Source: an uncultured Acidobacteriota bacterium
GTDB lineage: Bacteria > Acidobacteriota > JAQAZP01
DNA: 64,000 bases
Assembly (NCBI GenBank): GCA_963836075.1
Contig: CAWIIB010000009.1
Span: 3,136,001 to 3,200,000 of the forward strand
Direction of reading: 5' to 3'
Below the pieces are notes generated by a model. It did no database searches and was not told the DNA's origin. It worked only from the letters and a program-made list of their open reading frames with translations. Each line of letters opens with the position of its first letter. Within the stretch, counting starts at the first letter, position 1. Of the stretch, positions 1-64,000 are shown one piece after another. Made by a program: the position numbers and the translations under genes.

Positions 1-1
1 C

Positions 2-388
2 GACCACTTCAAGCAGATCAACGACCAGTACGGCCACGACGAGGGCAACCAGGTGCTCAAGCGGGTGGCCCGGATCCTGCTGGCCAGCAAACGCAAGATC
101 GACCTTCTCGGCCGTTTCGGCGGTGAGGAGTTCATCGTCACCCTTCCCGAAACCGGCCGGATCGGCGCCCTCGAGGTGGCCCGCCGGATGCTGGAGAACA
201 TCAAGGCTCACAAGTTCCTCTGCCGCGGAAAACACGTTCCGATCACCGCCAGCTTCGGCGTGGCCACCATGAACGGCAAGGCAATCAACCGCGACACCCT
301 GATCCGTTACGCCGACATGGCCCTCTACCGGGCCAAGGACGAGGGACGTGACCGGATCGTCTACCAGCCCCCGCCTCCGGGCATGTAA
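2..388 (+). CDS. Diguanylate cyclase GGDEF domain (5'-partial)
   Basis: Frame open from position 2: DHFKQINDQYGHDEGN...LLGRFGGEEF...ADMALYRAKDEGRDR. Confidence 0.93.
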   Translation, partial: DHFKQINDQYGHDEGNQVLKRVARILLASKRKIDLLGRFGGEEFIVTLPETGRIGALEVARRMLENIKAHKFLCRGKHVPITASFGVATMNGKAINRDTLIRYADMALYRAKDEGRDRIVYQPPPPGM

Positions 389-480
389 CCGGCGGGGGGG
401 GCATCGCGCTTGCCAATGCGCTGTGGTTGTGCTAAGTAAGTGCGGCACTTTACGTTATCCACTTCTCAACAGGACGGACC

Positions 481-1800
481 ATGCCGAATATCGTGGTAAT
501 CGGAACCCAGTGGGGAGATGAGGGCAAGGGGAAGATCGTCGACCTGCTGGCCAATCATTTCCAGATCATCGCTCGCTTCCAGGGCGGTCACAACGCCGGC
601 CACACAGTGGTTCATGATGGCAAAACCCACTTCCTGCACCTGATTCCCTCGGGCATGGTCCGCGGCAACCTGCTCTGTGTCATCGGCAACGGGGTGGTGG
701 TGGACCCGGCAGCCCTGCTCAGCGAGATCGAGCGGCTGAAAAAGTCCGGGATCGACGTGGGGAACAACCTCAAGATCAGCGAGCGCTGCCAGGTGATCTT
801 CCCCTACCACGGGGCCAAGGACTCGGTGAGCGAGGACGCCGCCGGGGACAAGGTGAAGATCGGCACCACCCGCCGGGGGATCGGGCCGACCTACGAGGGC
901 AAGGCGGCCAGGACCGGTATCCGCATGGTGGACCTGCTGGAAGAGGATGTGCTGCGCGACCTGGTGGGGCGCAACGTGGAGCGCAACAACCGGATCATGT
1001 CCTGCCTCTATCCCGGACAGGCTGATATACTTGACGCGAAGAAAGTCTTCGAGGAGTACCGCGGGATGGCGCAGAAACTCGAGAAGTACATCTGCGACAC
1101 TTCGCTCTTCCTCCATGACCGGATGGCCGCCGGCGAATCGGTGCTCTTCGAGGGTGCCCAGGGCACCCAGCTTGATGTTGATCACGGCACCTTCCCCTTT
1201 GTCACCTCGTCCAACACGGTGGCCTCCGGGGTCGGTTCGGGCTGCGGCGTGGGACCCACCAGGATCGACGGGGTGATGGGGGTGATCAAGGCCTACAGCA
1301 CCCGGGTGGGCGAGGGGCCGTTCCCCACCGAGCAGGATAACGAGGACGGGGCGCTGATCCGCGAGCGGGGCGGTGAGTTCGGCACCACCACCGGCCGGCC
1401 CCGGCGCTGCGGCTGGTTCGACGTGGTGGTGGGGCGCTACGCCGCCCGGGTCAACGGCCTGGACGTGCTGGCGGTGACCATGCTCGACGTGCTCGACGAG
1501 TTCGAGGAGATCCCGGTCTGCACCGGCTACCGCTACCAGGGCAAGATGATCGCGGATTTTCCGGCCTCCCGCCGGGCCCAGGCCGAGGTGGAGCCCGTCT
1601 GGGAGCGCCTGCCGGGCTGGAACAGCAGCACCCGCGGCATCTCGACCTACGGGGATTTGCCCCAGGCGGCCAGGGACTATCTCGATTTTATTGCCGAGCA
1701 GCTGGGCTGCCCGGTGGGGCTGGCCTCCACCGGACCGGAACGGAACTCCACGGCCCGGGTTCCCGGCACGGTTCTGGACAACTGGTTCGGTAAACTATAA
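481..1800 (+). CDS. purA: Adenylosuccinate synthetase
   Basis: QWGDEGKGK, RFQGGHNAGHT, GIGPTYEGK, EGAQG, GTTTGRPRRCGWFD motifs. Confidence 0.98.
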   Translation: MPNIVVIGTQWGDEGKGKIVDLLANHFQIIARFQGGHNAGHTVVHDGKTHFLHLIPSGMVRGNLLCVIGNGVVVDPAALLSEIERLKKSGIDVGNNLKISERCQVIFPYHGAKDSVSEDAAGDKVKIGTTRRGIGPTYEGKAARTGIRMVDLLEEDVLRDLVGRNVERNNRIMSCLYPGQADILDAKKVFEEYRGMAQKLEKYICDTSLFLHDRMAAGESVLFEGAQGTQLDVDHGTFPFVTSSNTVASGVGSGCGVGPTRIDGVMGVIKAYSTRVGEGPFPTEQDNEDGALIRERGGEFGTTTGRPRRCGWFDVVVGRYAARVNGLDVLAVTMLDVLDEFEEIPVCTGYRYQGKMIADFPASRRAQAEVEPVWERLPGWNSSTRGISTYGDLPQAARDYLDFIAEQLGCPVGLASTGPERNSTARVPGTVLDNWFGKL

Positions 1801-1804
1801 TTGG

Positions 1805-1834
1805 TTGACAGCACTGAAAAACGGCCCTTATAAT
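1805..1834 (+). promoter_or_regulatory. Sigma70 promoter of tRNA pair
   Basis: TTGACA (1805-1810), 18 nt spacer, TATAAT (1829-1834), followed by GC-rich GTGCGC discriminator. Confidence 0.85.
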
Positions 1835-1851
1835 GTGCGCTCTTTCTGGGA

Positions 1852-1927
1852 GGGCCGTTAACTCAGTTGGTAGAGTATCTGCCTTTTAAGCAGAGAGTCG
1901 CTGGTTCGAGTCCAGCACGGCTCACCA
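1852..1927 (+). tRNA. tRNA-Lys (TTT)
   Basis: Acceptor GGGCCGT/ACGGCTC, anticodon arm TCTGC-CTTTTAA-GCAGA, T-loop TTCGAGT, encoded CCA. Confidence 0.97.
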
Positions 1928-1968
1928 ACCTCACCGGCCGTTCCGGTGAGTGAAAAATTTACACCTGC

Positions 1969-2045
1969 GACCCCATCGTCTAGTCAGGTCAGGACACCGG
2001 CCTTTCACGCCGGCAGCACGGGTTCAAATCCCGTTGGGGTCGCCA
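1969..2045 (+). tRNA. tRNA-Glu (TTC)
   Basis: Acceptor GACCCCA/TGGGGTC, anticodon arm CCGGC-CTTTCAC-GCCGG, T-loop TTCAAAT, CCA. Confidence 0.97.
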
Positions 2046-2062
2046 TTTTTTTGTACGCGTGC

Positions 2063-2089
2063 CGGGAACCGGAATCCCGGTTCCCGTTT
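2063..2089 (+). terminator. Hairpin terminator after tRNAs
   Basis: CGGGAACCGG-AATC-CCGGTTCCCG then TTT, between convergent units. Confidence 0.6.
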
Positions 2090-2130
2090 CGCTGTTGTGG
2101 ATAGCTGTCCCTGGTCGGCGGTGGCAACGT

Positions 2131-3639
2131 TCAGGGTATTTGCGCGTAGATGATGACGCTGGACTCAGCCCCGTAGCCGGATGCCGGGAATGGCGGCTGG
2201 TTCCAGGGGGCCGGGGTCACATCCTCGACGACCAGTGTGAACATGTTCTTCCCGATCAGTGATCCCAGGGGCGGGATCCTGTAATGCCAGGACGTTGTGG
2301 TGTGGCCGCCGCCGACGATGTTCTGATATCCGGCTTTCCAGTTGTCAATCTTGTACCCCTTGGCCAGCTGCACCTCGATCCGGGCCGCCACCCGCCGCGT
2401 TTGATCGGGAACCCTGTTCAACAGACTCACCGACATGCTGGTCATAAAAGGTACGGTGCCCGAGGTGGGCACGCAGGAATATTCGCTAAACAGGGTTACC
2501 GGCAACCCACGATTGATCAGCACCGCAATATTATCTTCACCGAAACTTGCGGCCGCCAGATCCTGGCTGCCGTCGCCGTCCAGGTCACCAATGGCGACGG
2601 ATTTCCCCTGTCCAGAGGTATCGACCCAGAGAGGCGGCAGGAACGTCCCATTGCCGTTGCCCAAAAGCACCGCAGTGGTGCCAGGATTTGAGTAGCCCTG
2701 GCCGGTGGTGACCAGATCCGGGATGCCGTCTCCATCCAGGTCTCCGATGGCCACCGACTCAGGCCAGCCGCTATATCCGTAACTGATGGCCTCCTGGAGA
2801 GTGCCGTCGCCGTTGCCCAGCAGTACCGATACACTGACGATATTCCCATCAACGGACGTTGCCAGATCCGGAAAGCCGTCTCCATTCAGGTCGCCAATGG
2901 CGACATCATTATATCCATCATCCCCGACTGAGTAGGCGACGGCGGCCTGGAAGGTGGCGTCTCCGTTGCCCAGCAGGACGAATACTCTCTCATCGTCATC
3001 AACCCAGTAAGACCCCACCACAAGGTCCGGGGCGCTGTCCTGATCGAGGTCGCCGATGGCGATTGAAGTACAAGCGACATCAAGCACCTGCCCCGTACCG
3101 AGTTGGAAAGTGCCGTCGCCATTGCCAATCAGCACAAAAACGCTTTTGCTGTCATACGTGCATACGGCAATGTCCGTGTCACCGTCGCCGTCCAGGTCGC
3201 CGGTGACGACGTCGCTTGCGCCACCGACCCAGTAGTTGACGCATGCCTGGAAGGTGCCGTCACCGTTGCCCAGCAGCACCGAAACATCTTCACTGCCGGG
3301 ATTAGCCGTTACCAGGTCTGGAACCCCATCGCCGTTCAGCTCATCAACCGCAATCGCATTCGGAAACTCACCAGTCCCGTAATCCACTGCAGCCTGAAAC
3401 GTGCCGTCACCGTTGCCCAGCAGCACCGAGACATTGTCAATCCAGCCAACACAGGTCGCTGCGAGGTCCGGGTGGCCGTCGCCGTTCAGATCGGCGATGG
3501 CCACGTCAGTGGGACGTTCAACGATTACGTCATACTCCACGGCTGGTTCGAACAGCTGAGCTTCCGCAGTCGCTGAGGGATAGATGCAGAGCGCTACCAG
3601 CAGTGCGATGATGACAAGACTGATGTTTCGGTTTCTCAT
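2131..3639 (-). CDS. Secreted FG-GAP/VCBS repeat protein with C-terminal module B
   Basis: Signal peptide; ~7 DLxGDGxxDL...VSVLLGNGDGTF repeats; tail CVPTSGTVPF...VEDVTPAPWNQPPFPASG. Confidence 0.88.
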   Translation of the reverse strand: MRNRNISLVIIALLVALCIYPSATAEAQLFEPAVEYDVIVERPTDVAIADLNGDGHPDLAATCVGWIDNVSVLLGNGDGTFQAAVDYGTGEFPNAIAVDELNGDGVPDLVTANPGSEDVSVLLGNGDGTFQACVNYWVGGASDVVTGDLDGDGDTDIAVCTYDSKSVFVLIGNGDGTFQLGTGQVLDVACTSIAIGDLDQDSAPDLVVGSYWVDDDERVFVLLGNGDATFQAAVAYSVGDDGYNDVAIGDLNGDGFPDLATSVDGNIVSVSVLLGNGDGTLQEAISYGYSGWPESVAIGDLDGDGIPDLVTTGQGYSNPGTTAVLLGNGNGTFLPPLWVDTSGQGKSVAIGDLDGDGSQDLAAASFGEDNIAVLINRGLPVTLFSEYSCVPTSGTVPFMTSMSVSLLNRVPDQTRRVAARIEVQLAKGYKIDNWKAGYQNIVGGGHTTTSWHYRIPPLGSLIGKNMFTLVVEDVTPAPWNQPPFPASGYGAESSVIIYAQIP

Positions 3640-3705
3640 GATTTATCTCCAAAATGACTATTCGTATGAATACAGCGGCACATCTTTCCTGTTCAGCGGC
3701 AATGC

Positions 3706-5209
3706 TCAGGGCCGTACCGCGATGATGGTGCAGCCATTGATATCCCTGTAGCCGGATACCGGGTATGGCGGCTGGTTCCAGGGGGCCGGGGTCACATCCT
3801 CGGCAACCAGGGTGAATCGGTTGCGCCCGATCAGTGATCCCAGGGCCGGAATGGTCTGATCCCAGGTCCACCTGGTCTCAGCGTCGCCGACGATGTTTGT
3901 ATATCCGGACCTCCAGTTGGCGATGAATTCCCCATTGGCCAGGTTAAAATGAATCCTGGTCGCCACACGGCGGGTTTGATCGGAAACCCTGTTCAACAGG
4001 GTCATTGACATGCGGGTGTCAAAGGGCATGGTGCCGTGCATCGGCACGCAGGAGAAATCGGTGATAAACAGCGTAATGCCAGGCTCCCGCCTGTTGATCA
4101 GCACCGAAATACGAGGGTCCTGGACATTTGTCACCACCGCATCCGGGCCGCCGTCGTTGTTCAGGTCACCCACGGTTGCAGATCCCACCCTTAAACCGGT
4201 TTCATGATAGATTGGCGGCAGAAAAGTCCCGTCACCGTCCCCCAGCATCACCGAAACGGTGTTGCCATAGAAATGATCCACACCATACCGGTTGGCCGTG
4301 ACGAGATCCGGAATGGAGTCCCCATCATGGTCCGCGATGGCCACTGAATACGGATAGCCCACAACGTCGTAGGTCGTGGGTTCCTGGAACGTGCCGTCCC
4401 CGTTGCCCAGGGATACGAGGACGCATTCATTGACGCTGTTGGCGGTGACCAGATCCGGAATGCCGTCGCCATTCAGGTCGTCAGTGGCGATTGAAGCTAT
4501 GCCGTAAACAACCGAGTAGATAATTGCACTCCGGAAGGTGGCATCGCCGTTACCCAGCAAAATCCTGACCTGGCCCAGATATGAACTCACCGCCAGGTCC
4601 GCATGGCCATCACCGTCAAAGTCGTTCCATGACGATTCTGCTGGGGCTGTCCATCGTCCAGTAATTCACCGCGGCCTGGAAGGTGCCGTCCCCGTTGCCC
4701 AGCAGCACTGAGATATTGTTGTGCCCCTCATTGACCACGGCCAGATCCGGGATACTATCACCGTCCAGGTCACCGATGGCCACATCCTTGGGATAGTCAC
4801 CGACTCTGTAGCGGACTTCGGTCTGGAAGGTGCCGTCTCCGTTGCCCAGCCAGACCGAGATCTTGTCACTGAGTTTATTCACTATGATAAGGTCCGGAAT
4901 GCCATCACCGTTCAGATCACCCACCGCAACCTTTTCGGGTTGAAGCCCAGCAGAATACTCCATGGCAGTCTGGAAGGTGCCGTCTCCGTTGCCTAACAGC
5001 ACCGAAATACGGGAGGTGTAAAAACCACTGGCGAAGATAAGATCCTGGGCGCCATCGCCATCCAGATCAGCGATGACCGCGGGCCGGACAATTTCCTCGA
5101 TCTCATAGTCCACTCTTGGTTCGTACAGCTCTGCTTTCGTCGTCGCTGAAGGACAAATACAAAGCGTAACCAGGGCGATGCTGAAAAGACTGATGATTCG
5201 GTAGTTCAT
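3706..5209 (-). CDS. Secreted FG-GAP repeat protein with module B (one frameshift near 4625)
   Basis: ORFs 4616-5209 and 3706-4590 join by removing one base (IVMDDFDGDGHADLAV); tandem paralog of 2131-3639. Confidence 0.82.
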
Positions 5210-5463
5210 CTTTCATCTCCAAAATGAATATTTGTATGAAAACAGAGGACTATTGTTCGTATTCCTAACGGTCTTATCGGCATGCGGGCCGTACGGGATA
5301 AAATATGTTTCCTGAATGACAATCAAGCCCCAAAACAGTTGTTCGCCAGCACTTGAATATGTGATCCGCAGAAACTATATTGAAAAACATACGTGGCGCA
5401 TCAATGCCATAACATTGGGCAACTCACTAAAAACTTTAAGCAGGTCTCATGGGGGGATTCCAG

Positions 5464-8185
5464 ATGAGGAAAAGTGTACTTTTCATTGCAGGGTTGTTTG
5501 TGCTTGGCATCATGACGGGGCCGGTGCTCGCCTGGTACCCGTCCACGGAAACGGTGGAGCTGGGGACGGCCACCTGGTGAGGGTATTGCCCAAGGGCTGC
5601 TTCAGGGATTGAAGCGAACAGAGGCTGGTTCGACTCGAATGAATTTGTTTCCCTCGCCTATTTCGCCAGTTCGGGAGATCTGGGAAACGACGACGCTACT
5701 GCACGTATCGGCTACTACTCCGTATCCGCCTACCCCACCCTGGTCTGGCACGGCACCGTCCAGTTTTCAGGGGCCAGCGTGGATGACGCCACCGGTATGC
5801 CCTATCGGGCCAGAATCCTGAGCCAGATGGGCAGACCGTCCGCCTTCAAAATCACCGTCAACTCCGTCAGCCTGACGGCGCCCACCGGCTCCATCGATCT
5901 CGACATCGAGGTGATGGAGGGCGGGGTGGACATCAGCAACATGTTCCTGCGGATCGCCATCACCGAGGACGCTGTCACTTCCGGCGCGGAGGATTTCGAC
6001 GATGTCACCCGCGGCATGGTGGACGACGTGGCCGTCACGGTGAGCAGTCTGGGAGAGATCCAGAACGTGGTTCGCAGCTTCCCCTTCGATGCGGGCTGGG
6101 TTGCGGGAAATACCGAAGTCATCGCCTTTCTCCAGGACGACACCGACAAGAGGATTCATGCCGCCGCGTCCTCCCTGCCCAAGCCGGACTACAGCCTGGG
6201 GTTTTACTACCTCGGTGAACGCCAGCAGATCGGACCGGCGAAAGGGGAACACCACTTCGATAATTTTGCCGTCTTCAACATGGGGGAGATGACCGATACC
6301 TTCACCGTCGACCTGACCGGTCACATCCCCGATGACTGGGTGGTGGAGATCTGTGACGATGTGGACTGCTACGGCTCGACTTACTCCCAGCAGCTGGCTC
6401 CCGGCGAATCGATGGAGCTGCACATCAAGGTCGAGCCTGGATCGAGCGGGTACGCGGCGATCTCGGTGGATATGAGCCAGGCCAGCCTGATGCACAAGTT
6501 CCCCCGCAACATCGACTACATCTACAACACGGATGACCTGGATGTGCTGCTGGTGGACGATGACGGCGGGGAGACATACGAGGACTATTTCATCGATGCG
6601 CTGGAGCAGAGCGGATACACTTTCGGCTTACTGAAGCGCCTGGAGGGCGGTTTGCCGGCCGGCGCCATCGACAACTTCCCGATGGTCGTCTGGAACGTCG
6701 GCTGGTCCTTCCCGACCCTCGATGCGCAGGACCGGGAGTCGTTGGGCGCCTTCCTCGACGCCGGCGGCTCGCTGTTCATCAGCGGCCAGGACATCGGTTA
6801 CGATCTGAACGACCAGGGTGCGGAAGCCTACCAGTGGTACCAGGACTATCTCCACGCGATCTACGTCTCGGACGACACCAACGATTACACGCTCGACGGC
6901 GTGGCCGGCGACCCGGTCTCCGGCGGAATCGACCTCGTCATCCAGGGCGGGGATGGTGCGGACAACCAGGAATATCCCAGCGATATCGATCCGGCGGATG
7001 GATCCACGGCGGTCATCTGGAGTTACGATGCGGACCGCAATGGCGCGGTGCGTGCCGACACCGGAACACACCGGGTGATCTACCTCGCCTTCGGTTTCGA
7101 GGGGATCGACAACGCCGACGACCGTCGTGCCGTCATGCAGAGCAGTATCACCTGGCTCGATCCCGAGAGCGAATCTGCGTCCAAACGTCTGCTGACCGGT
7201 CCCGGGCCCGGGTTCGACAACCCGCCGCAGGTCAGGGTGTTTCCCCCGGAGCAGGATGCGGCGGCACTCTACGATTTCCCCGCGTACGGAGCCTCCAGTT
7301 ACGGGGTAAACGTGGCCTGCGGCAATGTCACCGGCAGCGGGCTGGATACGATCATCACCGGCGCCGGCCCGGGGGACATCTACGGCCCCCATGTCCGGGG
7401 CTTCTCCGTCGACGGCACGCCGCTGTCCGCGCTCAATTTCCTGGCCTACGGCACGAACAAGTATGGCGTCAACGTGGCGGCGGGTGATATCGACGCCGAC
7501 GGGTACGACGAGATCATCACCGGTGCCGGTCCGGGCGCCGTTTTCGGCCCCCACGTCCGCGGCTGGGACCATGACGGCGGGTCGGGAGTCACCTCGATCG
7601 GAGGGGTGAACTACTTCGCCTACGGTACGCCGAAGTGGGGGGTCAATGTGGCGTGCGGTGACATCGACGGTGACGGCTACGACGAGATCGTCACCGGTGC
7701 CGGACCCGGCGCGGTGTACGGCCCGCACGTCCGCGGCTGGAACGTGGACGGCGGCACCGCCGCCTCGATCCCCGCGGTGAGCTTCTTCGGCTACGGCACG
7801 CTGAAGTACGGCGTGAACGTCACCTGCGGCGACCTGGACGGCGACGGCATCGACGAGATCGTCACCGGCGCGGGGCCGGGAGCGGTTTTCGGCCCCCACG
7901 TTCGCGGCTGGAACTATGACGGCGGCACGGTGGTGTCGATGACCGGGATCAACTTCTTCGCCTGGGACCCGGACGATGCGCGTTTCGGGGCCAGGGTTTT
8001 CGCCGGCGCCGATCTGAACAACGACGGCACGGGATGAGCTGGTTGTGGGGTGCGGACCCGATCCCGATCTGGGCACACCGGTCAAGGTCTATCTCTATGA
8101 CGGAGCAGTTTTGACCGATTGGTTCTCCCTGACCGCCTACACGGACCTGACCCACGGGACCAGTGTCTCGGCTGGAGGGTTCTAG
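5464..8185 (+). CDS. Secreted Omp28/thioredoxin-like selenoprotein (UGYC) with C-terminal module A; in-frame TGA 5578-5580, frameshift near 8028
   Basis: ATG 5464 with signal peptide MRKSVLFIAGLFVLGIMTGPVLA, then VELGTATW-TGA-GYCP in frame with ORF 5779-8037; later YPT cis-Pro loop; removing one base near 8028 gives DGRDELVVG...SAGGF-TAG like paralogs. Confidence 0.82.
5599..5615 (+). promoter_or_regulatory. Putative bacterial SECIS
   Basis: GCTTCA-GGGAT-TGAAGC, loop 24 nt after TGA 5578. Confidence 0.7.
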
Positions 8186-8363
8186 AAGCGGTTCCAGGAT
8201 CAAGTGGCAGTGCGGGAGTCAGCCCGGGAACAGCCTTCCCGGGCGCTCCCGGCCGTTGCGGGTGTCGATGCCCATACGGTTTGCCCGGGCAACTCCAGTT
8301 CTTTCAGCCATTCCTCGATCTGGTTCCAACCGGGAACCACGTGGGTCGCATTTTATTTCGGAT

Positions 8364-10472
8364 TCAGAACCTGCCCGCCGCCACGTTGGTTCCATGGGTC
8401 ATCTCGGGGAATGCCTCCAGTGAGATCCACTGGGTCACCGCTATCCCATCGTAGGTAAAGACCTTCACCTCGGTATCGGCCGTGGGATCAGGACCACGGC
8501 CGGCCACAAGCTCATCTCGGCCATTACCGTTCAGGTCGGCTCCGGCGAAGACATTGACCCCGTAGCTCTGTGATCCGGTCAGCCAGGCGAAGAAGCTGAA
8601 ACCGGGCAGGGGGGTGACGGAGGTGTCGTCAAAGTCCCAGCCGCGGACGTGGGGGCCGAAGACCGCCCCCGGACCGGCACCGGTGACGATCTCGTCGATG
8701 CCGTCGCCGTCCACGTCGCCACAGCTGACGTTGACGCCATACTTCAGGGTGCCGTAGGCAAAGAAGCTGACACCGGTGATCGACGAGACTGTCGGGTTGC
8801 CGTCGACGTTCCAGCCGCGGACGTGGGGGCCGTACACTGCTCCGGGGCCAGCTCCCGAGACGATCTCGTCAAAGCCGTCACCATCGATATCACCGGCTGA
8901 AACATTCACGCCCCATTTGGGCGTGCCGTAGGCAAAGTAGCTGACCCCCGGGTATGGCGCAACTCCCGAAGTGCCGTTGAAGGTCCATGCACGGACGTGG
9001 GGACCGAATACCGCACCCGGGCCGGCACCGGTGATGATCTCGTCGGTTCCGTCGCCGTCCAGGTCGCCGGCGGTCACGTTCGCACCGTATTTGTTCGTGC
9101 CGTAGGCGAGGAAACTGAGGCCGGGTATGGTGCTGCCATCCTTGTTGAAACCCCTCACATGGGGGCCATAGATGTCGCCAGGTCCGGGCCCGGTGAGGAT
9201 CTCGTCGAGCCGGTCGCCGTCAATGTCACCACAACTTACGTTGACCCCGTAATGATCCGGCCCATACGCCTGGAACTGGTATTCATGCGCTGCATGGTGC
9301 TCTGTGGGGAACACCCGCACGTGGGGAGGATTATCGTATGCCGGACCGGTGCAGGTTACGAGAAAATATACTGGAAGGGGATAATGGGACCCCATATCCA
9401 CAACCCCGGCATCCTCAACGAAATCGGTGCGCGTTGTTCCCTCCACCATGTCGCTCAGCGGATCACCCGTATCGATGCACGGACTGTTTTCGGCCTGACC
9501 TGCAGCGAGATGGCTCAGGCAGTACTCCCCCAAAGGACCGCTGACGAACAGCGGGTCGATATCGATGTTGCCTTCTCCGGACCAGCCGTTCTGGATGTCG
9601 GAAAAGGTGACAACCCCCGTTCCGCCGGAGGCAAACCTCAACTGGTCCCAGGCGTTGCCCCAGACTATCGAGTTTTCAATCAATACCGTCGAGTTGGAGC
9701 TGTAGATCCCGCCAGTGTTGGTGTTCGTGTTGTTCGACGCGACGGTGCAGTTGGTCATGGCCAGTGTGGAGGTAAAATAACAGGCGATTCCACCGCCGCT
9801 CCTGTCGGAGAAATTCCCCGCGATCACATTGTTGAGGACGGTCAGTGAACTGCTGAAATCACAGAAGATGCCGCCACCGTTATTCTCCGCCGTGTTTCCC
9901 GAAATGGTGTTATTGCGTATGGTCGCTTCAGACTCCCTGCAGGAGATACCTCCACCCCAGTTTGCCGAATTGGCCGTAATCGTGTTCCCGTCGATCACTG
10001 CCGAGGAGTTGAAACAGCAGATTCCACCGCCATAAAAGTCACAACTATTTCCGGTAATGAGATTGTCTTTGATGGTGGGGGAGGCCTGGTTACAGAAGAT
10101 GGCGCCCCCGTGAGTCGAGGGTCCGGCTTCACCGTTCCGAATCGTGAATCCCTGGACCACCGATTTTTCATCTTCGCCACTGTGGAAGTAGAACCCTCTG
10201 TGTTCGGCAGCCACACTTCCCTGGCAATCGACGATGCAGTTGGCCGCACCATTTTCAGACCGGACCTTGATCGCCTTTCCGTGGAAGTCGATGTCCCGGT
10301 TGCCTTCACCGCTGTAAGTGCCATCAGCCACCAGCACCGTGTCGCCGTCCAGGGCGGCGTCGATGCCGGCCTGGATGGTGGGCTGGTCAGCCGGGACATG
10401 GATGGTGGCGGCAGGGAGGGGAAGGGACAGAAAGAGGCCCAGGGCGATGAACAGCGTTGTGGGGAATCTCAT
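8364..10472 (-). CDS. Secreted right-handed beta-helix protein with hinge and module A
   Basis: Signal peptide, ATIHVPADQPTIQAGID, GGGI-x-C...N repeats, SPCIDTG..TTRTD..DMGSHY, GPGPG-HVRG repeats, ends AGRF. Confidence 0.88.
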   Translation of the reverse strand: MRFPTTLFIALGLFLSLPLPAATIHVPADQPTIQAGIDAALDGDTVLVADGTYSGEGNRDIDFHGKAIKVRSENGAANCIVDCQGSVAAEHRGFYFHSGEDEKSVVQGFTIRNGEAGPSTHGGAIFCNQASPTIKDNLITGNSCDFYGGGICCFNSSAVIDGNTITANSANWGGGISCRESEATIRNNTISGNTAENNGGGIFCDFSSSLTVLNNVIAGNFSDRSGGGIACYFTSTLAMTNCTVASNNTNTNTGGIYSSNSTVLIENSIVWGNAWDQLRFASGGTGVVTFSDIQNGWSGEGNIDIDPLFVSGPLGEYCLSHLAAGQAENSPCIDTGDPLSDMVEGTTRTDFVEDAGVVDMGSHYPLPVYFLVTCTGPAYDNPPHVRVFPTEHHAAHEYQFQAYGPDHYGVNVSCGDIDGDRLDEILTGPGPGDIYGPHVRGFNKDGSTIPGLSFLAYGTNKYGANVTAGDLDGDGTDEIITGAGPGAVFGPHVRAWTFNGTSGVAPYPGVSYFAYGTPKWGVNVSAGDIDGDGFDEIVSGAGPGAVYGPHVRGWNVDGNPTVSSITGVSFFAYGTLKYGVNVSCGDVDGDGIDEIVTGAGPGAVFGPHVRGWDFDDTSVTPLPGFSFFAWLTGSQSYGVNVFAGADLNGNGRDELVAGRGPDPTADTEVKVFTYDGIAVTQWISLEAFPEMTHGTNVAAGRF

Positions 10473-10487
10473 GAAATCCGCCTTTCA

Positions 10488-13358
10488 TCAGAAGCGGCCC
10501 GCCGTTACGTTCGCCCCGTAGGTCCACCCGTCGGGGAAGGCCTGCAGCGAGAACCAGAGCGTGGTCTGGGACCCGTCATAGGTGTAGACCTTGAGCAGTG
10601 TGTTGACTGCCGGGTCCGGGCCGGCGCCCACCACGATCTCGTCCCGGCCGTTGCCGTTCAGGTCGGCTCCGGACGAGATGCTGCTGCCGTAGCGGACCTC
10701 ATCCGGCGGCCAGGCAAAGAAGTTCACCCCGGGCATGTCGGTGATCGTCAACCCGTCATGGTTCCACCCGCGAATGTGGGTCCCGAAGGCCGGGGACGGT
10801 CCCGGCGCGGTGACGATCTCGTCCACGCCGTCGCCATCAATGTCGCCGCAGCTGACCCGCACACCGTAGCGCGGGGTGTTGTAAGCGAAATAGCTGATCC
10901 CGGGGATTGACACGGCCGTTCCACCATCCACGTTCCAGCCCCGCACATGGGCGCCGTAGATCGGTCCGGGCCCCGCGCCGGTTATGATCTCGTCGAAGCC
11001 ATCGCCGTCGATGTCGCCGGCCGCCACGTTGACGCCCCACTGCGGCGCGCCGTAGGCGAAGAAATTGACGCCGGCCACCGGTGACACGGCACCGGTGACA
11101 TCGTAGTTCCACCCCCGCACATGCGGGCCGAAGACAGCGCCCGGCCCGGCGCCGGTGATGACCTCGTCGAACCCGTCACCGTCGATGTCGCCGCCGGCCA
11201 CGTTAACGCCGAACTTGTTGGAGCTGTAGGCCAGAAAGCTCAAGCCGGGGAGGGGGGTGCCGTCCACGGCGAAGCCCCGCACGTGGGGGCCGAACACGTC
11301 GCCCGGTCCGGCACCGGTGAGGATCTCGTCCCTGAGATCTCCGTCCACATTGGCGCAGCTGAGGTTTACCCCGTGGTGCGGGGGATCATAGGCCTGGAAG
11401 GCATAGGTCCGGATCGCCCCTTCCTCCGGGGGAAAGACCCGGACCCGGGGCGGGTTGGCCGGTCCCGGCCCCAGTCCGGCAATGATAAATGGCAGGGTGG
11501 CGATCTCGCCGAGGGGGTAGTGATAGCCCATGTCCGCAACGCCTTCGTCAACACCTTCGTCGGTGCGGGTGGTCCCGTCCACGATCCCCGCCGAGGGGTC
11601 TCCGGCATCGACGCAGGGGCTGGTTGCCGGCTGACCGGCCACGGTGTGGCTGAGGTAGAAGTCCCCCGCAAGACCGCTGGCGAAGAGCGGATCGGCGTCG
11701 ATCATGCCGTCCCACCAGTTGAGAATGCATCCGGAGTCAACGGCCACGCCGGCCTGTCCGCCCGCAACATTGCTGTACTTGATGGTCAGCCGGCTGATGG
11801 CACCGTCATCATCGCTGACAAAGATCTCATTGCCATCTGGTGCGCTGTTGCCCCAGAAGATGGAGTTGACCACACGAAAATGGGCCTGGGTGAAGGTGTA
11901 CAGACCGCCGCCCTTTTGGGTGGCAACGTTCCCGGCAACGGTGGTATTCCAGAACCAGGGATCCGCGTCTCTGCCGGCGATACCGCCTCCTCTTCCGGCG
12001 CTGTTGCCGATCACCAGGTTATTGATATATGAATTGGTGGAGTCGGGTCCGGCACAGATGCCGCCCCCCCGGTCGGCCGAGTTGCCGATGATCGTATTGT
12101 TTGAGATGGCAGTGGAGTGGCAGACATAGGTGTAGATGCCGCCCCCGTCACGGGTTGCCACATTGTCCGAGATCAGGTTTCCGGTGATCTGCCCGTTGTC
12201 GTCCCGGACATAAATGCCCCCGCCGTTATAGCCCTGATTTCCGGTGATGGTGTTGTTCGAGATGACTGTTGCATATCCACTGCACGCGATTCCGCCGCCG
12301 GCACCCTCATTGGAGTTCCCGGTGATGATGTTGTTGGTGATCGTGTTTCGACTGTTGGCATCGATGCCGGGACCTTCCGTATTGTCACTGATCGTGTTCC
12401 CGGTGATCAGGAGGCTGCCGCCGCAATAGAGCCCGCAACCGATATTGTTCTGGATCAGGTTGTCGGCGATCTGTCCGGCCGGCGCCGAGCAATAGAGCCC
12501 ACCGCGTTTGCTGCCGGTCGTGTACAGCGATGCATTCTCGATGAAACTGCAATCGGTGAAATCCATCGATTGTGATGAATAGCAGTATGCGCCGGCGCCC
12601 CAGACCCCCGCCGTGTTAGATTGGAAGAGGCAATCCCGGACCACCACCACCGCACAGTCTGCACAATACAGCCCGCCCCCGTGGTTGTCGGCGTTGTTTC
12701 CGGTGAAGGTGGTTCCGGTGATGGTCGGCGAGGAACTGGCAAAAAATGCTATACCTCCCCCGTATCCCTCATAGGGATAGTGCTCGGTGTTGTCGTTGTT
12801 GGAGATGGTGCAGTTGGTGATCGTCGGCGAGGAATCGAGGCCGTAGATGCCGCCACCGTTGTAGTCGGAGAGGCAGCCGTCGACAACGCAGCCGGTAATC
12901 TCGGCGGTCGAGTTCTCGAGATAGATGCCGCCGCCCTGGTCCGTGCCCCGGCAATTGCTTACGACCATGTTGCGGATAGTGGGGGAGGACTCGAAGCAGT
13001 GGATGGCCCCACCCTGACTGTGAAGCCCGTTGGCGATGGTGAAACCCTGCAGCACTGCTGTCTGGTCTTCGCTCGACTGGAAGATAAACGCCCGCCCGTC
13101 GTTCTGACAGTCGAGGATGCAGGCCGCCGGCCCATTCTCCGATTCTACGGTGATTGACTTGCCGAGGAAGTCGAGGTCCTTGTTCCAGAACCCGGTCCAT
13201 GTGCCGTCGGCCACCCGCACCGTGTCACCGTTGACAGCGGCCTCCATGGCGTGACGAATGGTGGGCTGGTCGGCAGGGACATGAATCACTGCGGCCGCTG
13301 CGCCAAAGGAGCAGCCGAGCAATGCGGTGAGCACAATGGCCATCTGCTGCTTCATCAT
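10488..13358 (-). CDS. Secreted beta-helix protein with hinge and module A
   Basis: Start reassigned to ATG 13358 (GAGGAG upstream, MMKQQMAIVLTALL signal); same architecture, longer beta-helix, ends AGRF. Confidence 0.88.
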   Translation of the reverse strand: MMKQQMAIVLTALLGCSFGAAAAVIHVPADQPTIRHAMEAAVNGDTVRVADGTWTGFWNKDLDFLGKSITVESENGPAACILDCQNDGRAFIFQSSEDQTAVLQGFTIANGLHSQGGAIHCFESSPTIRNMVVSNCRGTDQGGGIYLENSTAEITGCVVDGCLSDYNGGGIYGLDSSPTITNCTISNNDNTEHYPYEGYGGGIAFFASSSPTITGTTFTGNNADNHGGGLYCADCAVVVVRDCLFQSNTAGVWGAGAYCYSSQSMDFTDCSFIENASLYTTGSKRGGLYCSAPAGQIADNLIQNNIGCGLYCGGSLLITGNTISDNTEGPGIDANSRNTITNNIITGNSNEGAGGGIACSGYATVISNNTITGNQGYNGGGIYVRDDNGQITGNLISDNVATRDGGGIYTYVCHSTAISNNTIIGNSADRGGGICAGPDSTNSYINNLVIGNSAGRGGGIAGRDADPWFWNTTVAGNVATQKGGGLYTFTQAHFRVVNSIFWGNSAPDGNEIFVSDDDGAISRLTIKYSNVAGGQAGVAVDSGCILNWWDGMIDADPLFASGLAGDFYLSHTVAGQPATSPCVDAGDPSAGIVDGTTRTDEGVDEGVADMGYHYPLGEIATLPFIIAGLGPGPANPPRVRVFPPEEGAIRTYAFQAYDPPHHGVNLSCANVDGDLRDEILTGAGPGDVFGPHVRGFAVDGTPLPGLSFLAYSSNKFGVNVAGGDIDGDGFDEVITGAGPGAVFGPHVRGWNYDVTGAVSPVAGVNFFAYGAPQWGVNVAAGDIDGDGFDEIITGAGPGPIYGAHVRGWNVDGGTAVSIPGISYFAYNTPRYGVRVSCGDIDGDGVDEIVTAPGPSPAFGTHIRGWNHDGLTITDMPGVNFFAWPPDEVRYGSSISSGADLNGNGRDEIVVGAGPDPAVNTLLKVYTYDGSQTTLWFSLQAFPDGWTYGANVTAGRF

Positions 13359-13371
13359 CCTGGGCGTCTCC

Positions 13372-15384
13372 TCAGGGGGAATCGGCCTCAATCCAGCAGT
13401 TGACTTCTTTGCTGTCACCGGATGCCGGATATGGCGGTTGGTTGTACGGGGCGGGGGTCACGTCCACGGCCAACAGCTTGAAGCTGTTGCTGCCGATGAG
13501 GGCCGGGCTTTGGGGAATCAGCTGGTTCCAGGTGGTGGTGTGCAGCCCCCCGGCAGTTATATTGGTGTAGCCCGATCGCCAGTTGCTGATGGTCTGGCCC
13601 CCGGCGGTCTCGATGTCGATGCGTCCGGCGACCCGTCGCGTCTGGACGGCGGAGCGGTTGTGCAGGATCACCGAGAACTGAATGATAAACGGCAGGGTGC
13701 CGGAATCGGGTGCGCAGGTGAAGGACGCGTCAACCGTGTGAGTGAGCGGGTAGTGGAATCCCATGTCGGGTGTGCCATCATCCTGCACGCCATCAGTGCG
13801 GGTGGTGCCCGTGGGAGGCGATCCGGCCGGGTTGCCGGTATCGACGCAGGGGCTGTCGGCCGGCTGGCCGGCCGACACCTGGGCCAGGTAGTGGCTGCCT
13901 TCCGGGCCGGTGGCAAACAGCGGGTCGTCCTCGATGGCCCCGGCCCCCCAGGTGAGCGTGCCGCCGGAGCCGAGAGGGATGCCGGCCTCGCCGCCCTGCA
14001 CCGTGGAATAGGAGATCAGCAGGTCCGAGCTATAACTGCTGTATGACAGTTGCGGCCCGCTGGGCGCCGTGTTACCCCAGGCGATGGAATCGGTGAGCGA
14101 GCAGGCTCCGGCGATGTCGAAACAGATACCGCCCCCCTGGATCCCCGCCGTGTTGCCGACGATGGTCATGGCGGCAAGGTCGAGGGGAGAACTCGTCCAC
14201 AACCCACCGCCATCCTCACCGGCTTCGTTGCCCACCAGCAGGTTTTGCGATACGTCGCCGTTCCAGAAGCGGAGGAATAGACCGCCGCCATGGCGATCGG
14301 CGCTGTTATTCTCGAACCGGTTGTTGGTCAGGGCACAGTTGTCGGTGTCGTAGGCCATCAGCCCGCCGCCATGGCGGAGGGTGCTGTTGCCGCTGATGGT
14401 GTTGCCGGAGACCACGGTGCCGTCGCCGTAGCGGAGGAAGATACCGCCGCCGTCCTGGTCCACGAGGTCCGGCTCCACCACCGCATTGCCGGTTATCGAG
14501 TTGTCAACGATTTCTGCGGTGCCCTCGACATAGACCCCGCCGCCGCGAAACGCTGCCTGGTTCCCGTAGATGGTATTCTCGCGGATCGTTACCGTGGAGA
14601 ATTCCATCGCGATCCCCCCGCCCTTCCAGGCCGAAAAGTTGTCATTGATGGTGTTGTGCTCGATCACCACCGTGCAGCCCGTATGGGCATTGACCGCCCC
14701 GCCGCCGAAGGAAAATGCTTCTGTGCTGAGCGCCGTATTGTGACTCAGGGTGTTTCCGGTGATCAGGACTGTGCTGGCGGCGCAGTGAATGGCCCCGCCT
14801 TCGAAGTCGGCCGTATTCCAGGTAATCGTGTTCTCCTCGATCAACGGTGAAGCATTCTCGATGTAGATCGCCCCGCCAAAACTGGCAGCGGCCAGGTTGT
14901 TGGTCAGTGTGTTGCCAATGATCAGCGGCTCGGCGCCGTCGACACAGTGAATCGCCCCGCCGCCCCCGGTATCGGCCGTGCAGTCCAGGATCACGCAGCC
15001 GGTGATCGTCGGAGAAGCGCCCGAACAGCGGATGCCGCCACCGCTGTAGCGATTGCCGTTCTGGATGGTGAAGCCCCGGACCACGGATTCGGATCCCTCA
15101 CCCCCGGCGAAGGTGAAACCGCGGCCCAGGCCTTCGCAGTCGATGATACAGGCCGCCGGCCCGTTCTCAGATTCGACGGTGATGGCCTTGCCGAGGAAAT
15201 CGAGTTCCTTGTTGCCGTAGCCGGTCCAGACACCGTCGGCCACCAGCACGATGTCGCCGTCGACGGCCGCATCGATGCCGGCCTGGATCGTTGGCTGGTC
15301 GCCTGGGATGTGGAAGGTGGCGGCTGAGAGGGGCAGGGTCAGAAAGAGTACAAGCCATATGAAGGGTGCTGAAGAGATCTTCAT
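13372..15384 (-). CDS. Secreted beta-helix protein with hinge and module B
   Basis: Signal peptide, beta-helix repeats, DMGFHY then CAPDSGTLPF...PAPYNQPPYPASG. Confidence 0.88.
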   Translation of the reverse strand: MKISSAPFIWLVLFLTLPLSAATFHIPGDQPTIQAGIDAAVDGDIVLVADGVWTGYGNKELDFLGKAITVESENGPAACIIDCEGLGRGFTFAGGEGSESVVRGFTIQNGNRYSGGGIRCSGASPTITGCVILDCTADTGGGGAIHCVDGAEPLIIGNTLTNNLAAASFGGAIYIENASPLIEENTITWNTADFEGGAIHCAASTVLITGNTLSHNTALSTEAFSFGGGAVNAHTGCTVVIEHNTINDNFSAWKGGGIAMEFSTVTIRENTIYGNQAAFRGGGVYVEGTAEIVDNSITGNAVVEPDLVDQDGGGIFLRYGDGTVVSGNTISGNSTLRHGGGLMAYDTDNCALTNNRFENNSADRHGGGLFLRFWNGDVSQNLLVGNEAGEDGGGLWTSSPLDLAAMTIVGNTAGIQGGGICFDIAGACSLTDSIAWGNTAPSGPQLSYSSYSSDLLISYSTVQGGEAGIPLGSGGTLTWGAGAIEDDPLFATGPEGSHYLAQVSAGQPADSPCVDTGNPAGSPPTGTTRTDGVQDDGTPDMGFHYPLTHTVDASFTCAPDSGTLPFIIQFSVILHNRSAVQTRRVAGRIDIETAGGQTISNWRSGYTNITAGGLHTTTWNQLIPQSPALIGSNSFKLLAVDVTPAPYNQPPYPASGDSKEVNCWIEADSP

Positions 15385-15541
15385 GGTATCCCCCTGGCTA
15401 TTGCATTGGATCGGCAGACATGGCGTGCTTCGGATGCACCCATTATTATTCTTAAAGTAATAATACTAACAAGGGGGTGTGAAAGTCCATGAAAAAGAAC
15501 ATTGACTCAGGCTTTGCTGGGGCCTGGATGCGACCTTCGTC

Positions 15542-17593
15542 TCAGAACCTTCCCGCCGCAATTTCCGTTCCGTATAGCTGATCGGTTGCATAGCCGTCAT
15601 AGAGAAACCACAGGGTCATATCTCCATCACGATAGCTGTAGATATAGATCTGCTGGTTCGCTTCGGGGTCCGGTCCCGGACCCGCCAGCAGGTCGTCACG
15701 GCCGTCCCCATCCAGGTCGGTGCCGGAATAGACATTGGCCCCGAAATGCCAGAAATAGGCCAGGGCCAGCGGGAAACTGAAGTTCGGCAACTCGGTGACC
15801 GCGGTTCCGTCGTAGTTCCATCCCTTGACCCACGGTATGACCAGGGGGTCGGGTCCGGGGCCGGTGACCAGTTCGGCCATCCCGTCGCCATCCAGGTCAC
15901 CACAGGCCACATTGACTCCGTGTTTTGCAGTCTCAAAGGCGAAGAAACTGAGGTTGGGAATGGCGGTGACTGAGCCCCCGTCCACGTTCCAACCACGGAC
16001 GTGGGGACCGAAGTGTGCCCCCGGCCCGGCGCCGGTGATGATTTCGTCATAGCCGTCGCCGTCGATGTCGCCGCAGCAGACATTGACACCCCATTTCGGC
16101 GTGCCGTAGGCGAAATAGCTCACTCCGGGCACGGCCGTGACCGCCGGTCCGCCGTCATAGTCGAATGCCCGGACGTGCGAGCCAAAGACCGCGCCCGGTC
16201 CGGCGCCGGTGACGATCTCGTCGAAGCCGTCATTGTCGATGTCGCCGGCGGCCACGTTGACGCCATATTTCAGTGTGCCGTAGGCAAAGAAGCTAAGGCC
16301 GGGCAGGGGAGTGCCGTCCACGGTGAACCCGCGGACGTGGGGGCCGTATACCGCACCGGGACCCGGGCCGGTGAGGATTTCGTCGAAACGGTCCCCGGCG
16401 AGGTTGCCGCAGGCCAGGTTCACGCCATACCCGGTGGCGCCGTAAGCCGTGAACTCATACTGCAGGACCGGCACGATGAGCAGATCGACCGAATAGACCT
16501 TCACCAGCGGCGGGTTGGCCGGCCCGGCTCCCGGAGCGGCCACCACCCAGGGGTTCCCTGTGGGGTAGTGATACCCCAGGTCAATGATGTTGCTGTCGGG
16601 TACGGAGTCGGTACGGGTGGTGCCGTGGTGAAGTTCGGAGGCCGGATTTCCGGCATCGGCACAGGGGCTTTCCGCTGCCTGTCCGGCGGCAACCTGGCTC
16701 AGGTACCAGGGACCCTGGGGGCCGTCGACGAACAGGGGGTCGGCATTGATCAGACCGGGGCCGTATTCAACGAGTGCTCCGGGTTCCGCGTAGAGCTTGT
16801 CGATGTCCGACCAGGAGAGGTTTGCCGAGCCTCCCAGGTAGAGGTCCTCACCCACCCCGTCGGATTCGTTGCCCCAGATAACCGAGTTGGAGACCACGAT
16901 GTTCGCCGCATGAATTCCAGCGGCCAGGAATCCGGCCCAGTTGTCGGTAACGGTGCACCCATCTACCGTTGCCCCGCCAATCTCCAGGCCGCCGCCCGTA
17001 TCGAAGGCGGTGTTGCCATTCACCAGGTTGTCCCGGAACAGCACACCGCCCCTCAGCCAGGCGCCGCCGCCGGTATTCGCGAGGTTGCCGAGAAAGCGGT
17101 TGCCGGCCACCAGACCACTGCCGTTGTAGTAGAGCGCTCCGCCTCCATATCCGATGATCGAATAGTCGGCAGAATTATTGATGAGGATGTTGTCGAGGAT
17201 CGTGGGGGAACAGTTCTGCACCTTGATGGCGCCGCCGCTGTCGGATATGCAGTGACAGTTCTTGATGGTGAAGCCCTGCATGACGGCGTCGGGCCCCTCG
17301 TCGTTCTCGAAGACAAAACCCCGGTAGCCCTGGCAGTCGATGATGCACGCTGCAGCCCCGCCGGCAGATCTCACGGTGATCGCCTTGCCGTTGAAGGTGA
17401 CCTCCCGGTTCCCACCCCCGGTGTAGGACCCGTCGGCCACCAGCACCGTGTCGCCGTCAACTGCGGCATCGATCCCGGCCTGGATCGTGGGCTGGTCGTC
17501 AGGGACGTGGATAGTGGCGGCAGGGGCGGAGAGGGGGGCAAGCAGCGTTAAGCAGATAATAAGGCCGCAGGAGAGTGGGACAGGATGCTTCAC
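15542..17593 (-). CDS. Secreted beta-helix protein with hinge and module A
   Basis: GTG 17593 after GGAGG; same architecture; ends AAGRF. Confidence 0.86.
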   Translation of the reverse strand: MKHPVPLSCGLIICLTLLAPLSAPAATIHVPDDQPTIQAGIDAAVDGDTVLVADGSYTGGGNREVTFNGKAITVRSAGGAAACIIDCQGYRGFVFENDEGPDAVMQGFTIKNCHCISDSGGAIKVQNCSPTILDNILINNSADYSIIGYGGGALYYNGSGLVAGNRFLGNLANTGGGAWLRGGVLFRDNLVNGNTAFDTGGGLEIGGATVDGCTVTDNWAGFLAAGIHAANIVVSNSVIWGNESDGVGEDLYLGGSANLSWSDIDKLYAEPGALVEYGPGLINADPLFVDGPQGPWYLSQVAAGQAAESPCADAGNPASELHHGTTRTDSVPDSNIIDLGYHYPTGNPWVVAAPGAGPANPPLVKVYSVDLLIVPVLQYEFTAYGATGYGVNLACGNLAGDRFDEILTGPGPGAVYGPHVRGFTVDGTPLPGLSFFAYGTLKYGVNVAAGDIDNDGFDEIVTGAGPGAVFGSHVRAFDYDGGPAVTAVPGVSYFAYGTPKWGVNVCCGDIDGDGYDEIITGAGPGAHFGPHVRGWNVDGGSVTAIPNLSFFAFETAKHGVNVACGDLDGDGMAELVTGPGPDPLVIPWVKGWNYDGTAVTELPNFSFPLALAYFWHFGANVYSGTDLDGDGRDDLLAGPGPDPEANQQIYIYSYRDGDMTLWFLYDGYATDQLYGTEIAAGRF

Positions 17594-17863
17594 GTGGCCT
17601 CCCATGCATTTCGAACTGCGCTCTATCCCCTGTCGTGCGCGAAAGGGCTCTGCACGGGGTTATTATCCATGAAAAAGTCATCAAAAGGGAATTGTGCCGT
17701 CCAAACATCAGCTGATTGACTTGCGGTTCAATGATCGATACTCTTGGCGTGAAAGGCGTAAGTCTAATGTAGGCAACGAAATATATGGTTTTTGTTGTCT
17801 ATGGTGGTCTGGGCTTTGCTCAAGGTTACTTCTGTCGCGGGATACGACCGAAAGGAGTGAATC

Positions 17864-18565
17864 ATGTCGCAGGAGAAGGACGGATGCGTCAAACCGGCCA
17901 GGGGGCCGATTGTGCAGGCCGGAGAGGAAGACGAATCAGGCGCCAACACTGAACGGAAGGGGGGAGAGCGTATGCAGGCACGGGTAGGACAGGAAGCTCC
18001 GGATTTCGAGGCCAACGCCTATGTGGCCGGAGAAGGGTTCAAGACGGTAAGGCTTTCCAGTTTCAAGGGTAAATGGATCGTGCTCTGCTTCTATCCCGGT
18101 GATTTTACCTTTGTCTGACCCACCGAGTTGGCGGCGGTCGCCGCCCGTTATGAAGAGTTGAAGGGATTGGGGGTTGAAGTGCTGGCCATGAGCACCGACA
18201 GCCGATTCGTGCACCAGATCTGGCAGCGCGAGGAACTGGTAAAAATGGTTGAGGGTGGGGTTCCTTTCCCCATGCTCTCCGATGCCGGTGGCTTGATCGG
18301 CAAGCTGTATGGCGTTTATGACGAATCCGCCGGTGTGGATATTCGAGGCCGGTTCATCATCGATCCCGATTTCGTTCTCCGGGCGATGGAGGTGCTGACC
18401 CCCGAGGTCGGCCGCAGCCCCGAGGAACTGACTCGCCAGGTCAAGGCGTTCCAGCACGTCGCGGCCACCGGCGAAGTGACCCCCTCCGGGTGGCAGCCCG
18501 GGGACACAACCCTCACCCCGGGTCCCGACCTGGTTGGCAAGGTCTGGGAGGTCTGGAAAGTCTGA
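17864..18565 (+). CDS. prxU: Selenocysteine-containing peroxiredoxin (AhpC/PrxU type); in-frame TGA 18116-18118
   Basis: [15 protein letters not shown] puts Sec at the peroxidatic Cys position; ORFs 17864-18118 and 18128-18565 share a frame; [12 protein letters not shown] motifs; alternative start at 17972. Confidence 0.92.
18130..18145 (+). promoter_or_regulatory. Putative bacterial SECIS
   Basis: GGCGGC-GGTC-GCCGCC, loop 17 nt after TGA. Confidence 0.8.
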
Positions 18566-18586
18566 ATCTGTCGTCGGGATCATCCC

Positions 18587-18624
18587 TGCCCGGAACGCGG
18601 TTCGACCCCTGTTCCGGGCATTTT
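18587..18624 (+). terminator. Rho-independent terminator after prxU
   Basis: TGCCCGGAAC...GTTCCGGGCA followed by TTTT. Confidence 0.7.
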
Positions 18625-18728
18625 CATAACGGTTGTCTCCCTTTAATGGTTGTGAGATGATCGGCCATCTGAAAATGGTTTGCTGCACGCACTTTTATCA
18701 AGATGCACACGTCTGGAGGAAGTATCAA

Positions 18729-19283
18729 ATGATCACGGTTCTGCGCACTCTGCTCGTCTGCCTCATCCTCGTTTCACTGCCCGTGCTGGGAATCGCCTGC
18801 GGTGGTTCGGACTCCGCCGAAACTGCCGCCGGAGAGACCGCGGATGTCGCCACGCCGGGCAGCCCGGACGCCACAGAGGAGAAAAAAGCTGAATCCTCGG
18901 ATGATTCATTGAGTTCGCCGGAAGCCGCCATGATGGTGGCAAAATACAAAGAAATGGCGGCCAGTGAAGGCATCTACTTTGGCGAGGTGCCCGAGGGCTT
19001 CCCGCTCGACTTCATCCCCCTGCACCCTGACGGCAAGATCGACAAGTCTTCCACGGGCGGTGGTGATTTCACCCTGCTGCAGAACGTGCCTGCGGAAAAG
19101 GACACCGTCTTCGCCTGGTTCAAAGATTTTTATAGCGACATGGGCTGGACCGTTGGCGATCCCTTCACCATGGGCAATCGGACCATGACCGGCATCGATG
19201 GGAACAGTGGAGAGGTCTCCATGACCATGATTACCCAGGATGACGGATCGACATTCGTTGCCCTGGTGCTGAGCCCGAGGTAG
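18729..19283 (+). CDS. Hypothetical lipoprotein
   Basis: GGAGGA RBS; hydrophobic leader ending LGIAC, acidic linker, VPEGFPLDFIPL motif. Confidence 0.7.
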   Translation: MITVLRTLLVCLILVSLPVLGIACGGSDSAETAAGETADVATPGSPDATEEKKAESSDDSLSSPEAAMMVAKYKEMAASEGIYFGEVPEGFPLDFIPLHPDGKIDKSSTGGGDFTLLQNVPAEKDTVFAWFKDFYSDMGWTVGDPFTMGNRTMTGIDGNSGEVSMTMITQDDGSTFVALVLSPR

Positions 19284-19299
19284 CGATCCCGCGGAGATC

Positions 19300-20367
19300 A
19301 TGAGCCATCGAACGGACAGGGGGCGCCGGCCCCGCCGGCTGGTCAACATCGTCCTGCTGCTGGCCAGCCTGGCCTGTTGCCTCCTGGCCCTCGAACTGTT
19401 CTGCCGGCTTGGCCCGGCCGACTCCGGTGAGGTCAAGCTCAACGATCCCCACCGCCATGTGAAGACCATCGGCCGGCCCAGGCGGTTCGCCCCCCTGCAC
19501 ACGTATCGCGAGCGGGTCCCCCTGGAATATGACCACCAGGGATACTATGCCCCTTCAAAGGGCCTGGTCAGCTTCCACTCCAACCAGTTCGGCGCCCGCT
19601 GGACCGCGCCGGAAGAACAACCGCTGGCCGAGCAACCCGTCCTTGTTCTCGGCGATTCCTTCACCTATGGCCACGGCCTGCGCTACGAGGACGCTTTTAT
19701 TTTCCGCCTGCAGCAGTTGCTGGTAGAGGAGGGGGCCGGTGTCAGTTTCATCAACTTCTCCCACCGTGGCGCCAATGCCAAACAGGTTTTGAGGAACTAC
19801 GAAGACGTGCGGACACGGGCCCCGCACCAGGAGGTGCTCTACGGTCTGAACATCAACGACCTGGTCTGGTTCCCGGCCAGCCACTTTGTCGTTGGCCCGG
19901 ACGCCCTGACCGGTCTCGCCGAGCACTGGAAGGGCTACGCCTTCATCTCGGGCCGGGTCCACCGCTGGCTGATCCGCCGTCAGCGGATCCGGCAGCTCCT
20001 CTCACCCTCCTCACTGGAGAGCGATGCCTTTGCCGCCAATATGGATGCACTGGTGCGGCTGAACCGGGCGGCATCGGCCCACGGTACGCCGCTCCGCGTG
20101 GCTCTCCTGCCCATCATGGTGGATCTGCAACAGGGGACCCTCCACCCGCTCTACGACGGAATCCGGGAACGGGTGGAAGCCGCAGGGATTGAATGCATCG
20201 ACCTCACCCGCTGCCTTGACGGACGTGCGGACCGCGACCTCTGGGTCCTGCCCTTTGACCAGCATCCCAATGCCGTGGCCAACCAGGTCTTTGCCCGGGA
20301 GCTGTTGGAACAGTACCCGGTGAACTCAGGGTGTGAGCCCGGTCACCTGGCAGCTGTCGGTGGCTGA
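19300..20367 (+). CDS. Membrane-anchored SGNH/GDSL hydrolase family protein
   Basis: N-terminal TM helix, LVLGDSFTYG, LNIND, DQHPN. Confidence 0.82.
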   Translation: MSHRTDRGRRPRRLVNIVLLLASLACCLLALELFCRLGPADSGEVKLNDPHRHVKTIGRPRRFAPLHTYRERVPLEYDHQGYYAPSKGLVSFHSNQFGARWTAPEEQPLAEQPVLVLGDSFTYGHGLRYEDAFIFRLQQLLVEEGAGVSFINFSHRGANAKQVLRNYEDVRTRAPHQEVLYGLNINDLVWFPASHFVVGPDALTGLAEHWKGYAFISGRVHRWLIRRQRIRQLLSPSSLESDAFAANMDALVRLNRAASAHGTPLRVALLPIMVDLQQGTLHPLYDGIRERVEAAGIECIDLTRCLDGRADRDLWVLPFDQHPNAVANQVFARELLEQYPVNSGCEPGHLAAVGG

Positions 20368-20760
20368 GTCCCCTGACGGAGGGTATGGCGGTTGGTTGTA
20401 TGGTGCCGCGGTCACGTCCTCCACCACCAGGGTGAATATATTGTGTCCGGTCAGTGAGCCGAGGGCCGGGATGGTCCGGGCCCAGGAATGATCAGTCGCC
20501 TCCGGTCACCAGGTTGGCGTTGGCGGCCCGCCAGTTGCCGTAGGTCAGGCCTCCGGCCAGCTGGACATTGATCCGGGCGGCCATGGTGCGGGTGGGGCCG
20601 GCGTAGCGGTTGGCCATTCCGGCGGTGATCACAGTCTGGAAGGGCAGGGCGCCAGATTCCGGGACGCAGGTCAGGGATGCTGCCGCCGACGACCAGCCGT
20701 AATGGAATCCCATGTCGGCCTGGCCGGCTGTCGTCCACCCTATCGGTGCGGGTGGTCAGG
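20326..20760 (-). repeat. Near-identical copy of module B DNA at about 22287-22720
   Basis: Long shared tracts, e.g. cccggtcacctggcagctgtcggtggctgagtcccctgacgg and cagctggac..ttgatccgggcggccatggtgcgggtg. Confidence 0.85.
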
Positions 20761-22157
20761 TCGGCAAGGCTGACCGGACCGTAAGGGGTCTCGTAACCGA
20801 TGTTTGCCGCGGCGTCGTTTCCCGCATCGACACAGGGGCTCTGTCCGGGCTGCCCGGCGGCGGTCTGGCTCAGGTAAAAGTCGCCGGCGGAACCGGACAC
20901 GAAAAGCGGGTCACTCTCCAGCATCCCGTCGCCCCAGATTACCTCGCATTGGGTGCAGACGTCGATGGCCGCCAGGCCGCCCTCCAGGGTGCTGTGGCCG
21001 ATCTGCAGGATGGGCGGGTTGTAGTGCGACACGTTGTATTCCATCCTGATCTCGTATCCACCGGGAGCGCTGTTGCCCCAGATAACGTTGTCGGCGAAGG
21101 TGATCACCGAGTCGGAGAAGTAGCTGTCGAGAATCAGGATGCCGCCCGTGTTCTGGCCCGATATGTTCCCGGTGATGGTGTTGCAGATCACCGTTGACTC
21201 GGAGTGTTGGAACTGCAAGCCGCCGCAGTCACCGGCGGCGATGTTGCCGGCCACCAGGTTGTTGATCATCAGCCCGCCGTCACCGATCATATCCGAACCA
21301 AAAGCCATCCCCCCCACGTCACCGTCGGTCTGGTTGTCGAGTACCACGTTGTTGGCGGCCAGGACCTCACGCCCGGTGGCCGTCATCCCGCCGACCCAGG
21401 TGACCGAACTGTTGTTGGCCACGAGGTTGTCGATGACGATGGCGTTGCCGCTGGAGACCGCCATTCCGCCCACCGTGCCCGCCGACTGGTTGCCGGTGAT
21501 CGTATTCCCGGTGACCACCGCCTGGTCGCCGCGGCACTGGACACCGCCGGCGGCCACGATGGCGCTGTTTCCGGAGACCAGATTGTCGATGATTTCCACC
21601 ATCGATGAGGGGGCGCCATAGATGCCGCCGCCATATTCGGCCTGGTTCTTCTCGATGCGGTTCTCGATGATCAGCGGGTTCACCGTGCTGAAACAGGCGA
21701 TTCCCCCGCCGTAATCAGATGTATTGCCGGTGATCAGGTTGCCCCGGATGGTCGGGTCCGCGCCGCCGGAGACCATGATCCCTCCGCCATACTGGCCGAA
21801 CTCGTCGAGGTAGCCGTTCCTGATGGTGAAGCCCTCGAGCAGCGCATCGCGGGTCTCGTTTTCGTGGAAGAAGAAACCGCGGTGCTGTTCGGACGGACTC
21901 CCCTGGCAGTCGACGATGCAGTCATCCGGTCCGTGCTCCGAGCGGACAATAATCGCCTTACCGCGGAATTCGATGTCCCGGTTGCCTGCACCGGTGTAGA
22001 TACCGTCAGCCACCAATACCGTGTCGCCGTTCACGGCAGTGTCGATCCCGGCCTGGATCGTGGTTTGGTCCGCTGGAACATGGATCACGGCAGCGGTGGA
22101 ATGTGCAGCTGATGCGAGCAGGAAGACGGCGCTGGCCAGCAGGATGATGTTTTTCAT
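20326..22157 (-). CDS. Secreted beta-helix protein with hinge and module B (frameshifts near 20730 and 20480-20510)
   Basis: ATG 22157 after GGAGG; DNA tail closely matches the 22287 gene and ends CQVTGLTP-TGA at 20326. Confidence 0.75.
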
Positions 22158-22286
22158 GACCCCTCCCAGGATGAGTCCGGCACGGACGGCGATATGCATG
22201 AAGACATGTATGGCAATAATCGCTATTGAGTTATTGTACATGAAAAGTATACATGCATAAGGAAAACACGGGGGGGGTATCTGTGA

Positions 22287-24555
22287 TCAGGGAGCGATCC
22301 CGGTCACCTGGCAGCTGTCGGTGGCTGAGTCCCCTGACGGGGGGTAGGGCGGCTGGTTGTATGGCGCCGCGGTCACGTCCTCCACCATCAGGGTGAAAAT
22401 ATTGAGTCCGGTCAGTGAGCCGAGGGCCGGGATGGTCTGGGCCCAGGAACTGATCAGGTCGGCCTCCGGTGCCAGGTTGGCATGGCCGGCCCGCCAGTTG
22501 CCGTAGCTCTGTCCTCCGGCCAGCTGGACGTTGATCCGGGCGGCCATGGTGCGGGTGAAGCCGGCGTAGCGGTTGGCCATTCCAGCGGTGATCAGAGTCT
22601 GGAAGGGCAGGGTGCCCGATTCCGGCAGGCAGGTCAGGGATGCTGCAGCCGACGTCCAGCCGTAGTGGAACCCCATGTCGGCCTGGCCCGTATCGTTCAC
22701 CCGGTCGGTGCGGGTGGTGCAGCGGCCGATACGGGGGACGCTTGCTGCCACCGGTGGACAGGTCTCTTCCGCCAGGTTGCTGCCGGCATCGAGACAGGGG
22801 CTGTCGGCCAGCTGTCCGGCTGCCCGTTGGCTGAGATAGAACGGACCGTCCGGGCCGCTGAGGAAAAGCGGGTTGGCGTCGATGTTGCCGTTGGTCAGCG
22901 TGCCGGCCTCGATGTTGTTGAACCGGGTGTACCAGTCCCTGCCCTGCCAGACCTGGCTGTGGAGGTACGGCTGGTCGGGGGCGTTGTTGCGGATGATGTT
23001 GTTGGTCAGCGCCGGCTTGGAGAGGAAGCAGAGGATGGCTGCCGTCTCCTCGTAGGGGTACTCCTGGTTGTGCACCGGGTTGCCGGAGATGGTGTTGCTG
23101 ATCAGCCGGGGGTAGGAGTAGGCGCAGTAGATGGCCGAGGCGTTGACCAGCACATGGTTGTCGGTGAAAAGACTGTTGTAGATCACCGGTGAAGCGTCGT
23201 AGAGATACACGGCGCCGCCGTATTCGGCGAGGTTGCTGCTGAAGACGCAGCCGGCAATGGTCAGCCTGGAAAACCCGATGGCCGAGACCGCCCCGCCGCC
23301 GAACTCGTAGTCTTCCAGTGTGGCGTCCACCGCCTTGCCGTATTCGATGCGGCAGTATTCCAGCCGGCTGCCCGGGTTGGTGGCCGCCGTGCCGTGGAAG
23401 CGGATACCGTTCCAGCAGCCGGTGAGCGTGCGGTCCAGGTTGAAATCCGCCGGCCGGTCGGTGGTGAAGGTGATCATCGACCGGGGTGAGCCCACGGCAA
23501 TGAGTGTCCCCTGGACCGCGAGGCGGTGGAATCCTTCGAACTCCACCCGGGTGCCGGGGGTGACAGTCAGGGTCACCCCGTCATCCACGGTGACGTCGCC
23601 CACCACCCGCACCAGGTCGGCGTTCCAGGTGGTGTTCACCGCTACCGGGCCGGAGACGACCATCTCGTCACGCCGCGGGATGGTCAGGGGTAGCGGTGGT
23701 TCCTTGCTGTCCGGCCTGGCGGCACGATTGTCCCGGGTAAAGGTCTGGCAGCCGTACCCGGCGGCCGGCGATCCGGGGGCCAGGCTGTAGTCGCCGTTCG
23801 CCGGGTCGGCCAGCTGGGGGTCGGTGCCCACCACGTTGTTCCAGGGGGCCGAACCGGCCCCGTCCCATGGCTGGGGGGCGAATCAGCCGTAGTCGCAGAG
23901 CAGGCCGTAGTGCCGCAGGGCGTTGCTGTTGACCGCCGGGTCGGAGAACCAGGTCCAGTTGTGGTGCACATCCGGGCCGTTGATCCACCCCGGCAGCTCA
24001 CTCATGGCAACGGCCAGGCCGGTGGGCAGCCAGTCGTTGGCCGAGCCGTTGAGGTAGTGCACATCGGGACCCGTGTCCAGCGGATCGACCACGATGTTGT
24101 GGTCCAGTTCGATGTTCCGTGCGCTGGAGAGCAGCCGCACCGCGTAGTCGTGGGGCTGGTAGAAAGTGACGTTGCGCACGAAGCCGGCCGGCCAGTGGTC
24201 GGTGGAGCTGTCCTGATAGCCGCGGTAGCGGATATTGCCGCCCAGGATCACACAGTCGTCGATGTCCAGCCGGTTGCTGCAGTAGGAGATGCAGACCTCC
24301 GCCCCCTGCAGGTCGAGGATCGCCCCGTTACCCACGATCCGCACGTCCTCGCCGCCCGGCTAGAAACTGGGCGGTGATGCGGTTGAAGGTCCCGCCGATG
24401 AGCAGCCCGCCGGTATAGGTCACCCCGGTTTCCAGCACGATGTAGCGGTCGTAGCCCATGGCCGGAGACGCGGCGTCATGCATCTCTTTCAGCGTGGTGG
24501 CGAAGAGCGGCTGGCACAGGGCCAGGGCGAGGATGAAGGGGAGAATTGTGCGCAT
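22287..24555 (-). CDS. Secreted two-part beta-helix protein with hinge and module B; candidate selenoprotein (in-frame TGA 23883-23885), frameshift near 24360
   Basis: Signal peptide MRTILPFILALALCQPLFA; ORFs 23883-24344 and 22287-23834 are in one frame separated only by TGA (LCDYG-TGA-FAPQPWDG); downstream part has no leader of its own. Confidence 0.7.
23845..23861 (-). promoter_or_regulatory. Putative bacterial SECIS
   Basis: Minus strand GGGGCC-GGTTC-GGCCCC, loop 27 nt after TGA. Confidence 0.6.
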
Positions 24556-24632
24556 CGAACATCCAGTGCGGTTTAAGGACAGAACACACCCTCAATATAG
24601 GGTGTTTCGGTCGGGATGGCAAACAGGGGAGC

Positions 24633-27123
24633 TCAGGGGGAAATGGCCGCCACCGCGGCATTGCTCCCGTGGGTCCAGTCCCCGGGATAGGCCTCGAGGG
24701 AGAAGAGCAGGGAGAGATTCCCTTCCTGGTAGCTGTAGACCTTGACCGTCGATCCCATCCGGGGATCGGGCCCGGGGCAGACCACGAACTCGTCCCGGCC
24801 GTCACCGTTCAGGTCGGTGCAGGGGCCGACCCGGGCTCCAAAGCGTGCTTCAGCCGGGTCCCAGGCGAAGAAACCGAACCCGTCCAGTTCGCCCACCGCG
24901 AGACCGTCGAAGTTCCAGCCCCGGATGTGCGCGCCGAATGCCGGGGATGGTCCGGGTGCGGTGACCATCTCGTCGATCCCGTCACCGTCCACATCGCAGC
25001 AGGTGACATTGAGCCCGTATCTTGGTGTGTTGTAGGCGAAGAAACTCACCGCCGGGATGGCCGCGGCGGTTGCGCCGTCCACGTTCCAGCCCCGGACGTG
25101 CGCTCCGTAGATCGGGCCCGGACCGGCGCCGGTGACGATCTCGTCAAAGCCGTCGCCGTCGATATCGCCGGCGCTGACCTTAACCCCCCATTTGGGTGTG
25201 CCGTAGGCGAAGTAGCTGACCCCGGGCACTGCGGAAACAGTGGTATCTGGTGTAGGAGAAAGCACGGACGTGCGGGCCGAACACCGCCCCGGGGCCCGCG
25301 CCGGTGATGATCTCGTCCTTGCCGTCGCCATCGAGGTCGCCGGCCGCCACGTTGACCCCCCACTTGTTGGTGCCGTAGGCCAGGAAGTTGAGGCCGTCCA
25401 CGGGCTCGCCGTCGATGGTAAAGCCGCGCACATGGGGGCCGTAGATGGCTCCGGGGCCGGCGCCGGTGAGCAGTTCGCTCCCCGGGTACCGTCCACGTCG
25501 CCGGTGGCCACGTTGACCCCGAAATTCGACGCGCCGTAGGCTGCGAACTCGAGGGTGTGTGCGGCATCCTGCACTGCAGGGAAGACACGGACCAGGGGCG
25601 GGTTGTCCTCGGCCGGGCCCGGCCCGGTGATAATCATCGCGCTGCCCAGACCCGGGTAGTGAAACCCCATGTCCACCATGCCGACGATCGGTCACCCGGT
25701 CGGTGCGGGTGGACAACGTGGAGAGGGAGACCAGCCCGTCGGGGGTGTCGAAGCTGATGTCGGCGGCAGGTTCGCTTCCCGTGTCCACGCAGGGGCTCTC
25801 CTCGGCTTGCCCGGCTGCAAGCTGGCTCAGGTAGTGGTCGCCGTCGGGCCCGGTTGTAAAGAGAGGGTCGGCGTCGATCATGCCGTCGCCCCAGGTCAGA
25901 TTGCACTGGGGGCAGACATCAACGGCGTCGATTCCGCCCATGATATCGGAGTGACCGATCTCCATGTAGGGCGGGCCCCAGGTATCGCTGACTTCCAGCT
26001 TGATCTTGTACCCCTCTGGGGCAGATGTTGTCCCAGACGATGTTGTTGACGAACTCCAGGGGCCGGTCGTCATAGTTGCTGCCGTGGACCATCACCCCGC
26101 CCACTTCCTGGCCTTCGTTCCCGATGAAGGTGTTGTTCGTCACCGTGGCCCAGGCCAGGCTGAACCAGGCCCCACCGACAGGCGCCCGCGGCCCGGTTGC
26201 GGGCGACCACGTTGTTGATGAACACGCCGTAGTCCACCGGGTAGGTGGAAAAGGAGACCCCGCCGAGGAAGCCCTGGTCTCGTTGTCCACGATCACGTTG
26301 TCGGCCACCAGACTGGTTCTCGCCGCCCACCGCCATGCCGCCTACCCACCGTCTACGGACTGGTTGCCGGCGATCAGGTTGCCGATGATCGAGGCCCCCG
26401 GTTCGGCCAGCACATGAAGCCCGCCGACCGCCGTCCACGGCATCGTTGTTGGTGATCGTGTTGTCGGTGATGAACGGGGCGGCTGAACTCGGATCCGGAT
26501 ACCCCCGCCGGAGTATGAGGCGCTGTTCCCGCTGATCACGTTGTCCATGATGACTGGAACACGTCGGCGCCACCGTAGATCCCGCCGCCCGCGAAGCGCC
26601 TGATTGCCTACGATCCGGTTCCCTGTGATCAGCGGGCCTGCATTGCCGTAAAGGGAGATGCCGCCGCCGCTGCTTCACCGAAGTTACCGGTGATGATGTT
26701 GTTGCGGATAGTTGGGCTGGCGTGGTTTTGAACTGGCGATGCCACCGCCGTAGTTGGCGTCCGGGCTGTTGTAGCCGTTTCTGATGGTGAAGCCTTCCAA
26801 TACGGATCCCCGGCTCTCGCGCTCGTGGAAGAAGAAGCCCGCGGTGGGGATCCGCCTCGCTGCCCTGGCAGTCGATGATGCAGCTTTCCGGGCCGTTCTC
26901 CGAGCGGACGGTGATTGCCTTGCCGAGGAAGTCGATGTCCCGGTTGCCCTCACCGGTGTAGATCCCGTCGGCCACCAGCACCACGTCCTCGAGTCTGGCG
27001 GCATCGATGCCGGCCTGGATGGTGGGCTGGTCGCCGGGGACATGGATGATGTCGGCGTGCAAAACAACAGATAAAACGAGAAGGATAAGAAATGTGATCG
27101 GAACAAGTGCCTTGTCGCATCAT
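24633..27123 (-). pseudogene. Secreted beta-helix protein with hinge and module A, multiply frameshifted (pseudogene or sequencing error)
   Basis: Fragments in alternating frames: ADIIHVPGDQPTIQAGID, beta-helix repeats, SPCVDTG..STRTD, DMGFHY, GPGPG-HVRG repeats. Confidence 0.72.
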
Positions 27124-27131
27124 CGTCTCTC

Positions 27132-29386
27132 CTATCTCATCCACCCGGCGGTGGCGTTGCTGCCGTGACTCCAGCCGGCGGGGAAGGTGTCAAAACTGAG
27201 AATCTGTTCTATGTCATCATCGACATAACGGTAGATTCCTGCCGGTGAGCCACATGTCCGGGTCGGGGCCGGCGGTGACCAGGAACTCGTCGCGGCCGTC
27301 GAAGTCGAGGTCGGCGGCTTTGCCCACCCGTGCTCCGTAGCGCGCTTCCGCCGGGTCCCAGGCAAAGAAACTGAAATTGGGCATGGCGGTGGTCTCCTGG
27401 CCGTCCCAGCGCCAGCCGCGGATGTGGGCGCCGAACTGGCTCGAGGGACCGGGAGAGGTGATCATCTCGTCCACCCCGTCGCCGTTGACGTCGGCGCAGC
27501 AGACGTTGACCCCGTATTTCCAGGTGCCGTAGGCCATGAAGCCCATGTTGTGGATCACTTCGGCCGTGCCCCCGTCCACATTCCAGCCCCGGACGTGGGG
27601 GCCGAATACAGCACCCGGGCCGGGACCGGTGACGATCTCGTCGAAACCGTCGCCGTCGATGTCGCCGGCGGTGAGGTTGACGCCCCACTTCAGCGTGGAG
27701 TAGGCGAAGAAGTTGACGCCGGAAAGCGAGGAGACGCCGCTGCCGGGTGTGTAGGAGAAGGCCCGGACGTGGGGGCCGAACACATCGCCCGGTCCGGCGC
27801 CGGTGATGATCTCGTCTCTGCCATTGCCGTCCAGGTCACCCAGTGCCACGTTGACACCGAATTTGAGTGTGCCGTAGGCCATGAAGTTGAGGTCCTGGAT
27901 CGGGGTGCTGTCCGATTCGAAGCCCCGCACGTGGGGGCCGTAGATGTCGCCCGGTCCGGGGCCGGTGATGATCTCCAGGGCCAGGTCGCCGTCCGGGTCG
28001 CCGCAGGCCACGTTTACTCCGTAACTCGATGCGCCGTACGCCGCAAACTCCCGGATGGGCAGTGGGATGTCTCCCTGGGACATGACCCGGACCAGCGGCG
28101 GATTCAGTTCCGAGGGCCCGGGGCCGGCCACGATGCCCAGGGCCGGGTAGTGGTAGCCGATATCAATGGTGCCGGTATCCGGGTAACCGTCGGTGCGGGT
28201 GACGCCCAGCGGGACCTCGGTGGCCGGGTCGCCGGCATCGACACAGGGGCTGTCCACGGGCTGGCCGGCAGCCTCCTGGCCCAGGTAATACCCGCCCTGC
28301 GGCCCATTGACAAAGAGCGGGTCGGCGCTGATCATGCCCGGCCCCCAGGTGTAGGACGCATCGTCCTCCACCTGGATCGCCGATTCGCCGTTGATCAGGT
28401 TGGAGTAACGGATGTCGAGAGTCTGGTTGTTGTCGATAAGGATGTGTCCGGTGATGATGCAGTTGGTGACCCGGAGATGGTCGCTGTACCGAGGATTCGA
28501 TGTTGGTGATGATATTGCCGTCAAGAATCAGGTCGCCGCTGCCCCGCATCGACATGAGGTCGCTGCAGCTCAGCGTGTCATTGATGAAAATGTTGTTGCG
28601 CACGGTGCCGGAGCAGGTCCAGAGCCCGTCACCGTAGTGGGCACTGTTACCGATGAAGACGTTCCCCTCGACCAGCCTTCCATACTTCACTCCGCCGCCG
28701 TAGCCCTCACCCTGCCCACCCCCTGCGCGGTTGCTCTCGATGAGATTACCGATGATCATGCAGTCGCCGCGCGCAAGAATGCCCCCACCATCGGAATCCG
28801 AATATCGTTGAGTGGTTGAGTTGTCGTAGATCCAGTTGTCTGCGATCAGTGGCGATCCACCATAGGTGTCAATGCCCCCACCCGATCCCCAGGCTCCGTT
28901 CCTGGAGATGGTGTTATTGAAGATTTTCGGTGATCCCCCGAAATTTTTTATTCCGGCTCCGGACACGAGAACATCTACCCAATATTCCCCCCAGCCGTTG
29001 AGGGAAATGATATTGCCGGTAATGGTTGGAGAGGAGTCCTCACAGTAGATCCCTCCGCCCACGGCGTTGGTGATAGTGAATCCCCCGATGAATGCACTGG
29101 GGCCTTCACCATTGGCAAAGGTCACCGCCCTTTCCTCATGGAAACTCCCGTCTATCATTGTCAGTACAGGTCCGGCTGAACTGCGGACGACGATGTTCTT
29201 CCCCAGAAAACTGATGGGGTCATAATAGGTGCCGGGGCCCACCATTACCGTGTCACCGTCCACCGCCGCGTCGATGCCGGCCTGGATCGTGGGCTGGTCG
29301 CCGGGAACGTGGATGGTGGCGGCGGGGAGCTGAACCGCCGGAATGAGGAGGATGAGTATCCAGACGATGATCAGCAGCCGGGCCAT
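27132..29386 (-). CDS. Secreted beta-helix protein with hinge and module A (frameshifts near 28495 and 27250)
   Basis: MARLLIIVWILILL leader, ATIHVPGDQPTIQAG; continues in ORFs 27217-28524 and 27132-27365, ends TAGWMR. Confidence 0.78.
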
Positions 29387-29483
29387 GGCGTTCTCCGTAG
29401 TTTTCATGCAGTGATGAGACGGAGCACTGACGCAATTCTACCGCATTTGTGATTGTCCATGAAAAATAATGCAGGTGCCGGAA

Positions 29484-30257
29484 TTACCCGTGCACGTAAT
29501 CCCCGATGTGGCGGATGCGGTCCAGTTCGTCCGCGGTGAGCGGGCCCTGGTTGAGGGCCTGGAGCCCCTGGTCCATCTCCTCCTCGCTGCGCGGGCCGGC
29601 CAGGCAGACATCCACTGCGGGGTGGCTGAGGACAAAGCGGTAACACTCGGCGGCGGTGAGGGCGGTTGCGCCGGGCGGCATCTTTCGCTGCTTGAGCAGC
29701 CGGCCCCAGCGGGTGGCGGTGTAGGTGACGATGCCCGGGGGCCGGTCGGGGAGACCGTCGAAGATCTCGCTTTCCGCGCCACGGTGGGCGGCGCTGTAGC
29801 GGATCATCTGTACGTCGAAGGGCGAGTCGGGGTCGCGGGCGGTTGCGCCGTGGAACTGCCGGTTGTGGCCGGTGAAACCGAGGAAGCGGACCTTGCCCTC
29901 TTCCTTCAGCTTTTGTGCCATGTCGAGCAGCCGGGCGGGCGGCATGCGGTTGAACCAGCCGAGAAAAAGGAGTTCCGCCTGTTCGATGCCCAGGGTGCGG
30001 AGTGCACTCTCCACCGAGCGGTTGAGCCACAGGCCCAGGTGGTCGTAACTCTGGATGGCCACCACCAGGTTGTCCCGCTGTGATGTGAGCAGGGGGCGCA
30101 GGGCGTCACGCATGCCCGGTTTGCGGGTTTCCCAGTAGAAGAAGTTGATCCCGTAGTCGTTAAAGGCGCGCTCCACCGCTTTTTGCGGCGCTTTGTATCC
30201 CCCGGCCAGACCGATCCGGCTGACGGCCAGCCCGGTCCGGCCGAGGGTTGTTTTCAA
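29484..30257 (-). CDS. Aldo/keto reductase family protein (start uncertain: TTG 30257 or ATT 30278)
   Basis: TTLGRTGLAVSRIGL, LKEEGKVRFLGFTGH, RFVLSHPAVDVCLAGP. Confidence 0.85.
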   Translation of the reverse strand: MKTTLGRTGLAVSRIGLAGGYKAPQKAVERAFNDYGINFFYWETRKPGMRDALRPLLTSQRDNLVVAIQSYDHLGLWLNRSVESALRTLGIEQAELLFLGWFNRMPPARLLDMAQKLKEEGKVRFLGFTGHNRQFHGATARDPDSPFDVQMIRYSAAHRGAESEIFDGLPDRPPGIVTYTATRWGRLLKQRKMPPGATALTAAECYRFVLSHPAVDVCLAGPRSEEEMDQGLQALNQGPLTADELDRIRHIGDYVHG

Positions 30258-30282
30258 CTGGAAGGTCGAATCCGAAATACAC

Positions 30283-31584
30283 CTACTCCTGGCTGGCAGG
30301 GGCCTTGTCCATGTCTTCCTTGATCTTCTCGATCCGTTCCACATACTGGGTGTTTTTGCCGCCGCTCATCTCCAGGGCCTGCTGTTCGGTCTCCAGGGCC
30401 AGCTGGTGGTCGCCCATCATCCACTGGACCATGCTCATGGTGTCCAGCAGGTTGTCGTCCGCCGGGTCGATCTCGGTTGCACGCTGGATCGCCTGGAGCG
30501 CGCTGTCGAGGTTTTTCTCCTGCAGGGCCCAGAACCAGGCGTAGCCGTTCAGCGTGGGGGCGTCATCGGCCATGAACGGCGCGATGTAGTCCTCACCGTA
30601 GACCGCCAGTGCCTTCTCGTCCAGGCCGGCCTTGATATAGAGCCGGGCCAGCTCGGGATTGATGTGGGAATCAGGTTCGAATGTCTCCAGCGATGTGAGG
30701 TGGTCGGCCAGTTCAACAGCCCGTTCGGTATTGTATCCGGTCTGGGTGCTGGCGCTGATGTAGGTGCTGAGCAGCGGGATCTCGTCGGGATACTGTTCAA
30801 TGAGCATCTCGGCCACGCCGAAGCCCCCTTCGCGGGTGGCGTCCCGGCTCATCTCGCGCCGCAGGAGATCGAACGCCGTGCCCCGCAGGCTGCTCTCCGG
30901 GTAGTCGGCCAGCGTTTCCGGGATCCGTTCCGGCTTCTCGTAGAGCTGCATGAACCGGGCGAACTCCAGGGCGTTGATCTCTTCGTGGTTGTCGCCCAGG
31001 GGCAGGGTGAGGGCCGCCGTCTCATCCGCCCGCTGGACCAGGGTTCGGACAAAAGGCGCCATGTCGTCATAGCTGTAGTTGCCCTTGTGCTTGCGGGCCA
31101 GCCGGGCCACGGTGGCCAAATCTTCCGGGTTCTCGGCAAAGGCCCGGCGCAGGGCCAGCAGGGTGTACTCTCCGGTGTAGGCCTGCTCCAGCCTGGTGCG
31201 GTATTCGGCCGCTGGCGGGCCGTATCCCACCAACCGGTCGATCTCCTCGCCCTGGTCATTGAGCACCAGCACCGCGGGGGTGCCGCGGATCTTGAACTTC
31301 TCGAAGAGCGTCTTGCCCAGATCCTCGGTGGAGTCGGCGTGGACCAGGACAAAGGTGCTGCTGAGGTATTCGGCGAACTCGCTGTTGTTGAAAAATTGCT
31401 GATCCAGCAATTTGCAGGGGCCTCACGTGGGTGAATAGAAGTCGATGAGGATCAGCTTGTTCTCGGCCCGGGCCTGCTCCTGTGCCGCCTCGAAGGTTTC
31501 CCCTTCGAACCAGAACGGCGCCTGCTGGCAACCCGCGGCGGTGAGCAGCATCAGGATTGAAAGTAGTGTGAGGCCTTTTCGCAT
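30283..31584 (-). CDS. Thioredoxin-domain/TPR lipoprotein, selenoprotein (UGPC); in-frame TGA 31423-31425
   Basis: AAGGAG RBS, lipobox TAAGC, AQEQARAENKLILIDFYSPT-TGA-GPCKLLD, GTP cis-Pro loop, C-terminal TPR-like helices (LNGYAW, LDT). Confidence 0.87.
31393..31413 (-). promoter_or_regulatory. Putative bacterial SECIS
   Basis: AAATTGCT-GGATC-AGCAATTT, loop 17 nt after TGA. Confidence 0.78.
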
Positions 31585-31770
31585 GGTACGGATGCTCCTT
31601 TTTGATGTTCTATTCATTTCCCTGCGTAATTTTTGTCATTGCTTCGCTGGCAATGACGGTGCGGGGCAAGGTCGACTCTCCTCGCTTTTAAAATTGCCAG
31701 CTGTTCCTCTTGCGGAACAGATGCAACAAACGGTGACCCCATTCTGTTGCACACCCCTTCTATAACGAGA

Positions 31771-33480
31771 TCACTCCCCCTGAAGTTTGCCTGTTTCGGG
31801 CCGGATCTCGAAAAGGTAGCCGTAGCCGTCAACCGACCGGGCGGTGAATTTCAACAGTTCGGGGTGCGTCTGGTCCGGGCGGCCCTGGCGGAACCAGCCG
31901 GCATTGGCGTAGAGCGCGGCCTGCTCCAGCGAAGAGGGATCCCTGGTGACCAGCAGCCACCGGGCCCCGGTCTTTCTGGCGTAGGTCACGGTCTGGGCCA
32001 GCGAATCGTTGGGCAGGTAGCGGAAGGTGCCGCCCAGGTAGCAGGCGAACCGCGGCACCACGCTGATCACCGGGTCGCCCGGCGAAGTGTGGTCGCGGAA
32101 CTCAACCAGCGGCGCCGACGACTGGGAAATCCAGGGATGGGCGGCCGCCTCGTGGTAGAGCTGCGGGGTGGCGAAGAGCCCGCCGATGAGGATGACGGCG
32201 AGGATCCCCTCGCGCAGGCCCTTGATGCCCGGTTTTTCGCCGAGCATGCCGATGAAGGCGTAAAGCTCGGTGAAGATCTGCAGGATCACCAGGGGGAAGA
32301 TCACCAGCAGGTAGCGCTCCACCAGGCCGGTGACCAGGGAGAGCGAGAGGATGTAGAAAAGGATCAGCAGCGGCAGCATGGCCCGGGCGAAGAACGGCTT
32401 GGGGCGGTCGCGCCCCAGCAGGGCCAGCACGGCGGTGACCAGGAAGAGCCCGACCACGAACATGCCGGTGATGTTGCTCAGGAAGCCGAGATTGGCCAGC
32501 AGGCGGATCCCGGTCTGCTGGGGCAGGCGCAGTTCGGGGATGGCCGCTTCGGTGGTGCTGCTGTCCTCGACCAGCAGCACGTAGGAATACATTTCGGAGC
32601 CGTCCGGGATCAGTTTCATCCAGGCCCGCCGCCGGTTGTAGAGCGTGTCGTAGTCCGGCGCCTCGTAAGCCCGGATCTCCCGCACCTCCCGGGCCACCTC
32701 CTCGTCCGGGGCGATGACCGAGTATTGGCCCATGCGGAAGCGCTGCTCGGTGGGCAGGTGGCCGGTCTGGGCTTGTACCACCAGCAGGTAGGGCGCCACC
32801 AGGATGGCGGCCCCGGCCAGGACCAGCATCGCGCGCAGCAGCACCTCTTTCAGCCTGTCCCGCATGGTGGCCAGCCCGTGGGCCAGGGTGAAGAGGACGA
32901 AGAAGACCACCAGCACCAGGCCGATCTGGCGCGAGAGATAGGCCAGACCGGTGGCCAGGCCGAGCAGCAGGCAGGTGAGCCGCCAGCGGTCAGGGCTGTT
33001 CAGCAGCCGCAGCCAGAGCAGCATGGCCGCGAGCGTGGCGGCGATGAACAGCGGCTCGGTGAGCGGGGTCAGGGCCATGGAGAGATAGTGGTAGTTGAGC
33101 TGGATCAGCAGCACGGCGCAGAGGGCCACCGCCCGGTGGCTCATCTTGCGCAGGAAATAGAAACCGAGCACGGAGGACAACATCATGAACAGGGTGCTCA
33201 GCAGCCGCGCCGTCACCAGCGCGTCGCCGGTGAACAGTTTGCCGATGGCGATGAGCAGCGGGAAGAGCGGGGGCAGCACCAGGCCCACGTCCACGTGGCC
33301 CCACGAGGGGAGGTAGGTGAGCCAGTTGGAGAACATGTTTGCGCCCATACTGATGTAGGCCGCCGAGTCGGGCAGGACATTCTCCGGGCCGTTGGTCAGA
33401 TACCAGGTGGCCGGGTTGAGCAGGAGCAGAATGACAATGCAGATCAGATCGGCCTTGGTCTCCTTGGTGAGCTTTGCCAT
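31771..33480 (-). CDS. GT-C fold membrane glycosyltransferase (ArnT/PMT-like)
   Basis: Many TM helices; PDSAAY, PPLFPLLI, LTEPLF, YLSR, ERYLL motifs. Confidence 0.78.
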   Translation of the reverse strand: MAKLTKETKADLICIVILLLLNPATWYLTNGPENVLPDSAAYISMGANMFSNWLTYLPSWGHVDVGLVLPPLFPLLIAIGKLFTGDALVTARLLSTLFMMLSSVLGFYFLRKMSHRAVALCAVLLIQLNYHYLSMALTPLTEPLFIAATLAAMLLWLRLLNSPDRWRLTCLLLGLATGLAYLSRQIGLVLVVFFVLFTLAHGLATMRDRLKEVLLRAMLVLAGAAILVAPYLLVVQAQTGHLPTEQRFRMGQYSVIAPDEEVAREVREIRAYEAPDYDTLYNRRRAWMKLIPDGSEMYSYVLLVEDSSTTEAAIPELRLPQQTGIRLLANLGFLSNITGMFVVGLFLVTAVLALLGRDRPKPFFARAMLPLLILFYILSLSLVTGLVERYLLVIFPLVILQIFTELYAFIGMLGEKPGIKGLREGILAVILIGGLFATPQLYHEAAAHPWISQSSAPLVEFRDHTSPGDPVISVVPRFACYLGGTFRYLPNDSLAQTVTYARKTGARWLLVTRDPSSLEQAALYANAGWFRQGRPDQTHPELLKFTARSVDGYGYLFEIRPETGKLQGE

Positions 33481-35363
33481 TACGGGCTCCTTTCCTCCAG
33501 GGCGGCGAGCCTGGCCCGCGCCTCGATGTGGTTCGGGTCGGTTTCAAGGATCATCCGGTATTCCATGGCCGCCTCCGCAGGCCAGCCCTGACGCTCCAGC
33601 AGGGCGGCCACCCGCATCCTGATCTCCACCGCCCCGGTCTCTGTTTTCAGGTAGCGGCGGAAATGGATGATCGCCCGGTCGCAGGCCCCCCGTTTTTGGT
33701 ACTGCACCGCGCAGTTGTGGTTGGCCCAGGGGTCATCGGGGTCGATGGACAGCGCTTTCTCCCAGTGGGCCACGGCCGATTCCAGATCCCCCTGGTGGAA
33801 GCGGATTCCTCCGAGATTGGTGTGGGCCCTGGAATAGTCGGGGTCGATGCGCAGCACTTCCTCCAGGCTGCGTGCCGCCTCATCCATCCGGCCGCCGCGG
33901 AGCAGGGCGGTGCCGAGGTTGTAGAGGCCGTCGGCGTTCTGTGGATCGAGGCGCAGCGCCTCGCCGGCGTGGTGCAGCGCCAGGCCCACCTGGTTGCGGT
34001 CGATGTGGAGCGCGCTGAGATTGTTGTGCGGCCGCACCTTCCGGGGAGATTTCTTCACCACGTCGGTCCAGAGTGACAGCGGGTCGGCCCAGACGCTGTT
34101 GCGCTGCCAGGTCCAGGCCGAGAGGAGCAGGGTGAGCAGTGCGAGCAGTACCAGAGCGATCTTCGGCTGCCGGACCAGCGGCCAGGCCAGGGCCAGCAGG
34201 GCCAGGGGGATGAACATGGTGGGCAGGTAGGCCCGGTGCTCGAACATCAGCTCCAGGGCGATCACCGACGACTCGATGGCCAGGTTGCCCAGGAACCAGA
34301 GGATGGCGAAGGAGAGCAGCCGGCGGCGGCGGGCGAGGGCCAGGCCCGCGGCCAGCAGGCCGGCCAGCGCCAGCAGCGCGGGCAGGGTGGATGCCGGGTC
34401 GACCAGCGAGCGGGAGACCTGCACCTGGTGGTCCAGGTTCAGCCGGCCGGGAAGGGGCAGGGCGAAGAGCCCGAGATAGTCCAGCACCACCCGGGGCTGG
34501 GTCAGCAGCCGCTGGGTCATGGTGTAGTCACGGAACTCGTAGCTGTCCAGCACCCGCTGCACCGGGCTGGCGCCGAGGTAGATGAAGCCGAGAAGCAGCG
34601 CCACGGCCAGCAGGCCGGCGATCCAGGGCAGGGCCCGCTTCAGCCAGCCGCGGTCCAAGTCCTGGATGAAGAAATACTCGTAGAGCAGGATCATCAGCGG
34701 CAGGGTGGCGGCGATCTCCTTGGTGCCGCAGGCCAGCAGGCCGGCAGCGAGGGAGCCAACGAAACAGGGCCAGCCGGGCAGGCCCTCCTCGGTGCGGCGC
34801 CGGCCGTGGAGGTAGAGCAGCATGGCCAGCAGGTAGAACATGGAGGCCATGCTGTTCATCCGCTGGACGGTGTAGGTCACCGACTGGGTCTGCAGCGGGT
34901 TGACGAACCAGAGCAGGGCGGCAAAGAGGGCCAGCAGGTCGGGGCGGCGGAAGCGGCCCAGGAACAGCGGCAGGGCCAGGGTCCCGCGGATCAGCAGGAA
35001 GAGCAGGAAGCCGGCGAGGATGTGCACCGCAATGTTCACCAGGTGGTAGCCGGGCAGCCGGTAGCCGTGGGCCATGTAGTTGAGGGCGAAGCTGGCGTAG
35101 GCCAGCGGCCGGTGGGGGGCCGGGCTCTCCCGGGTGGCGGCGGCCAGGGTGGCCGGGGAGATCGAGGTCCAGCGGATGCCGGTGTTGTCCCGGATGCTCG
35201 CCTCGTCGTCGAAAACGAAAGGCACCTGCAGCGTGTTGGAGTAGAGCAGGGCGCCCAGGACGGCGAAGAGCAGCAATACCGCCCAGGCCGGCAGGATCAG
35301 CTGTCTGGCTGGGTCTGCCGGCGCGGGTTTCCTCCCGGCTCCCTTCTTCTTTTTTTTCTTCAC
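33480..35363 (-). CDS. TMTC-like polytopic membrane glycosyltransferase with C-terminal TPRs
   Basis: PFVFDD, RPL, YHLVNIAVH, PLQTQSVTY, KE, EHRAYLP, RNSVW then TPR repeats; GTG start 35363. Confidence 0.85.
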   Translation of the reverse strand: MKKKKKKGAGRKPAPADPARQLILPAWAVLLLFAVLGALLYSNTLQVPFVFDDEASIRDNTGIRWTSISPATLAAATRESPAPHRPLAYASFALNYMAHGYRLPGYHLVNIAVHILAGFLLFLLIRGTLALPLFLGRFRRPDLLALFAALLWFVNPLQTQSVTYTVQRMNSMASMFYLLAMLLYLHGRRRTEEGLPGWPCFVGSLAAGLLACGTKEIAATLPLMILLYEYFFIQDLDRGWLKRALPWIAGLLAVALLLGFIYLGASPVQRVLDSYEFRDYTMTQRLLTQPRVVLDYLGLFALPLPGRLNLDHQVQVSRSLVDPASTLPALLALAGLLAAGLALARRRRLLSFAILWFLGNLAIESSVIALELMFEHRAYLPTMFIPLALLALAWPLVRQPKIALVLLALLTLLLSAWTWQRNSVWADPLSLWTDVVKKSPRKVRPHNNLSALHIDRNQVGLALHHAGEALRLDPQNADGLYNLGTALLRGGRMDEAARSLEEVLRIDPDYSRAHTNLGGIRFHQGDLESAVAHWEKALSIDPDDPWANHNCAVQYQKRGACDRAIIHFRRYLKTETGAVEIRMRVAALLERQGWPAEAAMEYRMILETDPNHIEARARLAALEERSP

Positions 35364-35418
35364 CTTGTCAGCACCGGTCCGTGCAGGGTTTTGTCCGCCT
35401 GATTCCGGCGGCACGGAT

Positions 35419-35447
35419 AGCGTAGCGATACGTACAATACCTGTCAA
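35419..35447 (-). promoter_or_regulatory. Sigma70 promoter for glycosyltransferase operon
   Basis: Minus strand TTGACA-17 nt-TACGCT; a divergent TTGACA at 35479-35484 faces chrA. Confidence 0.55.
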
Positions 35448-35575
35448 ACCTTCGCAAAGGGTATCCGGATCCCATCCCTTGACAGACCGCTTCCTGCCGG
35501 ACAGAGTATCAGGCATCAACAGTGCCGCCGGATTGAGCGGCGGAGTCACCAGGACCAGACATATCGGGCAAGGGA

Positions 35576-36784
35576 TTGATCGAATCACAGCCAGCACGGC
35601 GTCTGTCAACCGGTAGGATTTTCCTCGTTTTTCTGCGCCTGGGCCTCACCTCCTTCGGCGGCCCGGTGGCCCACCTGGGGTATTTCCGCGAGGAGTTCGT
35701 GGTGCGCCGCAAACTGCTGGAGGAGGACACCTACGCCGACCTGGTGGCCCTGTGCCAGTTTCTTCCCGGCCCGGCCAGCAGCCAGGTGGGGATGGGGATC
35801 GGCCTTTCCCAGGCGGGGATCCGCGGGGCGCTGGCCGCCTGGACCGGGTTCACCCTGCCCTCGGCCCTGGCCCTGGTGCTGTTTGCGCTGGGCCTCGGGG
35901 TCCTGGACGAGTCCGTTGTCCACTCGGGTTGGCTGCACGGGCTCAAGGTGGCAGCGGTGGCCGTGGTGGCCCTTGCCGTCTGGGGCATGGCGCGGTCTCT
36001 CTGCCCCGACCGGATGCGCGGCAGCCTGGCCGTGGTTGCCGCCGGAATCGTTCTCTTCTTCCCGGGGGTCTGGGGCCAGGTGGCGGCCATCCTCTTCGGC
36101 GGTCTGTGCGGCCGGCTGCTGCTACAAGTCGACTCACCGGGGTCCCGCTCATCCCTCTCCTCCTCGGTGGGCAGAGGGACGGCGCTGGTCAGTCTCACGC
36201 TGTTTTCGGCGCTTCTCTTCGGTCTGCCCGTTGCCGCCCGGTTGGTCCCGCACCACGCCCTGGCCCTGGTGGACAGCTTCTACCGCTCCGGCGCACTGGT
36301 CTTCGGCGGAGGCCACGTGGTGTTGCCCCTGCTCCAGGCGGAGGTGGTCACACCCGGTTGGGTCAGTGCTGACCTTTTTCTCGCCGGTTACGGCGCGGCC
36401 CAGGCTGTCCCGGGGCCCCTGTTCACCTTTTCCGCCTACCTCGGCGCGGTTATGTCACCGGCGCCGGGGGGGTGGTCCGGTGCGGCCATCTGCCTGGTGG
36501 CGGTCTTCCTCCCCTCGTTCCTGCTGGTGGTGGGTGTGCTGCCCTTCTGGGACGTGCTGCGGAGCAAAACCTGGGTCCGTTCGGCCCTTGGCGGCGTGAA
36601 TGCCGCTGTGGTGGGGCTGCTGCTGGCGGCGTTCTACCACCCGGTCTGGACCAGCGGGATCCTCTCCGCCGCGGATTTCGTGCTCGCCCTGTTCGCCCTG
36701 GGTCTGCTCACCCTCTGGAAAGCGCCCCCCTGGCTGGTGGTGCTGCTCAGCGGCGTGGGCGGATGGCTCGTCTCGCTGATCTGA
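35576..36784 (+). CDS. chrA: Chromate efflux transporter (long-chain CHR)
   Basis: LGLTSFGGPVAH, CQFLPGPASSQ, GALVFGGGHVVLPLL, AQAVPGPLFTF. Confidence 0.93.
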   Translation: MIESQPARRLSTGRIFLVFLRLGLTSFGGPVAHLGYFREEFVVRRKLLEEDTYADLVALCQFLPGPASSQVGMGIGLSQAGIRGALAAWTGFTLPSALALVLFALGLGVLDESVVHSGWLHGLKVAAVAVVALAVWGMARSLCPDRMRGSLAVVAAGIVLFFPGVWGQVAAILFGGLCGRLLLQVDSPGSRSSLSSSVGRGTALVSLTLFSALLFGLPVAARLVPHHALALVDSFYRSGALVFGGGHVVLPLLQAEVVTPGWVSADLFLAGYGAAQAVPGPLFTFSAYLGAVMSPAPGGWSGAAICLVAVFLPSFLLVVGVLPFWDVLRSKTWVRSALGGVNAAVVGLLLAAFYHPVWTSGILSAADFVLALFALGLLTLWKAPPWLVVLLSGVGGWLVSLI

Positions 36785-36902
36785 CCCGAAACAATTTGCT
36801 CCGGTTGACCACAAATGGAGTGGAGTGGGATGGCATCTCACACGCGCCCGGCCGCTGACCAGAAGTGGTCTCACAACCTCATCCGAGGTTCTGAAACCAC
36901 TT

Positions 36903-38285
36903 TTACTGGACGTAGCCCAGGGCTTCGAGACGTTTGAGGTTGTCCTGGTCCGGGGGGTCGGCCCGGGGGCCGGCCCCCTCCCGCCAGCTGGTCAGCAGGC
37001 CGAGCAGTTTCCGGGCCCGTTCAGTCTCCTGAGCGGCCAGGTTGTTTCGCTCCATGGGGTCCTGCTCCAGGTTGTAGAGCTCCACCTGCCGCCGCCAGTG
37101 GGTGACCACCAGTTTCCAGGGATACTCCACAACCATGGTGGCCTTGGGGATGTTCTGATACCCGTCCGGGAACTGTTCTTCCACGGTCCACGGGCGGCTG
37201 GCCTCGGCAAAGGCCGCCCGCCCCGCGCTGCCGGTCTGCGGTGACAGGTCCCCCCCCGCGGTTCCCTCCGCCGGCGGGATACCGGCCGCCGCCAGCAGCG
37301 TGGGGAAGAGATCGAGGGTCTGCACGGTTTCCCGGACCGTCCCCTTCTCCCTCCTGTCCCCCGGGAAACGGATGAGCAGCGGCACCCTGATGCTCGGCTG
37401 GTAGACGTAGTTCCCGTGGTAGAACTTCAGCCGGCGCTCGGTGAGATGCTCGCCGTGGTCGGCGGTGATGGCCACCAGCGTGGTCTCCTTAAACTCCGGC
37501 CTGTCCAGTCGATCCAGCAGCGGGCCCAGACCGTGGTCGAGGTAGGCGATCTCGCCGTCGTAGAGGTCCACCAGGCGCCGCAGGTCGGCCCGGGTGGGGG
37601 AGACCCTGTTCTGCCACAGCTGTTCCAGGTAGGCCATGCTGCCGTCGGCCGGTCCCTGGTACCCCTCGCCGTAGATGGTGTCGAACGGCGCCGGCGGGTC
37701 ATAGGGGAAGTGGGGGTCGAAGTAGTGGACCCAGAGGAAGTAGGGGCCCTCGCTGTTCCGGTCCAGCCACTGCAGGGCGGCGGCGGTGGTGGCCTCGGCC
37801 CGGCGCTGGTCCTGGTCTGCCGCCGCGAGGCCGAACTCCTCGTCGTAGATCTCGAAACCCCGGGCCAGACCCATCCCGGAGGCCAGTGCCGAGCAGCTGA
37901 CAAAGGCAGCCGTGCGGTAGCCGTTTCTGGAGAGCAGTTCGGCGAGGGTGGGGATGTGGGGAGCCAGGGGGAAGCTGTTGCGGGGCAGGCCCAGGTTCTG
38001 GGGGTGCCGGCCGGTCATCATCGACGCGTGGGAGGCCAGGGTGGTGTTGATGGTGGAATAGGCGTTGTCGAAGCGCAGTGCGCTTCCGGCAAATGTGTCG
38101 ATGTTCGGCGTGCGTGCCCGTGCATAGCCGTAGCACCCCAGGTGATCCGCACGCAGCGTGTCGAGGGTGATCAGGACGATACTGGTCTGCCGGCCCTCCG
38201 GGGTGGAGCAGCCCGCGGTCGCCAGCAGGGCGAGGGCGACCAGCAGGATGGCCGGGTGCCTGAAACTCCAGCGGCCGGGCTTCAT
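36903..38285 (-). CDS. Sulfatase-like (alkaline phosphatase superfamily) lipoprotein
   Basis: Lipobox TAGC; ITLDTLRADHLGCYG, TLASHASMMTG, HYFDPHFPY, ADHGE, ends LEALGYVQ. Confidence 0.87.
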   Translation of the reverse strand: MKPGRWSFRHPAILLVALALLATAGCSTPEGRQTSIVLITLDTLRADHLGCYGYARARTPNIDTFAGSALRFDNAYSTINTTLASHASMMTGRHPQNLGLPRNSFPLAPHIPTLAELLSRNGYRTAAFVSCSALASGMGLARGFEIYDEEFGLAAADQDQRRAEATTAAALQWLDRNSEGPYFLWVHYFDPHFPYDPPAPFDTIYGEGYQGPADGSMAYLEQLWQNRVSPTRADLRRLVDLYDGEIAYLDHGLGPLLDRLDRPEFKETTLVAITADHGEHLTERRLKFYHGNYVYQPSIRVPLLIRFPGDRREKGTVRETVQTLDLFPTLLAAAGIPPAEGTAGGDLSPQTGSAGRAAFAEASRPWTVEEQFPDGYQNIPKATMVVEYPWKLVVTHWRRQVELYNLEQDPMERNNLAAQETERARKLLGLLTSWREGAGPRADPPDQDNLKRLEALGYVQ

Positions 38286-40003
38286 GGCCTTCCACTCTCC
38301 ACGGCGGCCGGTTCCGCCGCGGCCGGCGGTCCCGCCGCCGCCAGATCCTCCTCGTCAAGCACCACCCGCACATTTTCGAGATAAGGGACCAGGGAGCGGC
38401 CGTCGATCTCCGCCGGGGCCGGAATGCCGGCCAGCTCAGCCAGCGTGGGCGCCAGATCCACGGTGTTCACCCGATCGTGCACCCGGCCCGCCGGCACGCC
38501 GGGGCCGAAAACGATGAGCGGTACGTGGGTATCGTAGCGATACGGGGTGCCGTGGGTGGTGGCCGAGGAGCGGGTGGTGTTGTGAAATGGCTCGTACTGG
38601 ACCATCAGGTCAGGGCTGCGGTCCTCGTGGTAGTTGTTGCGGAAATAGGTGAAATACGGGTCATCGGGAAACGACCCGCCGAGCAGGTCGCTGCGGGTCC
38701 AGACCTTTTCCACGGCGGGGCAGTCGGTGAGCAGCGTCGCCAGTGTCAGCTCCAGTTCCTCACGTGCCACACCCGATCCCTCCACCGCTGCCGGGTTGAA
38801 GCGGGGCCCGGGAAGGAACCAGTCCTGGTCACCATACTGCTGGTCCAGTAGCCGGTCCGCCTGCTGGAAGCAGAGCACGCTCTCGGCGGTGAGCCGGGAG
38901 CCCGGTTCGCCCTGTTCCGCGAGCAGTTCGGGCACCGGCGCCACACCGTGGTCCGAGGACATACCGATGACCGTGTGTTCCAGACCCACCTTCTGGTCGA
39001 TGAACTCCAGCAGGCCTCCCAGATACCCGTCGAGGCGCATCATGGTGTCCAGCGCCTCCCGGCTGTTCGGCCCGTAGTCATGACCCACCCAGTCCAGAAC
39101 GGAAAAGGAGAGGATCAGCAGATCCGGGTGCCTGTCAGCCCCCAGTTCTTCTGCTTCGATGATCCGGCGGCCAAAAAGGGCCAGCAGCTCATCCCCCCAG
39201 GGGGAGTAGCTGGCGCCCCGGAAGAAATAGCGGTCGGGCACCGGTGAGGCCACTCCGAACACATGGGGGAAAACCGGGTGGAGCGGCCCGAAATCGATAT
39301 TGGCGATGCCGGCAGCCTCCAGCGCTTCCGGGTCCACCGTCAGCGGTTCCCACGCTTCCCCGAAGTGCTGTTCGAGATGGCCCTGGTCATTGAAGTCATC
39401 CACCCAGGCCGGTTCCCCCTCCGGATAGTAGTAGTCGCTGCTGGTGAAGCTGCCGTCCTCCTTGTCGCACCAGAAAACGCCGTCCGCCTCCCGTCCGCCC
39501 ATCAGCACGGCTGCCCGGTCCTTGCCGCTGGCTGCGAAAACCCTGGATTTTGCGTCGGCCGCCTTGAGCCAGTCACCCAGAGACGGGGAGAGCATGTGCA
39601 GGGGAGAGGTGTCAAGTTCCGGGTCGTCCACAGCGTAGATCCGCTCACCGGTCTCGTGGTCATACCAGTAGTTGTCCACGATGCCGTGGCGGCCGGGAAA
39701 GCAACCGGTGGAAAGGGTGGCGTGGCCCACGGCGGTGGTGGTTCTGGCGTGAAAGTGGTGTGCTTCGGTGAAATTCGCGCCCCGGTCGATGATCGTGCGG
39801 AAGCCCTTGTCTAGCAGGGGCGAGAACCGTTGAAGCAGGTCGGTAGTGCACTGGTCCACCACCAGGAAGAGAACCAGTTGCACAGCTCCCGGTTCCAGTT
39901 CGACCACGGCCTCGGTTTCGGCCGGTGGCGGTTCGGGGGCACCACAGGATACCAGAATCAGCAGGACGGTCATGATCAGTGCGGCCAGTGCTCTCTTCGG
40001 CAT
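38282..40003 (-). CDS. PafA-type alkaline phosphatase / type I phosphodiesterase lipoprotein
   Basis: Lipobox LVSC; VVDQ, TTAVGHATLSTG, KDRAA, DWVGHDYGP, SDHG, HGTPYRYDTHVP. Confidence 0.87.
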   Translation of the reverse strand: MPKRALAALIMTVLLILVSCGAPEPPPAETEAVVELEPGAVQLVLFLVVDQCTTDLLQRFSPLLDKGFRTIIDRGANFTEAHHFHARTTTAVGHATLSTGCFPGRHGIVDNYWYDHETGERIYAVDDPELDTSPLHMLSPSLGDWLKAADAKSRVFAASGKDRAAVLMGGREADGVFWCDKEDGSFTSSDYYYPEGEPAWVDDFNDQGHLEQHFGEAWEPLTVDPEALEAAGIANIDFGPLHPVFPHVFGVASPVPDRYFFRGASYSPWGDELLALFGRRIIEAEELGADRHPDLLILSFSVLDWVGHDYGPNSREALDTMMRLDGYLGGLLEFIDQKVGLEHTVIGMSSDHGVAPVPELLAEQGEPGSRLTAESVLCFQQADRLLDQQYGDQDWFLPGPRFNPAAVEGSGVAREELELTLATLLTDCPAVEKVWTRSDLLGGSFPDDPYFTYFRNNYHEDRSPDLMVQYEPFHNTTRSSATTHGTPYRYDTHVPLIVFGPGVPAGRVHDRVNTVDLAPTLAELAGIPAPAEIDGRSLVPYLENVRVVLDEEDLAAAGPPAAAEPAAVESGRP

Positions 40004-40136
40004 GCGTGGTTCCTCCTGCTGAACAGCGTAGCCCAGGGGCCGGGTGTTGGCAAGGGAATGAATATGCAAGAGGTGGCTGTCACTGGTTTATTGCGGCCGT
40101 TCTGCCAAATCTGAGCTGATGGAAAATAGGTGGCTG

Positions 40137-43100
40137 TCACCTCTTTCCGAAATACTCGGCGAGCTCGCGGCAGGTGTGGGAGCGGTCCGGGGTGCAGGCC
40201 AGGTCCCGGGGGGGGCCCTGGGCCACCAGGCGTCCGCCGGCGTCACCGCCCTCGGGGCCGAGGTCGATGACGTGGTCGGCCCGGGCGATGAGGTCGAGGT
40301 TGTGCTCGATCACCACCACCGTGTTGCCGGCGTCGGCCAGCCGTTCCAGCACCGTGGCCAGCCGGGCCACGTCACCGGCGTGGAGGCCGGTGGTGGGTTC
40401 CTCGAGGAGGTAGAGGGTGTCGCCGCCATCGGTCCCGGCGGCGGCCAGTTCGGCGGCCAGCTTGATCCGCTGGGCTTCGCCGCCGGAGAGGGTGGGGCTG
40501 GGCTGGCCCAGGGGCAGGTAGCCGAGGCCGATCTCCTCCAGCAGGGTCAGCGGCCGGTGGATGGCCGAAACCTCGGAGAAGAGTTCACGGGCCTCGGCAA
40601 CGGTCATCTCCAGCACCCCGGCGATGCTCCGCCCCCGGAAGCGGACCTCCAGCGTCTCGGGCTCGAAGCGGCGGCCGGCGCAGACGGTGCAGGGGACAAA
40701 GACGTCGGGCAGGAAGCTCATCGCCGCCCGGAGGCGGCCCTGGCCTTCGCAGTTGGGGCAGCGGCCCTGTTTGACGTTGAAGGAGAACCGCCCGGGGCCG
40801 TATCCACGCAGGCGGGATTCGGGCAGGCCGGCAAAGAGCCGGCGGATGCGGTCGTAGAAACCGACGTAGGTGGCGGGCACCGAACGGGGGGTGCGGCCGA
40901 TGGGCGACTGGTCCACCTCCACCGCCCGGGAGACCAGTTGCGCCCCCTCCACGGAGCGGCAGCGGCCCACCGGCGTCGCGGATGTGCGGCGGCGGCTGCG
41001 GGACAGGAGCTGGCGCACATTGCGGTGCAGCACGTCACGAACCAGGGTGCTCTTGCCCGAGCCGGAGACACCGGTGACGCAGCTGAAGATCCCGGTGGGG
41101 ATGACCACGTCGATGTCCTTGAGGTTGTGTTCGGACGCGCCGGTGATCCGGATCCCGCCGGAAGGTGTCCTCACGGTTCTGGCGGCGGCGGCGCGGCGGG
41201 CGCGTTTCCCCTGGCGCAGCCAGCGGCCGGTGACCGAGCGCCTGTCCCGGGCGATCTCCGCCGGACGGCCCACGGCCACCAGTTCGCCGCCCCCGGATCC
41301 GGCGCCGGGGCCGAGGTCGATCACGTGGTCGGCGCTGCGGATGGTCATCTCGTCGTGCTCCACCACCACCACCGTGTTGCCCTTGCGCCGCAGTTTTTTC
41401 AACGTGGCCACCAGCCGCCGGTTGTCCCGGGGGTGCAGGCCGATGGTCGGTTCGTCAAGCACGTAGAGCACGCCGCGGAGGTTGGAGCCCAGCTGGGCGG
41501 CCAGGCGGATCCGCTGGGCCTCGCCGGTGGAGAGGGTGTCCGCCGCGCGGTCCAGTCCGAGGTAGTCGAGGCCCACCTCGCGGAGGAAGGCCAGGCGGGA
41601 CGCGGTTTCGGCGATGATCACCCGGGCCACCCGCAGCTGTCGTTGATCCAGCCCCAGTCCGCCGGCCAGTGCCTCTCCGGCCCGCACCACGTTGAGGGCG
41701 GTGAGGTCGGCGATGGAGAGATCGCCCACCTTGACCGCCAGGGCGGCCGGGTTGAGCCGTTTGCCGTTGCAGACCGGACATGGTTCAGCCGTGACCGGTC
41801 TCTTCGGCCGTCCATTCTCCTCCTCGTCCGGAGCGCCCGCTATCCCGCTGCCCCTGCACTGCGGGCAGTGCCCCAGCGGGCTGTGGAAGGAGAACATCCG
41901 CGGGTCGGGTTCGGGAAACCCGCTGCCGCAGCCCGGACAGCTGCGCCGGGTGCTGAACAGTTCGCCGGGCCCCGGCCGGCCGGCCGCGCTGACCAGCAGC
42001 AGGCCGTCGCCAACCTGCAGGGCCAGGTCCACCGCCTCGCGCAGCCCGGAGCTCACCCGCCGGCCCGAGGCGGGGAGACTGAACCGGCCCACCAGCGTTT
42101 CGATGTCATGTTCTTTGAAACGCGCCAGGTCGGGGAACTTCCGCGAGGCGACCGTCTCGCCATCCACCCGCAGGGTCTCGAACCCTTTGCGCGCGGCCCA
42201 GCGGGCCAACTCCCGGTGAAAGCCCTTGCGCGAGCGGACCAGCGGCGCGTGGATCAATATGGCCTGACCGCGGTATTCCCGGGCCACGGCGGCCGCCACC
42301 GACGTGCGCTGGCGGGCGCCGATGGCAATGCCGCAGTCGGGGCAGTGCTGGAGACCCACCCGGGTGAAGAGCAGCCGCAGGTAGGGATAGATCTCGGTCA
42401 GGGTGGCCACGGTGGAGCGGCGGCTGCCGCGGCTGGTGCGCTGTTCGATGGCCACGGTGGGCGGGATGCCGCTGATGCGGTCCACGTCGGGCCGGGTGAG
42501 CGGGCGGACGTATTGCCGGACATAGGTGGAGAGCGAATCGAGGTAGCGGCGCTGGCCTTCGGCAAAAAGCACGTCAAAGGCGAGGCTCGACTTGCCCGAA
42601 CCGGAGACGCCGGTCACCGCCACCAGGCGGTTCAGCGGCACCTCCACCCGGATGTTGCGGAGGTTGTGCTGGCGGGCGCCCTGGATCACCACCGCCCTGC
42701 CGTTGTCCGGGGCGGTGCGCAGTGCGCGTTTTTTTGTCCTGGCCGGGGAAACGGGCGCGGGATATGCCGGGGCCGGAGGTTCGGCAACTGAAAACAGCTC
42801 CAGGTGGCGGGCCAGGTAGCGTCCGGTGTGCGAACCGGGGTCGGCGGCCACTTCCTCCGGCGTCCCCTGGGCCACCACCCGGCCGCCCAGTTCGCCCCCC
42901 TCCGGGCCGAGGTCGATCACCCGGTCGGCGGCGGCGATCACGTCGAGGTGGTGCTCGATCACCACCAGGCCGTGGCCGGCGTCCAGCAACGGCTCCCAGG
43001 CCCGCAGCAGCTGGGCCACGTCGGCAGGGTGCAGGCCGGTGGTGGGCTCGTCAAAGAGGAACAGCGCCGGCTTGTCGGCGGGCCGGACCCCCGGGCCCAT

Positions 43101-45602
43101 CCGGCCGGCCAGCTTGACCCGCTGGGCCTCACCCCCGGAAAGGGTGCTCAGCGGCTGGCCCAGGCGCAGGTAGCCCAGGCCCACGGTGACCAGCGGCTTC
43201 AGCGCCTGGAGGACCTTGCCGCCGAAGAAGGCCGAGGCTTCGGAGGCGGTCATCTCCAGCACCTCGGCGATGTTGCGGCCTCGCAGCCGCACCTCCAGCA
43301 CCTCGTCCTTGTAGCGGCTGCCGCCGCACTCGGGGCAGGGGAGGTAGATGTCGGAGAGAAACTGCATCTCCACCTTCTCGTGGCCGCTGCCGCTGCAGGT
43401 GGGACAGCGGCCGTCATCGACGTTGAAGGAAAAGGTCCCGGCGTTGAACCCGCGCCGCTCGGCCAGTTCGGTGGCGGCGAACTGGGCCCTGATGGGGGCG
43501 AAGGCCTTGAGGTAGGTGGCGGCATTGGCCCGGGGACTGGACCCCACCGGCGCCTGGTCCACCAGTACCACGTCGGAGAGACGCTCCGCGCCGCGGATGC
43601 CTCTGCAGCGCCCCGGGGGGGCGTGGGGCCGTTGGGGTTTGCCCAGCGCGCGGCGCAGGTTGCGGTAGAGCACCTCCTCCACCAGGGTGCTCTTGCCCGA
43701 ACCGGAGACCCCGGTTACGCAGGTGAGCAGACCGAAGTCGATGCGGACGTCCACCCCCTTGAGGTTGTGCTCGGCGGCGCCCAGCAGACGCACGTTCCGC
43801 CCCCGCCTGGACCGGCGCCGTCCGGCCGGCGGTCTGATCCGCTCGATGCCGGCCAGGTAGCGGCCGGTTCTCGATTCGGCGCAGGCCGCAAGTTCCGCCG
43901 CCGGGCCCTGGTAGACCACCCGGCCCCCCTCTTCGCCCGCGCCGGGTCCCAGGTCCACCGCGTGGTCCGCCGCCCGCATCATCTCCGGGTCGTGCTCCAC
44001 CACCACCACGGTGTTGCCCGCGTCACGCAGCCCCTGGAGCACCTCCACCAGCCGGCCCACGTCCCGGGGGTGCAGGCCGATGCTCGGTTCGTCCAGCACG
44101 AATAGCGTGTTGACCAGCGCCGTGCCCAGGGCGGTGGTCAGGCCGATCCGCTCCACCTCGCCGCCGGAGAGGGTGCGGGACTGCCGGGCGAGGGTGATGT
44201 AGCCCAGGCCCACCCGGCAGAGGTAGTCGAGGCGGTTGCGTACCTCGTCGAGGATCATCCTCGTGGCCGGGTCGTCGGCAAGCTCGGTTTCGATGTGCCG
44301 CAGCCAGCCGAGGGAGCCGTCCACCGGCAGGGCGTTGAAATCGGACAGGGTCAGGCCGCCCAGCCGGTAGAGCAGGGCCTCGGGCTGCAGCCGGGAGCCG
44401 CCGCAGGCGCTGCAGGTGCGGTAGCGCCGGTAGCGGGAGAGCTTCACCCGCACGTGCATCTTGTACGACTTGGTCTCCAGCCATTCAAAATACCCGGCCA
44501 CACCGGGGAAGTCGTCGGTGCCCTCCCAGATCAGACGGCGCGCCTCCCGGTCCAGCTTTCTCCAGGGCACGTCCAACGGGATGCCCCGGCGGCGGCAGAA
44601 GGCGGCCAGCTCCTGCTGGGCCTCGATGAAGGAGCCGGTGGCCCACGGTTTCACCGGGCCCTGGGCAATGGTCTTGTCCCGGTCGGGGACCACCAGCTCG
44701 GGGTCGATTTCGATGATCCGGCCGAACCCCTTGCACCGGGGGCAGGCGCCCACCGGGTCGTTGAAGGAGAAGAGGTTGGGAGAGGGCGGATCGTAGGCGA
44801 TGTCGCAACTTGCGCAGTGGCGGCCGGTGGAGAAGTGCCGCCGCCGATTCTCCCCGGGGAGGAAGACCAGAGCCTTGCCGCGGCCCAGGTCGAGCGCAGC
44901 CTCCAGCGAGCCGGTGATCCGTCCGCTCTCCGCCGGGTCGATGACCAGCCGGTCCAGCACCACCTCGATCAGTTTGCCGCGCCGCCGCTGGGGAATCCCC
45001 TCGAGACCCGCCACCTCCCCGCCGGCGATCACCCGCAGCAGACCCTGGCTCTCCAGGGCCCGGCGCACGTCCGCGGCCGGCAGCCGGCGGGGCACGCTGA
45101 GCGGCATGGCCACCACTGCCTTGCGGCCCGGCCAGGCCTCCAGCAGTTCCCGGCAGATCGATTCCGGCGTGTCGGGGTGCACCGGTTCGCCGCAGCCCCG
45201 GCAATGCAGGGTGGCGGTGCGGGCAAAGAGCAGCTTCAGGTGGTCCTGCAGTTCGGTCATCGTGCCCACGGTTGAGCGCGAACTCTTCAGCGGATCGGTG
45301 CCCTGGATGGCGATGGCCGGGGGGATGCTGATGATACGCCGCACGTCCGGCGGGTTCATCCGGTCGAGGAACTGCCGGGCGTAGGGGGAAAAGGTCTCCA
45401 CGTAGCGTCGCTGGCCTTCGGCGTAGAGCGTATCGAAAGCCAGCGAGGATTTGCCCGAGCCGCTGACTCCGGAGATCACGGTGATCTGCTGCAGCGGCAG
45501 GTCGATGTCCACACCCCTGAGGTTGTGCTGCCTGGCCCCCCGGACCCGGATCACCTCCCGCTTTGCCCGGATCTTTCCTGCTTTCCCGTCCGCCGGTTTC
45601 AT
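40137..45602 (-). CDS. uvrA: Double-length excinuclease ABC subunit A (tandem-fused UvrA)
   Basis: Four GVSGSGKS Walker A motifs; two [22 protein letters not shown] halves; multiple CxxC Zn modules. Confidence 0.93.
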
Positions 45603-45774
45603 GGTGCTGCTCCGTATGTTCCTGCCTGCCACCGGCCCCGGATGGTGGGTGGCGCCGGAAGCGAAGAGCATAGCAGGATTTTCGGGACAAGCACATCGAA
45701 ACAGCGTCCCGTAAGCTCCGGCCGGGGCCTCTTCTCCGGCGCTCAGCCCGGCCGATTTGTGACCGCCCCCATGG

Positions 45775-45804
45775 TTGACCCGGCCACTTTTGCCGTGCTA
45801 GACT
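45775..45804 (+). promoter_or_regulatory. Sigma70 promoter of cyanophycin operon
   Basis: TTGACC-18 nt-TAGACT with TG extended -10. Confidence 0.55.
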
Positions 45805-45878
45805 TCATCCCCTAATTCCTACATAGATAAGAGGCTTACGCACTGCCGCAGGGCAGGCGGCCAACATCCGGTGAATCC

Positions 45879-46691
45879 GTGAAGAGAAACGAACAGTTCA
45901 AGGCCAGGCGGGGGTATCTCGTCCTCATCGGCGGTGCCGAGGACCGTACCGGCCAGAAGGAAATACTCCGCCGCACCGTCGAGCTCAACGGTGCGAGCAT
46001 AGTTTCCGTAATCCCCAGTGCCAGCCGCCACCCGGTGGAACTGGCCCGGCAGTATCGTCGGGCCTTTCGTGCACTGGGCGTCAGCCGGGTGCACACCCTC
46101 GACATCCGCAGCCGTGTCGAAGCCGACCTGAACCGTCATGCCGAGCGGATCGCCGAGTCGGACCTGATCTTCTTCACCGGCGGCGACCAGGTTCGTCTGG
46201 TGCGCCTGCTGGGAAACAGCCGGGTGATCGAAGAGGCCCGGCAGCGGTTGCGCCAGGGCGCCACGGTGGCCGGGAGCAGCGCCGGAGCCGCCGCGGCCAG
46301 CGACCCCATGCTCTACGACGGCCAGCTCAAGGGACTGCACAAGGGCCGCGTGCGGCACAGCCACGGGTTCGGCTTCATCAGGGGCATCACCATCGATACC
46401 CATTTCATCCAGCGCAACCGTATCGGCCGCCTGGCCCAGTTTCTGGTCAGCAGCCGCAACGACCGCGGTATCGGGCTCAGCGAGGATACGGCACTGATCA
46501 TCGGGCCGGGGGGCATCGGTGAAGTGGTGGGCCGCGGCACGGTGATCATCCTCAACTCCGAGGGGCTCCGCTACAGCAATTACAAGGAGAGTGAACTGGA
46601 TACGCCCATCTCCCTGCATGGGCTCATGCTGGGCTTTCTCTCGTCCGGCATCCGGTTCAACATCCGGCGGTGGTCCGTTGTGAAATCGTGA
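45879..46691 (+). CDS. cphB: Cyanophycinase (peptidase S51), cytoplasmic
   Basis: LIGGAED, FFTGGDQ, GSSAGA (Ser), IDTHF (His), RNRIGRL, GIGLSEDTA (Glu); no signal peptide. Confidence 0.92.
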   Translation: MKRNEQFKARRGYLVLIGGAEDRTGQKEILRRTVELNGASIVSVIPSASRHPVELARQYRRAFRALGVSRVHTLDIRSRVEADLNRHAERIAESDLIFFTGGDQVRLVRLLGNSRVIEEARQRLRQGATVAGSSAGAAAASDPMLYDGQLKGLHKGRVRHSHGFGFIRGITIDTHFIQRNRIGRLAQFLVSSRNDRGIGLSEDTALIIGPGGIGEVVGRGTVIILNSEGLRYSNYKESELDTPISLHGLMLGFLSSGIRFNIRRWSVVKS

Positions 46692-46713
46692 GAAACGGGA
46701 AAGGAGAGTCCTG

Positions 46714-48603
46714 ATGCAAGATTTCACGGTGCACTCATTCCAGAATTTCATTGGCCCGAATTTCTATCTCGACCGGCAGGCGCTGGTGATCAACCTGCTG
46801 CTGGCCCCGGCAGGTCCCGAGGTGGATTTTTACCGCGATGCGGTGCTGGAAAAGTTCCCCACGCTGGAGCAACGGTACCCGGACCGGGTGGCCGAGCTCT
46901 ACGCGCAGGTCCTGATCCAGGTGATGAAGATGGACATCGACCTGTTCATCAGCAAGTACGCGGTGCACGGCGACGGGGACGACGTCCTGGTGGCGGTGGA
47001 GTATCTGGATAACCTGATTGCCCGGAACTGCGCCGAGTTCGTCTCCCACTGGTTCCGCGCGCTGAACGACGAGGCGTCCTTTGATTTCGACGGCGGCTTC
47101 GTCAAGCTGCAGCAAGAGTTCGACGCCACCGTCTTTGGCGGCCCCACCATCTACTCCCTGATCGAAGCGGGTCTGAAGCGCGACATACCGGTGCTCTACC
47201 TCTACGAGGAAAACGTCTTCATGTGGGGCTACGGCAAGCGGCATGTCCGCGGGCGGTCCACCACTTTCCACACCGACTCGATCAAGGACACCGAGTTCAC
47301 CACCTATAAGGACATGGTCAAGGACTTCCTGCTGATGTGCGGGTTCCCCACACCCAGCGGCCGCAACACCTTCACCGCCGATGACGCGGTGGCCGAAGCC
47401 CACGTGCAGGGCTACCCGGTGGTGGTCAAGCCGCTGGCCGGGCACAAGGGGCAGGGGGTGACCACCGGGATCAAGTCCGACGCCGAAGTGCGCACGGCGT
47501 TCGGCAAGATCCTCGAGTCGTGCCGCGAGGAGGGGGTTTCTTTTGACGGGGCCATCGTGGAGAAGGAGATCTACGGCACCGACCACCGCCTGCTCACGGT
47601 CAACGGCAAATTTGTCGCGGCCCTGGAACGGGTGCCGGCCTATGTGGACGGGGACGGGAAGAACAGCATCAGCGACTTGATCGCCATGGAGAACGACACC
47701 GTGGTCCGCCTGGACAACGCCCGTTCGCCGCTGTGCAAGATCAACATCGACGACGATCTGCGGGAATTCCTCCAGCTGCAGGACCTGTCCCTGGACGTGG
47801 TGCCGGAGAAGGGCCAGCGGATCTATCTGCGGCGGGTGGCCAACATCTCGGCCGGCGGTGTCTCGATCAACGTCACCGACAGGATGCACCCGAAAAACGT
47901 GAAGATGGTGGAGGACATCGCCAAGTTTATCGAGGTGGGGATTCTCGGCATCGACGTGCTGGCCGAGGACATCTCCAAGCCGTGGGACGAGGGGAGTTTC
48001 GGCATCATCGAGATCAACGCCGGGCCCGGCGTGTTCATGCACCTGGCCCCGGCCATCGGCGAGTCGATCGACGTGCCGGGCAAGGTGATGGAGGGCCACT
48101 TCCCGCCGCCGGCCCGGGGGCGGGTGCCGATCATCGCCGGCAACCGGATCGACAGCGGGTTGGCCGGCGAGATCCACAGGATGCTGGACGGCATACGGCC
48201 GGGTCTGGAGTTCGGCGCCCTCACCGCCGACGGCATCCACTTCAACGGCGAGTATTTCCACAACAACAAGCACCACGACGACAACGCCAAGCTGCTGCTG
48301 CGCAACCCGAAGCTCGACGCGGCGCTGTTCAGCCACACCGCGGACCAGATCGACGACTACGGGATGGTGCACCAGGGCGCCGACCTGGTGATCCTGGAAG
48401 AGCCGGAAGGCCCGGAGTCGATAGTGCGGCGCGACCTGCTGCCCGGCGGCTGGCTGGTTGAGGCCGGGGAGGGCCGGGCGGTGATGACCCGGGACGGCGA
48501 GGAGGTGGGCCGACTCTCCTTCGATGAAGCCGGCGGCCGGGACGCGGCGCTGCTCGACCTGGTGGGCCGGGTGTCCGCTGAACTGCTCTCGAAATACGAA
48601 TGA
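46714..48603 (+). CDS. cphA2: Cyanophycin synthetase 2-like (beta-Asp-Arg dipeptide polymerase)
   Basis: 629 aa; GPNFYL, VFGGPTIYSL, RGRSTTF, KPLAGHKGQGVT, RVANISAGGVSI, EINAGPGVFMHL, LLRNPKLD; no Mur P-loop. Matches cyanobacterial CphA2 layout from recall, not a search. Confidence 0.75.
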   Translation: MQDFTVHSFQNFIGPNFYLDRQALVINLLLAPAGPEVDFYRDAVLEKFPTLEQRYPDRVAELYAQVLIQVMKMDIDLFISKYAVHGDGDDVLVAVEYLDNLIARNCAEFVSHWFRALNDEASFDFDGGFVKLQQEFDATVFGGPTIYSLIEAGLKRDIPVLYLYEENVFMWGYGKRHVRGRSTTFHTDSIKDTEFTTYKDMVKDFLLMCGFPTPSGRNTFTADDAVAEAHVQGYPVVVKPLAGHKGQGVTTGIKSDAEVRTAFGKILESCREEGVSFDGAIVEKEIYGTDHRLLTVNGKFVAALERVPAYVDGDGKNSISDLIAMENDTVVRLDNARSPLCKINIDDDLREFLQLQDLSLDVVPEKGQRIYLRRVANISAGGVSINVTDRMHPKNVKMVEDIAKFIEVGILGIDVLAEDISKPWDEGSFGIIEINAGPGVFMHLAPAIGESIDVPGKVMEGHFPPPARGRVPIIAGNRIDSGLAGEIHRMLDGIRPGLEFGALTADGIHFNGEYFHNNKHHDDNAKLLLRNPKLDAALFSHTADQIDDYGMVHQGADLVILEEPEGPESIVRRDLLPGGWLVEAGEGRAVMTRDGEEVGRLSFDEAGGRDAALLDLVGRVSAELLSKYE

Positions 48604-48642
48604 AGCGGGGAGCCGGACCATACCCCGCGCGGAGGGAAGAGG

Positions 48643-49803
48643 ATGATTCTGTTCAAGGGATGTGATCTTTACTCACCCGAACCCCGGGGTGTGAAGGATG
48701 TGCTGGTGGCCGGGGGGCGGGTGGTGGCCGTGGCGGACACCATCGGCGAACCGGCCGGGGTGGAGGTGGAAGTGATCTCCGCCGGCGGGCTGAAAATGGT
48801 CCCCGGTTTTGTCGACGGGCATGTGCACACCGCCGGCGCCGGCGGCGAAGGCGGGCCGGCCACCCGCACGCCGGAGATGCCGCTCTCCTACCTGCTGGAG
48901 GCCGGGGTCACCACGGTGATCGGCTGCCTGGGCACCGACGGACTGACCCGTTCGGTGGAGAGCGTGCTGATGAAGACCAAGGCGCTCAGGGCCGAGGGGG
49001 TCTCCGCGTTCATGCTCACCGGGGCCTACCAGGTCCCCACCCCCACCATCCTTGGTGACGTGGGCAAGGACATCGCCATGATCGACGAGGTGATCGGGGC
49101 GGGGGAGATCGCCGTCTCCGACCACCGCAGTTCCGGGCCCACGGTGGACGAGCTGATCAAACTGGTGGCCCACGCCCGGGTGGGCGGCATGCTGGGCGGC
49201 AAGGGCGGCATCGTCAACTTCCACATGGGCGACGCCAAAAACCCCTTCCAGATCCTCCACGACGTGGTCTCGCGCAGTGAACTTAAATACACCCAGTTCC
49301 TGCCCACCCACTGCAACCGCAACGACTACATCTTCGAGGACACCAAGACGTACGGCAAGACCGGCTACGTCGATATCACCGCCAGCTCCTGGCCCTTCTT
49401 CCCCGAATACGAGACCAAACCGTCCAAGGCCATTGTCCAGCTGCTGGCCGCCGGTGTCCCGCTGGAGCACATCACCATGACCTCCGACGGCTGCGGGTCG
49501 CTGCCCGACTTCGACGAGCAGGGAAACCTGGTCAAGCTGGAGATGGGCAAGCCCAAGTCAGTGCTCGACGAGCTGCGCGACACGGTGCTGGAGGAGAAAC
49601 TCGGGCTGGACCAGGCGGTGCAGGTGGTGAGCACCAACCCGGCGAGGGTCTTCAAGCTGCCGGGCAAGGGCGTGGTGGCCCCCGGCGCCGACGCCGACCT
49701 GCTGCTGCTGGACGGGGAGTTCCGGGTCCACCACATGGTGGCCCGGGGTGCGATGATGGTGCGGGACGCGGTTGCGCTGACCAGGGGCAGCTACGAAGTC
49801 TGA
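48643..49803 (+). CDS. iadA: Isoaspartyl dipeptidase (beta-aspartyl peptidase)
   Basis: PGFVDGHVH, GAGGEGGPATRTPE, GCLGTDG, GEIAVSDHRSS, FHMGD, PTHCNR, TSDGCGSLP. Confidence 0.94.
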   Translation: MILFKGCDLYSPEPRGVKDVLVAGGRVVAVADTIGEPAGVEVEVISAGGLKMVPGFVDGHVHTAGAGGEGGPATRTPEMPLSYLLEAGVTTVIGCLGTDGLTRSVESVLMKTKALRAEGVSAFMLTGAYQVPTPTILGDVGKDIAMIDEVIGAGEIAVSDHRSSGPTVDELIKLVAHARVGGMLGGKGGIVNFHMGDAKNPFQILHDVVSRSELKYTQFLPTHCNRNDYIFEDTKTYGKTGYVDITASSWPFFPEYETKPSKAIVQLLAAGVPLEHITMTSDGCGSLPDFDEQGNLVKLEMGKPKSVLDELRDTVLEEKLGLDQAVQVVSTNPARVFKLPGKGVVAPGADADLLLLDGEFRVHHMVARGAMMVRDAVALTRGSYEV

Positions 49804-49820
49804 GCCGGAAGGAGAGACAG

Positions 49821-52010
49821 GTGAACGAGGACCAGCCCCAGTGCCATCTCGAGGAGGGGCCGCTCCGGGCGCTGGGCATCAAGGTCCTCGCCGGGCCCAA
49901 CTATTTCAGCGCCGGGCCGGTGGTGGCCCTGCGCCTCGACCTGGGCGCCTTTGACGAAGTCTTCACCGCTGATATCCCCGGCTTTGCCGAGCGGTTGCGC
50001 AGACTGCTCCCTTCGCTGCAGAGCCACCACTGCTCGGTGGGCCAGCCGGGCGGGTTCCTCCTGCGGGTCAGCGAAGGGACCCTGCTGGGCCACGTCACCG
50101 AACACGTGGCCATCGAACTGCAGACCCTGGCCGGGATGGACGTGAGTTACGGCAAGACGCGCAGCACGGCCACCCAGGGGGTGTACAATGTCATCTTCCG
50201 GTTCCTCGACGAGGAGGTGGGCCTTTACACCGCCCGCGCCGCGCTGAACCTGGTCAACTCCATCCTGGAGAAACGCCCCTTTGATCCGGCAGCGGTGATC
50301 GGCGACCTGGTGCGCATCCGCGAGGACCGCCTGCTGGGCCCCAGTACCCGGGCGGTGGTGGACCGGGCCGAGCAGCGGGGCATCCCCTGGTACCGGCTGG
50401 ACCGCTACAACCTGGTGCAGCTGGGCACCGGCAAATACCAGAAGCGGGTCCGGGCCACCGTCACCTCGGACACCAGCCTGCTGGCGGTGGAAACCGCGGA
50501 CGACAAGTATCTGACCAACAGCATGCTCGCCGATGCCGGCGTTCCGGTGCCCCCCACGGTGCTGGCCACCGCCGCCGCCGCAGTGGAGGCCTTCCGCAAG
50601 CAGCATCGAACGCCGCTGGTGGTCAAACCGTGCGCCGGGCACCTGGGTCAGGGAATCACCCTGGGGACGTCGACGCCTCAGGCCGTGGAGGAGGCCGTGG
50701 CCCGGGCCCTGCAGTTCGACGACTCGATCATCGCCCAGCCGCAGGTGCCCGGGGAGAGCTACCGCCTGCTGGTGATCAACGGGCAGTGCGTGGCGGCGGC
50801 CCGGCTGGTCCCGCCAATGGTCACCGGTGACGGGCGGCAGACGGTGGAGCAGCTGGTGGCCGGGCTGAACAGCGACCCGGCGCGCGGGGTGGGCGACAAA
50901 TCGAAGCTGAGCCTGGTGGAACCGGACGAGGAGACCGAACGGATTCTCCATCTGGGCGGCCTGACCATGGGCTCGGTGCTGCCCGCCGGCCAATCGTTGG
51001 CTCTCACCATCTCGGGTAACCTGCGCCTGGGCGGGGCGAGCCACGATATCACCGACCAGGTCCACCCGATGAACCGCATGCTCGCCGAGCGGGCGGCGCG
51101 GGCCCTGGGGCTGGACGTGGCCGGTGTGGACGTGGTGGCCCCGTCGCTGGAGCAGTCGATCCTCGACAACGGCGGGGTGGTGATCGAGGTGGGGGCGGCG
51201 CCCGACTTCCGCCTGCACCTCAACCCGCTGTCCGGCCGTCCGCGCGATGTGGCCGTCCCCTTCGTGGAGATGCTCTTCCCCGACGGCGGCCACGGCCGGG
51301 TGCCGGTGGTGGCGGTCACCGGCACCGATGGCAAGACCACCACCGTGGACATCCTGCACCACTGCCTCGCCAGCACCGGCTACCGGGTGGGCCGGGCCAC
51401 CTCCCGGGGGCTGATGGTGGGCGAGGAGGTGCTGATCCGGGGCGAGATGACCGGCTTCGAGAGCGCGGCGATGACCCTGCGCGACCCGACCATCGACTGC
51501 GCCCTGCTGGAAGTGCCGGTGGAGACGATTCTCGACCGCGGCCTGGGCTACCAGTTTGCCGACATCGCCGTGGTGCTCAATCTGCGTGACGAGGGGCTGC
51601 TCTACGACGAGGCCGCGATCATGGAGGACATCGCCTACGCCCACTCGGTGGTTGCCGAACAGGTCTACGAGGACGGGCACACCGTGCTCAACGCCGATGA
51701 CCAGCTGGTCCTCGAGATGGGGGAACGTCTCTACAGCACACCGGTGCTCTTTTCGCGGGATCCGGGTAACCCGGCGGTGGTTGAGCTGGCCGCGGCCGGC
51801 GGCCGGGTGGTGACGGTGGAGGATGGACAGGTGGTGGTCATCGACCGGGGTGAACGGACCCAACTGACCGCGCTGGAAGCCATCCCCCTGCTGGCCGGCG
51901 AGGACGGTACTCTGAACCTGGACAACGTGCTGGCCGCGTCAGCGGTCCTCTACTGTTTCGGCGCCTCCGTGGAGCGGATCACCGAAACCCTGCTGGGGTT
52001 CAGAAAGTAA
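49821..52010 (+). CDS. cphA: Cyanophycin synthetase 1-like protein, C-terminally short with degenerate ligase motifs
   Basis: GPNYFS, Cx19HxxEH, LGPST, VQLGTGKYQKR, VTGTDGKTTT; ends at LLGFRK before the Mur lid domain. Confidence 0.8.
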   Translation: MNEDQPQCHLEEGPLRALGIKVLAGPNYFSAGPVVALRLDLGAFDEVFTADIPGFAERLRRLLPSLQSHHCSVGQPGGFLLRVSEGTLLGHVTEHVAIELQTLAGMDVSYGKTRSTATQGVYNVIFRFLDEEVGLYTARAALNLVNSILEKRPFDPAAVIGDLVRIREDRLLGPSTRAVVDRAEQRGIPWYRLDRYNLVQLGTGKYQKRVRATVTSDTSLLAVETADDKYLTNSMLADAGVPVPPTVLATAAAAVEAFRKQHRTPLVVKPCAGHLGQGITLGTSTPQAVEEAVARALQFDDSIIAQPQVPGESYRLLVINGQCVAAARLVPPMVTGDGRQTVEQLVAGLNSDPARGVGDKSKLSLVEPDEETERILHLGGLTMGSVLPAGQSLALTISGNLRLGGASHDITDQVHPMNRMLAERAARALGLDVAGVDVVAPSLEQSILDNGGVVIEVGAAPDFRLHLNPLSGRPRDVAVPFVEMLFPDGGHGRVPVVAVTGTDGKTTTVDILHHCLASTGYRVGRATSRGLMVGEEVLIRGEMTGFESAAMTLRDPTIDCALLEVPVETILDRGLGYQFADIAVVLNLRDEGLLYDEAAIMEDIAYAHSVVAEQVYEDGHTVLNADDQLVLEMGERLYSTPVLFSRDPGNPAVVELAAAGGRVVTVEDGQVVVIDRGERTQLTALEAIPLLAGEDGTLNLDNVLAASAVLYCFGASVERITETLLGFRK

Positions 52011-52039
52011 AAATGGGGACGGTAAACGTCCCCATTTTT
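52009..52039. terminator. Bidirectional terminator
   Basis: AAAAATGGGGACG-GTAAA-CGTCCCCATTTTT between convergent stop codons. Confidence 0.8.
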
Positions 52040-52758
52040 TACACCCGGCCGAAGAGCTGCAGCAGCCGCAGCTTGAACACCACCCAGATCGATTCCCAGA
52101 TGATCGATTTGGAGATCTTCGACTGCCCTTCACGCCGTTCCTGGAAGATGATGGGGATCTCACCGAGACGGAACCCCTTTCTCCAGGCCAGAAAGCTCAT
52201 CTCGATCAGGAAGACGTAGCCGTTGGAGCGGATCCCTGCCAGGTCGATGGCCTCCAGCACCTCGCGGCGGTAGCAGCGGTAGCCGCTGGTGATGTCTTTC
52301 AGCGGCAGCCCGGTGACCAGACGGGCATAGAGGTTGGCCCAGGTGCTGAGGATCAACCGCCGCAGGGGCCAGTCCAGCACCCGTACACCGCCGATATAGC
52401 GGGATCCCTGGACCACGTCGAAGCGGCCGGCGGCTTCGATCATCCTGGGGATCTCCCGCGGGTCGTGGGAGAAATCGGCGTCCATGCCGATGATGGTCTG
52501 GTAGCCCCGCTCCAGGGCGAAGTTGAACCCGGCAACGTAGGCCGTTCCCAGCCCCCGCTGGTTCTTGCGCCGGATCAGGTGCAGCCGGCTGGCCTCGGCG
52601 ATCCTGGCTTCCACAACCTCCCAGGTGCGGTCCGGGGAATCGTCGTCCACCACCAGCAGGTCCACCTCGGGTGCGTGGACGAAGATCGCATCGATCATCC
52701 GACCGATGTTCTCCCGCTCTTCGTAGGTTGGAATGACCACCAGGGTGCTGTTCTGCAT
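52039..52758 (-). CDS. Polyprenol monophosphomannose synthase (GT2, Dpm1/Ppm1-like)
   Basis: IPTYEERENI, VDDDSPDRT, GLGTAY, MDADFSHDP, GSRY, DITSGYRCYR, ERREGQSK. Confidence 0.9.
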   Translation of the reverse strand: MQNSTLVVIPTYEERENIGRMIDAIFVHAPEVDLLVVDDDSPDRTWEVVEARIAEASRLHLIRRKNQRGLGTAYVAGFNFALERGYQTIIGMDADFSHDPREIPRMIEAAGRFDVVQGSRYIGGVRVLDWPLRRLILSTWANLYARLVTGLPLKDITSGYRCYRREVLEAIDLAGIRSNGYVFLIEMSFLAWRKGFRLGEIPIIFQERREGQSKISKSIIWESIWVVFKLRLLQLFGRV

Positions 52759-52865
52759 GGTTGTACCGGGTTGGGGGGGATACGATGCCCTCACGGTGGG
52801 ATTGTAGTCCATATCGGGGAAGTCCACAAAGCTCCGGAAGCGGGAGGGGATGGCCGGTTCGGTCT

Positions 52866-54314
52866 TCACTCCTCGACGTAGCCCAGGTCTTTCAGTTTCC
52901 GCGCGGTTTCCTCGTCAGCCGGTTGGGGGGGGCGATCCGCCCAGCGGGCGGCCATGGCGGCCATATGGGTGTGCGGGGCCATGTATCGGCGGGAGAGTTC
53001 TTCGGCGAACAGGGGCTGTTCGTCCCGCAGGTCGACTTTTTCCAGCGGGTCGCGGTGCAGGTCGTGGAGGCCGGTGAGCCGGCCTTCGGCGTCGAAGGTG
53101 GCCTTCATGCCGTCCACCAGCCAGGCCCGGCGGCCATCCTCGCCGCGGGTGAAGAGCAGGGGCGCGGGGATGTCATTTGCCTTGCCGCCGGGGGTGGGAG
53201 ACTGGCGGAGCAGCGGTGAGAGATCGCGGCCCTGGAAACCATCCGGTGCGTCGATGCCGAGCAGGGCGAGGATGGTGGGCGCCACGTCGAGCAGGGTGGC
53301 CGGACGGTGCAGCACGCCGGCGGCCACCCCCGGGCCGGCCAGGATCAGCGGCACGCGGTTCACCGGTTCACCCAGGGAGAGGGTGTGGCCGAAGTAGCAG
53401 TCCTTCTCGCCCAGCGCTTCACCGTGGTCGGCGGTGACCGCCACCAGGGTGCTCTGCTCCAGGCCCAGGGCGCGGAGCAGGTGGATGACCTCACCGATGC
53501 AGCGGTCGGTGTAGCGCACCTCACCGGCATAGTCGTCCCGCACCGCTGACGCCGCCGCCGGCGGGAGGGGCTGCCGGCGGTGGTGGAGGTCGAGAAACTG
53601 TTCGATGGTGCGGGGGCGATCCAGGTGACGGTTCCGGGGTGTGCGGTAGGGGGGCGGGGGAGCGTACTGCTGGTGGGGGTCCATGTAGTGCAGCCAGAGC
53701 ATGAACGGCCGGTCCCGGTTGCGGCGCAGCCAGCGGGCGGCTGCCCGGGATGTGTCTCCGGCCTGCAGCGGCAGGAAGCCGGAGGGGGTGGCGGCCGACG
53801 GCCGCCGACCGGTTTTGTAGAGTGGGAGATACTGGTCAAAGCCCTGCTCCAGGTTCCAGCCGGTCCCCACCACCCAGCTGCTGACCATGGCCGCGGTGGC
53901 CATGCCGGAGTGGCGGCAGGCCCGGGCCAGGGTGGGCAGCTCCCCGCCGATGGCTATGCCGTTGCCGAAACCGCCGTGGCCCTCGGGCGGCAGCGAGGTG
54001 AGCAGCGAGGCGTGGGCCGGCAGGGTGGTGTTGGCCGGGGTGACCACGTGCGGGATCAGGGTGCCGTGGCGGGCGAGGTCGTCGAGGTGCGGGGAGATCT
54101 GCGCCGGGTGGCCGCAGGTGGAGAGGTGATCGGTACGCAGGGTGTCCACGGTGATCAGCAGCAGGCTGGTTGCCGGGGCGGCCTGTTCCGTGCGAGGAGC
54201 TGTTTCGGGGCCGCCGCAACCGGCGACGGAGCAGAGCAGGGCGGCAAAGAGCAGGACGGCACACGGCAGGCCGGCAACCGCGGTGCGGTCACTGCTCCCC
54301 CCACCGCCGGTCAC
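52866..54314 (-). CDS. Sulfatase-like lipoprotein
   Basis: Lipobox VAGC; ITVDTLRTDHL, TTLPAHASLLT, HYMDPH, ADHGE, LKDLGYVE. Confidence 0.85.
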   Translation of the reverse strand: MTGGGGSSDRTAVAGLPCAVLLFAALLCSVAGCGGPETAPRTEQAAPATSLLLITVDTLRTDHLSTCGHPAQISPHLDDLARHGTLIPHVVTPANTTLPAHASLLTSLPPEGHGGFGNGIAIGGELPTLARACRHSGMATAAMVSSWVVGTGWNLEQGFDQYLPLYKTGRRPSAATPSGFLPLQAGDTSRAAARWLRRNRDRPFMLWLHYMDPHQQYAPPPPYRTPRNRHLDRPRTIEQFLDLHHRRQPLPPAAASAVRDDYAGEVRYTDRCIGEVIHLLRALGLEQSTLVAVTADHGEALGEKDCYFGHTLSLGEPVNRVPLILAGPGVAAGVLHRPATLLDVAPTILALLGIDAPDGFQGRDLSPLLRQSPTPGGKANDIPAPLLFTRGEDGRRAWLVDGMKATFDAEGRLTGLHDLHRDPLEKVDLRDEQPLFAEELSRRYMAPHTHMAAMAARWADRPPQPADEETARKLKDLGYVEE

Positions 54315-57289
54315 GGCCGGAAGTCCCAGGTGACGGGGATGCGGTCCAGCTCCACGCCGGTGGCCCCGTCGATCATCCGGATCACCCCGATATGCTCGTA
54401 TCCCGCGGGAGCCACCGCGGGCGCGCCGTTCAGCCGGTAGTCCAGCCGGGTCTGGATCCCGGGGTAGAGCGAGAAGGTGTCGTTGCCGTCCCGCTGGACG
54501 GTCACCGGAACCGTCTCCTTCCAGATGTACTCCTCGCGAAGCTCGAACTCCCAGCCGGTGCCCCGGGCCGAGTCGGCAAAGCCGCCGGCCAGCTGCAGGG
54601 TGAACTCGGTGGAGCCGGCCCGGCCGGGGTCGGGGTTGTTGAAGGTTGCGGTCCAGAAGGGGAAGGTCAGGCCGCCGCGGAGCAGGGCCCGCCCGTCCTG
54701 GTCCAGGACATTGGCCGCCAGGTCGGTGAACCGGCCGAACTGCCCCGGGGGCAGGGTCAGCCGGAAGCGGACCGCGGCCAGGTCGGCGTTGAGCTTGAAA
54801 CTGTGCTCGTAGGTGTCCGAATCCGTCTCCACGCGGTGGGTGCGGGCGAATCCTTCCACCACCCCTTCGGCCCTGCCGCTGAACGGCAGGTCGAGGCCGC
54901 AGCCCAGGCGGAAACTGCCGGAGGGATCTTCGCCCGCCTCGTGGTCCGGGTGCCAGGGGAGAGGTGTGCCGGTGGTGAAGCCGGCGAAGGTGACGGTGAG
55001 GTCGCAGTCCGAGGCCTCAACGGCCCGGAAGTTGGTCACCAGGTCCAGTTCCCAGGTGCCGGGGGTCAGGTCAGCGCCGCTGAGGAACCAGGTGGCGTCG
55101 CGGCGGTCGGTCTCGCTGTTCAGCCAGGCCGAGCGCCAGATACGGTATCCCTGCTGGTTGTAGGCCTGGATGCGAACGTTGCCGTAGGCCCCATCCGGGA
55201 TGGCGGCCTCCACCCGCATGGCGGCGGCCCCGGAGGGCACCCGGACGAAGTGGCGCTGCACCTCGCCGGCCCGGCGGCCGCTCTGCCCCAGCCGCAGGGT
55301 GTAGCCGTTGGCCGGGCCGGCGGTGAGCGGCGTGATCACCGAGACCACCATGGTGAACTCCTCGGCCTGGCGGCCGGCGCCTTTGGGGAAGGCCTTGACT
55401 TCGGCGCTGTGCAGGCCCGGCCCGCTGAGTTTGGCCGGGTCGATGCGCAGGGTCACCGTGGCCTCGCCCTCGCCGCGGATGTAGACCGAGCTTTTGTCCG
55501 GGCGCAGCCAGTCGGCGCTGGAGACGAGGTTGAAGGCGCGGTAGAACTGGTGGCGCTGGTCGGCGGTGGCCGATTCGGGGAAGACGGGGTGGACCCGGAA
55601 CTGCTGCTGGCTGGCGGTGGAGGGGAGGGCGGTGCCGTAGCGCCAATACCCGGCGCCCCCCGTCTCGTCACCGTAGACCGGGGAAAAGGTTTCTATGCGA
55701 TATCCCAGCAGCGTGCGGTCCTCATCCCCCTCGATCATCCGCTGCAGAGCCGTCCAGGAGTTGCCCACGTTGACCACTCCGGCCCCCTGGTCCAGACGGG
55801 TGTAACCGGGGAGGGGCACGGCGCCGGCTTTCAGCGCCCGGGCCAGCAGGGCCCCCTTCAGCGGCCGGTCGGTCCAGGTCTGTGCGGCGGCGCCGGCCAG
55901 CAGCAGGGCGGCACCGGCGGCCTGGGGCGTGGCCATGGAGGTGCCGGTGTAACGGTCGTGGGTCTCGAAGGGCGGCACCGTGGAGCATGAGGTGCCCGGG
56001 GCGATAACGTCGGGTTTGTCCACCAGGCCGCCGCGGGAGGAGTAGGAGGAGACCTGGTCGGTGGGGATGGCGGCCCCGAAGGCGTCCCGGGCGGTGGAGC
56101 GGTTGAGCAGCGCCCCCACGGTGAACAGGCCGGGGCCGCCGGCCGGTGCGCCCACCGAGTTGATGCCGGGGCCGGAGTTGCCCATGCTGGTCAACAGCAG
56201 CACCAGGTCCTCGTGGTCGGCCATGATCTCGCCCAGCACCTGGTCGGCGTCATTGCGGGCCACCGGGTCGCTGCCCACCCCGTAACTGAGATTGAAGATC
56301 ACCGGCACGTCGTGCTCTGTGGCGTAGTCCACGCCAAAGAGGAGGGCCTTCTTGAAACTGTCGGTGGTGGAGGCGCCGCCGGAGAGGGTGTTGTTGCCGA
56401 TCTTGAGGCTGATCACCCGGGCGCCGGGGGCGATGCCATTGTAGCCCTCCTGGCCGTTGAGCATGTAGCCGGCGGCGATGCCGGCCACATGGGAGCCGTG
56501 GGCCCCGTCGTCAAAGTGGATGCAGACCCGGTCCTCGTCGGGATAGATGTTCAGCGCCAGGGTCAACAGGTTGCGCGATGTCTCCGGGTCCCGGCCCCGA
56601 AGCTGAAACGAGTCGAAGTTGACGTGGTAGTCGCGGACCACCTTCTCGTCGTCCATCCGGCCGTCCCCGTCGGTGTCCACCACGGCGGCCCAGTGGGGCT
56701 CCGCTCCCTCTTCGCCCGCCGTCTCGAAGGCCAGCACGGCGAACACGTCGGTGGTGTCGCCGTTGTTGTTCAGGTCGGGAACCGAGGAGTTGACCGAGTC
56801 CTGCTCCTCCAGCCAGCCGAGCAGCCAGTCTCCCTCTTCCAGGGGCTGCTGCGGCAGGGTTTCCACCCCCCAGACCCGGCGTCCGGACCCCTCCACGGTG
56901 AGGTAGCGGTCACCGCCCTCAACTCCGCTGCTGTTGTCTTCGAAGACGGCCGGTTCCAGCTTCACATCCCCCTGACCGGTGAAGTCCCGCACATCCACCA
57001 CCTTCACCGTTCCATCAGGGATCATGGTGAGACCGGGGATGCTCATATCCACGCCGGTGTCCATGACCGCCAGCACTGCCCCCCGCCCATCGAACCCGGG
57101 GTTGGCGGCAATGAAATCCGCGGCCCCGATGGCGGTGGTGGAAAGAAACTCCCAACCGGGCCAGCCATCGACTTCGTCCGTTTCGGCTGCTGGAGCGGCG
57201 GGCGGGAGGATGGCGGTGAGAAGGAGCAGGGCGGCCAGGGGCGGCAGCCAGGCCAGGCTGGGGCGTCGGTGGATGGACGACATCGGCAT
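54311..57289 (-). CDS. Secreted S8 peptidase, tripeptidyl peptidase II-like
   Basis: Signal peptide; FDGRG..VMDTGVD, HGSHVAGIAAG, SLKIGN, SMGNSGPG, GTSMATP. Confidence 0.86.
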   Translation of the reverse strand: MPMSSIHRRPSLAWLPPLAALLLLTAILPPAAPAAETDEVDGWPGWEFLSTTAIGAADFIAANPGFDGRGAVLAVMDTGVDMSIPGLTMIPDGTVKVVDVRDFTGQGDVKLEPAVFEDNSSGVEGGDRYLTVEGSGRRVWGVETLPQQPLEEGDWLLGWLEEQDSVNSSVPDLNNNGDTTDVFAVLAFETAGEEGAEPHWAAVVDTDGDGRMDDEKVVRDYHVNFDSFQLRGRDPETSRNLLTLALNIYPDEDRVCIHFDDGAHGSHVAGIAAGYMLNGQEGYNGIAPGARVISLKIGNNTLSGGASTTDSFKKALLFGVDYATEHDVPVIFNLSYGVGSDPVARNDADQVLGEIMADHEDLVLLLTSMGNSGPGINSVGAPAGGPGLFTVGALLNRSTARDAFGAAIPTDQVSSYSSRGGLVDKPDVIAPGTSCSTVPPFETHDRYTGTSMATPQAAGAALLLAGAAAQTWTDRPLKGALLARALKAGAVPLPGYTRLDQGAGVVNVGNSWTALQRMIEGDEDRTLLGYRIETFSPVYGDETGGAGYWRYGTALPSTASQQQFRVHPVFPESATADQRHQFYRAFNLVSSADWLRPDKSSVYIRGEGEATVTLRIDPAKLSGPGLHSAEVKAFPKGAGRQAEEFTMVVSVITPLTAGPANGYTLRLGQSGRRAGEVQRHFVRVPSGAAAMRVEAAIPDGAYGNVRIQAYNQQGYRIWRSAWLNSETDRRDATWFLSGADLTPGTWELDLVTNFRAVEASDCDLTVTFAGFTTGTPLPWHPDHEAGEDPSGSFRLGCGLDLPFSGRAEGVVEGFARTHRVETDSDTYEHSFKLNADLAAVRFRLTLPPGQFGRFTDLAANVLDQDGRALLRGGLTFPFWTATFNNPDPGRAGSTEFTLQLAGGFADSARGTGWEFELREEYIWKETVPVTVQRDGNDTFSLYPGIQTRLDYRLNGAPAVAPAGYEHIGVIRMIDGATGVELDRIPVTWDFRP

Positions 57290-57488
57290 CGGTGAAACTC
57301 CTCTCGGTATGATTGATGAGTTCGGTTTTTTTGACCGGGATGATTCTATCGCCGGCCGCGCAAAAGGCGCAACCGGGCCCGTAGTGGCAAATAGCTCTTG
57401 AACTGGCGTCCGAATCGTCCGACAATTAGTGTATTCTACAGTTTCTCGCTCTCTTATGGCATTCCTCTTGACCGGGGGTACTGGTCCC

Positions 57489-59037
57489 ATGGAACCGAAC
57501 GCAGTCATACTGGTGGTGGATGACGACCCGGTCATCCGCGACTATCTGAGTTCCCTGCTCAGTTCAGCCGGCTACCTGGTGGTCACGGCCACTAACGGGG
57601 TGGAGGCCCTGGAGCGGCTGGCCGGTTTTTCCGTGGATCTGGTGATCACCGACCTGAAGATGCCCAGCATGGACGGCTATGAGTTCTGCCGCCGGTTGAG
57701 CGAGGACCCGCGGTACAGCAACATTCCCGTGGTGATCATCAGTGGCCAGTCCGAACGATCGGACAGGGTCCGCGGTCTGGAACTGGGTGCGCTGGACTTT
57801 CTGATCAAGCCGTTTCACATGACCGAGGTCATGGCCAAGGTCCGCAACTGGGTCAACTATCACCAGCTGAGCGAGAAGTGGCTCCATGCCATGGAGGATC
57901 TCGGCTCGGTAACCGACTACTCCCGGGGCATCCTCAAGGAGTTCGATCCGCAGACCTTTGGCACGGCGCGCTGGCTGCAGCGGATGTTCACTCACATCGA
58001 GCAGTCGGCCCCGCGGCACGACGAGATCCCGCAGTTCCTGATGCTGGTGGAGCGCAACGGCGGCCAGGGCTGCCGGGTACGGCTCATCGCCCGGGAGACC
58101 GATGACGCCACCATCGAGGGACTGGGCGAGTGGGTGGAGCTGGGAGCCAGCGCGCTGGACAGCGACGTCTACTGGCGCAACGACCCGATCCGGGCCGTGG
58201 ATTTCGAGAGCTCGACGGACGATCATGACGCCATCCCCTTTGTCCAGTTGAGCCGCAACACCGTGTCCTTGCGTAATTTTGTCTCGGTCTGTTCCAGCGG
58301 GGCGCTGCTTCTGCTGGGCATCAACTATCCGGGCAAGGTGGCCGAGGAATACGGTTACATCCTCAAGGCCGCGCTGCTGCACCACGACTTTTTCCGCACC
58401 ATCGCCGCCCGCGGGCGCGAGGTGGAGGATGCCTTCCACTACACAGTGGGGGCCCTGGCCCGGGCCTCGGCGGCCAACGATGTGGAGACCGGCAACCACC
58501 TGATGCGGGTCAACGAGTACCTCGGCCCTGCTGGCCGCCACCATGGGCCTGTCCGAAGAGCTGGTGAGCGAGTTGCGCCACTTCGCCCAGATGCACGATG
58601 TGGGCAAGATCCAGATCAGTGCTGACATCCTGCTGAAGAAGGGCAAGCTGACCCGGGATGAGTGGGAGGAGATGAAGCGCCACACCATCTACGGCGTGGA
58701 AATCCTCGGGGACTCGCCGCGGCTGGATGTGGCCCGGCAGATCGCCCTCAGCCACCACGAGTGCTGGGACGGGTCGGGTTACCCCCAGGGTCTGAAGGAG
58801 GATGAGATCCCCCTGGCGGCACGGGTGGTCAAACTGGCCGATGCTTACGATGCCCTGCGCAGCCGCCGGGTTTACAAACCGGTGCTCTCCGGGGAGGAGG
58901 CCTACGGCATTATCGTCAACGGTGACGACAGCCGGGCCCGGCCCGAGGAGTTCGACCCCGCCGTTCTCGCCGCCTTCCGCTCCTGCGCCAGCGAGATGGA
59001 CGCCATCTTCCGCCGCCTCTCCGATACCAGCGACTGA
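57489..59037 (+). CDS. Response regulator with HD-GYP c-di-GMP phosphodiesterase domain (frameshift near 58520)
   Basis: REC (VVDDD, TDLKMP, KP), then ETGNHLMRV, continuing in ORF 58543-59037 with MHDVGK, HHECWDGSGYP. Confidence 0.85.
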
Positions 59038-59142
59038 CGGGACATTCAGTCAATCGAAGGACAGCAGTGGCACCTGGTCCTCTTTTTCGCCTCATTTTCT
59101 GCTTTTCTGTATAATCGGCGTAACGATCTCTCGGAGGTGTTG

Positions 59143-60966
59143 ATGTCCCGTCTGTTTGGCGCCGCAGCGTTTCTCATTCCCCTGGTGGTCTACTGGCTGA
59201 CCGCCGCGCCGGGTATGACGCTGATCGACAGCGGCGAGCTGGCCCTCAGCGCATGGAACCCGGGCGTGGCGCATCCCCCGGGGTTCCCGCTCTACGTGCT
59301 GGTGGGATTTCTCTTTGCCCGCCTGCCCCTGGCCGAACCGGCCCGCAACCTGAACCTCTTTTCGGCCCTCTGCGGCGCGGCCGCCTGCTGGCTGGTCTGG
59401 CTGGCGGCGCGGGTGGTCATCCGGCGCGAGCGGGACTGGACCGTGGAGCTGGCCGCCCTCTGCGCCGCACTGACTTTCGGGTTCACCTTTGTTCTCTGGG
59501 GTTTTACCTCCTTCACCGAGGTCTACACCCTGAGCCTGGCCCTGCTGGCCGCGGCCGTTTTCTTCCTGCTCCGGGCCATGGAGGCCGACATCCCACCGCC
59601 GCGGCTGCTGCTCTGGGCGGCGTTCTTCTGGGCCCTGGCCCTGGCCGTCCATCTGGGCACCGTGGCGCTCACCGCACCGGCATTCCTCTTTGCCGCGCTC
59701 ACCGCCGGCCGGGGGGAGTTCTCGTGGTCCGCAACCCTGGGCAACTGGCGGCGGCTGGTGGTGCCCGCGGCGCTGGTGGTGGCCGTGGCCGGCCTGCTCT
59801 ATTCCACCATCGCCCTGCTGGCCTGGCTGGGACCGCAGTTCAACTGGGGCGACGCCACCAGCCTCTCCCGCTTCCTGCGCCACGTCAGCGGCAAGCAATA
59901 CCAGGGGAACCTCTTCTCCTCCACCGCCGCGGTGGTCTGGGCCGAGCTGCTGCGCATCGGCCGGCACACGTTCTTCCAGGGCACCCCACTGGCCCTCCTC
60001 GCCGCTCTCTGGGGCATGGTGGTGTTGCGCCGGCCCCGCGGCCGCCGACTGCTGGTCACGTTGCTCCTGCTGATCCTGTTCAACGTTTTTTATGCGCTGG
60101 CCTACGAAATCAACGAGGACAAGGAAGCCTATTACATGGTGACCTTCTTTGCCGGGGCCCTGCTGATGGCCGCGGGGGCCGGCGACCTGCTGCAGCGGGC
60201 ACGGCCGCGGCGCCTGCTGGCGGGTCTTGCCGCCGGGCTGGTCCTGCTGCCGGCGGCGGTGCTCTGGATGCACTGGGACGAATGCGACCGCAGCGCTGAC
60301 CACCGGGCGCAGATGCTGGTCCGGGAGATCTGTGACCCGCTGCCCCGGGGAGCGCTGCTGCTGACCCGGGAGTGGCAGTTCTACTCCCCCTGGCTTTACT
60401 ACCACCACGTTCTCGGCTACCGCCCGGACCTGCGGGTGGTGGACGTCAACCTGGTCCGCCGCTCGTGGTATATGGACTATCTGGAGCGCCGGGTCCCAGG
60501 CCTCATGGCCGCCGCGGAGCCGCAGAAACTCGCCTTCCTCCGGCAGCTGGCCCTGTTCGAGGAGGACCGGCCCTATGACCCGGGAACCATCCAGCAGACG
60601 TTCGTCGCCTTTTTCAACGGTTTGATCACCGCCGCCGGCGACGAGGGGGCGCCGGTGCACATCATCATTCCCATGGAGAGCGGCGTGGGCGCCGGCTGGA
60701 CCCCGGTGCCCCACGGGCTGACCTTCCGGCTGCTGCCGCCGGGGAACCCGCGGCCGGCGCCGGCTGATATCGCCATCCGTGAGCGGGAGCGGTGGGTCTT
60801 TGGCCGGGACGACCTGGCCGGACGCAAAGTGCGGTGGCTGCACGGCGAGATGCTCTACTGGGCCGGCCGGCACTGTGCCGACCGGGGGGAAGCGGTCCGG
60901 GCCCGGCAGTTCGTGGAGCGGGCGGACGCCGTCCACCCTCCGGGGACGCCCTATCCCGGACACTAG
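59143..60966 (+). CDS. DUF2723 / TMEM260-like membrane glycosyltransferase
   Basis: DSGEL..GVAHPPGFPLY, TEVY, AVHL, NWGD, RPDL; GGAGGT RBS and TATAAT at 59110. Confidence 0.86.
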   Translation: MSRLFGAAAFLIPLVVYWLTAAPGMTLIDSGELALSAWNPGVAHPPGFPLYVLVGFLFARLPLAEPARNLNLFSALCGAAACWLVWLAARVVIRRERDWTVELAALCAALTFGFTFVLWGFTSFTEVYTLSLALLAAAVFFLLRAMEADIPPPRLLLWAAFFWALALAVHLGTVALTAPAFLFAALTAGRGEFSWSATLGNWRRLVVPAALVVAVAGLLYSTIALLAWLGPQFNWGDATSLSRFLRHVSGKQYQGNLFSSTAAVVWAELLRIGRHTFFQGTPLALLAALWGMVVLRRPRGRRLLVTLLLLILFNVFYALAYEINEDKEAYYMVTFFAGALLMAAGAGDLLQRARPRRLLAGLAAGLVLLPAAVLWMHWDECDRSADHRAQMLVREICDPLPRGALLLTREWQFYSPWLYYHHVLGYRPDLRVVDVNLVRRSWYMDYLERRVPGLMAAAEPQKLAFLRQLALFEEDRPYDPGTIQQTFVAFFNGLITAAGDEGAPVHIIIPMESGVGAGWTPVPHGLTFRLLPPGNPRPAPADIAIRERERWVFGRDDLAGRKVRWLHGEMLYWAGRHCADRGEAVRARQFVERADAVHPPGTPYPGH

Positions 60967-60999
60967 GTCGCGGGTGTGCTGCAGACAGAGGGAGGATGC

Positions 61000-61403
61000 A
61001 TGGAGCGAAAGACCAGAACCGTCCTGGCCATCACCCTGGCACTGGGTATCCTGTCCGGTGCCTGCGGCAACGGGGGAGATACGGCGGGGAGCCGGCGGCC
61101 CGGGGCCGTGACGCCTATGGCGAATTCATCGCTTACGGCACCGAGCGCAAGGCGATCATCTCCGGTGACTGGAAATATATCGTGGGGCTGGCAGACGGGC
61201 TCGAAGAACTGTACCATCTGGGGCAGGATCCCATGGAGCAGGTAAACCTGGCGGCCAGGGAAAAAGGCCGGGTAGCCGACATGCGCCGCCGCCTGCAACA
61301 GCACCTGGAAGCCTGTGCCGGCCGGCGGCAGTGGTCCGGTGAGCGGCTGGCCCTCCAGGGAAGAATGGTCGAAGAGCTTCAGGCCCTCGGGTGTGTGGAG
61401 TGA
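61000..61403 (+). pseudogene. Sulfatase-like lipoprotein remnant with catalytic core deleted
   Basis: RBS and lipoprotein leader (LSGAC) joined out of frame near 61105 to the sulfatase tail GDWKYI..EELYHLGQDPMEQVNL..LQALGCVE. Confidence 0.7.
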
Positions 61404-61420
61404 GGCCGGGAGGACGGAAG

Positions 61421-63010
61421 ATGGCGAAAAGCGTTTCCTGGAAGCAGTTCAAGGAGCAGTGCTGGTGGGACGACGAGACCGGTTTCCGTCTCGACTACAG
61501 CCGGATGGGGTTTTCCGAGGGATACATCTCCAGGATGGAACCGGCCATCTACACCGCCATCCAGCAGATGACGGCGCTGGAAAGCGGTGCTGTGGCCAAC
61601 CCCGACGAGAAGCGGATGGTGGGCCACTACTGGCTGCGGGCGCCGGATCTGGCCCCGAGCCCGGCCATCACCAGGGAGATCCGCTCCACCGTGGCGCAGA
61701 TCCGCCAGTTCGCCGCGCACGTTCATGCCGGCGACCTGGCCCCGGAGCGTGGCGGCAGGTTTACCCGGCTGCTGCTGGTGGGGATCGGCGGATCGGCCCT
61801 CGGCCCGCAACTGGTGGACGATGCCCTTGCCGGCGCCGATGACCCGCTTCGCGCCCACTTCTTCGACAACACCGATCCCGACGGAATGGACCGGGAGCTG
61901 AACCTCATCGGCAACGACCTGCAGCGCACGCTGGTGGTGGTGGTCTCCAAGTCGGGCTCCACCCCCGAGACGCGCAACGGCATGCTGGAGACCATGGCCG
62001 CGTACGGCAGGGCCGGGCTGAACTTCGGGGCCCACGCGGCGGCGGTCACCGGCCAGGGCAGCAAACTGGCCGACTTTGCCGCGGAGAACTCCTTTCTCAG
62101 CATCTTTCCCATGTGGGACTGGGTGGGGGGGAGGACCTCGGTGATGTCCGCGGTGGGGCTGCTGCCGGCGGCGCTCCAGGGCTTCCCTGTGGAGCGGCTG
62201 CTGGCCGGCGCCCGCCGGATGGACGCGCTGACCCGCTCGCAGGAGGTGCGGCTGAACCCGGCGCTGCTGCTGGCCCTGGCCTGGCACCATGCCGGCGAAG
62301 GACGGGGGCTGAAGGACATGGTGGTCATCCCCTACAAGGACCGCCTGGCCCTGTTCAGCCGCTACCTGCAGCAACTGGTGATGGAGTCCCTGGGCAAGGA
62401 GCAGAACCTGGAGGGCAAAGTGGTCCACCAGGGGATCGCTGTCTACGGCAACAAGGGCTCCACCGACCAGCACGCATACGTGCAGCAGCTGCGGGACGGC
62501 ATCCACAATTTTTTCCTTACCTTCATCCATGTGCTTCGGCAGCGTGATGGCGGTTCGCTGGACGTGGAGGACGACATTACCTGCGGCGACTACCTCTCCG
62601 GCTTTCTCCTCGGGACGCGCCAGGCGCTGACCGAGAGCGGGCGGGCCACGATGACCATCACCCTGCCCGCGGTCACCCCGGAATCGCTGGGCTCGCTGAT
62701 TGCCCTCTTCGAGCGAACGGTGGGCTTCTACGCTTCGATGGTGGGGATCAACGCTTACAACCAGCCGGGAGTTGAAGCGGGGAAAAAGGCCGCCCAGAGC
62801 ATATTGGACCTCCAGCTGGCCCTGGCGGTGGTCTTGCGCGAGAACCGGGGCCGCTGGCTCTCGGTGGCGGAACTGGCCCGCGAGACACTCTCCGGCAGCA
62901 GTCCGGAGACGGTGTTTCACATCGTCGAGTCACTGGCGGCCAACGGCCGTTACGGCGTCCGCGCCGAGCGGGGACCCACCCCGTTCCAGAACCGCTACCG
63001 CATCGATTGA
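61421..63010 (+). CDS. pgi: Glucose-6-phosphate isomerase
   Basis: NPDEKRMVGHYWLR, GIGGSALGP, SKSGSTPET, DWVGGRTS, QQLVMESLGKE, NAYNQPGVEAGK. Confidence 0.96.
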   Translation: MAKSVSWKQFKEQCWWDDETGFRLDYSRMGFSEGYISRMEPAIYTAIQQMTALESGAVANPDEKRMVGHYWLRAPDLAPSPAITREIRSTVAQIRQFAAHVHAGDLAPERGGRFTRLLLVGIGGSALGPQLVDDALAGADDPLRAHFFDNTDPDGMDRELNLIGNDLQRTLVVVVSKSGSTPETRNGMLETMAAYGRAGLNFGAHAAAVTGQGSKLADFAAENSFLSIFPMWDWVGGRTSVMSAVGLLPAALQGFPVERLLAGARRMDALTRSQEVRLNPALLLALAWHHAGEGRGLKDMVVIPYKDRLALFSRYLQQLVMESLGKEQNLEGKVVHQGIAVYGNKGSTDQHAYVQQLRDGIHNFFLTFIHVLRQRDGGSLDVEDDITCGDYLSGFLLGTRQALTESGRATMTITLPAVTPESLGSLIALFERTVGFYASMVGINAYNQPGVEAGKKAAQSILDLQLALAVVLRENRGRWLSVAELARETLSGSSPETVFHIVESLAANGRYGVRAERGPTPFQNRYRID

Positions 63011-63036
63011 GGTCGCCGGCAGCAGGGAGAGGGCAG

Positions 63037-63783
63037 GTGGAATACCAGCGGGCAGCCGAGGCTATCAGGACGGCGAAACGAGCGGTGGGGTTCACCGGGG
63101 CGGGCATCTCGGTGGAGAGCGGTATCCCGCCTTTCCGCGGTGCAGGTGGGCTCTGGAACCGCTACGACCCGGCCCTGCTGCAGCTGGATCATTTCCTCTC
63201 CAGCCCCGACACGTCCTGGAAGGTGATCCGCGAGATCTTTTACGACTTTTTCGGTTCCGCCGTGCCCAACGCGGCGCACCGCGGCCTGGCCCAGCTGGAG
63301 CGGCTGGGACTGCTCCAGGGAGTGATCACCCAGAACATCGACAACCTGCACCAGGATGCGGGCAGCCGGACCGTGCACGAGTTCCACGGCACCGCCGGCC
63401 GGATGGTCTGCCTGGCCTGCCGCGTGAAACGGCCCTCGGGCGAGGTGGACCTGCAGCGGCTGCCGCCCACCTGTCCCGACTGCGGGGGCCTGCTCAAACC
63501 CGACTTCATCTTCTTTGGCGAAGGGATCCCGGAGGAGGTGAGCGCGGCGGCGTTTCACGAGACCGAGCTGTCCGACCTCTTTATCCTGGTGGGCACCACC
63601 GGCGGGGTGATGCCGGCCTGCCTGATCCCCAGCCTGGCCAAGCAGAACGGGGCAACGATCATTGAGATCAATGTGCAGCCCTCGAACTACATTACGCGCG
63701 GTGTCACCGACATCTTTCTCCAGGACAAGGCCACCGCGGCGATGAACAAGCTGTTTGAGGCGCTTGATCTGCCTCCCCCGTAA
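63037..63783 (+). CDS. cobB: NAD-dependent protein deacylase (sirtuin)
   Basis: TGAGISVESGIPPFRG, ITQNIDNLH, FHG, CxxC..CxxC, KPDFIFFGE. Confidence 0.93.
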   Translation: MEYQRAAEAIRTAKRAVGFTGAGISVESGIPPFRGAGGLWNRYDPALLQLDHFLSSPDTSWKVIREIFYDFFGSAVPNAAHRGLAQLERLGLLQGVITQNIDNLHQDAGSRTVHEFHGTAGRMVCLACRVKRPSGEVDLQRLPPTCPDCGGLLKPDFIFFGEGIPEEVSAAAFHETELSDLFILVGTTGGVMPACLIPSLAKQNGATIIEINVQPSNYITRGVTDIFLQDKATAAMNKLFEALDLPPP

Positions 63784-63786
63784 GCG

Positions 63787-63999
63787 TCAGTCGTCCCGCG
63801 GGGAGACGTCCCGCTGGCCGTTGCCGTAGATGCCGGTCGCGGCGGTGATCCGTCCCTCCCCGTCACGCTCGATCTGCAGCACGAACTCGTCCACCCCCTC
63901 GAAGACAAACTGGTCGTCGCCCAGGGCGATCAGCTCCCGCTGCGGCATCTCGCCCCGCTTGTAGAGCAGTGTACCGCCTTCGACGAAGATCTTCCGGTC
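63787..63999 (-). CDS. C-terminal fragment of a protein running off the window (resembles tails of S41-type peptidases)
   Basis: Open frame DRKIFVEGGTLLYKRGEMPQRELIALGDDQFVFEGVDEFVLQIERDGEGRITAATGIYGNGQRDVSPRDD-stop. Confidence 0.5.
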   Translation of the reverse strand, partial: DRKIFVEGGTLLYKRGEMPQRELIALGDDQFVFEGVDEFVLQIERDGEGRITAATGIYGNGQRDVSPRDD

Positions 64000-64000
64000 G

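Follow-up and report, generated by a model that had tools for sequence, protein, structure and literature searches.

In an uncultured sediment bacterium two interchangeable C-terminal modules, A and B, are carried by approximately 350 proteins that have signal peptides but are otherwise unrelated. The modules may be uncleaved, non-covalent anchors at the cell surface or in the matrix; to this reading we give about an even chance. The genome holds approximately 219 B and 139 A modules, nearly all C-terminal and never both within one protein, and paralogous passengers up to 77% identical bear opposite tails. Module B lies within 8 residues of the C-terminus in 182 of 185 proteins, A within 15 residues in 118 of 125. 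Intact A and B genes make up 10.6% of the genome and 63% of the modules sit in arrays, less than 5 kb from another module. Genome-wide the tails follow proteases, a deiminase, cytochromes, phosphoesterases, selenoproteins and non-catalytic repeats.

The modules are thus not limited to the locus where they were noticed. Both occur in three of the 401 genomes of the phylum searched, all three from a single genus, which bears out the lineage-specific distribution proposed in the initial annotation; at E 1e-30 module A has no match in the other 398. The expectation that the modules are always C-terminal holds for nearly all copies, the departures including B copies that are internal or tandem. That the tails have no transmembrane anchor is upheld: none of the 185 B or 125 A proteins has a 19-residue window with hydropathy of at least 1.6 in its last 45 residues. 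An LPxTG-like motif occurs in two of the 185 B proteins, neither with a transmembrane segment. The proposal that A and B are undescribed export or anchoring tags stands in so far as they are restricted, repeated, terminal and swappable, but A belongs to a known family, as a subfamily of FG-GAP, and at family level this is one of the findings that the initial annotation had named as refuting it.

The array and its genes

The window, the whole 64,000-nucleotide stretch analysed, has 11 genes with the claimed tails; five B motifs and six clusters of A repeats were all recovered. With profiles built from the same genome, bit scores are 145-200 for single B domains and as high as 590 for A, far above chance level. 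Signal-peptide-like N-termini are present in 11 of 11 genes when frames are followed across breaks, in agreement with the earlier claim. The module lengths need revision, from approximately 115 to 122-125 residues for B and from approximately 300 to 335 for A. The array is not continuous, with unrelated ORFs intervening at approximately 17.9-20.3 kb and gene 5464 on the opposite strand. Three further members lie upstream of the window and the total of 14 makes this the largest array of the genome.

All genes except 5464 are on the minus strand. Two encode a signal peptide, an FG-GAP propeller and module B: gene 2131 (2131..3639, module at ~2134-2508; intact, 502 residues) and gene 3706 (3706..5209, module at 3709-4083), which is broken near 4600-4630 and has a counterpart in genome G002 within a 446-residue open frame. 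The plus-strand gene 5464 (5464..8185) encodes a signal peptide, an Omp28-related putative selenoprotein (E 1.9e-6 against NF045500, below the cut-off) and module A (~7160-8185), with a frameshift near 8030. The remaining eight are beta-helix paralogs, so that the passengers within the window vary little, and the argument from unrelated folds carries weight only across the whole genome.

Module A follows the signal peptide and beta-helix in gene 8364 (8364..10472, module at 8367-9365; intact, 702 residues, the A copy used for folding), gene 10488 (10488..13358, module at 10491-11501; intact, with a long beta-helix) and gene 15542 (15542..17605, module at 15545-16564; intact, 687 residues). It likewise follows a signal peptide and beta-helix-type passenger in gene 24633 (24633..27125, module at ~24636-25682; several frameshifts, start approximate) and gene 27132 (27132..29386, module at ~27132-28150; frameshifted, the end provisional and as first annotated). 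Module B ends gene 13372 (13372..15384, module at 13375-13746; signal peptide and beta-helix, intact, 670 residues, the B copy used for folding), gene 20326 (20326..22157, signal peptide and beta-helix-type passenger, module at 20329-20713 over two frames) and gene 22287 (22287..24555, module at 22290-22661), in which a signal peptide precedes a TGA-containing passenger and beta-helix and a frameshift lies near 24370.

Only five of the 11 genes (2131, 8364, 10488, 13372 and 15542) are single open frames. The window differs from short-read contigs of near-identical strains by one- or two-base indels at 25483, 25685, 26277, 26311, 26347, 26430, 26841, 27114 and 27252, each difference seen in one contig of depth under 5. 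Since these contigs differ by indels and same-genus homologs are unbroken, most breaks in the other six genes are probably assembly errors. The in-frame TGA codons at 5578-5580 (gene 5464, read as UxxC) and 23883-23885 (gene 22287) are likely genuine and likely to encode selenocysteine, because the second is shared with the same-genus locus L103 and the genome has a tRNA-Sec; for the codon at 23883-23885 taken singly selenocysteine is a possible reading.

Predicted folds of the two modules

Both modules are predicted to fold independently of their passengers. Module A cannot be called a new family. Isolated modules match Pfam FG-GAP (PF01839) with 50-84 bits against a cut-off of 22.1, PF13517 is also above its cut-off, and a profile comparison with integrin alpha gives E 1.4e-7. 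The model of the gene 8364 copy (pLDDT 91.5, pTM 0.92) has 24 strands in six blades, and A is predicted to be a six-bladed FG-GAP propeller whose last strand closes the ring. The DxDxDG loops are retained across the alignment. What sets A apart from other FG-GAP propellers is a distinctive GAGPGAVFGPHVRGW loop and its fixed terminal place on approximately 139 proteins. ESM Atlas look-alikes are planctomycete FG-GAP clusters and the structural neighbours are generic six-bladed propellers, the best a Kelch (Z 21.9). The integrin alpha propeller has seven blades, compared with six in the A model. Bap1/RbmC blades of Vibrio are of the FG-GAP type. Their propeller shares a Velcro-type closure with A (PMC10102183), but has eight blades.

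Module B is a domain without a catalogued family and merits a family model. No Pfam or NCBIfam entry exceeds the cut-off (best E 0.046-0.16, each in one of 43 members), CARDB, FnIII and NEW3 included for the 43 members in Pfam, and no PDB sequence matches at E 1. The model of the gene 13372 copy (pLDDT 97.3) consists of strands save for one short turn, and suggests an Ig/FnIII-like sandwich that is closed by a disulfide and bears a conserved DVTPAPYNQPPY loop. Copies share a mean identity of 46% with invariant structural residues, two cysteines co-vary, and conservation by codon position is 0.60/0.63/0.48, lowest at the third. RbmA is the top structural neighbour (Z 12.3, rmsd 2.4, 104 aligned), yet at 14% identity, and unrelated Ig folds follow at Z 11.6 and 11.3; ESM Atlas look-alikes include, weakly, CARDB-type clusters. 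Because RbmA is tied with unrelated Ig folds and the neighbours of A are generic propellers, the folds reveal no function.

The Bap1/RbmC propeller (PMC10102183) and the FnIII-2 domain of RbmA (PMC5605196), both of Vibrio cholerae, bind exopolysaccharide directly. RbmA, unlike B, is a free-standing matrix protein and no tail, and both cases would serve as precedents for A and B by fold only.

Among 150 B representatives eight have two copies and three an internal copy; one protein of genome G000 has an internal B. A passenger-free lipoprotein type forms one clade (SH-aLRT 90, quick tree). Of its 14 aligned rows 13 retain the DVTPAPYNQPPY loop and the lipobox cysteine, and the other is without its N-terminus. 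This type is less conserved than its neighbour gene (59-92% against 79-97% identity), and neither was found in G002. These tandem, internal and passenger-free forms indicate that B needs neither a terminal place nor cargo, and are more readily explained by a module for binding than by a signal that is cleaved off. The nine alignment columns before B show no conserved motif, their top residue reaching 12-21%.

Export, anchoring and alternative roles

A dedicated translocon or peptidase co-occurring with the modules, as had been anticipated, was not identified. In the three genomes (91-100% complete) SprA was found in none, with the caution that the positive control also gave no match; no PorV family member exceeded the cut-off, a FadL-like barrel scoring below it; and exosortase (PF09721) was found in none, the control matching in one. 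A type II-like operon at G000:C1:2.169-2.179 Mb, apart from the PilMNOPQ operon, encodes a secretin, an ATPase, a platform protein, a PilM/GspL-like protein, a weak GspM and two prepilin-like proteins. Since the GspD/E/F matches are all below cut-off and GspK was not found, export by this route is unproven. Each genome has three to six Wza-type exporters; A and B are not enriched within 20 kb of them (A observed 5, expected 5.4; B 4 and 6.4).

Homologs of the passengers are informative on the C-terminal slot. When the 120 best homologs of a passenger of the C25 peptidase type are compared, seven have B at the end, one has A and 52 have a dockerin-like pattern; on visual inspection many of the remaining 60 also resemble dockerins, and named sources are mostly planctomycetes. 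The best 120 homologs of a window beta-helix passenger include 12 with A, six with B, eight with Dockerin_1 and five with Por_Secre_tail. Judged by these matches, A and B hold the slot of dockerin-like or type IX secretion system (T9SS) tails. The genome itself has nine dockerin-like ORFs, and its beta-helix protein ending in Dockerin_1 and cohesin lipoprotein, both just above the Pfam cut-offs, place a known non-covalent anchor in this slot. Dockerin (PF00404, NF041540), the partner of cohesin (PF00963), likewise folds as a module at the C-terminus of many unrelated enzymes with signal peptides, but differs from A and B in sequence and fold; neither matches PF00404 and both models are all-beta. 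Cloacimonadota have C25 and S8 peptidases that end in dockerins, together with a scaffoldin (PMC8542988). Pfam cohesin matches number two to four per genome, and no multi-cohesin scaffoldin was recognised by eye among ORFs of at least 1150 residues.

If A and B are anchors, we are most confident that their proteins would be exported by Sec and fold in the periplasm. Less confidently, the type II-like secretin system would carry them across the outer membrane and, least so, each tail would bind a repeated surface ligand, with capsule or exopolysaccharide the first candidate and a surface protein the next. The tailed enzymes and adhesin-like proteins would then lie at the surface or in the matrix, as we infer, and incoming passenger genes would acquire one of the local tails through recombination where passenger and tail meet.

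Are the tails instead addresses? A targeting signal would explain the near-absolute terminal place and the lack of A and B hybrids as well as an anchor or better. A and B could target their cargo for export, being recognised from the periplasm by a machine in the outer membrane, for instance a cohesin-tipped secretin or a translocon not yet recognised, with later cleavage optional; we regard this as a possible but lesser explanation. It draws on the resemblance to the T9SS type A C-terminal domain (TIGR04183, PF18962), also terminal on Sec-exported cargo and an Ig-like sandwich (PMC4804311), and on an overlapping repertoire (C25, Porphyromonas-type deiminase, M14, S8 and Omp28-like). In addition, the GspD-like secretin has a terminal cohesin domain 92-96% identical within the genus, B substitutes for dockerin-like tails, and secretion of Bap1 failed for a construct from which the propeller was absent (PMC10102183). 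Against it, one machine would have to recognise two unrelated folds, B copies are also internal, tandem or passenger-free, and SprA, PorV above cut-off and exosortase were not found, for SprA with the caution given above. The cohesin-like domain does not track A and B, because 88 of its 91 carriers among 201 phylum genomes lie outside the genus. B is also longer (approximately 122 residues) than the T9SS domain, with a predicted disulfide and a proline-rich loop; the T9SS domain is matched by none of 43 B members in Pfam, and TIGR04183 by none of six B and three A domains, although the homolog tails P0354 and P0324 pass its cut-off in the same library. With LPXTG, PEP-CTERM, MYXO-CTERM and GlyGly-CTERM signals A and B share terminal position, many copies per genome, signal peptides and unrelated proteins, which are criteria 1, 2 and 6 for tripartite sorting signals in bioRxiv 10.1101/2023.06.07.544157. 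Unlike those signals they have no transmembrane helix or basic tail and are folded domains of 122 and 335 residues, A far exceeding the size of the signals described there.

That the tails face outward, binding sediment particles, polymers or other cells in the manner of carbohydrate-binding modules with no sorting or self-anchoring, is unlikely. Ig-like domains and FG-GAP propellers are common adhesion folds, and the kinship of A with integrin alpha, its DxDxDG loops and the weak CARDB-type resemblance of B agree with such a role, but the cargo sharing the tails has no common substrate, confinement to one genus suggests a ligand of the producer itself, and the two tails never combine. That the cargo stays in the periplasm, docked there by its tails to a lipoprotein facing inward or to a polymer of the envelope, is very unlikely. 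No complete secretion machine is proven and the lipoprotein B and cohesin lipoprotein could face the periplasm; against this, homologous cargo has T9SS tails in other phyla, and the long beta-helix and propeller passengers, adhesin-like, suggest surface exposure. Hundreds of clustered copies in an indel-rich assembly might suggest selfish or neutral coding repeats or artefacts, a scarcely credible reading already largely refuted by modules in two other assemblies and metagenome contigs, by invariant structural residues, third-position variability and cysteine co-variation, and by a confident model.

Beyond the anchor reading, it is conceivable, though rather doubtful, that the genus swapped type IX and dockerin tagging for a two-channel display of its own. 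Tagged cargo, approximately one-tenth of the genome, would leave the cell in folded form through the type II-like secretin with its cohesin tip, and would then dock to envelope receptors of its own; in the B channel the passenger-free lipoprotein B would be the partner on the membrane side. Lineage-specific terminal domains are already known as a general pattern. Here a large share of the proteins exported by a deep, uncultured lineage is organised by such tails, and one set of passenger enzymes moves between phyla while swapping its terminal tag (T9SS domain, dockerin-like, A or B). Module B is small and easily expressed, with a natural lipid-anchored version, and natural A/B paralog pairs provide built-in controls. 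How diderms without a T9SS hold large sets of enzymes on their surface is now testable.

The window array and the genome-wide tail set

The initial annotation described 11 secreted window genes with variable passengers (the protein part ahead of the tail), each ending in module A or module B. Module A is here a predicted FG-GAP-type propeller of about 335 residues, and module B a predicted Ig-like tail of about 122-125 residues. The annotation's coordinates for five B and six A modules are borne out by the ORF listing and six-frame motif scans. The array is bordered by purA (adenylosuccinate synthetase, window 481-1800, identified by sequence inspection) and interrupted by unrelated ORFs at 17936-20367. 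Five of its genes are intact frames and six are interrupted. Nine indels of 1-2 bases separate the window from contigs of near-identical strains (single contigs, depth <5) between 25483 and 27252, and homologs within the genus are unbroken, so the breaks are probably mostly assembly errors.

Within the window the claimed diversity of passengers fails, since beta-helix paralogs make up eight of the 11, and by itself the array lends weak support to a sorting tag. Genome-wide it holds. The 298 passengers of the genome studied (G000) form 145 clusters, of which 110 are singletons and 15 mix A and B; the closest A/B passenger pairs share 77, 77, 76 and 70% identity.

The modules also extend well beyond this locus. 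With profiles built from G000, B is found there at 219 loci (≥25 bits) and A at 139 (≥60 bits); intact carriers take up 10.6% of the genome, and no ORF with both A and B turned up in the profile search. The tails were expected always to be C-terminal, and nearly all copies are, a few internal or tandem B domains being the exceptions. B ends at the stop codon in 176 of 185 intact G000 domains and no more than eight residues from it in 182; two of the other three apparently carry a frameshift close to the terminus, and the third is genuinely internal. A ends within 15 residues of the terminus in 118 of 125 carriers. A protein library holds 510 clusters that match B, and among the best 150 of these B lies within 10 residues of the end in 146, is present twice in eight and internal in three, while none has A. 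In metagenome loci B is terminal in 40 of 41 ORFs.

Pairing with a signal peptide is likewise upheld. In G000, where frameshifts remove many N-termini, a heuristic is positive for 119 of the 185 ORFs with B and 79 of the 125 with A, compared with 533 positives among 1858 other long ORFs. At loci of two other assemblies, a slightly laxer heuristic without a control of its own was applied to ORFs whose 5′ end is closed, and finds a signal peptide in 72 of 83 with B and 12 of 13 with A; reading across in-frame TGA adds five more B ORFs. As claimed, none of the tails has a TM helix.

Of 401 genomes from the phylum, three, belonging to a single genus, were found to have both modules (best 10 or five candidates per genome scored, with a threshold of E 1e-30 for A). 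Scanning 185,579 species genomes with a pattern gave 101 confirmed stretches, the best 80 of which come from two assemblies, one labelled Acidobacteriota. Sequencing runs containing at least a quarter of the sampled words carry sediment or soil metagenome labels; none of the runs listed is an RNA run. Module A has no match in plasmids at 1e-10.

Folds of the tails and their cargo

Module A is predicted to be a propeller of six blades in which the last strand closes the ring (pLDDT 91.5). This fold, together with matches to FG-GAP families over cut-off and to integrin alpha by profile, places A within a known fold, as a subfamily specific to the genus. The predicted fold of B is an Ig/FnIII-like sandwich (pLDDT 97.3). 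Membership of an already characterised family therefore applies to A and not to B, which matches nothing by sequence in Pfam, NCBIfam or the PDB and is, judged by these searches, an uncatalogued domain. Neither module is described in the openly accessible literature searched.

Vibrio RbmA heads the structural rows for B (Z 12.3, rmsd 2.4, 104 aligned), level with unrelated Ig folds. The fold searches show no sorting domain, a result confined to their top rows. ESM Atlas returns unnamed or CARDB-type clusters (0.91-0.92), a recognition below the reliable level and a lead only, and B did not match a further Ig-like tail, P0227, when the two were compared by profile. The most conserved stretch is a loop, DVTPAPYNQPPY, just ahead of the last strand. 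Cysteines on the first and last strands co-occur (both in 123, neither in 28 and a single one in 31 of 182 copies, paralogs that are not independent), a pattern that suggests a disulfide. Six divergent B-like tails (G000:C1:997674, C1:1708557, C1:1909419, C9:1048599, C9:2390488 and C9:2392206) lack the DVTPAPYNQPPY loop, have extra cysteines and form one clade (SH-aLRT 98) in a quick tree of 45 of 181 tail copies, nine lipoprotein rows and nine divergent rows.

A Pfam scan covered 60 B proteins, 57 from loci and three representatives, and 16 have no match. The cargo includes peptidases (C25, S8, M14, M28, M23 and C1), a Porphyromonas-type deiminase, arylsulfotransferase, phosphoesterase, multiheme cytochromes and several propellers; a choice-of-anchor J domain occurs on one A protein. 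In the best 120 homologs of a C25 passenger, the named ones mostly from planctomycetes, the tail is B in seven, A in one and a dockerin-like pattern in 52 (matched by regular expression; of the remaining 60, many have similar-looking ends and some are truncated). Peptidases with dockerin tails are known (available text of PMC8542988). The best 120 homologs of the gene 10488 passenger carry A in 12 cases, B in six, Dockerin_1 in eight and Por_Secre_tail in five. On these counts A and B take the position that elsewhere belongs to dockerin-like and T9SS tails.

In-frame TGA codons lie at window 5578-5580, in a gene matching Omp28-related selenoproteins under cut-off, and at 23883-23885, shared with locus L103. 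The genome encodes tRNA-Sec, and both codons look real. Such codons, at these two sites and in loci L114, L131, L116 and L137, are conserved from one assembly to another; the context is UxxC in Omp28-like genes and CxxxU or CxxU elsewhere. The TGA-bearing cargo are probable exported selenoproteins.

One B has no passenger. At G000:C9:1846372-1846875 (L178:2373-2876) B comes directly after a lipoprotein-type signal and a short linker; other such loci are L182, L217, L218 and L219. This lipoprotein B has 14 database relatives at 43-88% identity, its cysteine is kept in 13 of 14 rows (13 relatives plus query) and its nine rows in the quick tree form a single clade. An MscS-type gene with a cNMP-binding domain lies directly downstream in five of five loci. 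Lipoprotein B is present in the same-genus genome G001; neither it nor its MscS-type neighbour was found in a second, G002. Modelling tail B and lipoprotein B as a complex (score 0.00, mark 0.32) bears neither way on binding. L219:10090-11950 and L218:3424-3960 hold five tandem short ORFs with a common N-terminal SEKSFETSAL.C motif and Gly/Ser-rich cores ending in Cys, which look like repeated peptide precursors.

Export machinery and other tails

Omp85 and secretin genes mark the organism as diderm. SprA and the T9SS CTD (TIGR04183) gave no genome match in searches whose controls were also silent, a PorV-family match is under cut-off and FadL-like, and a genome search found no exosortase. A second locus beside the PilMNOPQ operon is type II-like, with components under Gsp cut-offs and no GspK match. 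The GspD-like secretin of the type II-like operon (G000:C1:2169994-2172519; L156:9995-12520, minus strand) consists of a TPR region, a long acidic linker and a C-terminal cohesin domain, an arrangement not described in the literature searched. Of 201 phylum genomes, 91 have cohesin-like domains, mostly in frames of 700-1000 aa, and a link between the secretin's domain and A/B was dropped on account of this phylum-wide spread. G000 also has a cohesin lipoprotein (C1:1016987-1017823, L179) and a third, dockerin-type tail (for example G000:C1:1131816-1133135, L180) on nine ORFs, terminal in eight and in one case on a beta-helix passenger. By sequence, a small cohesin-dockerin set appears to accompany A and B.

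A secreted propeller protein (G000:C9:3010893-3013568, L250) ends in a degenerate tail of the T9SS type (19.8 bits on TIGR04183, cut-off 23) and is the only G000 ORF matched, at E 4e-6, by a T9SS-tail profile made from six homolog tails without an independent positive control. The gene was possibly acquired and its tail not exchanged. Neither visual inspection of long ORFs for a scaffoldin nor a crude list of barrel-like C-termini yielded a candidate receptor. Two Omp85-family frames of about 2180 aa (G000:C9:2267510-2274076 and C9:1011951-1018484), conserved in three of three genomes, are presumably TamB-TamA fusions. An exported ORF of 273 aa with a weak secretin-domain match (E 2.6e-6; G000:C1:1733037-1733855, L159:9038-9856) was found in G000 alone.

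Anchor or export signal?

A terminal position is compatible with an export signal or with an anchor. We favour A and B as putative anchors, a reading to which we give about half of our confidence. A dockerin-type, non-covalent anchor uses the same slot, also inside this genome; B persists as tandem and internal copies and also without any cargo; the sequence ahead of it shows no motif; and A, at 335 residues, is a propeller that looks multivalent. In Vibrio cholerae a Velcro-closed propeller and an FnIII domain both bind exopolysaccharide (available text of PMC10102183, PMC5605196 and bioRxiv 10.64898/2026.08.03.742583), which offers a precedent through fold, not homology. Against an anchor, the analysis identified no ligand, lipoprotein B may be dispensable, and linkage of A/B genes to the six Wza genes, looked for as a set, came out negative.

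That the tails are export signals is distinctly less probable, though their strict terminal placement fits, as it does for the T9SS CTD (available text of PMC4804311). It is unlikely that they are outward-facing binding modules, and more doubtful still that they dock cargo in the periplasm. An artefact is very improbable: the mean identity among B copies is 46%, and variation is greatest at third codon positions. Exported proteins with lineage-specific domains at the terminus are already familiar (bioRxiv 10.1101/2023.06.07.544157, available text), and the A/B tail set is real, large and partly uncatalogued, with a putative function.

Follow-up and report, generated by a model that had tools for sequence, protein, structure and literature searches.

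A putative exported selenoprotein of the Omp28/HBP35 structural type with an overlooked gene start in an uncultured Acidobacteriota bacterium

The thioredoxin-like UxxC family GOS_C was described in 2008 from 74 selenocysteine (Sec)-containing sequences, for which that report gives no functional evidence (PMC2398784), and it is listed under NF045500 in Table 1 of a 2026 review (PMC13188914). HBP35, a surface thioredoxin of Porphyromonas gingivalis, reduces insulin via C48/C51 and binds hemin; complementation of E. coli dsbA has also been reported for it, and its display at the surface depends on its C-terminal residues (PMC2907840). We found no publication joining the terms "Omp28" and "selenoprotein", nor one describing the clade reported here, members of which may be listed in BSepDB; "Omp28" is also absent from the main text of PMC13326102 and PMC12013277. 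The preliminary description of the locus overlooked that Omp28-related selenoproteins had already been catalogued as GOS_C and NF045500.

The gene analyzed here lies on the plus strand of a 64-kb stretch of DNA from an uncultured Acidobacteriota bacterium, hereafter the window. The listed ORF begins with a GTG at position 5779, which is in frame with and 105 codons downstream of an ATG at position 5464; by sequence inspection, this ATG is preceded by the purine run GGGGGGA at 5451-5457. The overlooked part encodes a hydrophobic, signal-like N terminus followed by VELGTATW-TGA-GYCP, with the TGA at 5578-5580. The missing codons, the signal-like segment and the motif had all been pointed out in the preliminary description, and the sequence bears them out. 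Furthermore, a hydropathy test found a Met followed by a hydrophobic 12-mer in frame upstream of the TGA in 29 of 29 aligned TGA rows, the window included. As judged from the DNA, the start of the selenoprotein gene was indeed overlooked by gene calling, and the gene is unannotated. The features discussed below are as follows (L001 is the closest genomic relative of the window).

5451..5457, plus strand: RBS-like purine run, seen in the sequence; the same run precedes the L001 start
5464..5532, plus strand: residues 1-23, predicted signal peptide, from visual inspection and the hydropathy test
5533..6180, plus strand: residues 24-239, Omp28/HBP35-like domain in which an Ig-like part accompanies the thioredoxin fold, from profiles and model
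5578..5580, plus strand: in-frame TGA, putative Sec39, first position of U-G-Y-C; 28 TGA and 28 TGC/TGT in 56 loci
5587..5589, plus strand: Cys42, predicted resolving cysteine; Cys in 29/29 TGA rows
5598..5616, plus strand: candidate bacterial SECIS hairpin with 7-bp stem and GGGAU loop, 24 nt after the UGA; fits the consensus of PMC13188914
5734..5736, plus strand: Pro91, likely thioredoxin cis-proline; at least 90% conserved in alignment A3 and aligned with the conserved P of 1FO5
6196..6531, plus strand: middle domain, all-beta and probably Ig-like; modeled as strands alone
6538..7167, plus strand: class I glutamine-amidotransferase-like (ThuA-like) domain without Cys, from fold matches
7174..8185, plus strand: module A, FG-GAP repeat C-terminal tail, from Pfam FG-GAP, window copies and database matches
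8029..8037, plus strand: one extra base compared with L001, leading to a premature TGA at 8035-8037; three-frame translation and blastn against L001
30283-31584, minus strand: second hidden selenoprotein candidate, 433 aa, with TGA at 31425-31423; open frame, motif and hairpin

Like NF045500/GOS_C, the predicted protein combines a thioredoxin-like fold, a UxxC motif, Sec/Cys pairing and a downstream SECIS-like hairpin. Unlike that family, its match is confined to positions 47-264 of the 377 in the profile and scores 30-35 bits, where the curated cutoff is 200 (30.3 bits for the whole sequence, 35.1 for the domain and 26.6 for L001), and it adds Ig-like and amidotransferase-like domains and an FG-GAP tail. 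NF045500 is the best NCBIfam match of the Omp28/HBP35-like domain (E value of 9e-9), while NF033782, the Omp28 lipoprotein profile, gave an E value of 0.004 and Pfam Omp28 (PF11551) matched the read-through protein with an E value of 0.008 and 16.4 bits, the gathering cutoff being 34.9. The protein thus scores below both Omp28 cutoffs, and it has no lipobox Cys. The Omp28/thioredoxin affinity put forward in the preliminary description is therefore recovered by profile search as far as the best match is concerned, but below every cutoff. Of the 57 aligned family members, 43 give E values up to 0.01 with PF11551, and the more distant relative P0038 passes its cutoff with 43.6 bits.

An AlphaFold model of residues 24-569, computed with a 57-sequence alignment, reached a pLDDT of 94.5. 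The top match of this predicted model in both fold searches was HBP35 (5Y1A; Z score of 22.7, rmsd of 2.4, 206 residues aligned, 13% identity), and the thioredoxin fold joined to an Ig-like part, which serves as the structural criterion for HBP35/Omp28, is present in the model. As modeled, the protein resembles HBP35 in its two-part fold, in the placement of Y41-C42-P43 (Y50-C51-P52 in HBP35) and in having both an export signal and a C-terminal tail. It differs in carrying a predicted Sec in place of a Cys, in the low sequence identity given above and in its architecture, as HBP35 comprises 344 aa with a T9SS C-terminal domain, versus 906 aa here, which include two additional domains and module A. 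With respect to T9SS cargo (TIGR04183, PF18962 and PF13860), relatives of the protein carry such a tail where the window protein has module A. Collectively, the protein is akin to GOS_C and HBP35, yet it falls below the membership cutoffs and has another architecture. A sequence search of the PDB with the single domain returned nothing better than an E value of 0.02, and a profile search with the domain yielded 661 cluster representatives at E values up to 0.001, which indicates that the wider fold family is large. By analogy with thioredoxins, Pro91 is likely to adopt cis geometry.

In the middle domain, the pair Cys297/Cys302 is partly conserved, each position being Cys in 29 of 57 rows. The amidotransferase-like domain was recognized from matches of the model to 2GK3 (Z score of 17.3), 3RHT (16.7) and 1T0B (15.1). 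No Cys occurs between residues 303 and 618, so that the Cys of a nucleophile elbow is missing and the likeness is one of fold only; the domain is possibly a ligand-binding or non-Cys active site. His464 is near-invariant (56 of 57 rows). A conserved G-Q-D-I-G stands at a strand-turn-helix position of this domain; in archaeal and Chloroflexota loci, the domain also occurs independently of the Omp28 domain.

As assembled, the reading frame ends at the TGA at 8035-8037, giving 857 aa, and the remainder of module A runs on in another frame up to the TAG at 8183-8185 (three-frame translation). L001, which is 89% identical, has one base fewer near 8029-8033 (blastn; one gap in 236 columns), and its copy runs uninterrupted over 906 aa. 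An assembly error is the most likely source of the extra base near 8030, a cause favored by the fact that several other genes of the neighboring array are frameshifted as well; if the base is real, the window copy has a broken tail. The length of about 900 aa and the end at 8185 proposed earlier thus hold for L001 and not for the assembled frame, the one-base indel having gone unmentioned. Reading the TGA at 8035 as a second Sec codon was considered and rejected, since read-through yields no module A sequence and the conserved end lies in another frame. A promoter and terminator scan gave two promoter-like sites versus 1.0 ± 0.9 expected and no terminator.

A scan of a genome collection with alignment A1 identified 390 relatives, of which the best 80 were kept, 24 of them lacking an N-terminal match. 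In the 56 N-terminus-bearing loci, the codon aligned with the TGA is TGA in 28, TGC in 22, TGT in 6 and nothing else, and 27 of the 28 TGA frames are open for at least 539 codons. The in-frame TGA thus aligns with a conserved Cys of homologs, one of the criteria for a bacterial selenoprotein. The preliminary description had put the TGA in the place of the attacking Cys, the first one in an Omp28/thioredoxin-like CxxC. This codon pairing, together with the fold and the motif, supports that placement, and the Sec/Cys alternation among homologs is the one suggested there as a check. In the protein database, 27 of 34 matches begin just after residue 39 and hence lack the signal peptide and active site, whereas all 7 full-length proteins carry W-CxxC; for the truncated metagenome proteins P0002 and P0004-P0033, the TGA was deduced from their start points. 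A quick, midpoint-rooted tree computed from 56 rows, with L071 omitted, requires at least five Sec/Cys switches of unspecified direction and has the window and L001 nested inside a group of mostly Eisenbacteria records. The relatives as a whole come from Eisenbacteria, Krumholzibacteriota, Acidobacteriota and WOR-3 records. Based on these comparisons, residue 39 is very probably Sec.

One relative departs from this pattern. L010:10046-10057 reads TGA-GGC-TAG-TGC, with a TAG two codons past the TGA, where relatives have Tyr; the frame is otherwise open for 626 codons, and the TAG may be an error, a nonsense mutation or a case of recoding. This TAG and the many indels of the window, one of them within the selenoprotein gene, would suit a pseudogene in which the TGA is a true stop or a sequencing error. 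Such an explanation is hardly credible, given that the same TGA occurs in 28 independent loci of several phyla with intact downstream frames, the 89%-identical L001 among them, and as regards the TGA at 5578 it is largely refuted.

The hairpin that the preliminary description placed after the TGA is present, with arms (T)GCTTCA at 5598-5604 and TGAAGC(G) at 5610-5616 enclosing the loop GGGAT at 5605-5609. The bacterial SECIS model specifies a loop of 3-9 nt, a stem of 4-16 bp, a G in loop position 1 or 2 and a spacing of 16-37 nt (PMC13188914). With its 5-nt GGGAU loop, 7 bp and 24-nt spacing, the hairpin is within the loop, stem and spacing rules of that review, and its energy is -6.6 kcal/mol for the bare hairpin and -9.2 kcal/mol for 5590-5625, compared with the limit of -7.5 kcal/mol or lower. 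Taken alone, the hairpin is within chance: z scores range from -0.39 to -1.15 over four windows, and an equally good hairpin follows 290 of the 1735 TGA triplets in the six frames of the 64-kb window. Long open frames, an xxC motif and a hairpin occur jointly at only 2 of these 1735 triplets, at 5578 on the plus strand and 31425 on the minus strand, and both lie in thioredoxin-fold genes.

Comparison across the rows associates the hairpin with the TGA. The GG of the loop is invariant in 29 of 29 TGA rows; a G-loop hairpin of -4 kcal/mol or lower is formed in 16 of 29 TGA rows versus 2 of 28 Cys rows, and the pair +22/+32 is retained in 22 of 29 versus 2 of 28, with U-A to G-C exchanges, under the reservation that p values for the hairpin are overstated because the rows are related by descent. 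Compensatory changes occur at two stem pairs. RNAalifold found no consensus structure across the 29 TGA rows; the two outer stem pairs are broken in 18 and 21 of them, respectively, and Krumholzibacteria-type rows favor a different hairpin at +32/33.

No selA, selB, selD or tRNA-Sec was found in the 64-kb window or in the fetched flanks of relatives. E. coli SelA, SelB and SelD, used as queries, matched nothing in the window or across the 1.13 Mb of loci L001-L080, ARAGORN detected no tRNA-Sec in the 28 TGA loci, and an Rfam scan of the window returned two tRNAs only. The sel genes may stand far from their target genes. The second candidate in the window, with its TGA at 31425, has a lipoprotein-type signal, the motif FYSPT-U-GPC, thioredoxin and TPR domains and a 9-bp hairpin with a GAU loop 18 nt past the UGA; all 9 of its closest relatives begin after the motif, and 9 distant ones carry W-CxxC. 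The occurrence of this second UxxC thioredoxin gene suggests, at the level of sequence, that the genome decodes Sec. The missing sel genes in the window and searched loci would also fit a non-Sec route by which the TGA specifies Cys or some other residue, or a reassignment of TGA in this organism, and Cys-inserting UGA tRNAs have been reported from some bacteria. We regard this as highly improbable, as only Cys codons alternate with the TGA, the SECIS-like pairing follows the TGA rows, and 13 of the 18 window genes examined use TGA as their ordinary stop.

Our main reading, to which we assign a probability of roughly 0.72, is that the gene encodes an exported Sec thiol-disulfide oxidoreductase of the Omp28/HBP35 structural type, with the mechanism and tail role proposed here. 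UGA 39 would be decoded as Sec by means of the downstream hairpin, as the observed conservation of the TGA suggests, and the signal peptide would carry the protein across the inner membrane. The extracytoplasmic location assumed earlier gains support from the hydrophobic, signal-like N terminus shared by all 29 TGA rows. Sec39 would then attack a disulfide of an envelope or extracellular protein, Cys42 would resolve the mixed bond, and a periplasmic TlpA/DsbD-type path would re-reduce the enzyme; this chemistry is modeled on HBP35 and the general thioredoxin mechanism, while the fold is seen in the model and the motif in the sequence. The GY dipeptide between the active-site residues is that of the isomerase DsbC, which favors reductase or isomerase action. 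The enzyme would most likely reduce or isomerize surface proteins in general and not act for one neighbor, and module A, as the standard C-terminal tail of the lineage, probably has the surface role that the T9SS C-terminal domain has in HBP35. We infer the Sec insertion, export, activity, partner and surface location of the protein from these comparisons.

Alternatively, the redox domain could act in heme or metal uptake or sensing, the amidotransferase-like domain providing a binding or second catalytic site. HBP35 binds hemin through the part that follows its CxxC, and growth at low hemin depends on it (PMC2907840), ZnuA/ABC-3 genes flank three Cys-type loci, and His464 is conserved in all rows but one. 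This function is nevertheless quite unlikely, as no conserved His was found in the Omp28-like domain at the threshold used and the metal-transport neighbors are confined to one clade.

The selenoprotein gene belongs to an array of genes whose secreted proteins end in interchangeable tails (window 2131-29407), namely, module A in six copies and module B, of about 115 aa, in five. Apart from the window, module B recurs in L001 and in a single further locus, L058, which is labeled Acidobacteriota. Outside our gene, the module A, module B and beta-helix matches of the window fall on the minus strand without exception, so the description of our gene as the only array member on the plus strand holds; the sharing of its tail with array neighbors is likewise upheld, since module A is common to the selenoprotein gene and five minus-strand array genes. 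Several array genes are split by frameshifts, at 4540-4680, 20300-20720 and 24500-29450, densely so at 24.5-29.4 kb, which suggests assembly indel errors or decay of the array. The array is bordered by tRNA-Lys and tRNA-Glu genes (window 1852-2045), which follow purA. In L001, the selenoprotein gene stands directly after tRNA-Glu and the upstream FG-GAP genes are absent, which gives the array the look of a variable cluster beside tRNA genes.

The preliminary description proposed that the enzyme might handle the disulfides of its beta-helix neighbors; it would then be dedicated to catalyzing the folding of these Cys-containing proteins. The gene is indeed adjacent to the array in both the window and L001, its module A tail is held in common with the neighbors, and the neighbors' passengers contain 1.9-3.5% Cys. 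However, among the best 80 of 390 loci, none but the window and L001 have module A and the array linker in the vicinity of the gene, and just 5 of 80 have the beta-helix N-terminal domain there; moreover, the gene is on the opposite strand and convergent with the array, module A is carried by 26 unrelated passenger families, and the content of the array differs even in L001. Judged from these loci, 31 of the 56 having at least 15 kb of DNA, a dedicated role of this kind is thus unlikely, and we favor a general oxidoreductase instead. The neighbors that recur among the best 80 of 390 loci are a TlpA/ResA-type redoxin (14 of 80) and DUF6029 (12 of 80), within the same flanks. The 12 DUF6029 loci comprise 8 Cys-type loci, 1 TGA-type locus and 3 without an N-terminal match, and the 64-kb window itself contains no TlpA or DUF6029 match.

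Several side observations were made in these neighborhoods. L050:8346-10241 is a natural fusion of a TlpA-type redoxin with DUF6029, beside a Cys-type family member. Five further signal-peptide genes with an in-frame TGA-xxC and strong hairpins (L037:8320, L042:1244, L042:4354, L049:8304 and L071:8540) adjoin TlpA and DUF6029 genes, the L042 cluster having three such genes; their truncated forms gave no Omp28-type NCBIfam match. At L048:3197 there is a tandem second TGA-type copy of the family gene, and at L006:14313 a glutaredoxin-like TPT-TGA-PYC candidate near a Cys-type member.

Module A is an FG-GAP repeat unit of roughly 330 aa that ends mostly in AGxF. It was matched by 2758 of 8000 scored candidates, and among the best 120 matches it is C-terminal in 118, ends with Phe in 89 and follows 26 N-terminal families. 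Its C-terminal position on at least 26 unrelated passenger families marks it as a generic appendage of secreted proteins. The passengers, as seen in 26 scanned proteins, include beta-helix proteins, peptidases of families C25, S8 and M28, Porphyromonas-type PAD, GDSL and SBBP; the set of C25, Porphyromonas-type PAD, S8, M28 and SBBP is typical of T9SS cargo. At the position of module A, 55 loci from the best 80 of 390 (L010 left out), classified with our own pattern, have 41 FlgD/T9SS-like tails, 5 short tails of the DGFESG type, 8 others and 1 module A, and profiles back the FlgD_ig or T9SS-tail similarity for example loci. The T9SS sorting-domain profiles TIGR04183, PF18962 and PF13860 matched neither the window protein nor L001. 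A single-sequence model of module A was unusable (pLDDT of 38.9), an Atlas search with module A returned FG-GAP/VCBS clusters only, at low recognition, and we found no published account of module A as a sorting signal.

By analogy with the tail of HBP35, module A probably directs the protein to the cell surface or holds it there. More tentatively, and with doubt prevailing, module A could be an undescribed C-terminal export or anchoring domain that replaces the T9SS domain lineage-wide; the gene, a selenoenzyme gene nested among Eisenbacteria sequences, would then have been re-tailed for this route, and its product, displayed outside the cell, would form the end of a TlpA-DUF6029-Omp28 electron path across the envelope, the surface members of which would often be hidden selenoproteins.

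A selenoprotein of this type has been predicted since 2008, and the surprise is limited to that extent. Nonetheless, our analysis adds a multiphylum clade of predicted exported selenoproteins, whose members are missed by current profiles and truncated by gene callers. The at least five Sec/Cys switches within one family provide matched pairs for asking what is gained by Sec outside the cytoplasm, and the exchange of tails hints that uncultured bacteria may possess a sorting or anchoring signal of a new kind.

Follow-up and report, generated by a model that had tools for sequence, protein, structure and literature searches.

The 64,000-nucleotide stretch of uncultured Acidobacteriota DNA analysed here (contig CAWIIB010000009.1; the whole stretch is called the window) carries four cyanophycin genes in one cassette, with a CphA2-type synthetase at its core. 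We favor, at a probability of roughly 0.55, the reading that this cassette serves cyanophycin storage and turnover fed by dipeptides, with de novo synthesis weak or absent.

Organization of the cassette

The four genes lie on the forward strand (45879-52010), exactly where an earlier note made from the sequence alone had placed its four-gene unit, in the order i) cphB (45879..46691), encoding a 270 aa intracellular cyanophycinase of peptidase family S51; ii) the gene for the CphA2-type cyanophycin synthetase (46714..48603; 629 aa), an enzyme whose N domain and ATP-grasp G domain are followed by a vestigial M domain; iii) iadA (48643..49803; 386 aa), encoding an isoaspartyl (beta-aspartyl) dipeptidase; and iv) a short cphA1 (49821..52010; 729 aa) whose product has an N domain, a G domain, and Mcore, but no Mlid. 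The gaps between them are 22, 39, and 17 nt, and their third-position GC of 0.83-0.90 is like that of the neighboring genes. The identities proposed for CphB and IadA hold, both proteins scoring above the equivalog cut-offs of their curated families: the cphB product, in which no hydrophobic N-terminus could be seen by eye, matches TIGR02069 at 197.5 bits (cut-off 126.6) as well as PF03575, and the iadA product matches TIGR01975 (beta-aspartyl-peptidase) at 460.5 bits (cut-off 331.25) over its full length (protein residues 2-385 on profile positions 2-389).

The unit had been described as bounded by a promoter and a terminator, of which the terminator stands. A bidirectional hairpin at 52007..52042 (no strand assigned), preceded by an A run and followed by a T run, separates the short cphA1 from a convergent GT2 glycosyltransferase gene; its folding energy is -21.7 kcal/mol (z = -5.08), which none of 200 shuffles equalled. 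It was recognised by reading and folding the sequence, being absent from a consensus terminator scan. The weak sigma-70-like promoter candidate at 45775..45804 on the forward strand (TTGACC, 18-nt spacer, TAGACT; 9/12 matches) does not exceed chance level, one site being found where 0.5 +/- 0.7 are expected in shuffles. Contigs from two separate studies span 51913-52097 and 51988-52104 without differences, bridging the short cphA1 stop codon, the hairpin, and the 3′ end of the convergent gene, so the early end of the 729-aa gene is no assembly artefact. A scan of 53 flanking ORFs at 12 cassette loci, transporters included, revealed no neighbor family recurring across lineages.

A CphA2-type synthetase outside cyanobacteria

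Structure scores and phylogeny both assign the 629-aa protein to the CphA2 clade, in keeping with the CphA2 layout originally ascribed to it. It scores 476.1 and 434.8 bits against the CphA2 structures 7TA5 and 8FXH, versus 215-227 bits against the CphA1 chains in the PDB, and its residues 4-605 align to 9-604 of 7TA5, a chain of 629 aa; by BLASTP it is 37-42% identical over about 600 aa to cyanobacterial-type CphA2 representatives, and 26-29% identical over 423 aa to CphA1 forms. A motif check confirmed the intact ATP-grasp motifs claimed for it (KPLAGHKG at 239, ANISAGG at 376, EINAGPG at 433) and the absence of both a GxxGK[TS] P-loop and HxxEH; published criteria for CphA2 include the lack of an M-domain P-loop and of the N-domain Cx19HxxEH, as well as a truncated M domain that has no lid. 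Two trees, of the kind that the earlier note had called for, place the protein in the CphA2 clade: in the first, 24 rows on the CphA2 side separate from 45 CphA1 rows with support of 100, and in the second, a side of 18 rows separates from 24 rows with an SH-aLRT of 100, the cyanobacterial-type rows being labelled from PDB scores only and both trees covering CphA1 and CphA2 rows without betaproteobacterial CphA/CphA′ pairs. In each tree the protein falls in a separate, well-supported subclade of the CphA2 side. As placed in these trees, cyanobacterial sequences make up one branch of a CphA2 clade that extends widely beyond cyanobacteria.

Mutation of D362, R389, N393, S395, R308, T163, or D212 (StCphA2 numbering) abolished or reduced activity in the CphA2 enzymes StCphA2 and GcCphA2. 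When these residues were mapped by hand on the 7TA5/8FXH alignment, six of the seven proved identical in the 629-aa protein (D346, R373, N377, S379, R292, and T145) and the seventh conservative (E194 for D212), and the positions are invariant across 18 relatives. Two primer-contact positions are in the CphA1 state (I190 for H208, and E194 for D212). The ATP-grasp site is intact, and the residues for the primer and for a putative dipeptide site are conserved.

The DNA comes from a sediment bacterium. The host is not a cyanobacterium, as the earlier note had surmised: photosynthetic reaction-centre genes (Photo_RC) are absent from the genome, and among RpoB sequences those of named Acidobacteriota come closest to its own. 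We also considered, and rejected, a host among the planctomycetes. Phycisphaerales-labelled MAGs do encode the nearest named relatives of the 629-aa protein (62-67% identity), but the RpoB of the genome is only 58-61% identical over a partial stretch to that of Phycisphaerales-labelled MAGs, not closer than to Bacteroidales or others; the planctomycete-typical PSD1 family is unmatched in the genome, and likewise unmatched in every control genome, so that its absence carries no weight.

Nor is the case rare, since close relatives of the 629-aa protein occur in at least 137 species genomes. MAGs under at least eight phylum labels carry the cassette as well, and the four-gene order itself was found again in MAGs labelled with several phyla; most of the genomes used are MAGs, which may be incomplete. 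ESM Atlas clusters are commonest in Cyanobacteriota, Pseudomonadota, and Planctomycetota, an observation that we offer as a lead only. CphA2, described as a cyanobacterial enzyme, is by these homologs more widespread.

A CphA1 without Mlid and the source of dipeptide

The earlier note had taken the 729-aa protein for an ordinary second synthetase, a view that we cannot sustain. The protein covers positions 4-713 of the 862 in TIGR02068 at 773.2 bits, below the cut-off of 850; it matches PF18921 and PF08245, with no match to Mur_ligase_C (PF02875), and TIGR02068 positions 716-862 are unmatched near the gene in all frames. Its residues 17-724 lie on 3-718 of 7WAC at 521.7 bits, and the TeCphA1 domain limits are given as Mcore 488-723 and Mlid 724-876 in the available part of PMC9427784; by these alignments the protein is a CphA1 cut off where Mcore meets Mlid. 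A search for a full-length CphA1, also suggested by the earlier note, found none in the genome (94.7% complete), and none was found in 11 further genomes with a short CphA1-type gene only. Mlid loss is recurrent, with at least 10 state changes on a tree of 118 rows. A literature search for natural Mlid-less CphA1 found nothing.

In the reading that we favor, CphA2 would polymerise beta-Asp-Arg into granules with ATP, CphB would free the dipeptide again, and IadA would cleave it to Asp and Arg, so that CphA2 and IadA would compete for one pool. The short CphA1 would be unable to attach Arg efficiently, and would contribute chiefly its N domain, for primer generation, and its G domain. The earlier note had proposed just such a dipeptide cycle, and the fork that it saw between storage by CphA2 and catabolism by IadA is a reasonable inference; feeding of the cycle by the cell's own de novo cyanophycin, on the other hand, is doubtful because the 729-aa protein is incomplete and no full-length CphA1 was found. 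More likely, the dipeptides would come from recycling plus cyanophycin scavenged outside the cell, and bacteria do scavenge beta-Asp-Arg according to the part of PMC9974463 available to us. The genome has a second locus in which a TonB-type outer-membrane receptor, a second cyanophycinase, and a YfcC-like transporter are encoded in one gene row. This cyanophycinase, of 445 aa, scores only 131-133 bits (cut-off 126.6) and is apparently exported, given an N-terminal hydrophobic segment (export signal judged by eye); of 25 other CphA2-bearing genomes, only 14 have a match to a second cyanophycinase. The incomplete 729-aa CphA1, the want of a full-length CphA1, and this second locus had all escaped the earlier note.

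We infer both CphA2-type activity outside cyanobacteria and loss of efficient Arg ligation in natural Mlid-less CphA1 from sequence. The most far-reaching form of the dipeptide-fed reading, which we regard as tentative and on the doubtful side, is that such cells never make cyanophycin de novo: the nitrogen store would consist solely of beta-Asp-Arg recovered from the cyanophycin of other organisms, assembled by two G-domain-only polymerases (the CphA2-type enzyme and a primer-supplying Mlid-less CphA1), an arrangement that would favor repeated lid loss in several phyla.

The strongest competitor, unlikely in our judgment, is that the 729-aa protein works as a CphA1 even without a lid, turning Asp and Arg into cyanophycin de novo, with CphA2 only re-polymerising the dipeptides that CphB releases. 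The protein keeps the M-domain P-loop GTDGKT, K505, T506, and the Mg-binding E564, so residual Arg ligation is possible; short forms of 720-748 aa are a conserved length class (44 among 120 homologs), which argues for function rather than decay; and one CphA1-type gene is retained in 26 of 26 CphA2-bearing genomes examined. In the accessible part of PMC9427784, moreover, engineered deletion of Mlid left TeCphA1 activity "substantially reduced", not zero, a result that both readings can claim; TeCphA1 M-domain mutants gained no CphA2 activity, a point against the dipeptide-fed reading. The G domain of short forms is about as conserved as that of full-length forms, which likewise counts against that reading: a G domain that added Asp alone would be useless without Arg ligation, so the M site would still have to work, or the G domain would have to use another substrate.

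Against a working CphA1 stand the residues that the protein has lost. V567, D572, and G592 replace R567, R572, and H592 (the His of the conserved DH motif), and 120 homologs were compared at these and further Mcore positions: the 74 full-length forms keep K505 in 74, T506 in 74, R567 in 60, R572 in 72, H592 in 71, and G594 in 72, whereas the 46 short forms keep K505 in 38, T506 in 30, R567 in 3, R572 in 14, H592 in 7, and G594 in 11. Conservation is relaxed in Mcore alone (mean column identity, short/full: N 0.753/0.743, G 0.636/0.657, Mcore 0.561/0.657), and Arg731 and His748 of the TeCphA1 Mlid, which contact ATP phosphates (PMC9427784, part available), have no counterpart. Cx19HxxEH, the motif of the N-domain primer-generating site, is at residues 71-95 of the 729-aa protein and is retained in all 46 short and all 74 full-length forms. 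As far as motifs can tell, the N-domain zinc-peptidase motif and the G domain are intact, and the Mur-ligase site is degenerate.

A split or hetero-oligomeric synthetase, in which the CphA2-type protein or an altered G domain of the short CphA1 would form the Asp-Arg isopeptide bond and thus allow de novo synthesis without Mur-ligase chemistry, strikes us as improbable. The short CphA1 and CphA2-type genes do share a cassette in 12 of 80 loci, and Mlid was lost repeatedly; in the phylum sample, every short-only genome is CphA2-positive (3/7, versus 0/38 among CphA2-negative genomes with a CphA match), though the three come from one genus and so represent one event. The active-site residues of the CphA2-type protein nevertheless match those of characterised dipeptide polymerases, and its sequence bears no sign of a new reaction. 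That the cassette is a decaying remnant, in which the short CphA1, perhaps together with the rest of the unit, has ceased to function, is scarcely credible. M-domain motifs are degenerate, and a second copy on contig C10, 82-85% identical, has frame breaks, but C10 is short and has the look of a strain variant or a contaminant. In the window, each of the four genes has an open frame and gene-like codon bias; short forms equal full-length forms in the conservation of their N and G domains; and the same gene order recurs in MAGs under several phylum labels.

Comparison with known cyanophycin systems

CphA2 travels in a compact cphB-cphA2-iadA-cphA1 cassette whose CphA1 partner often lacks the lid domain on which efficient attachment of Arg depends, which raises the question of where the Asp-Arg isopeptide bond in such cells originates; the host may store nitrogen from salvaged dipeptides, and natural Mlid-less CphA1s and divergent CphA2s are material for enzymology and cyanophycin production. 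Papers from the main cyanophycin structural groups, in the parts available to us, treat CphA2 as a cyanobacterial enzyme, as the earlier note had stated, and PMC9974463 (part available) states that it occurs only in cyanobacteria that also have CphA1; here the host is non-cyanobacterial and no full-length CphA1 was found. Our search of the literature from 2022 onwards found nothing on non-cyanobacterial CphA2, most of its cphA2/cphA3 matches being papers about resistance genes of Aeromonas, though other sources may already list homologs.

The 629-aa protein resembles cyanobacterial CphA2 (7TA5, 8FXH/8FXI) in i) its length of about 630 aa, with N, G, and vestigial M domains; ii) the lack of an M-domain P-loop, Mlid, and N-domain HxxEH; iii) its position in both trees, where the deepest split leaves the two together; and iv) an adjoining cyanophycinase gene. 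It differs in its identity of only 37-42% and separate subclade, in the CphA1-state primer contacts I190 and E194, and in its setting, with iadA in the operon of a non-cyanobacterial host. The 729-aa protein aligns with CphA1 (TeCphA1 7WAC, SuCphA1 7LG5) over N, G, and Mcore and shares Cx19HxxEH and the P-loop, but it stops at the Mcore/Mlid border, scores below the NCBIfam cut-off, and lacks the DH-motif His together with two Arg residues that are near-invariant in full-length forms; its engineered counterpart is the TeCphA1 Mlid-deletion mutant, whose activity was substantially reduced (PMC9427784, part available).

Cyanophycin utilisation loci combine a cyanophycinase, a dipeptidase, and a transporter in the account of PMC10206079 accessible to us, and the genome likewise has the receptor-cyanophycinase-YfcC-like transporter row together with iadA in the window. 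Here, however, the scavenging genes coexist with two synthetase-type genes, so that salvaged dipeptide could be stored as well as consumed. A possible likeness outside cyanobacteria comes from a brief remark in a genome announcement for Bacillus horikoshii 20a, whose CphAs, described as having Asp-site but not Arg-site residues, were likened to CphA2 and CphA2′; the remark, in the part of PMC5532821 available, is description only. We conclude that the cassette is a new variant built from known cyanophycin enzymes.

Operon layout and the CphA2-type synthetase

The operon comprises four ORFs of 270, 629, 386, and 729 aa on the plus strand (45879-52010), with 22, 39, and 17 nt between them; third-position GC of the four genes (0.83-0.90) is like that of neighboring genes. 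The identity of all four is well supported. As the earlier note had it, cphB and iadA both belong to the unit: in profile searches the first protein (270 aa) is a cyanophycinase (TIGR02069, 197.5 bits against a cut-off of 126.6) and the third (386 aa) a beta-aspartyl dipeptidase (TIGR01975, 460.5 bits against a cut-off of 331). That note also had the unit bounded by a promoter and a terminator, and only the terminator stands. Folding reveals a hairpin at the operon end (52007-52042), with an A run on one side and a T run on the other, separating the 729-aa gene from a convergent GT2 glycosyltransferase gene (-21.7 kcal/mol, z = -5.08, equally stable shuffles 0 of 200); the sole promoter-like site (45775-45804, 9 of 12 positions matched) is not evidence, since one such site is comparable to the 0.5 +/- 0.7 found in shuffles. 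The stop codon of the 729-aa gene and the hairpin are spanned without a difference by metagenome contigs from two separate studies (X1 record 8 and X3 record 15), and in contigs from two further runs, 96-97% alike, the match ends at 51999. Directly upstream, and divergently transcribed (40137-45671, minus strand), lies a gene for a duplicated UvrA-like protein of 1844 aa, in which two UvrA interaction domains accompany several ABC ATPase regions; this neighbor also adjoins the cassette in a MAG of the same genus (L009).

The 629-aa protein aligns nearly end to end with two solved structures, 7TA5 (476.1 bits) and 8FXH (434.8 bits), and CphA1 chains score 215-227 bits with it; the species that we take to be the source of 7TA5 is in part our assumption. 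We identify these structures as Gloeothece and Stanieria CphA2 because residue numbers in the alignments (S148, D197; D362, R389, N393, S395) agree with those in the available text of PMC10273328. Specifically, i) the protein carries KPLAGHKG, ANISAGG, and EINAGPG, and a motif check found neither a GxxGK[TS] P-loop nor HxxEH, in agreement with the published description of CphA2 as excerpted (PMC9262961, PMC9427784), so that motifs and structure scores together bear out the intact ATP-grasp and CphA2 layout read earlier from the sequence; ii) of seven CphA2 residues whose mutation is described as abolishing or lowering activity (PMC10273328), six are identical by hand mapping (D346, R373, N377, S379, R292, T145), the seventh, D212 of CphA2, is E194, and the H208 position is I190, Ile and Glu being the CphA1 states at these two positions; and iii) the protein falls on the CphA2 side of both trees that we built. 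FastTree split 24 CphA2-type from 45 CphA1-type rows (69 in all) with support of 100, and IQ-TREE (LG+G4, short search, with a long-branch warning on one CphA1 row) split 18 from 24 (42 rows) with SH-aLRT of 100. Rows were relatives from a word-indexed search and CphA1-type homologs, and an exhaustive profile search contributed representatives; both trees are unrooted, many rows are of atypical composition, and labelled betaproteobacterial pairs are not among them. In both, the 629-aa protein lies in a non-cyanobacterial subclade (starred) separate from a cyanobacterial-type pair, so labelled by PDB score alone (P0252, 900.5 bits to 8FXH; P0249, 635.3 bits). Another relative, P0043 (922 aa), shares 57% identity with the 629-aa protein over its full length and has Peptidase_S51 in its precomputed Pfam list; it looks like a CphA2-type synthetase fused to a cyanophycinase.

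Host genome and distribution

The host is non-cyanobacterial, as first supposed, and probably, on weak evidence, acidobacterial, given that its genome (6.23 Mb, 10 contigs, completeness 94.7%, contamination 4.6%) contains no Photo_RC gene (a Synechococcus control was positive) and given its RpoB relatives. Among the 120 listed, three are 86% identical and the others 63-67%; six carry organism names (five Acidobacteriota lineages and one Acidimicrobiia), and 'Acidobacteria bacterium' is a seventh name, borne by a cluster member of one listed protein. Host DNA is present in sediment metagenomes of freshwater, salt-marsh, and marine origin.

The earlier note had proposed looking for a full-length CphA1 elsewhere in the genome, and a six-frame profile search found none: the CphA profile matched both window genes and the copies of both on contig C10, and beyond these only Mur-ligase or ATP-grasp parts of the profile gave matches, weaker ones of at most 103.5 bits. 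C10 (21.9 kb) is syntenic with window 31782-53282, 82-85% identical, and includes an operon copy with about 40 gap openings and frame breaks; C10 probably represents a variant strain or a contaminant, and its cphA1-type gene stops at the same profile position, 714. Just 3' of that gene, and missing from the same place in the window, is a dispersed repeat of ~176 bp (C10:20432-20607), with copies 76-87% alike near 60327, 508798, 758847, 787049, 2001520, 2971388, and 3369554 on contig C9 and near 499278 on contig C1.

When one genome per species was scanned with sequence patterns, relatives of the 629-aa protein proved to be encoded in 137 stretches. Of these, the 80 best are titled as Bacteroidota (57), unplaced (6), Planctomycetota (4), Cloacimonadota (3), Thermodesulfobacteriota, Acidobacteriota, and Spirochaetota (2 each), and Muiribacteriota, Bacillota, Chlorobiota, and Sumerlaeota (1 each); that cyanobacteria are missing is meaningless, since the patterns were derived from non-cyanobacterial sequences. 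At least one of cphB, iadA, and a cphA1-type gene adjoins the CphA2-type gene in 45 of these 80 loci, many of which are cut by contig ends; a short CphA1 is adjacent in 12 (two cut by contig ends, one just 510 aa) and a full-length CphA1 in 6. The order cphB, cphA2-type, iadA, cphA1-type is shared by MAGs with the labels Planctomycetota, Bacteroidota, Cloacimonadota, and Muiribacteriota, and a Thermoanaerobaculia locus has all four genes with overlapping ORF calls; a scan of 53 flanking ORFs at 12 cassette loci found no family common to these loci. A stand-alone CphA2-type paralog, typically ~670 aa, occupies about 35 loci, mostly in Bacteroidota. This form (L015-L083) has an N-terminal extension of ~40 aa and neither cphB nor iadA as neighbor, and several MAGs contain it together with the cassette form.

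The short CphA1 and the proposed dipeptide cycle

The 729-aa protein is not the ordinary second synthetase that it was earlier taken to be; to judge from its sequence, it is an incomplete CphA1. It matches only positions 4-713 of 862 in TIGR02068 (773 bits against a cut-off of 850), a domain search found no Mur_ligase_C, and it aligns with TeCphA1 residues 3-718, where Mcore is given as 488-723 and Mlid, the lid of the M domain, as 724-876 (PMC9427784, as excerpted). It retains the M-domain P-loop and the N-domain Cx19HxxEH, to which the primer independence of CphA1 is attributed (PMC9262961, likewise).

The main rival reading is that the lid-less M domain is still functional. The P-loop speaks for it. 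Six positions that hardly vary among the 74 full-length homologs (≥860 aa) do vary among the 46 short ones (≤760 aa): K505 is kept in 74/74 full-length and 38/46 short homologs, T506 in 74/74 and 30/46, R567 in 60/74 and 3/46, R572 in 72/74 and 14/46, H592 in 71/74 and 7/46, and G594 in 72/74 and 11/46. The 729-aa protein has V567, D572, and G592, and the losses at these three positions speak against the rival. Conservation of the N and G domains is equal in the two sets, whereas that of Mcore is lower in the short set (0.561 vs 0.657), and engineered deletion of Mlid in TeCphA1 is described as substantially reducing activity (PMC9427784). The G domain differs from that of cyanobacterial CphA1 at two positions (Ser396 to Arg/Lys, Arg323 to Leu), which is uninformative on short forms specifically, since full-length members of the subclade have both changes.

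All 26 distinct CphA2-type-bearing genomes examined have a CphA1-type gene, the best being short with no second CphA1-type match in 12, full length in 6, cut by a contig end in 3, and a long frame whose profile match ends at 755-837 in 5. On a CphA1-type tree (118 rows, Mlid columns removed, FastTree topology, two rows of 710 and 716 aa left out) the short and full states change at least 10 times. Among 301 genomes sampled from the host's phylum, 7 have a CphA2-type gene, 45 a CphA match, and 38 a full-length match above cut-off; the short-only state is found in three, which count as one event because all belong to the host's genus. Many genomes of the phylum, the window's own not among them, have a stand-alone M-domain gene directly beside full-length cphA1 (CphA1 profile ~477-860, ~290-450 bits, at least 17 pairs; for example G012:C1:1627638-1628798, with cphA1 at 1624331-1626958).

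We infer a cassette in which CphA2 would polymerize beta-Asp-Arg for storage, CphB would release the dipeptide from the polymer, and IadA would consume it; the short CphA1 would generate primers and retain a G domain of uncertain substrate, with attachment of Arg de novo weak or absent. The dipeptide would come from recycling and probably from scavenging too. A possible source is a row of three co-directional genes, found by ORFs and profiles on the minus strand of C1 at ~1,495,500-1,501,200 (~1495520-1501194; L094:7520-13194): an 896-aa TonB-type outer-membrane barrel with a CarboxypepD_reg domain, a 445-aa cyanophycinase (TIGR02069, 131 bits, barely over the cut-off of 126.6), and a 574-aa DcuC/YfcC-family transporter (NF008611, 399 bits, under the cut-off of 500). 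This cyanophycinase may be exported, since its N-terminus, judged by eye, has a hydrophobic segment and then a Cys, and the row resembles a scavenging locus for cyanophycin from outside the cell. Such scavenging would not be general, since only 14 of 25 other CphA2-bearing genomes have a second cyanophycinase match.

Comparison with described systems

Published papers, as far as their accessible text goes, call CphA2 cyanobacterial, and one genome announcement, in the part available, remarks on CphA2-like CphAs in Bacillus horikoshii (PMC5532821). In the main texts of the literature searched we found neither a non-cyanobacterial CphA2 clade described, nor the cassette, nor CphA1 partners that naturally lack Mlid. 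Cyanophycin-scavenging loci of cyanophycinase, dipeptidase, and transporter are described (PMC10206079), as is bacterial growth on beta-Asp-Arg (PMC9974463), both in excerpted text. Two CphA2-type loci (L074 and L080) have tandem full-length cphA1-type genes (889 + 879 aa and 883 + 879 aa) 3' of the CphA2-type gene and iadA, and these pairs resemble the CphA/CphA' pairs named in the earlier note.
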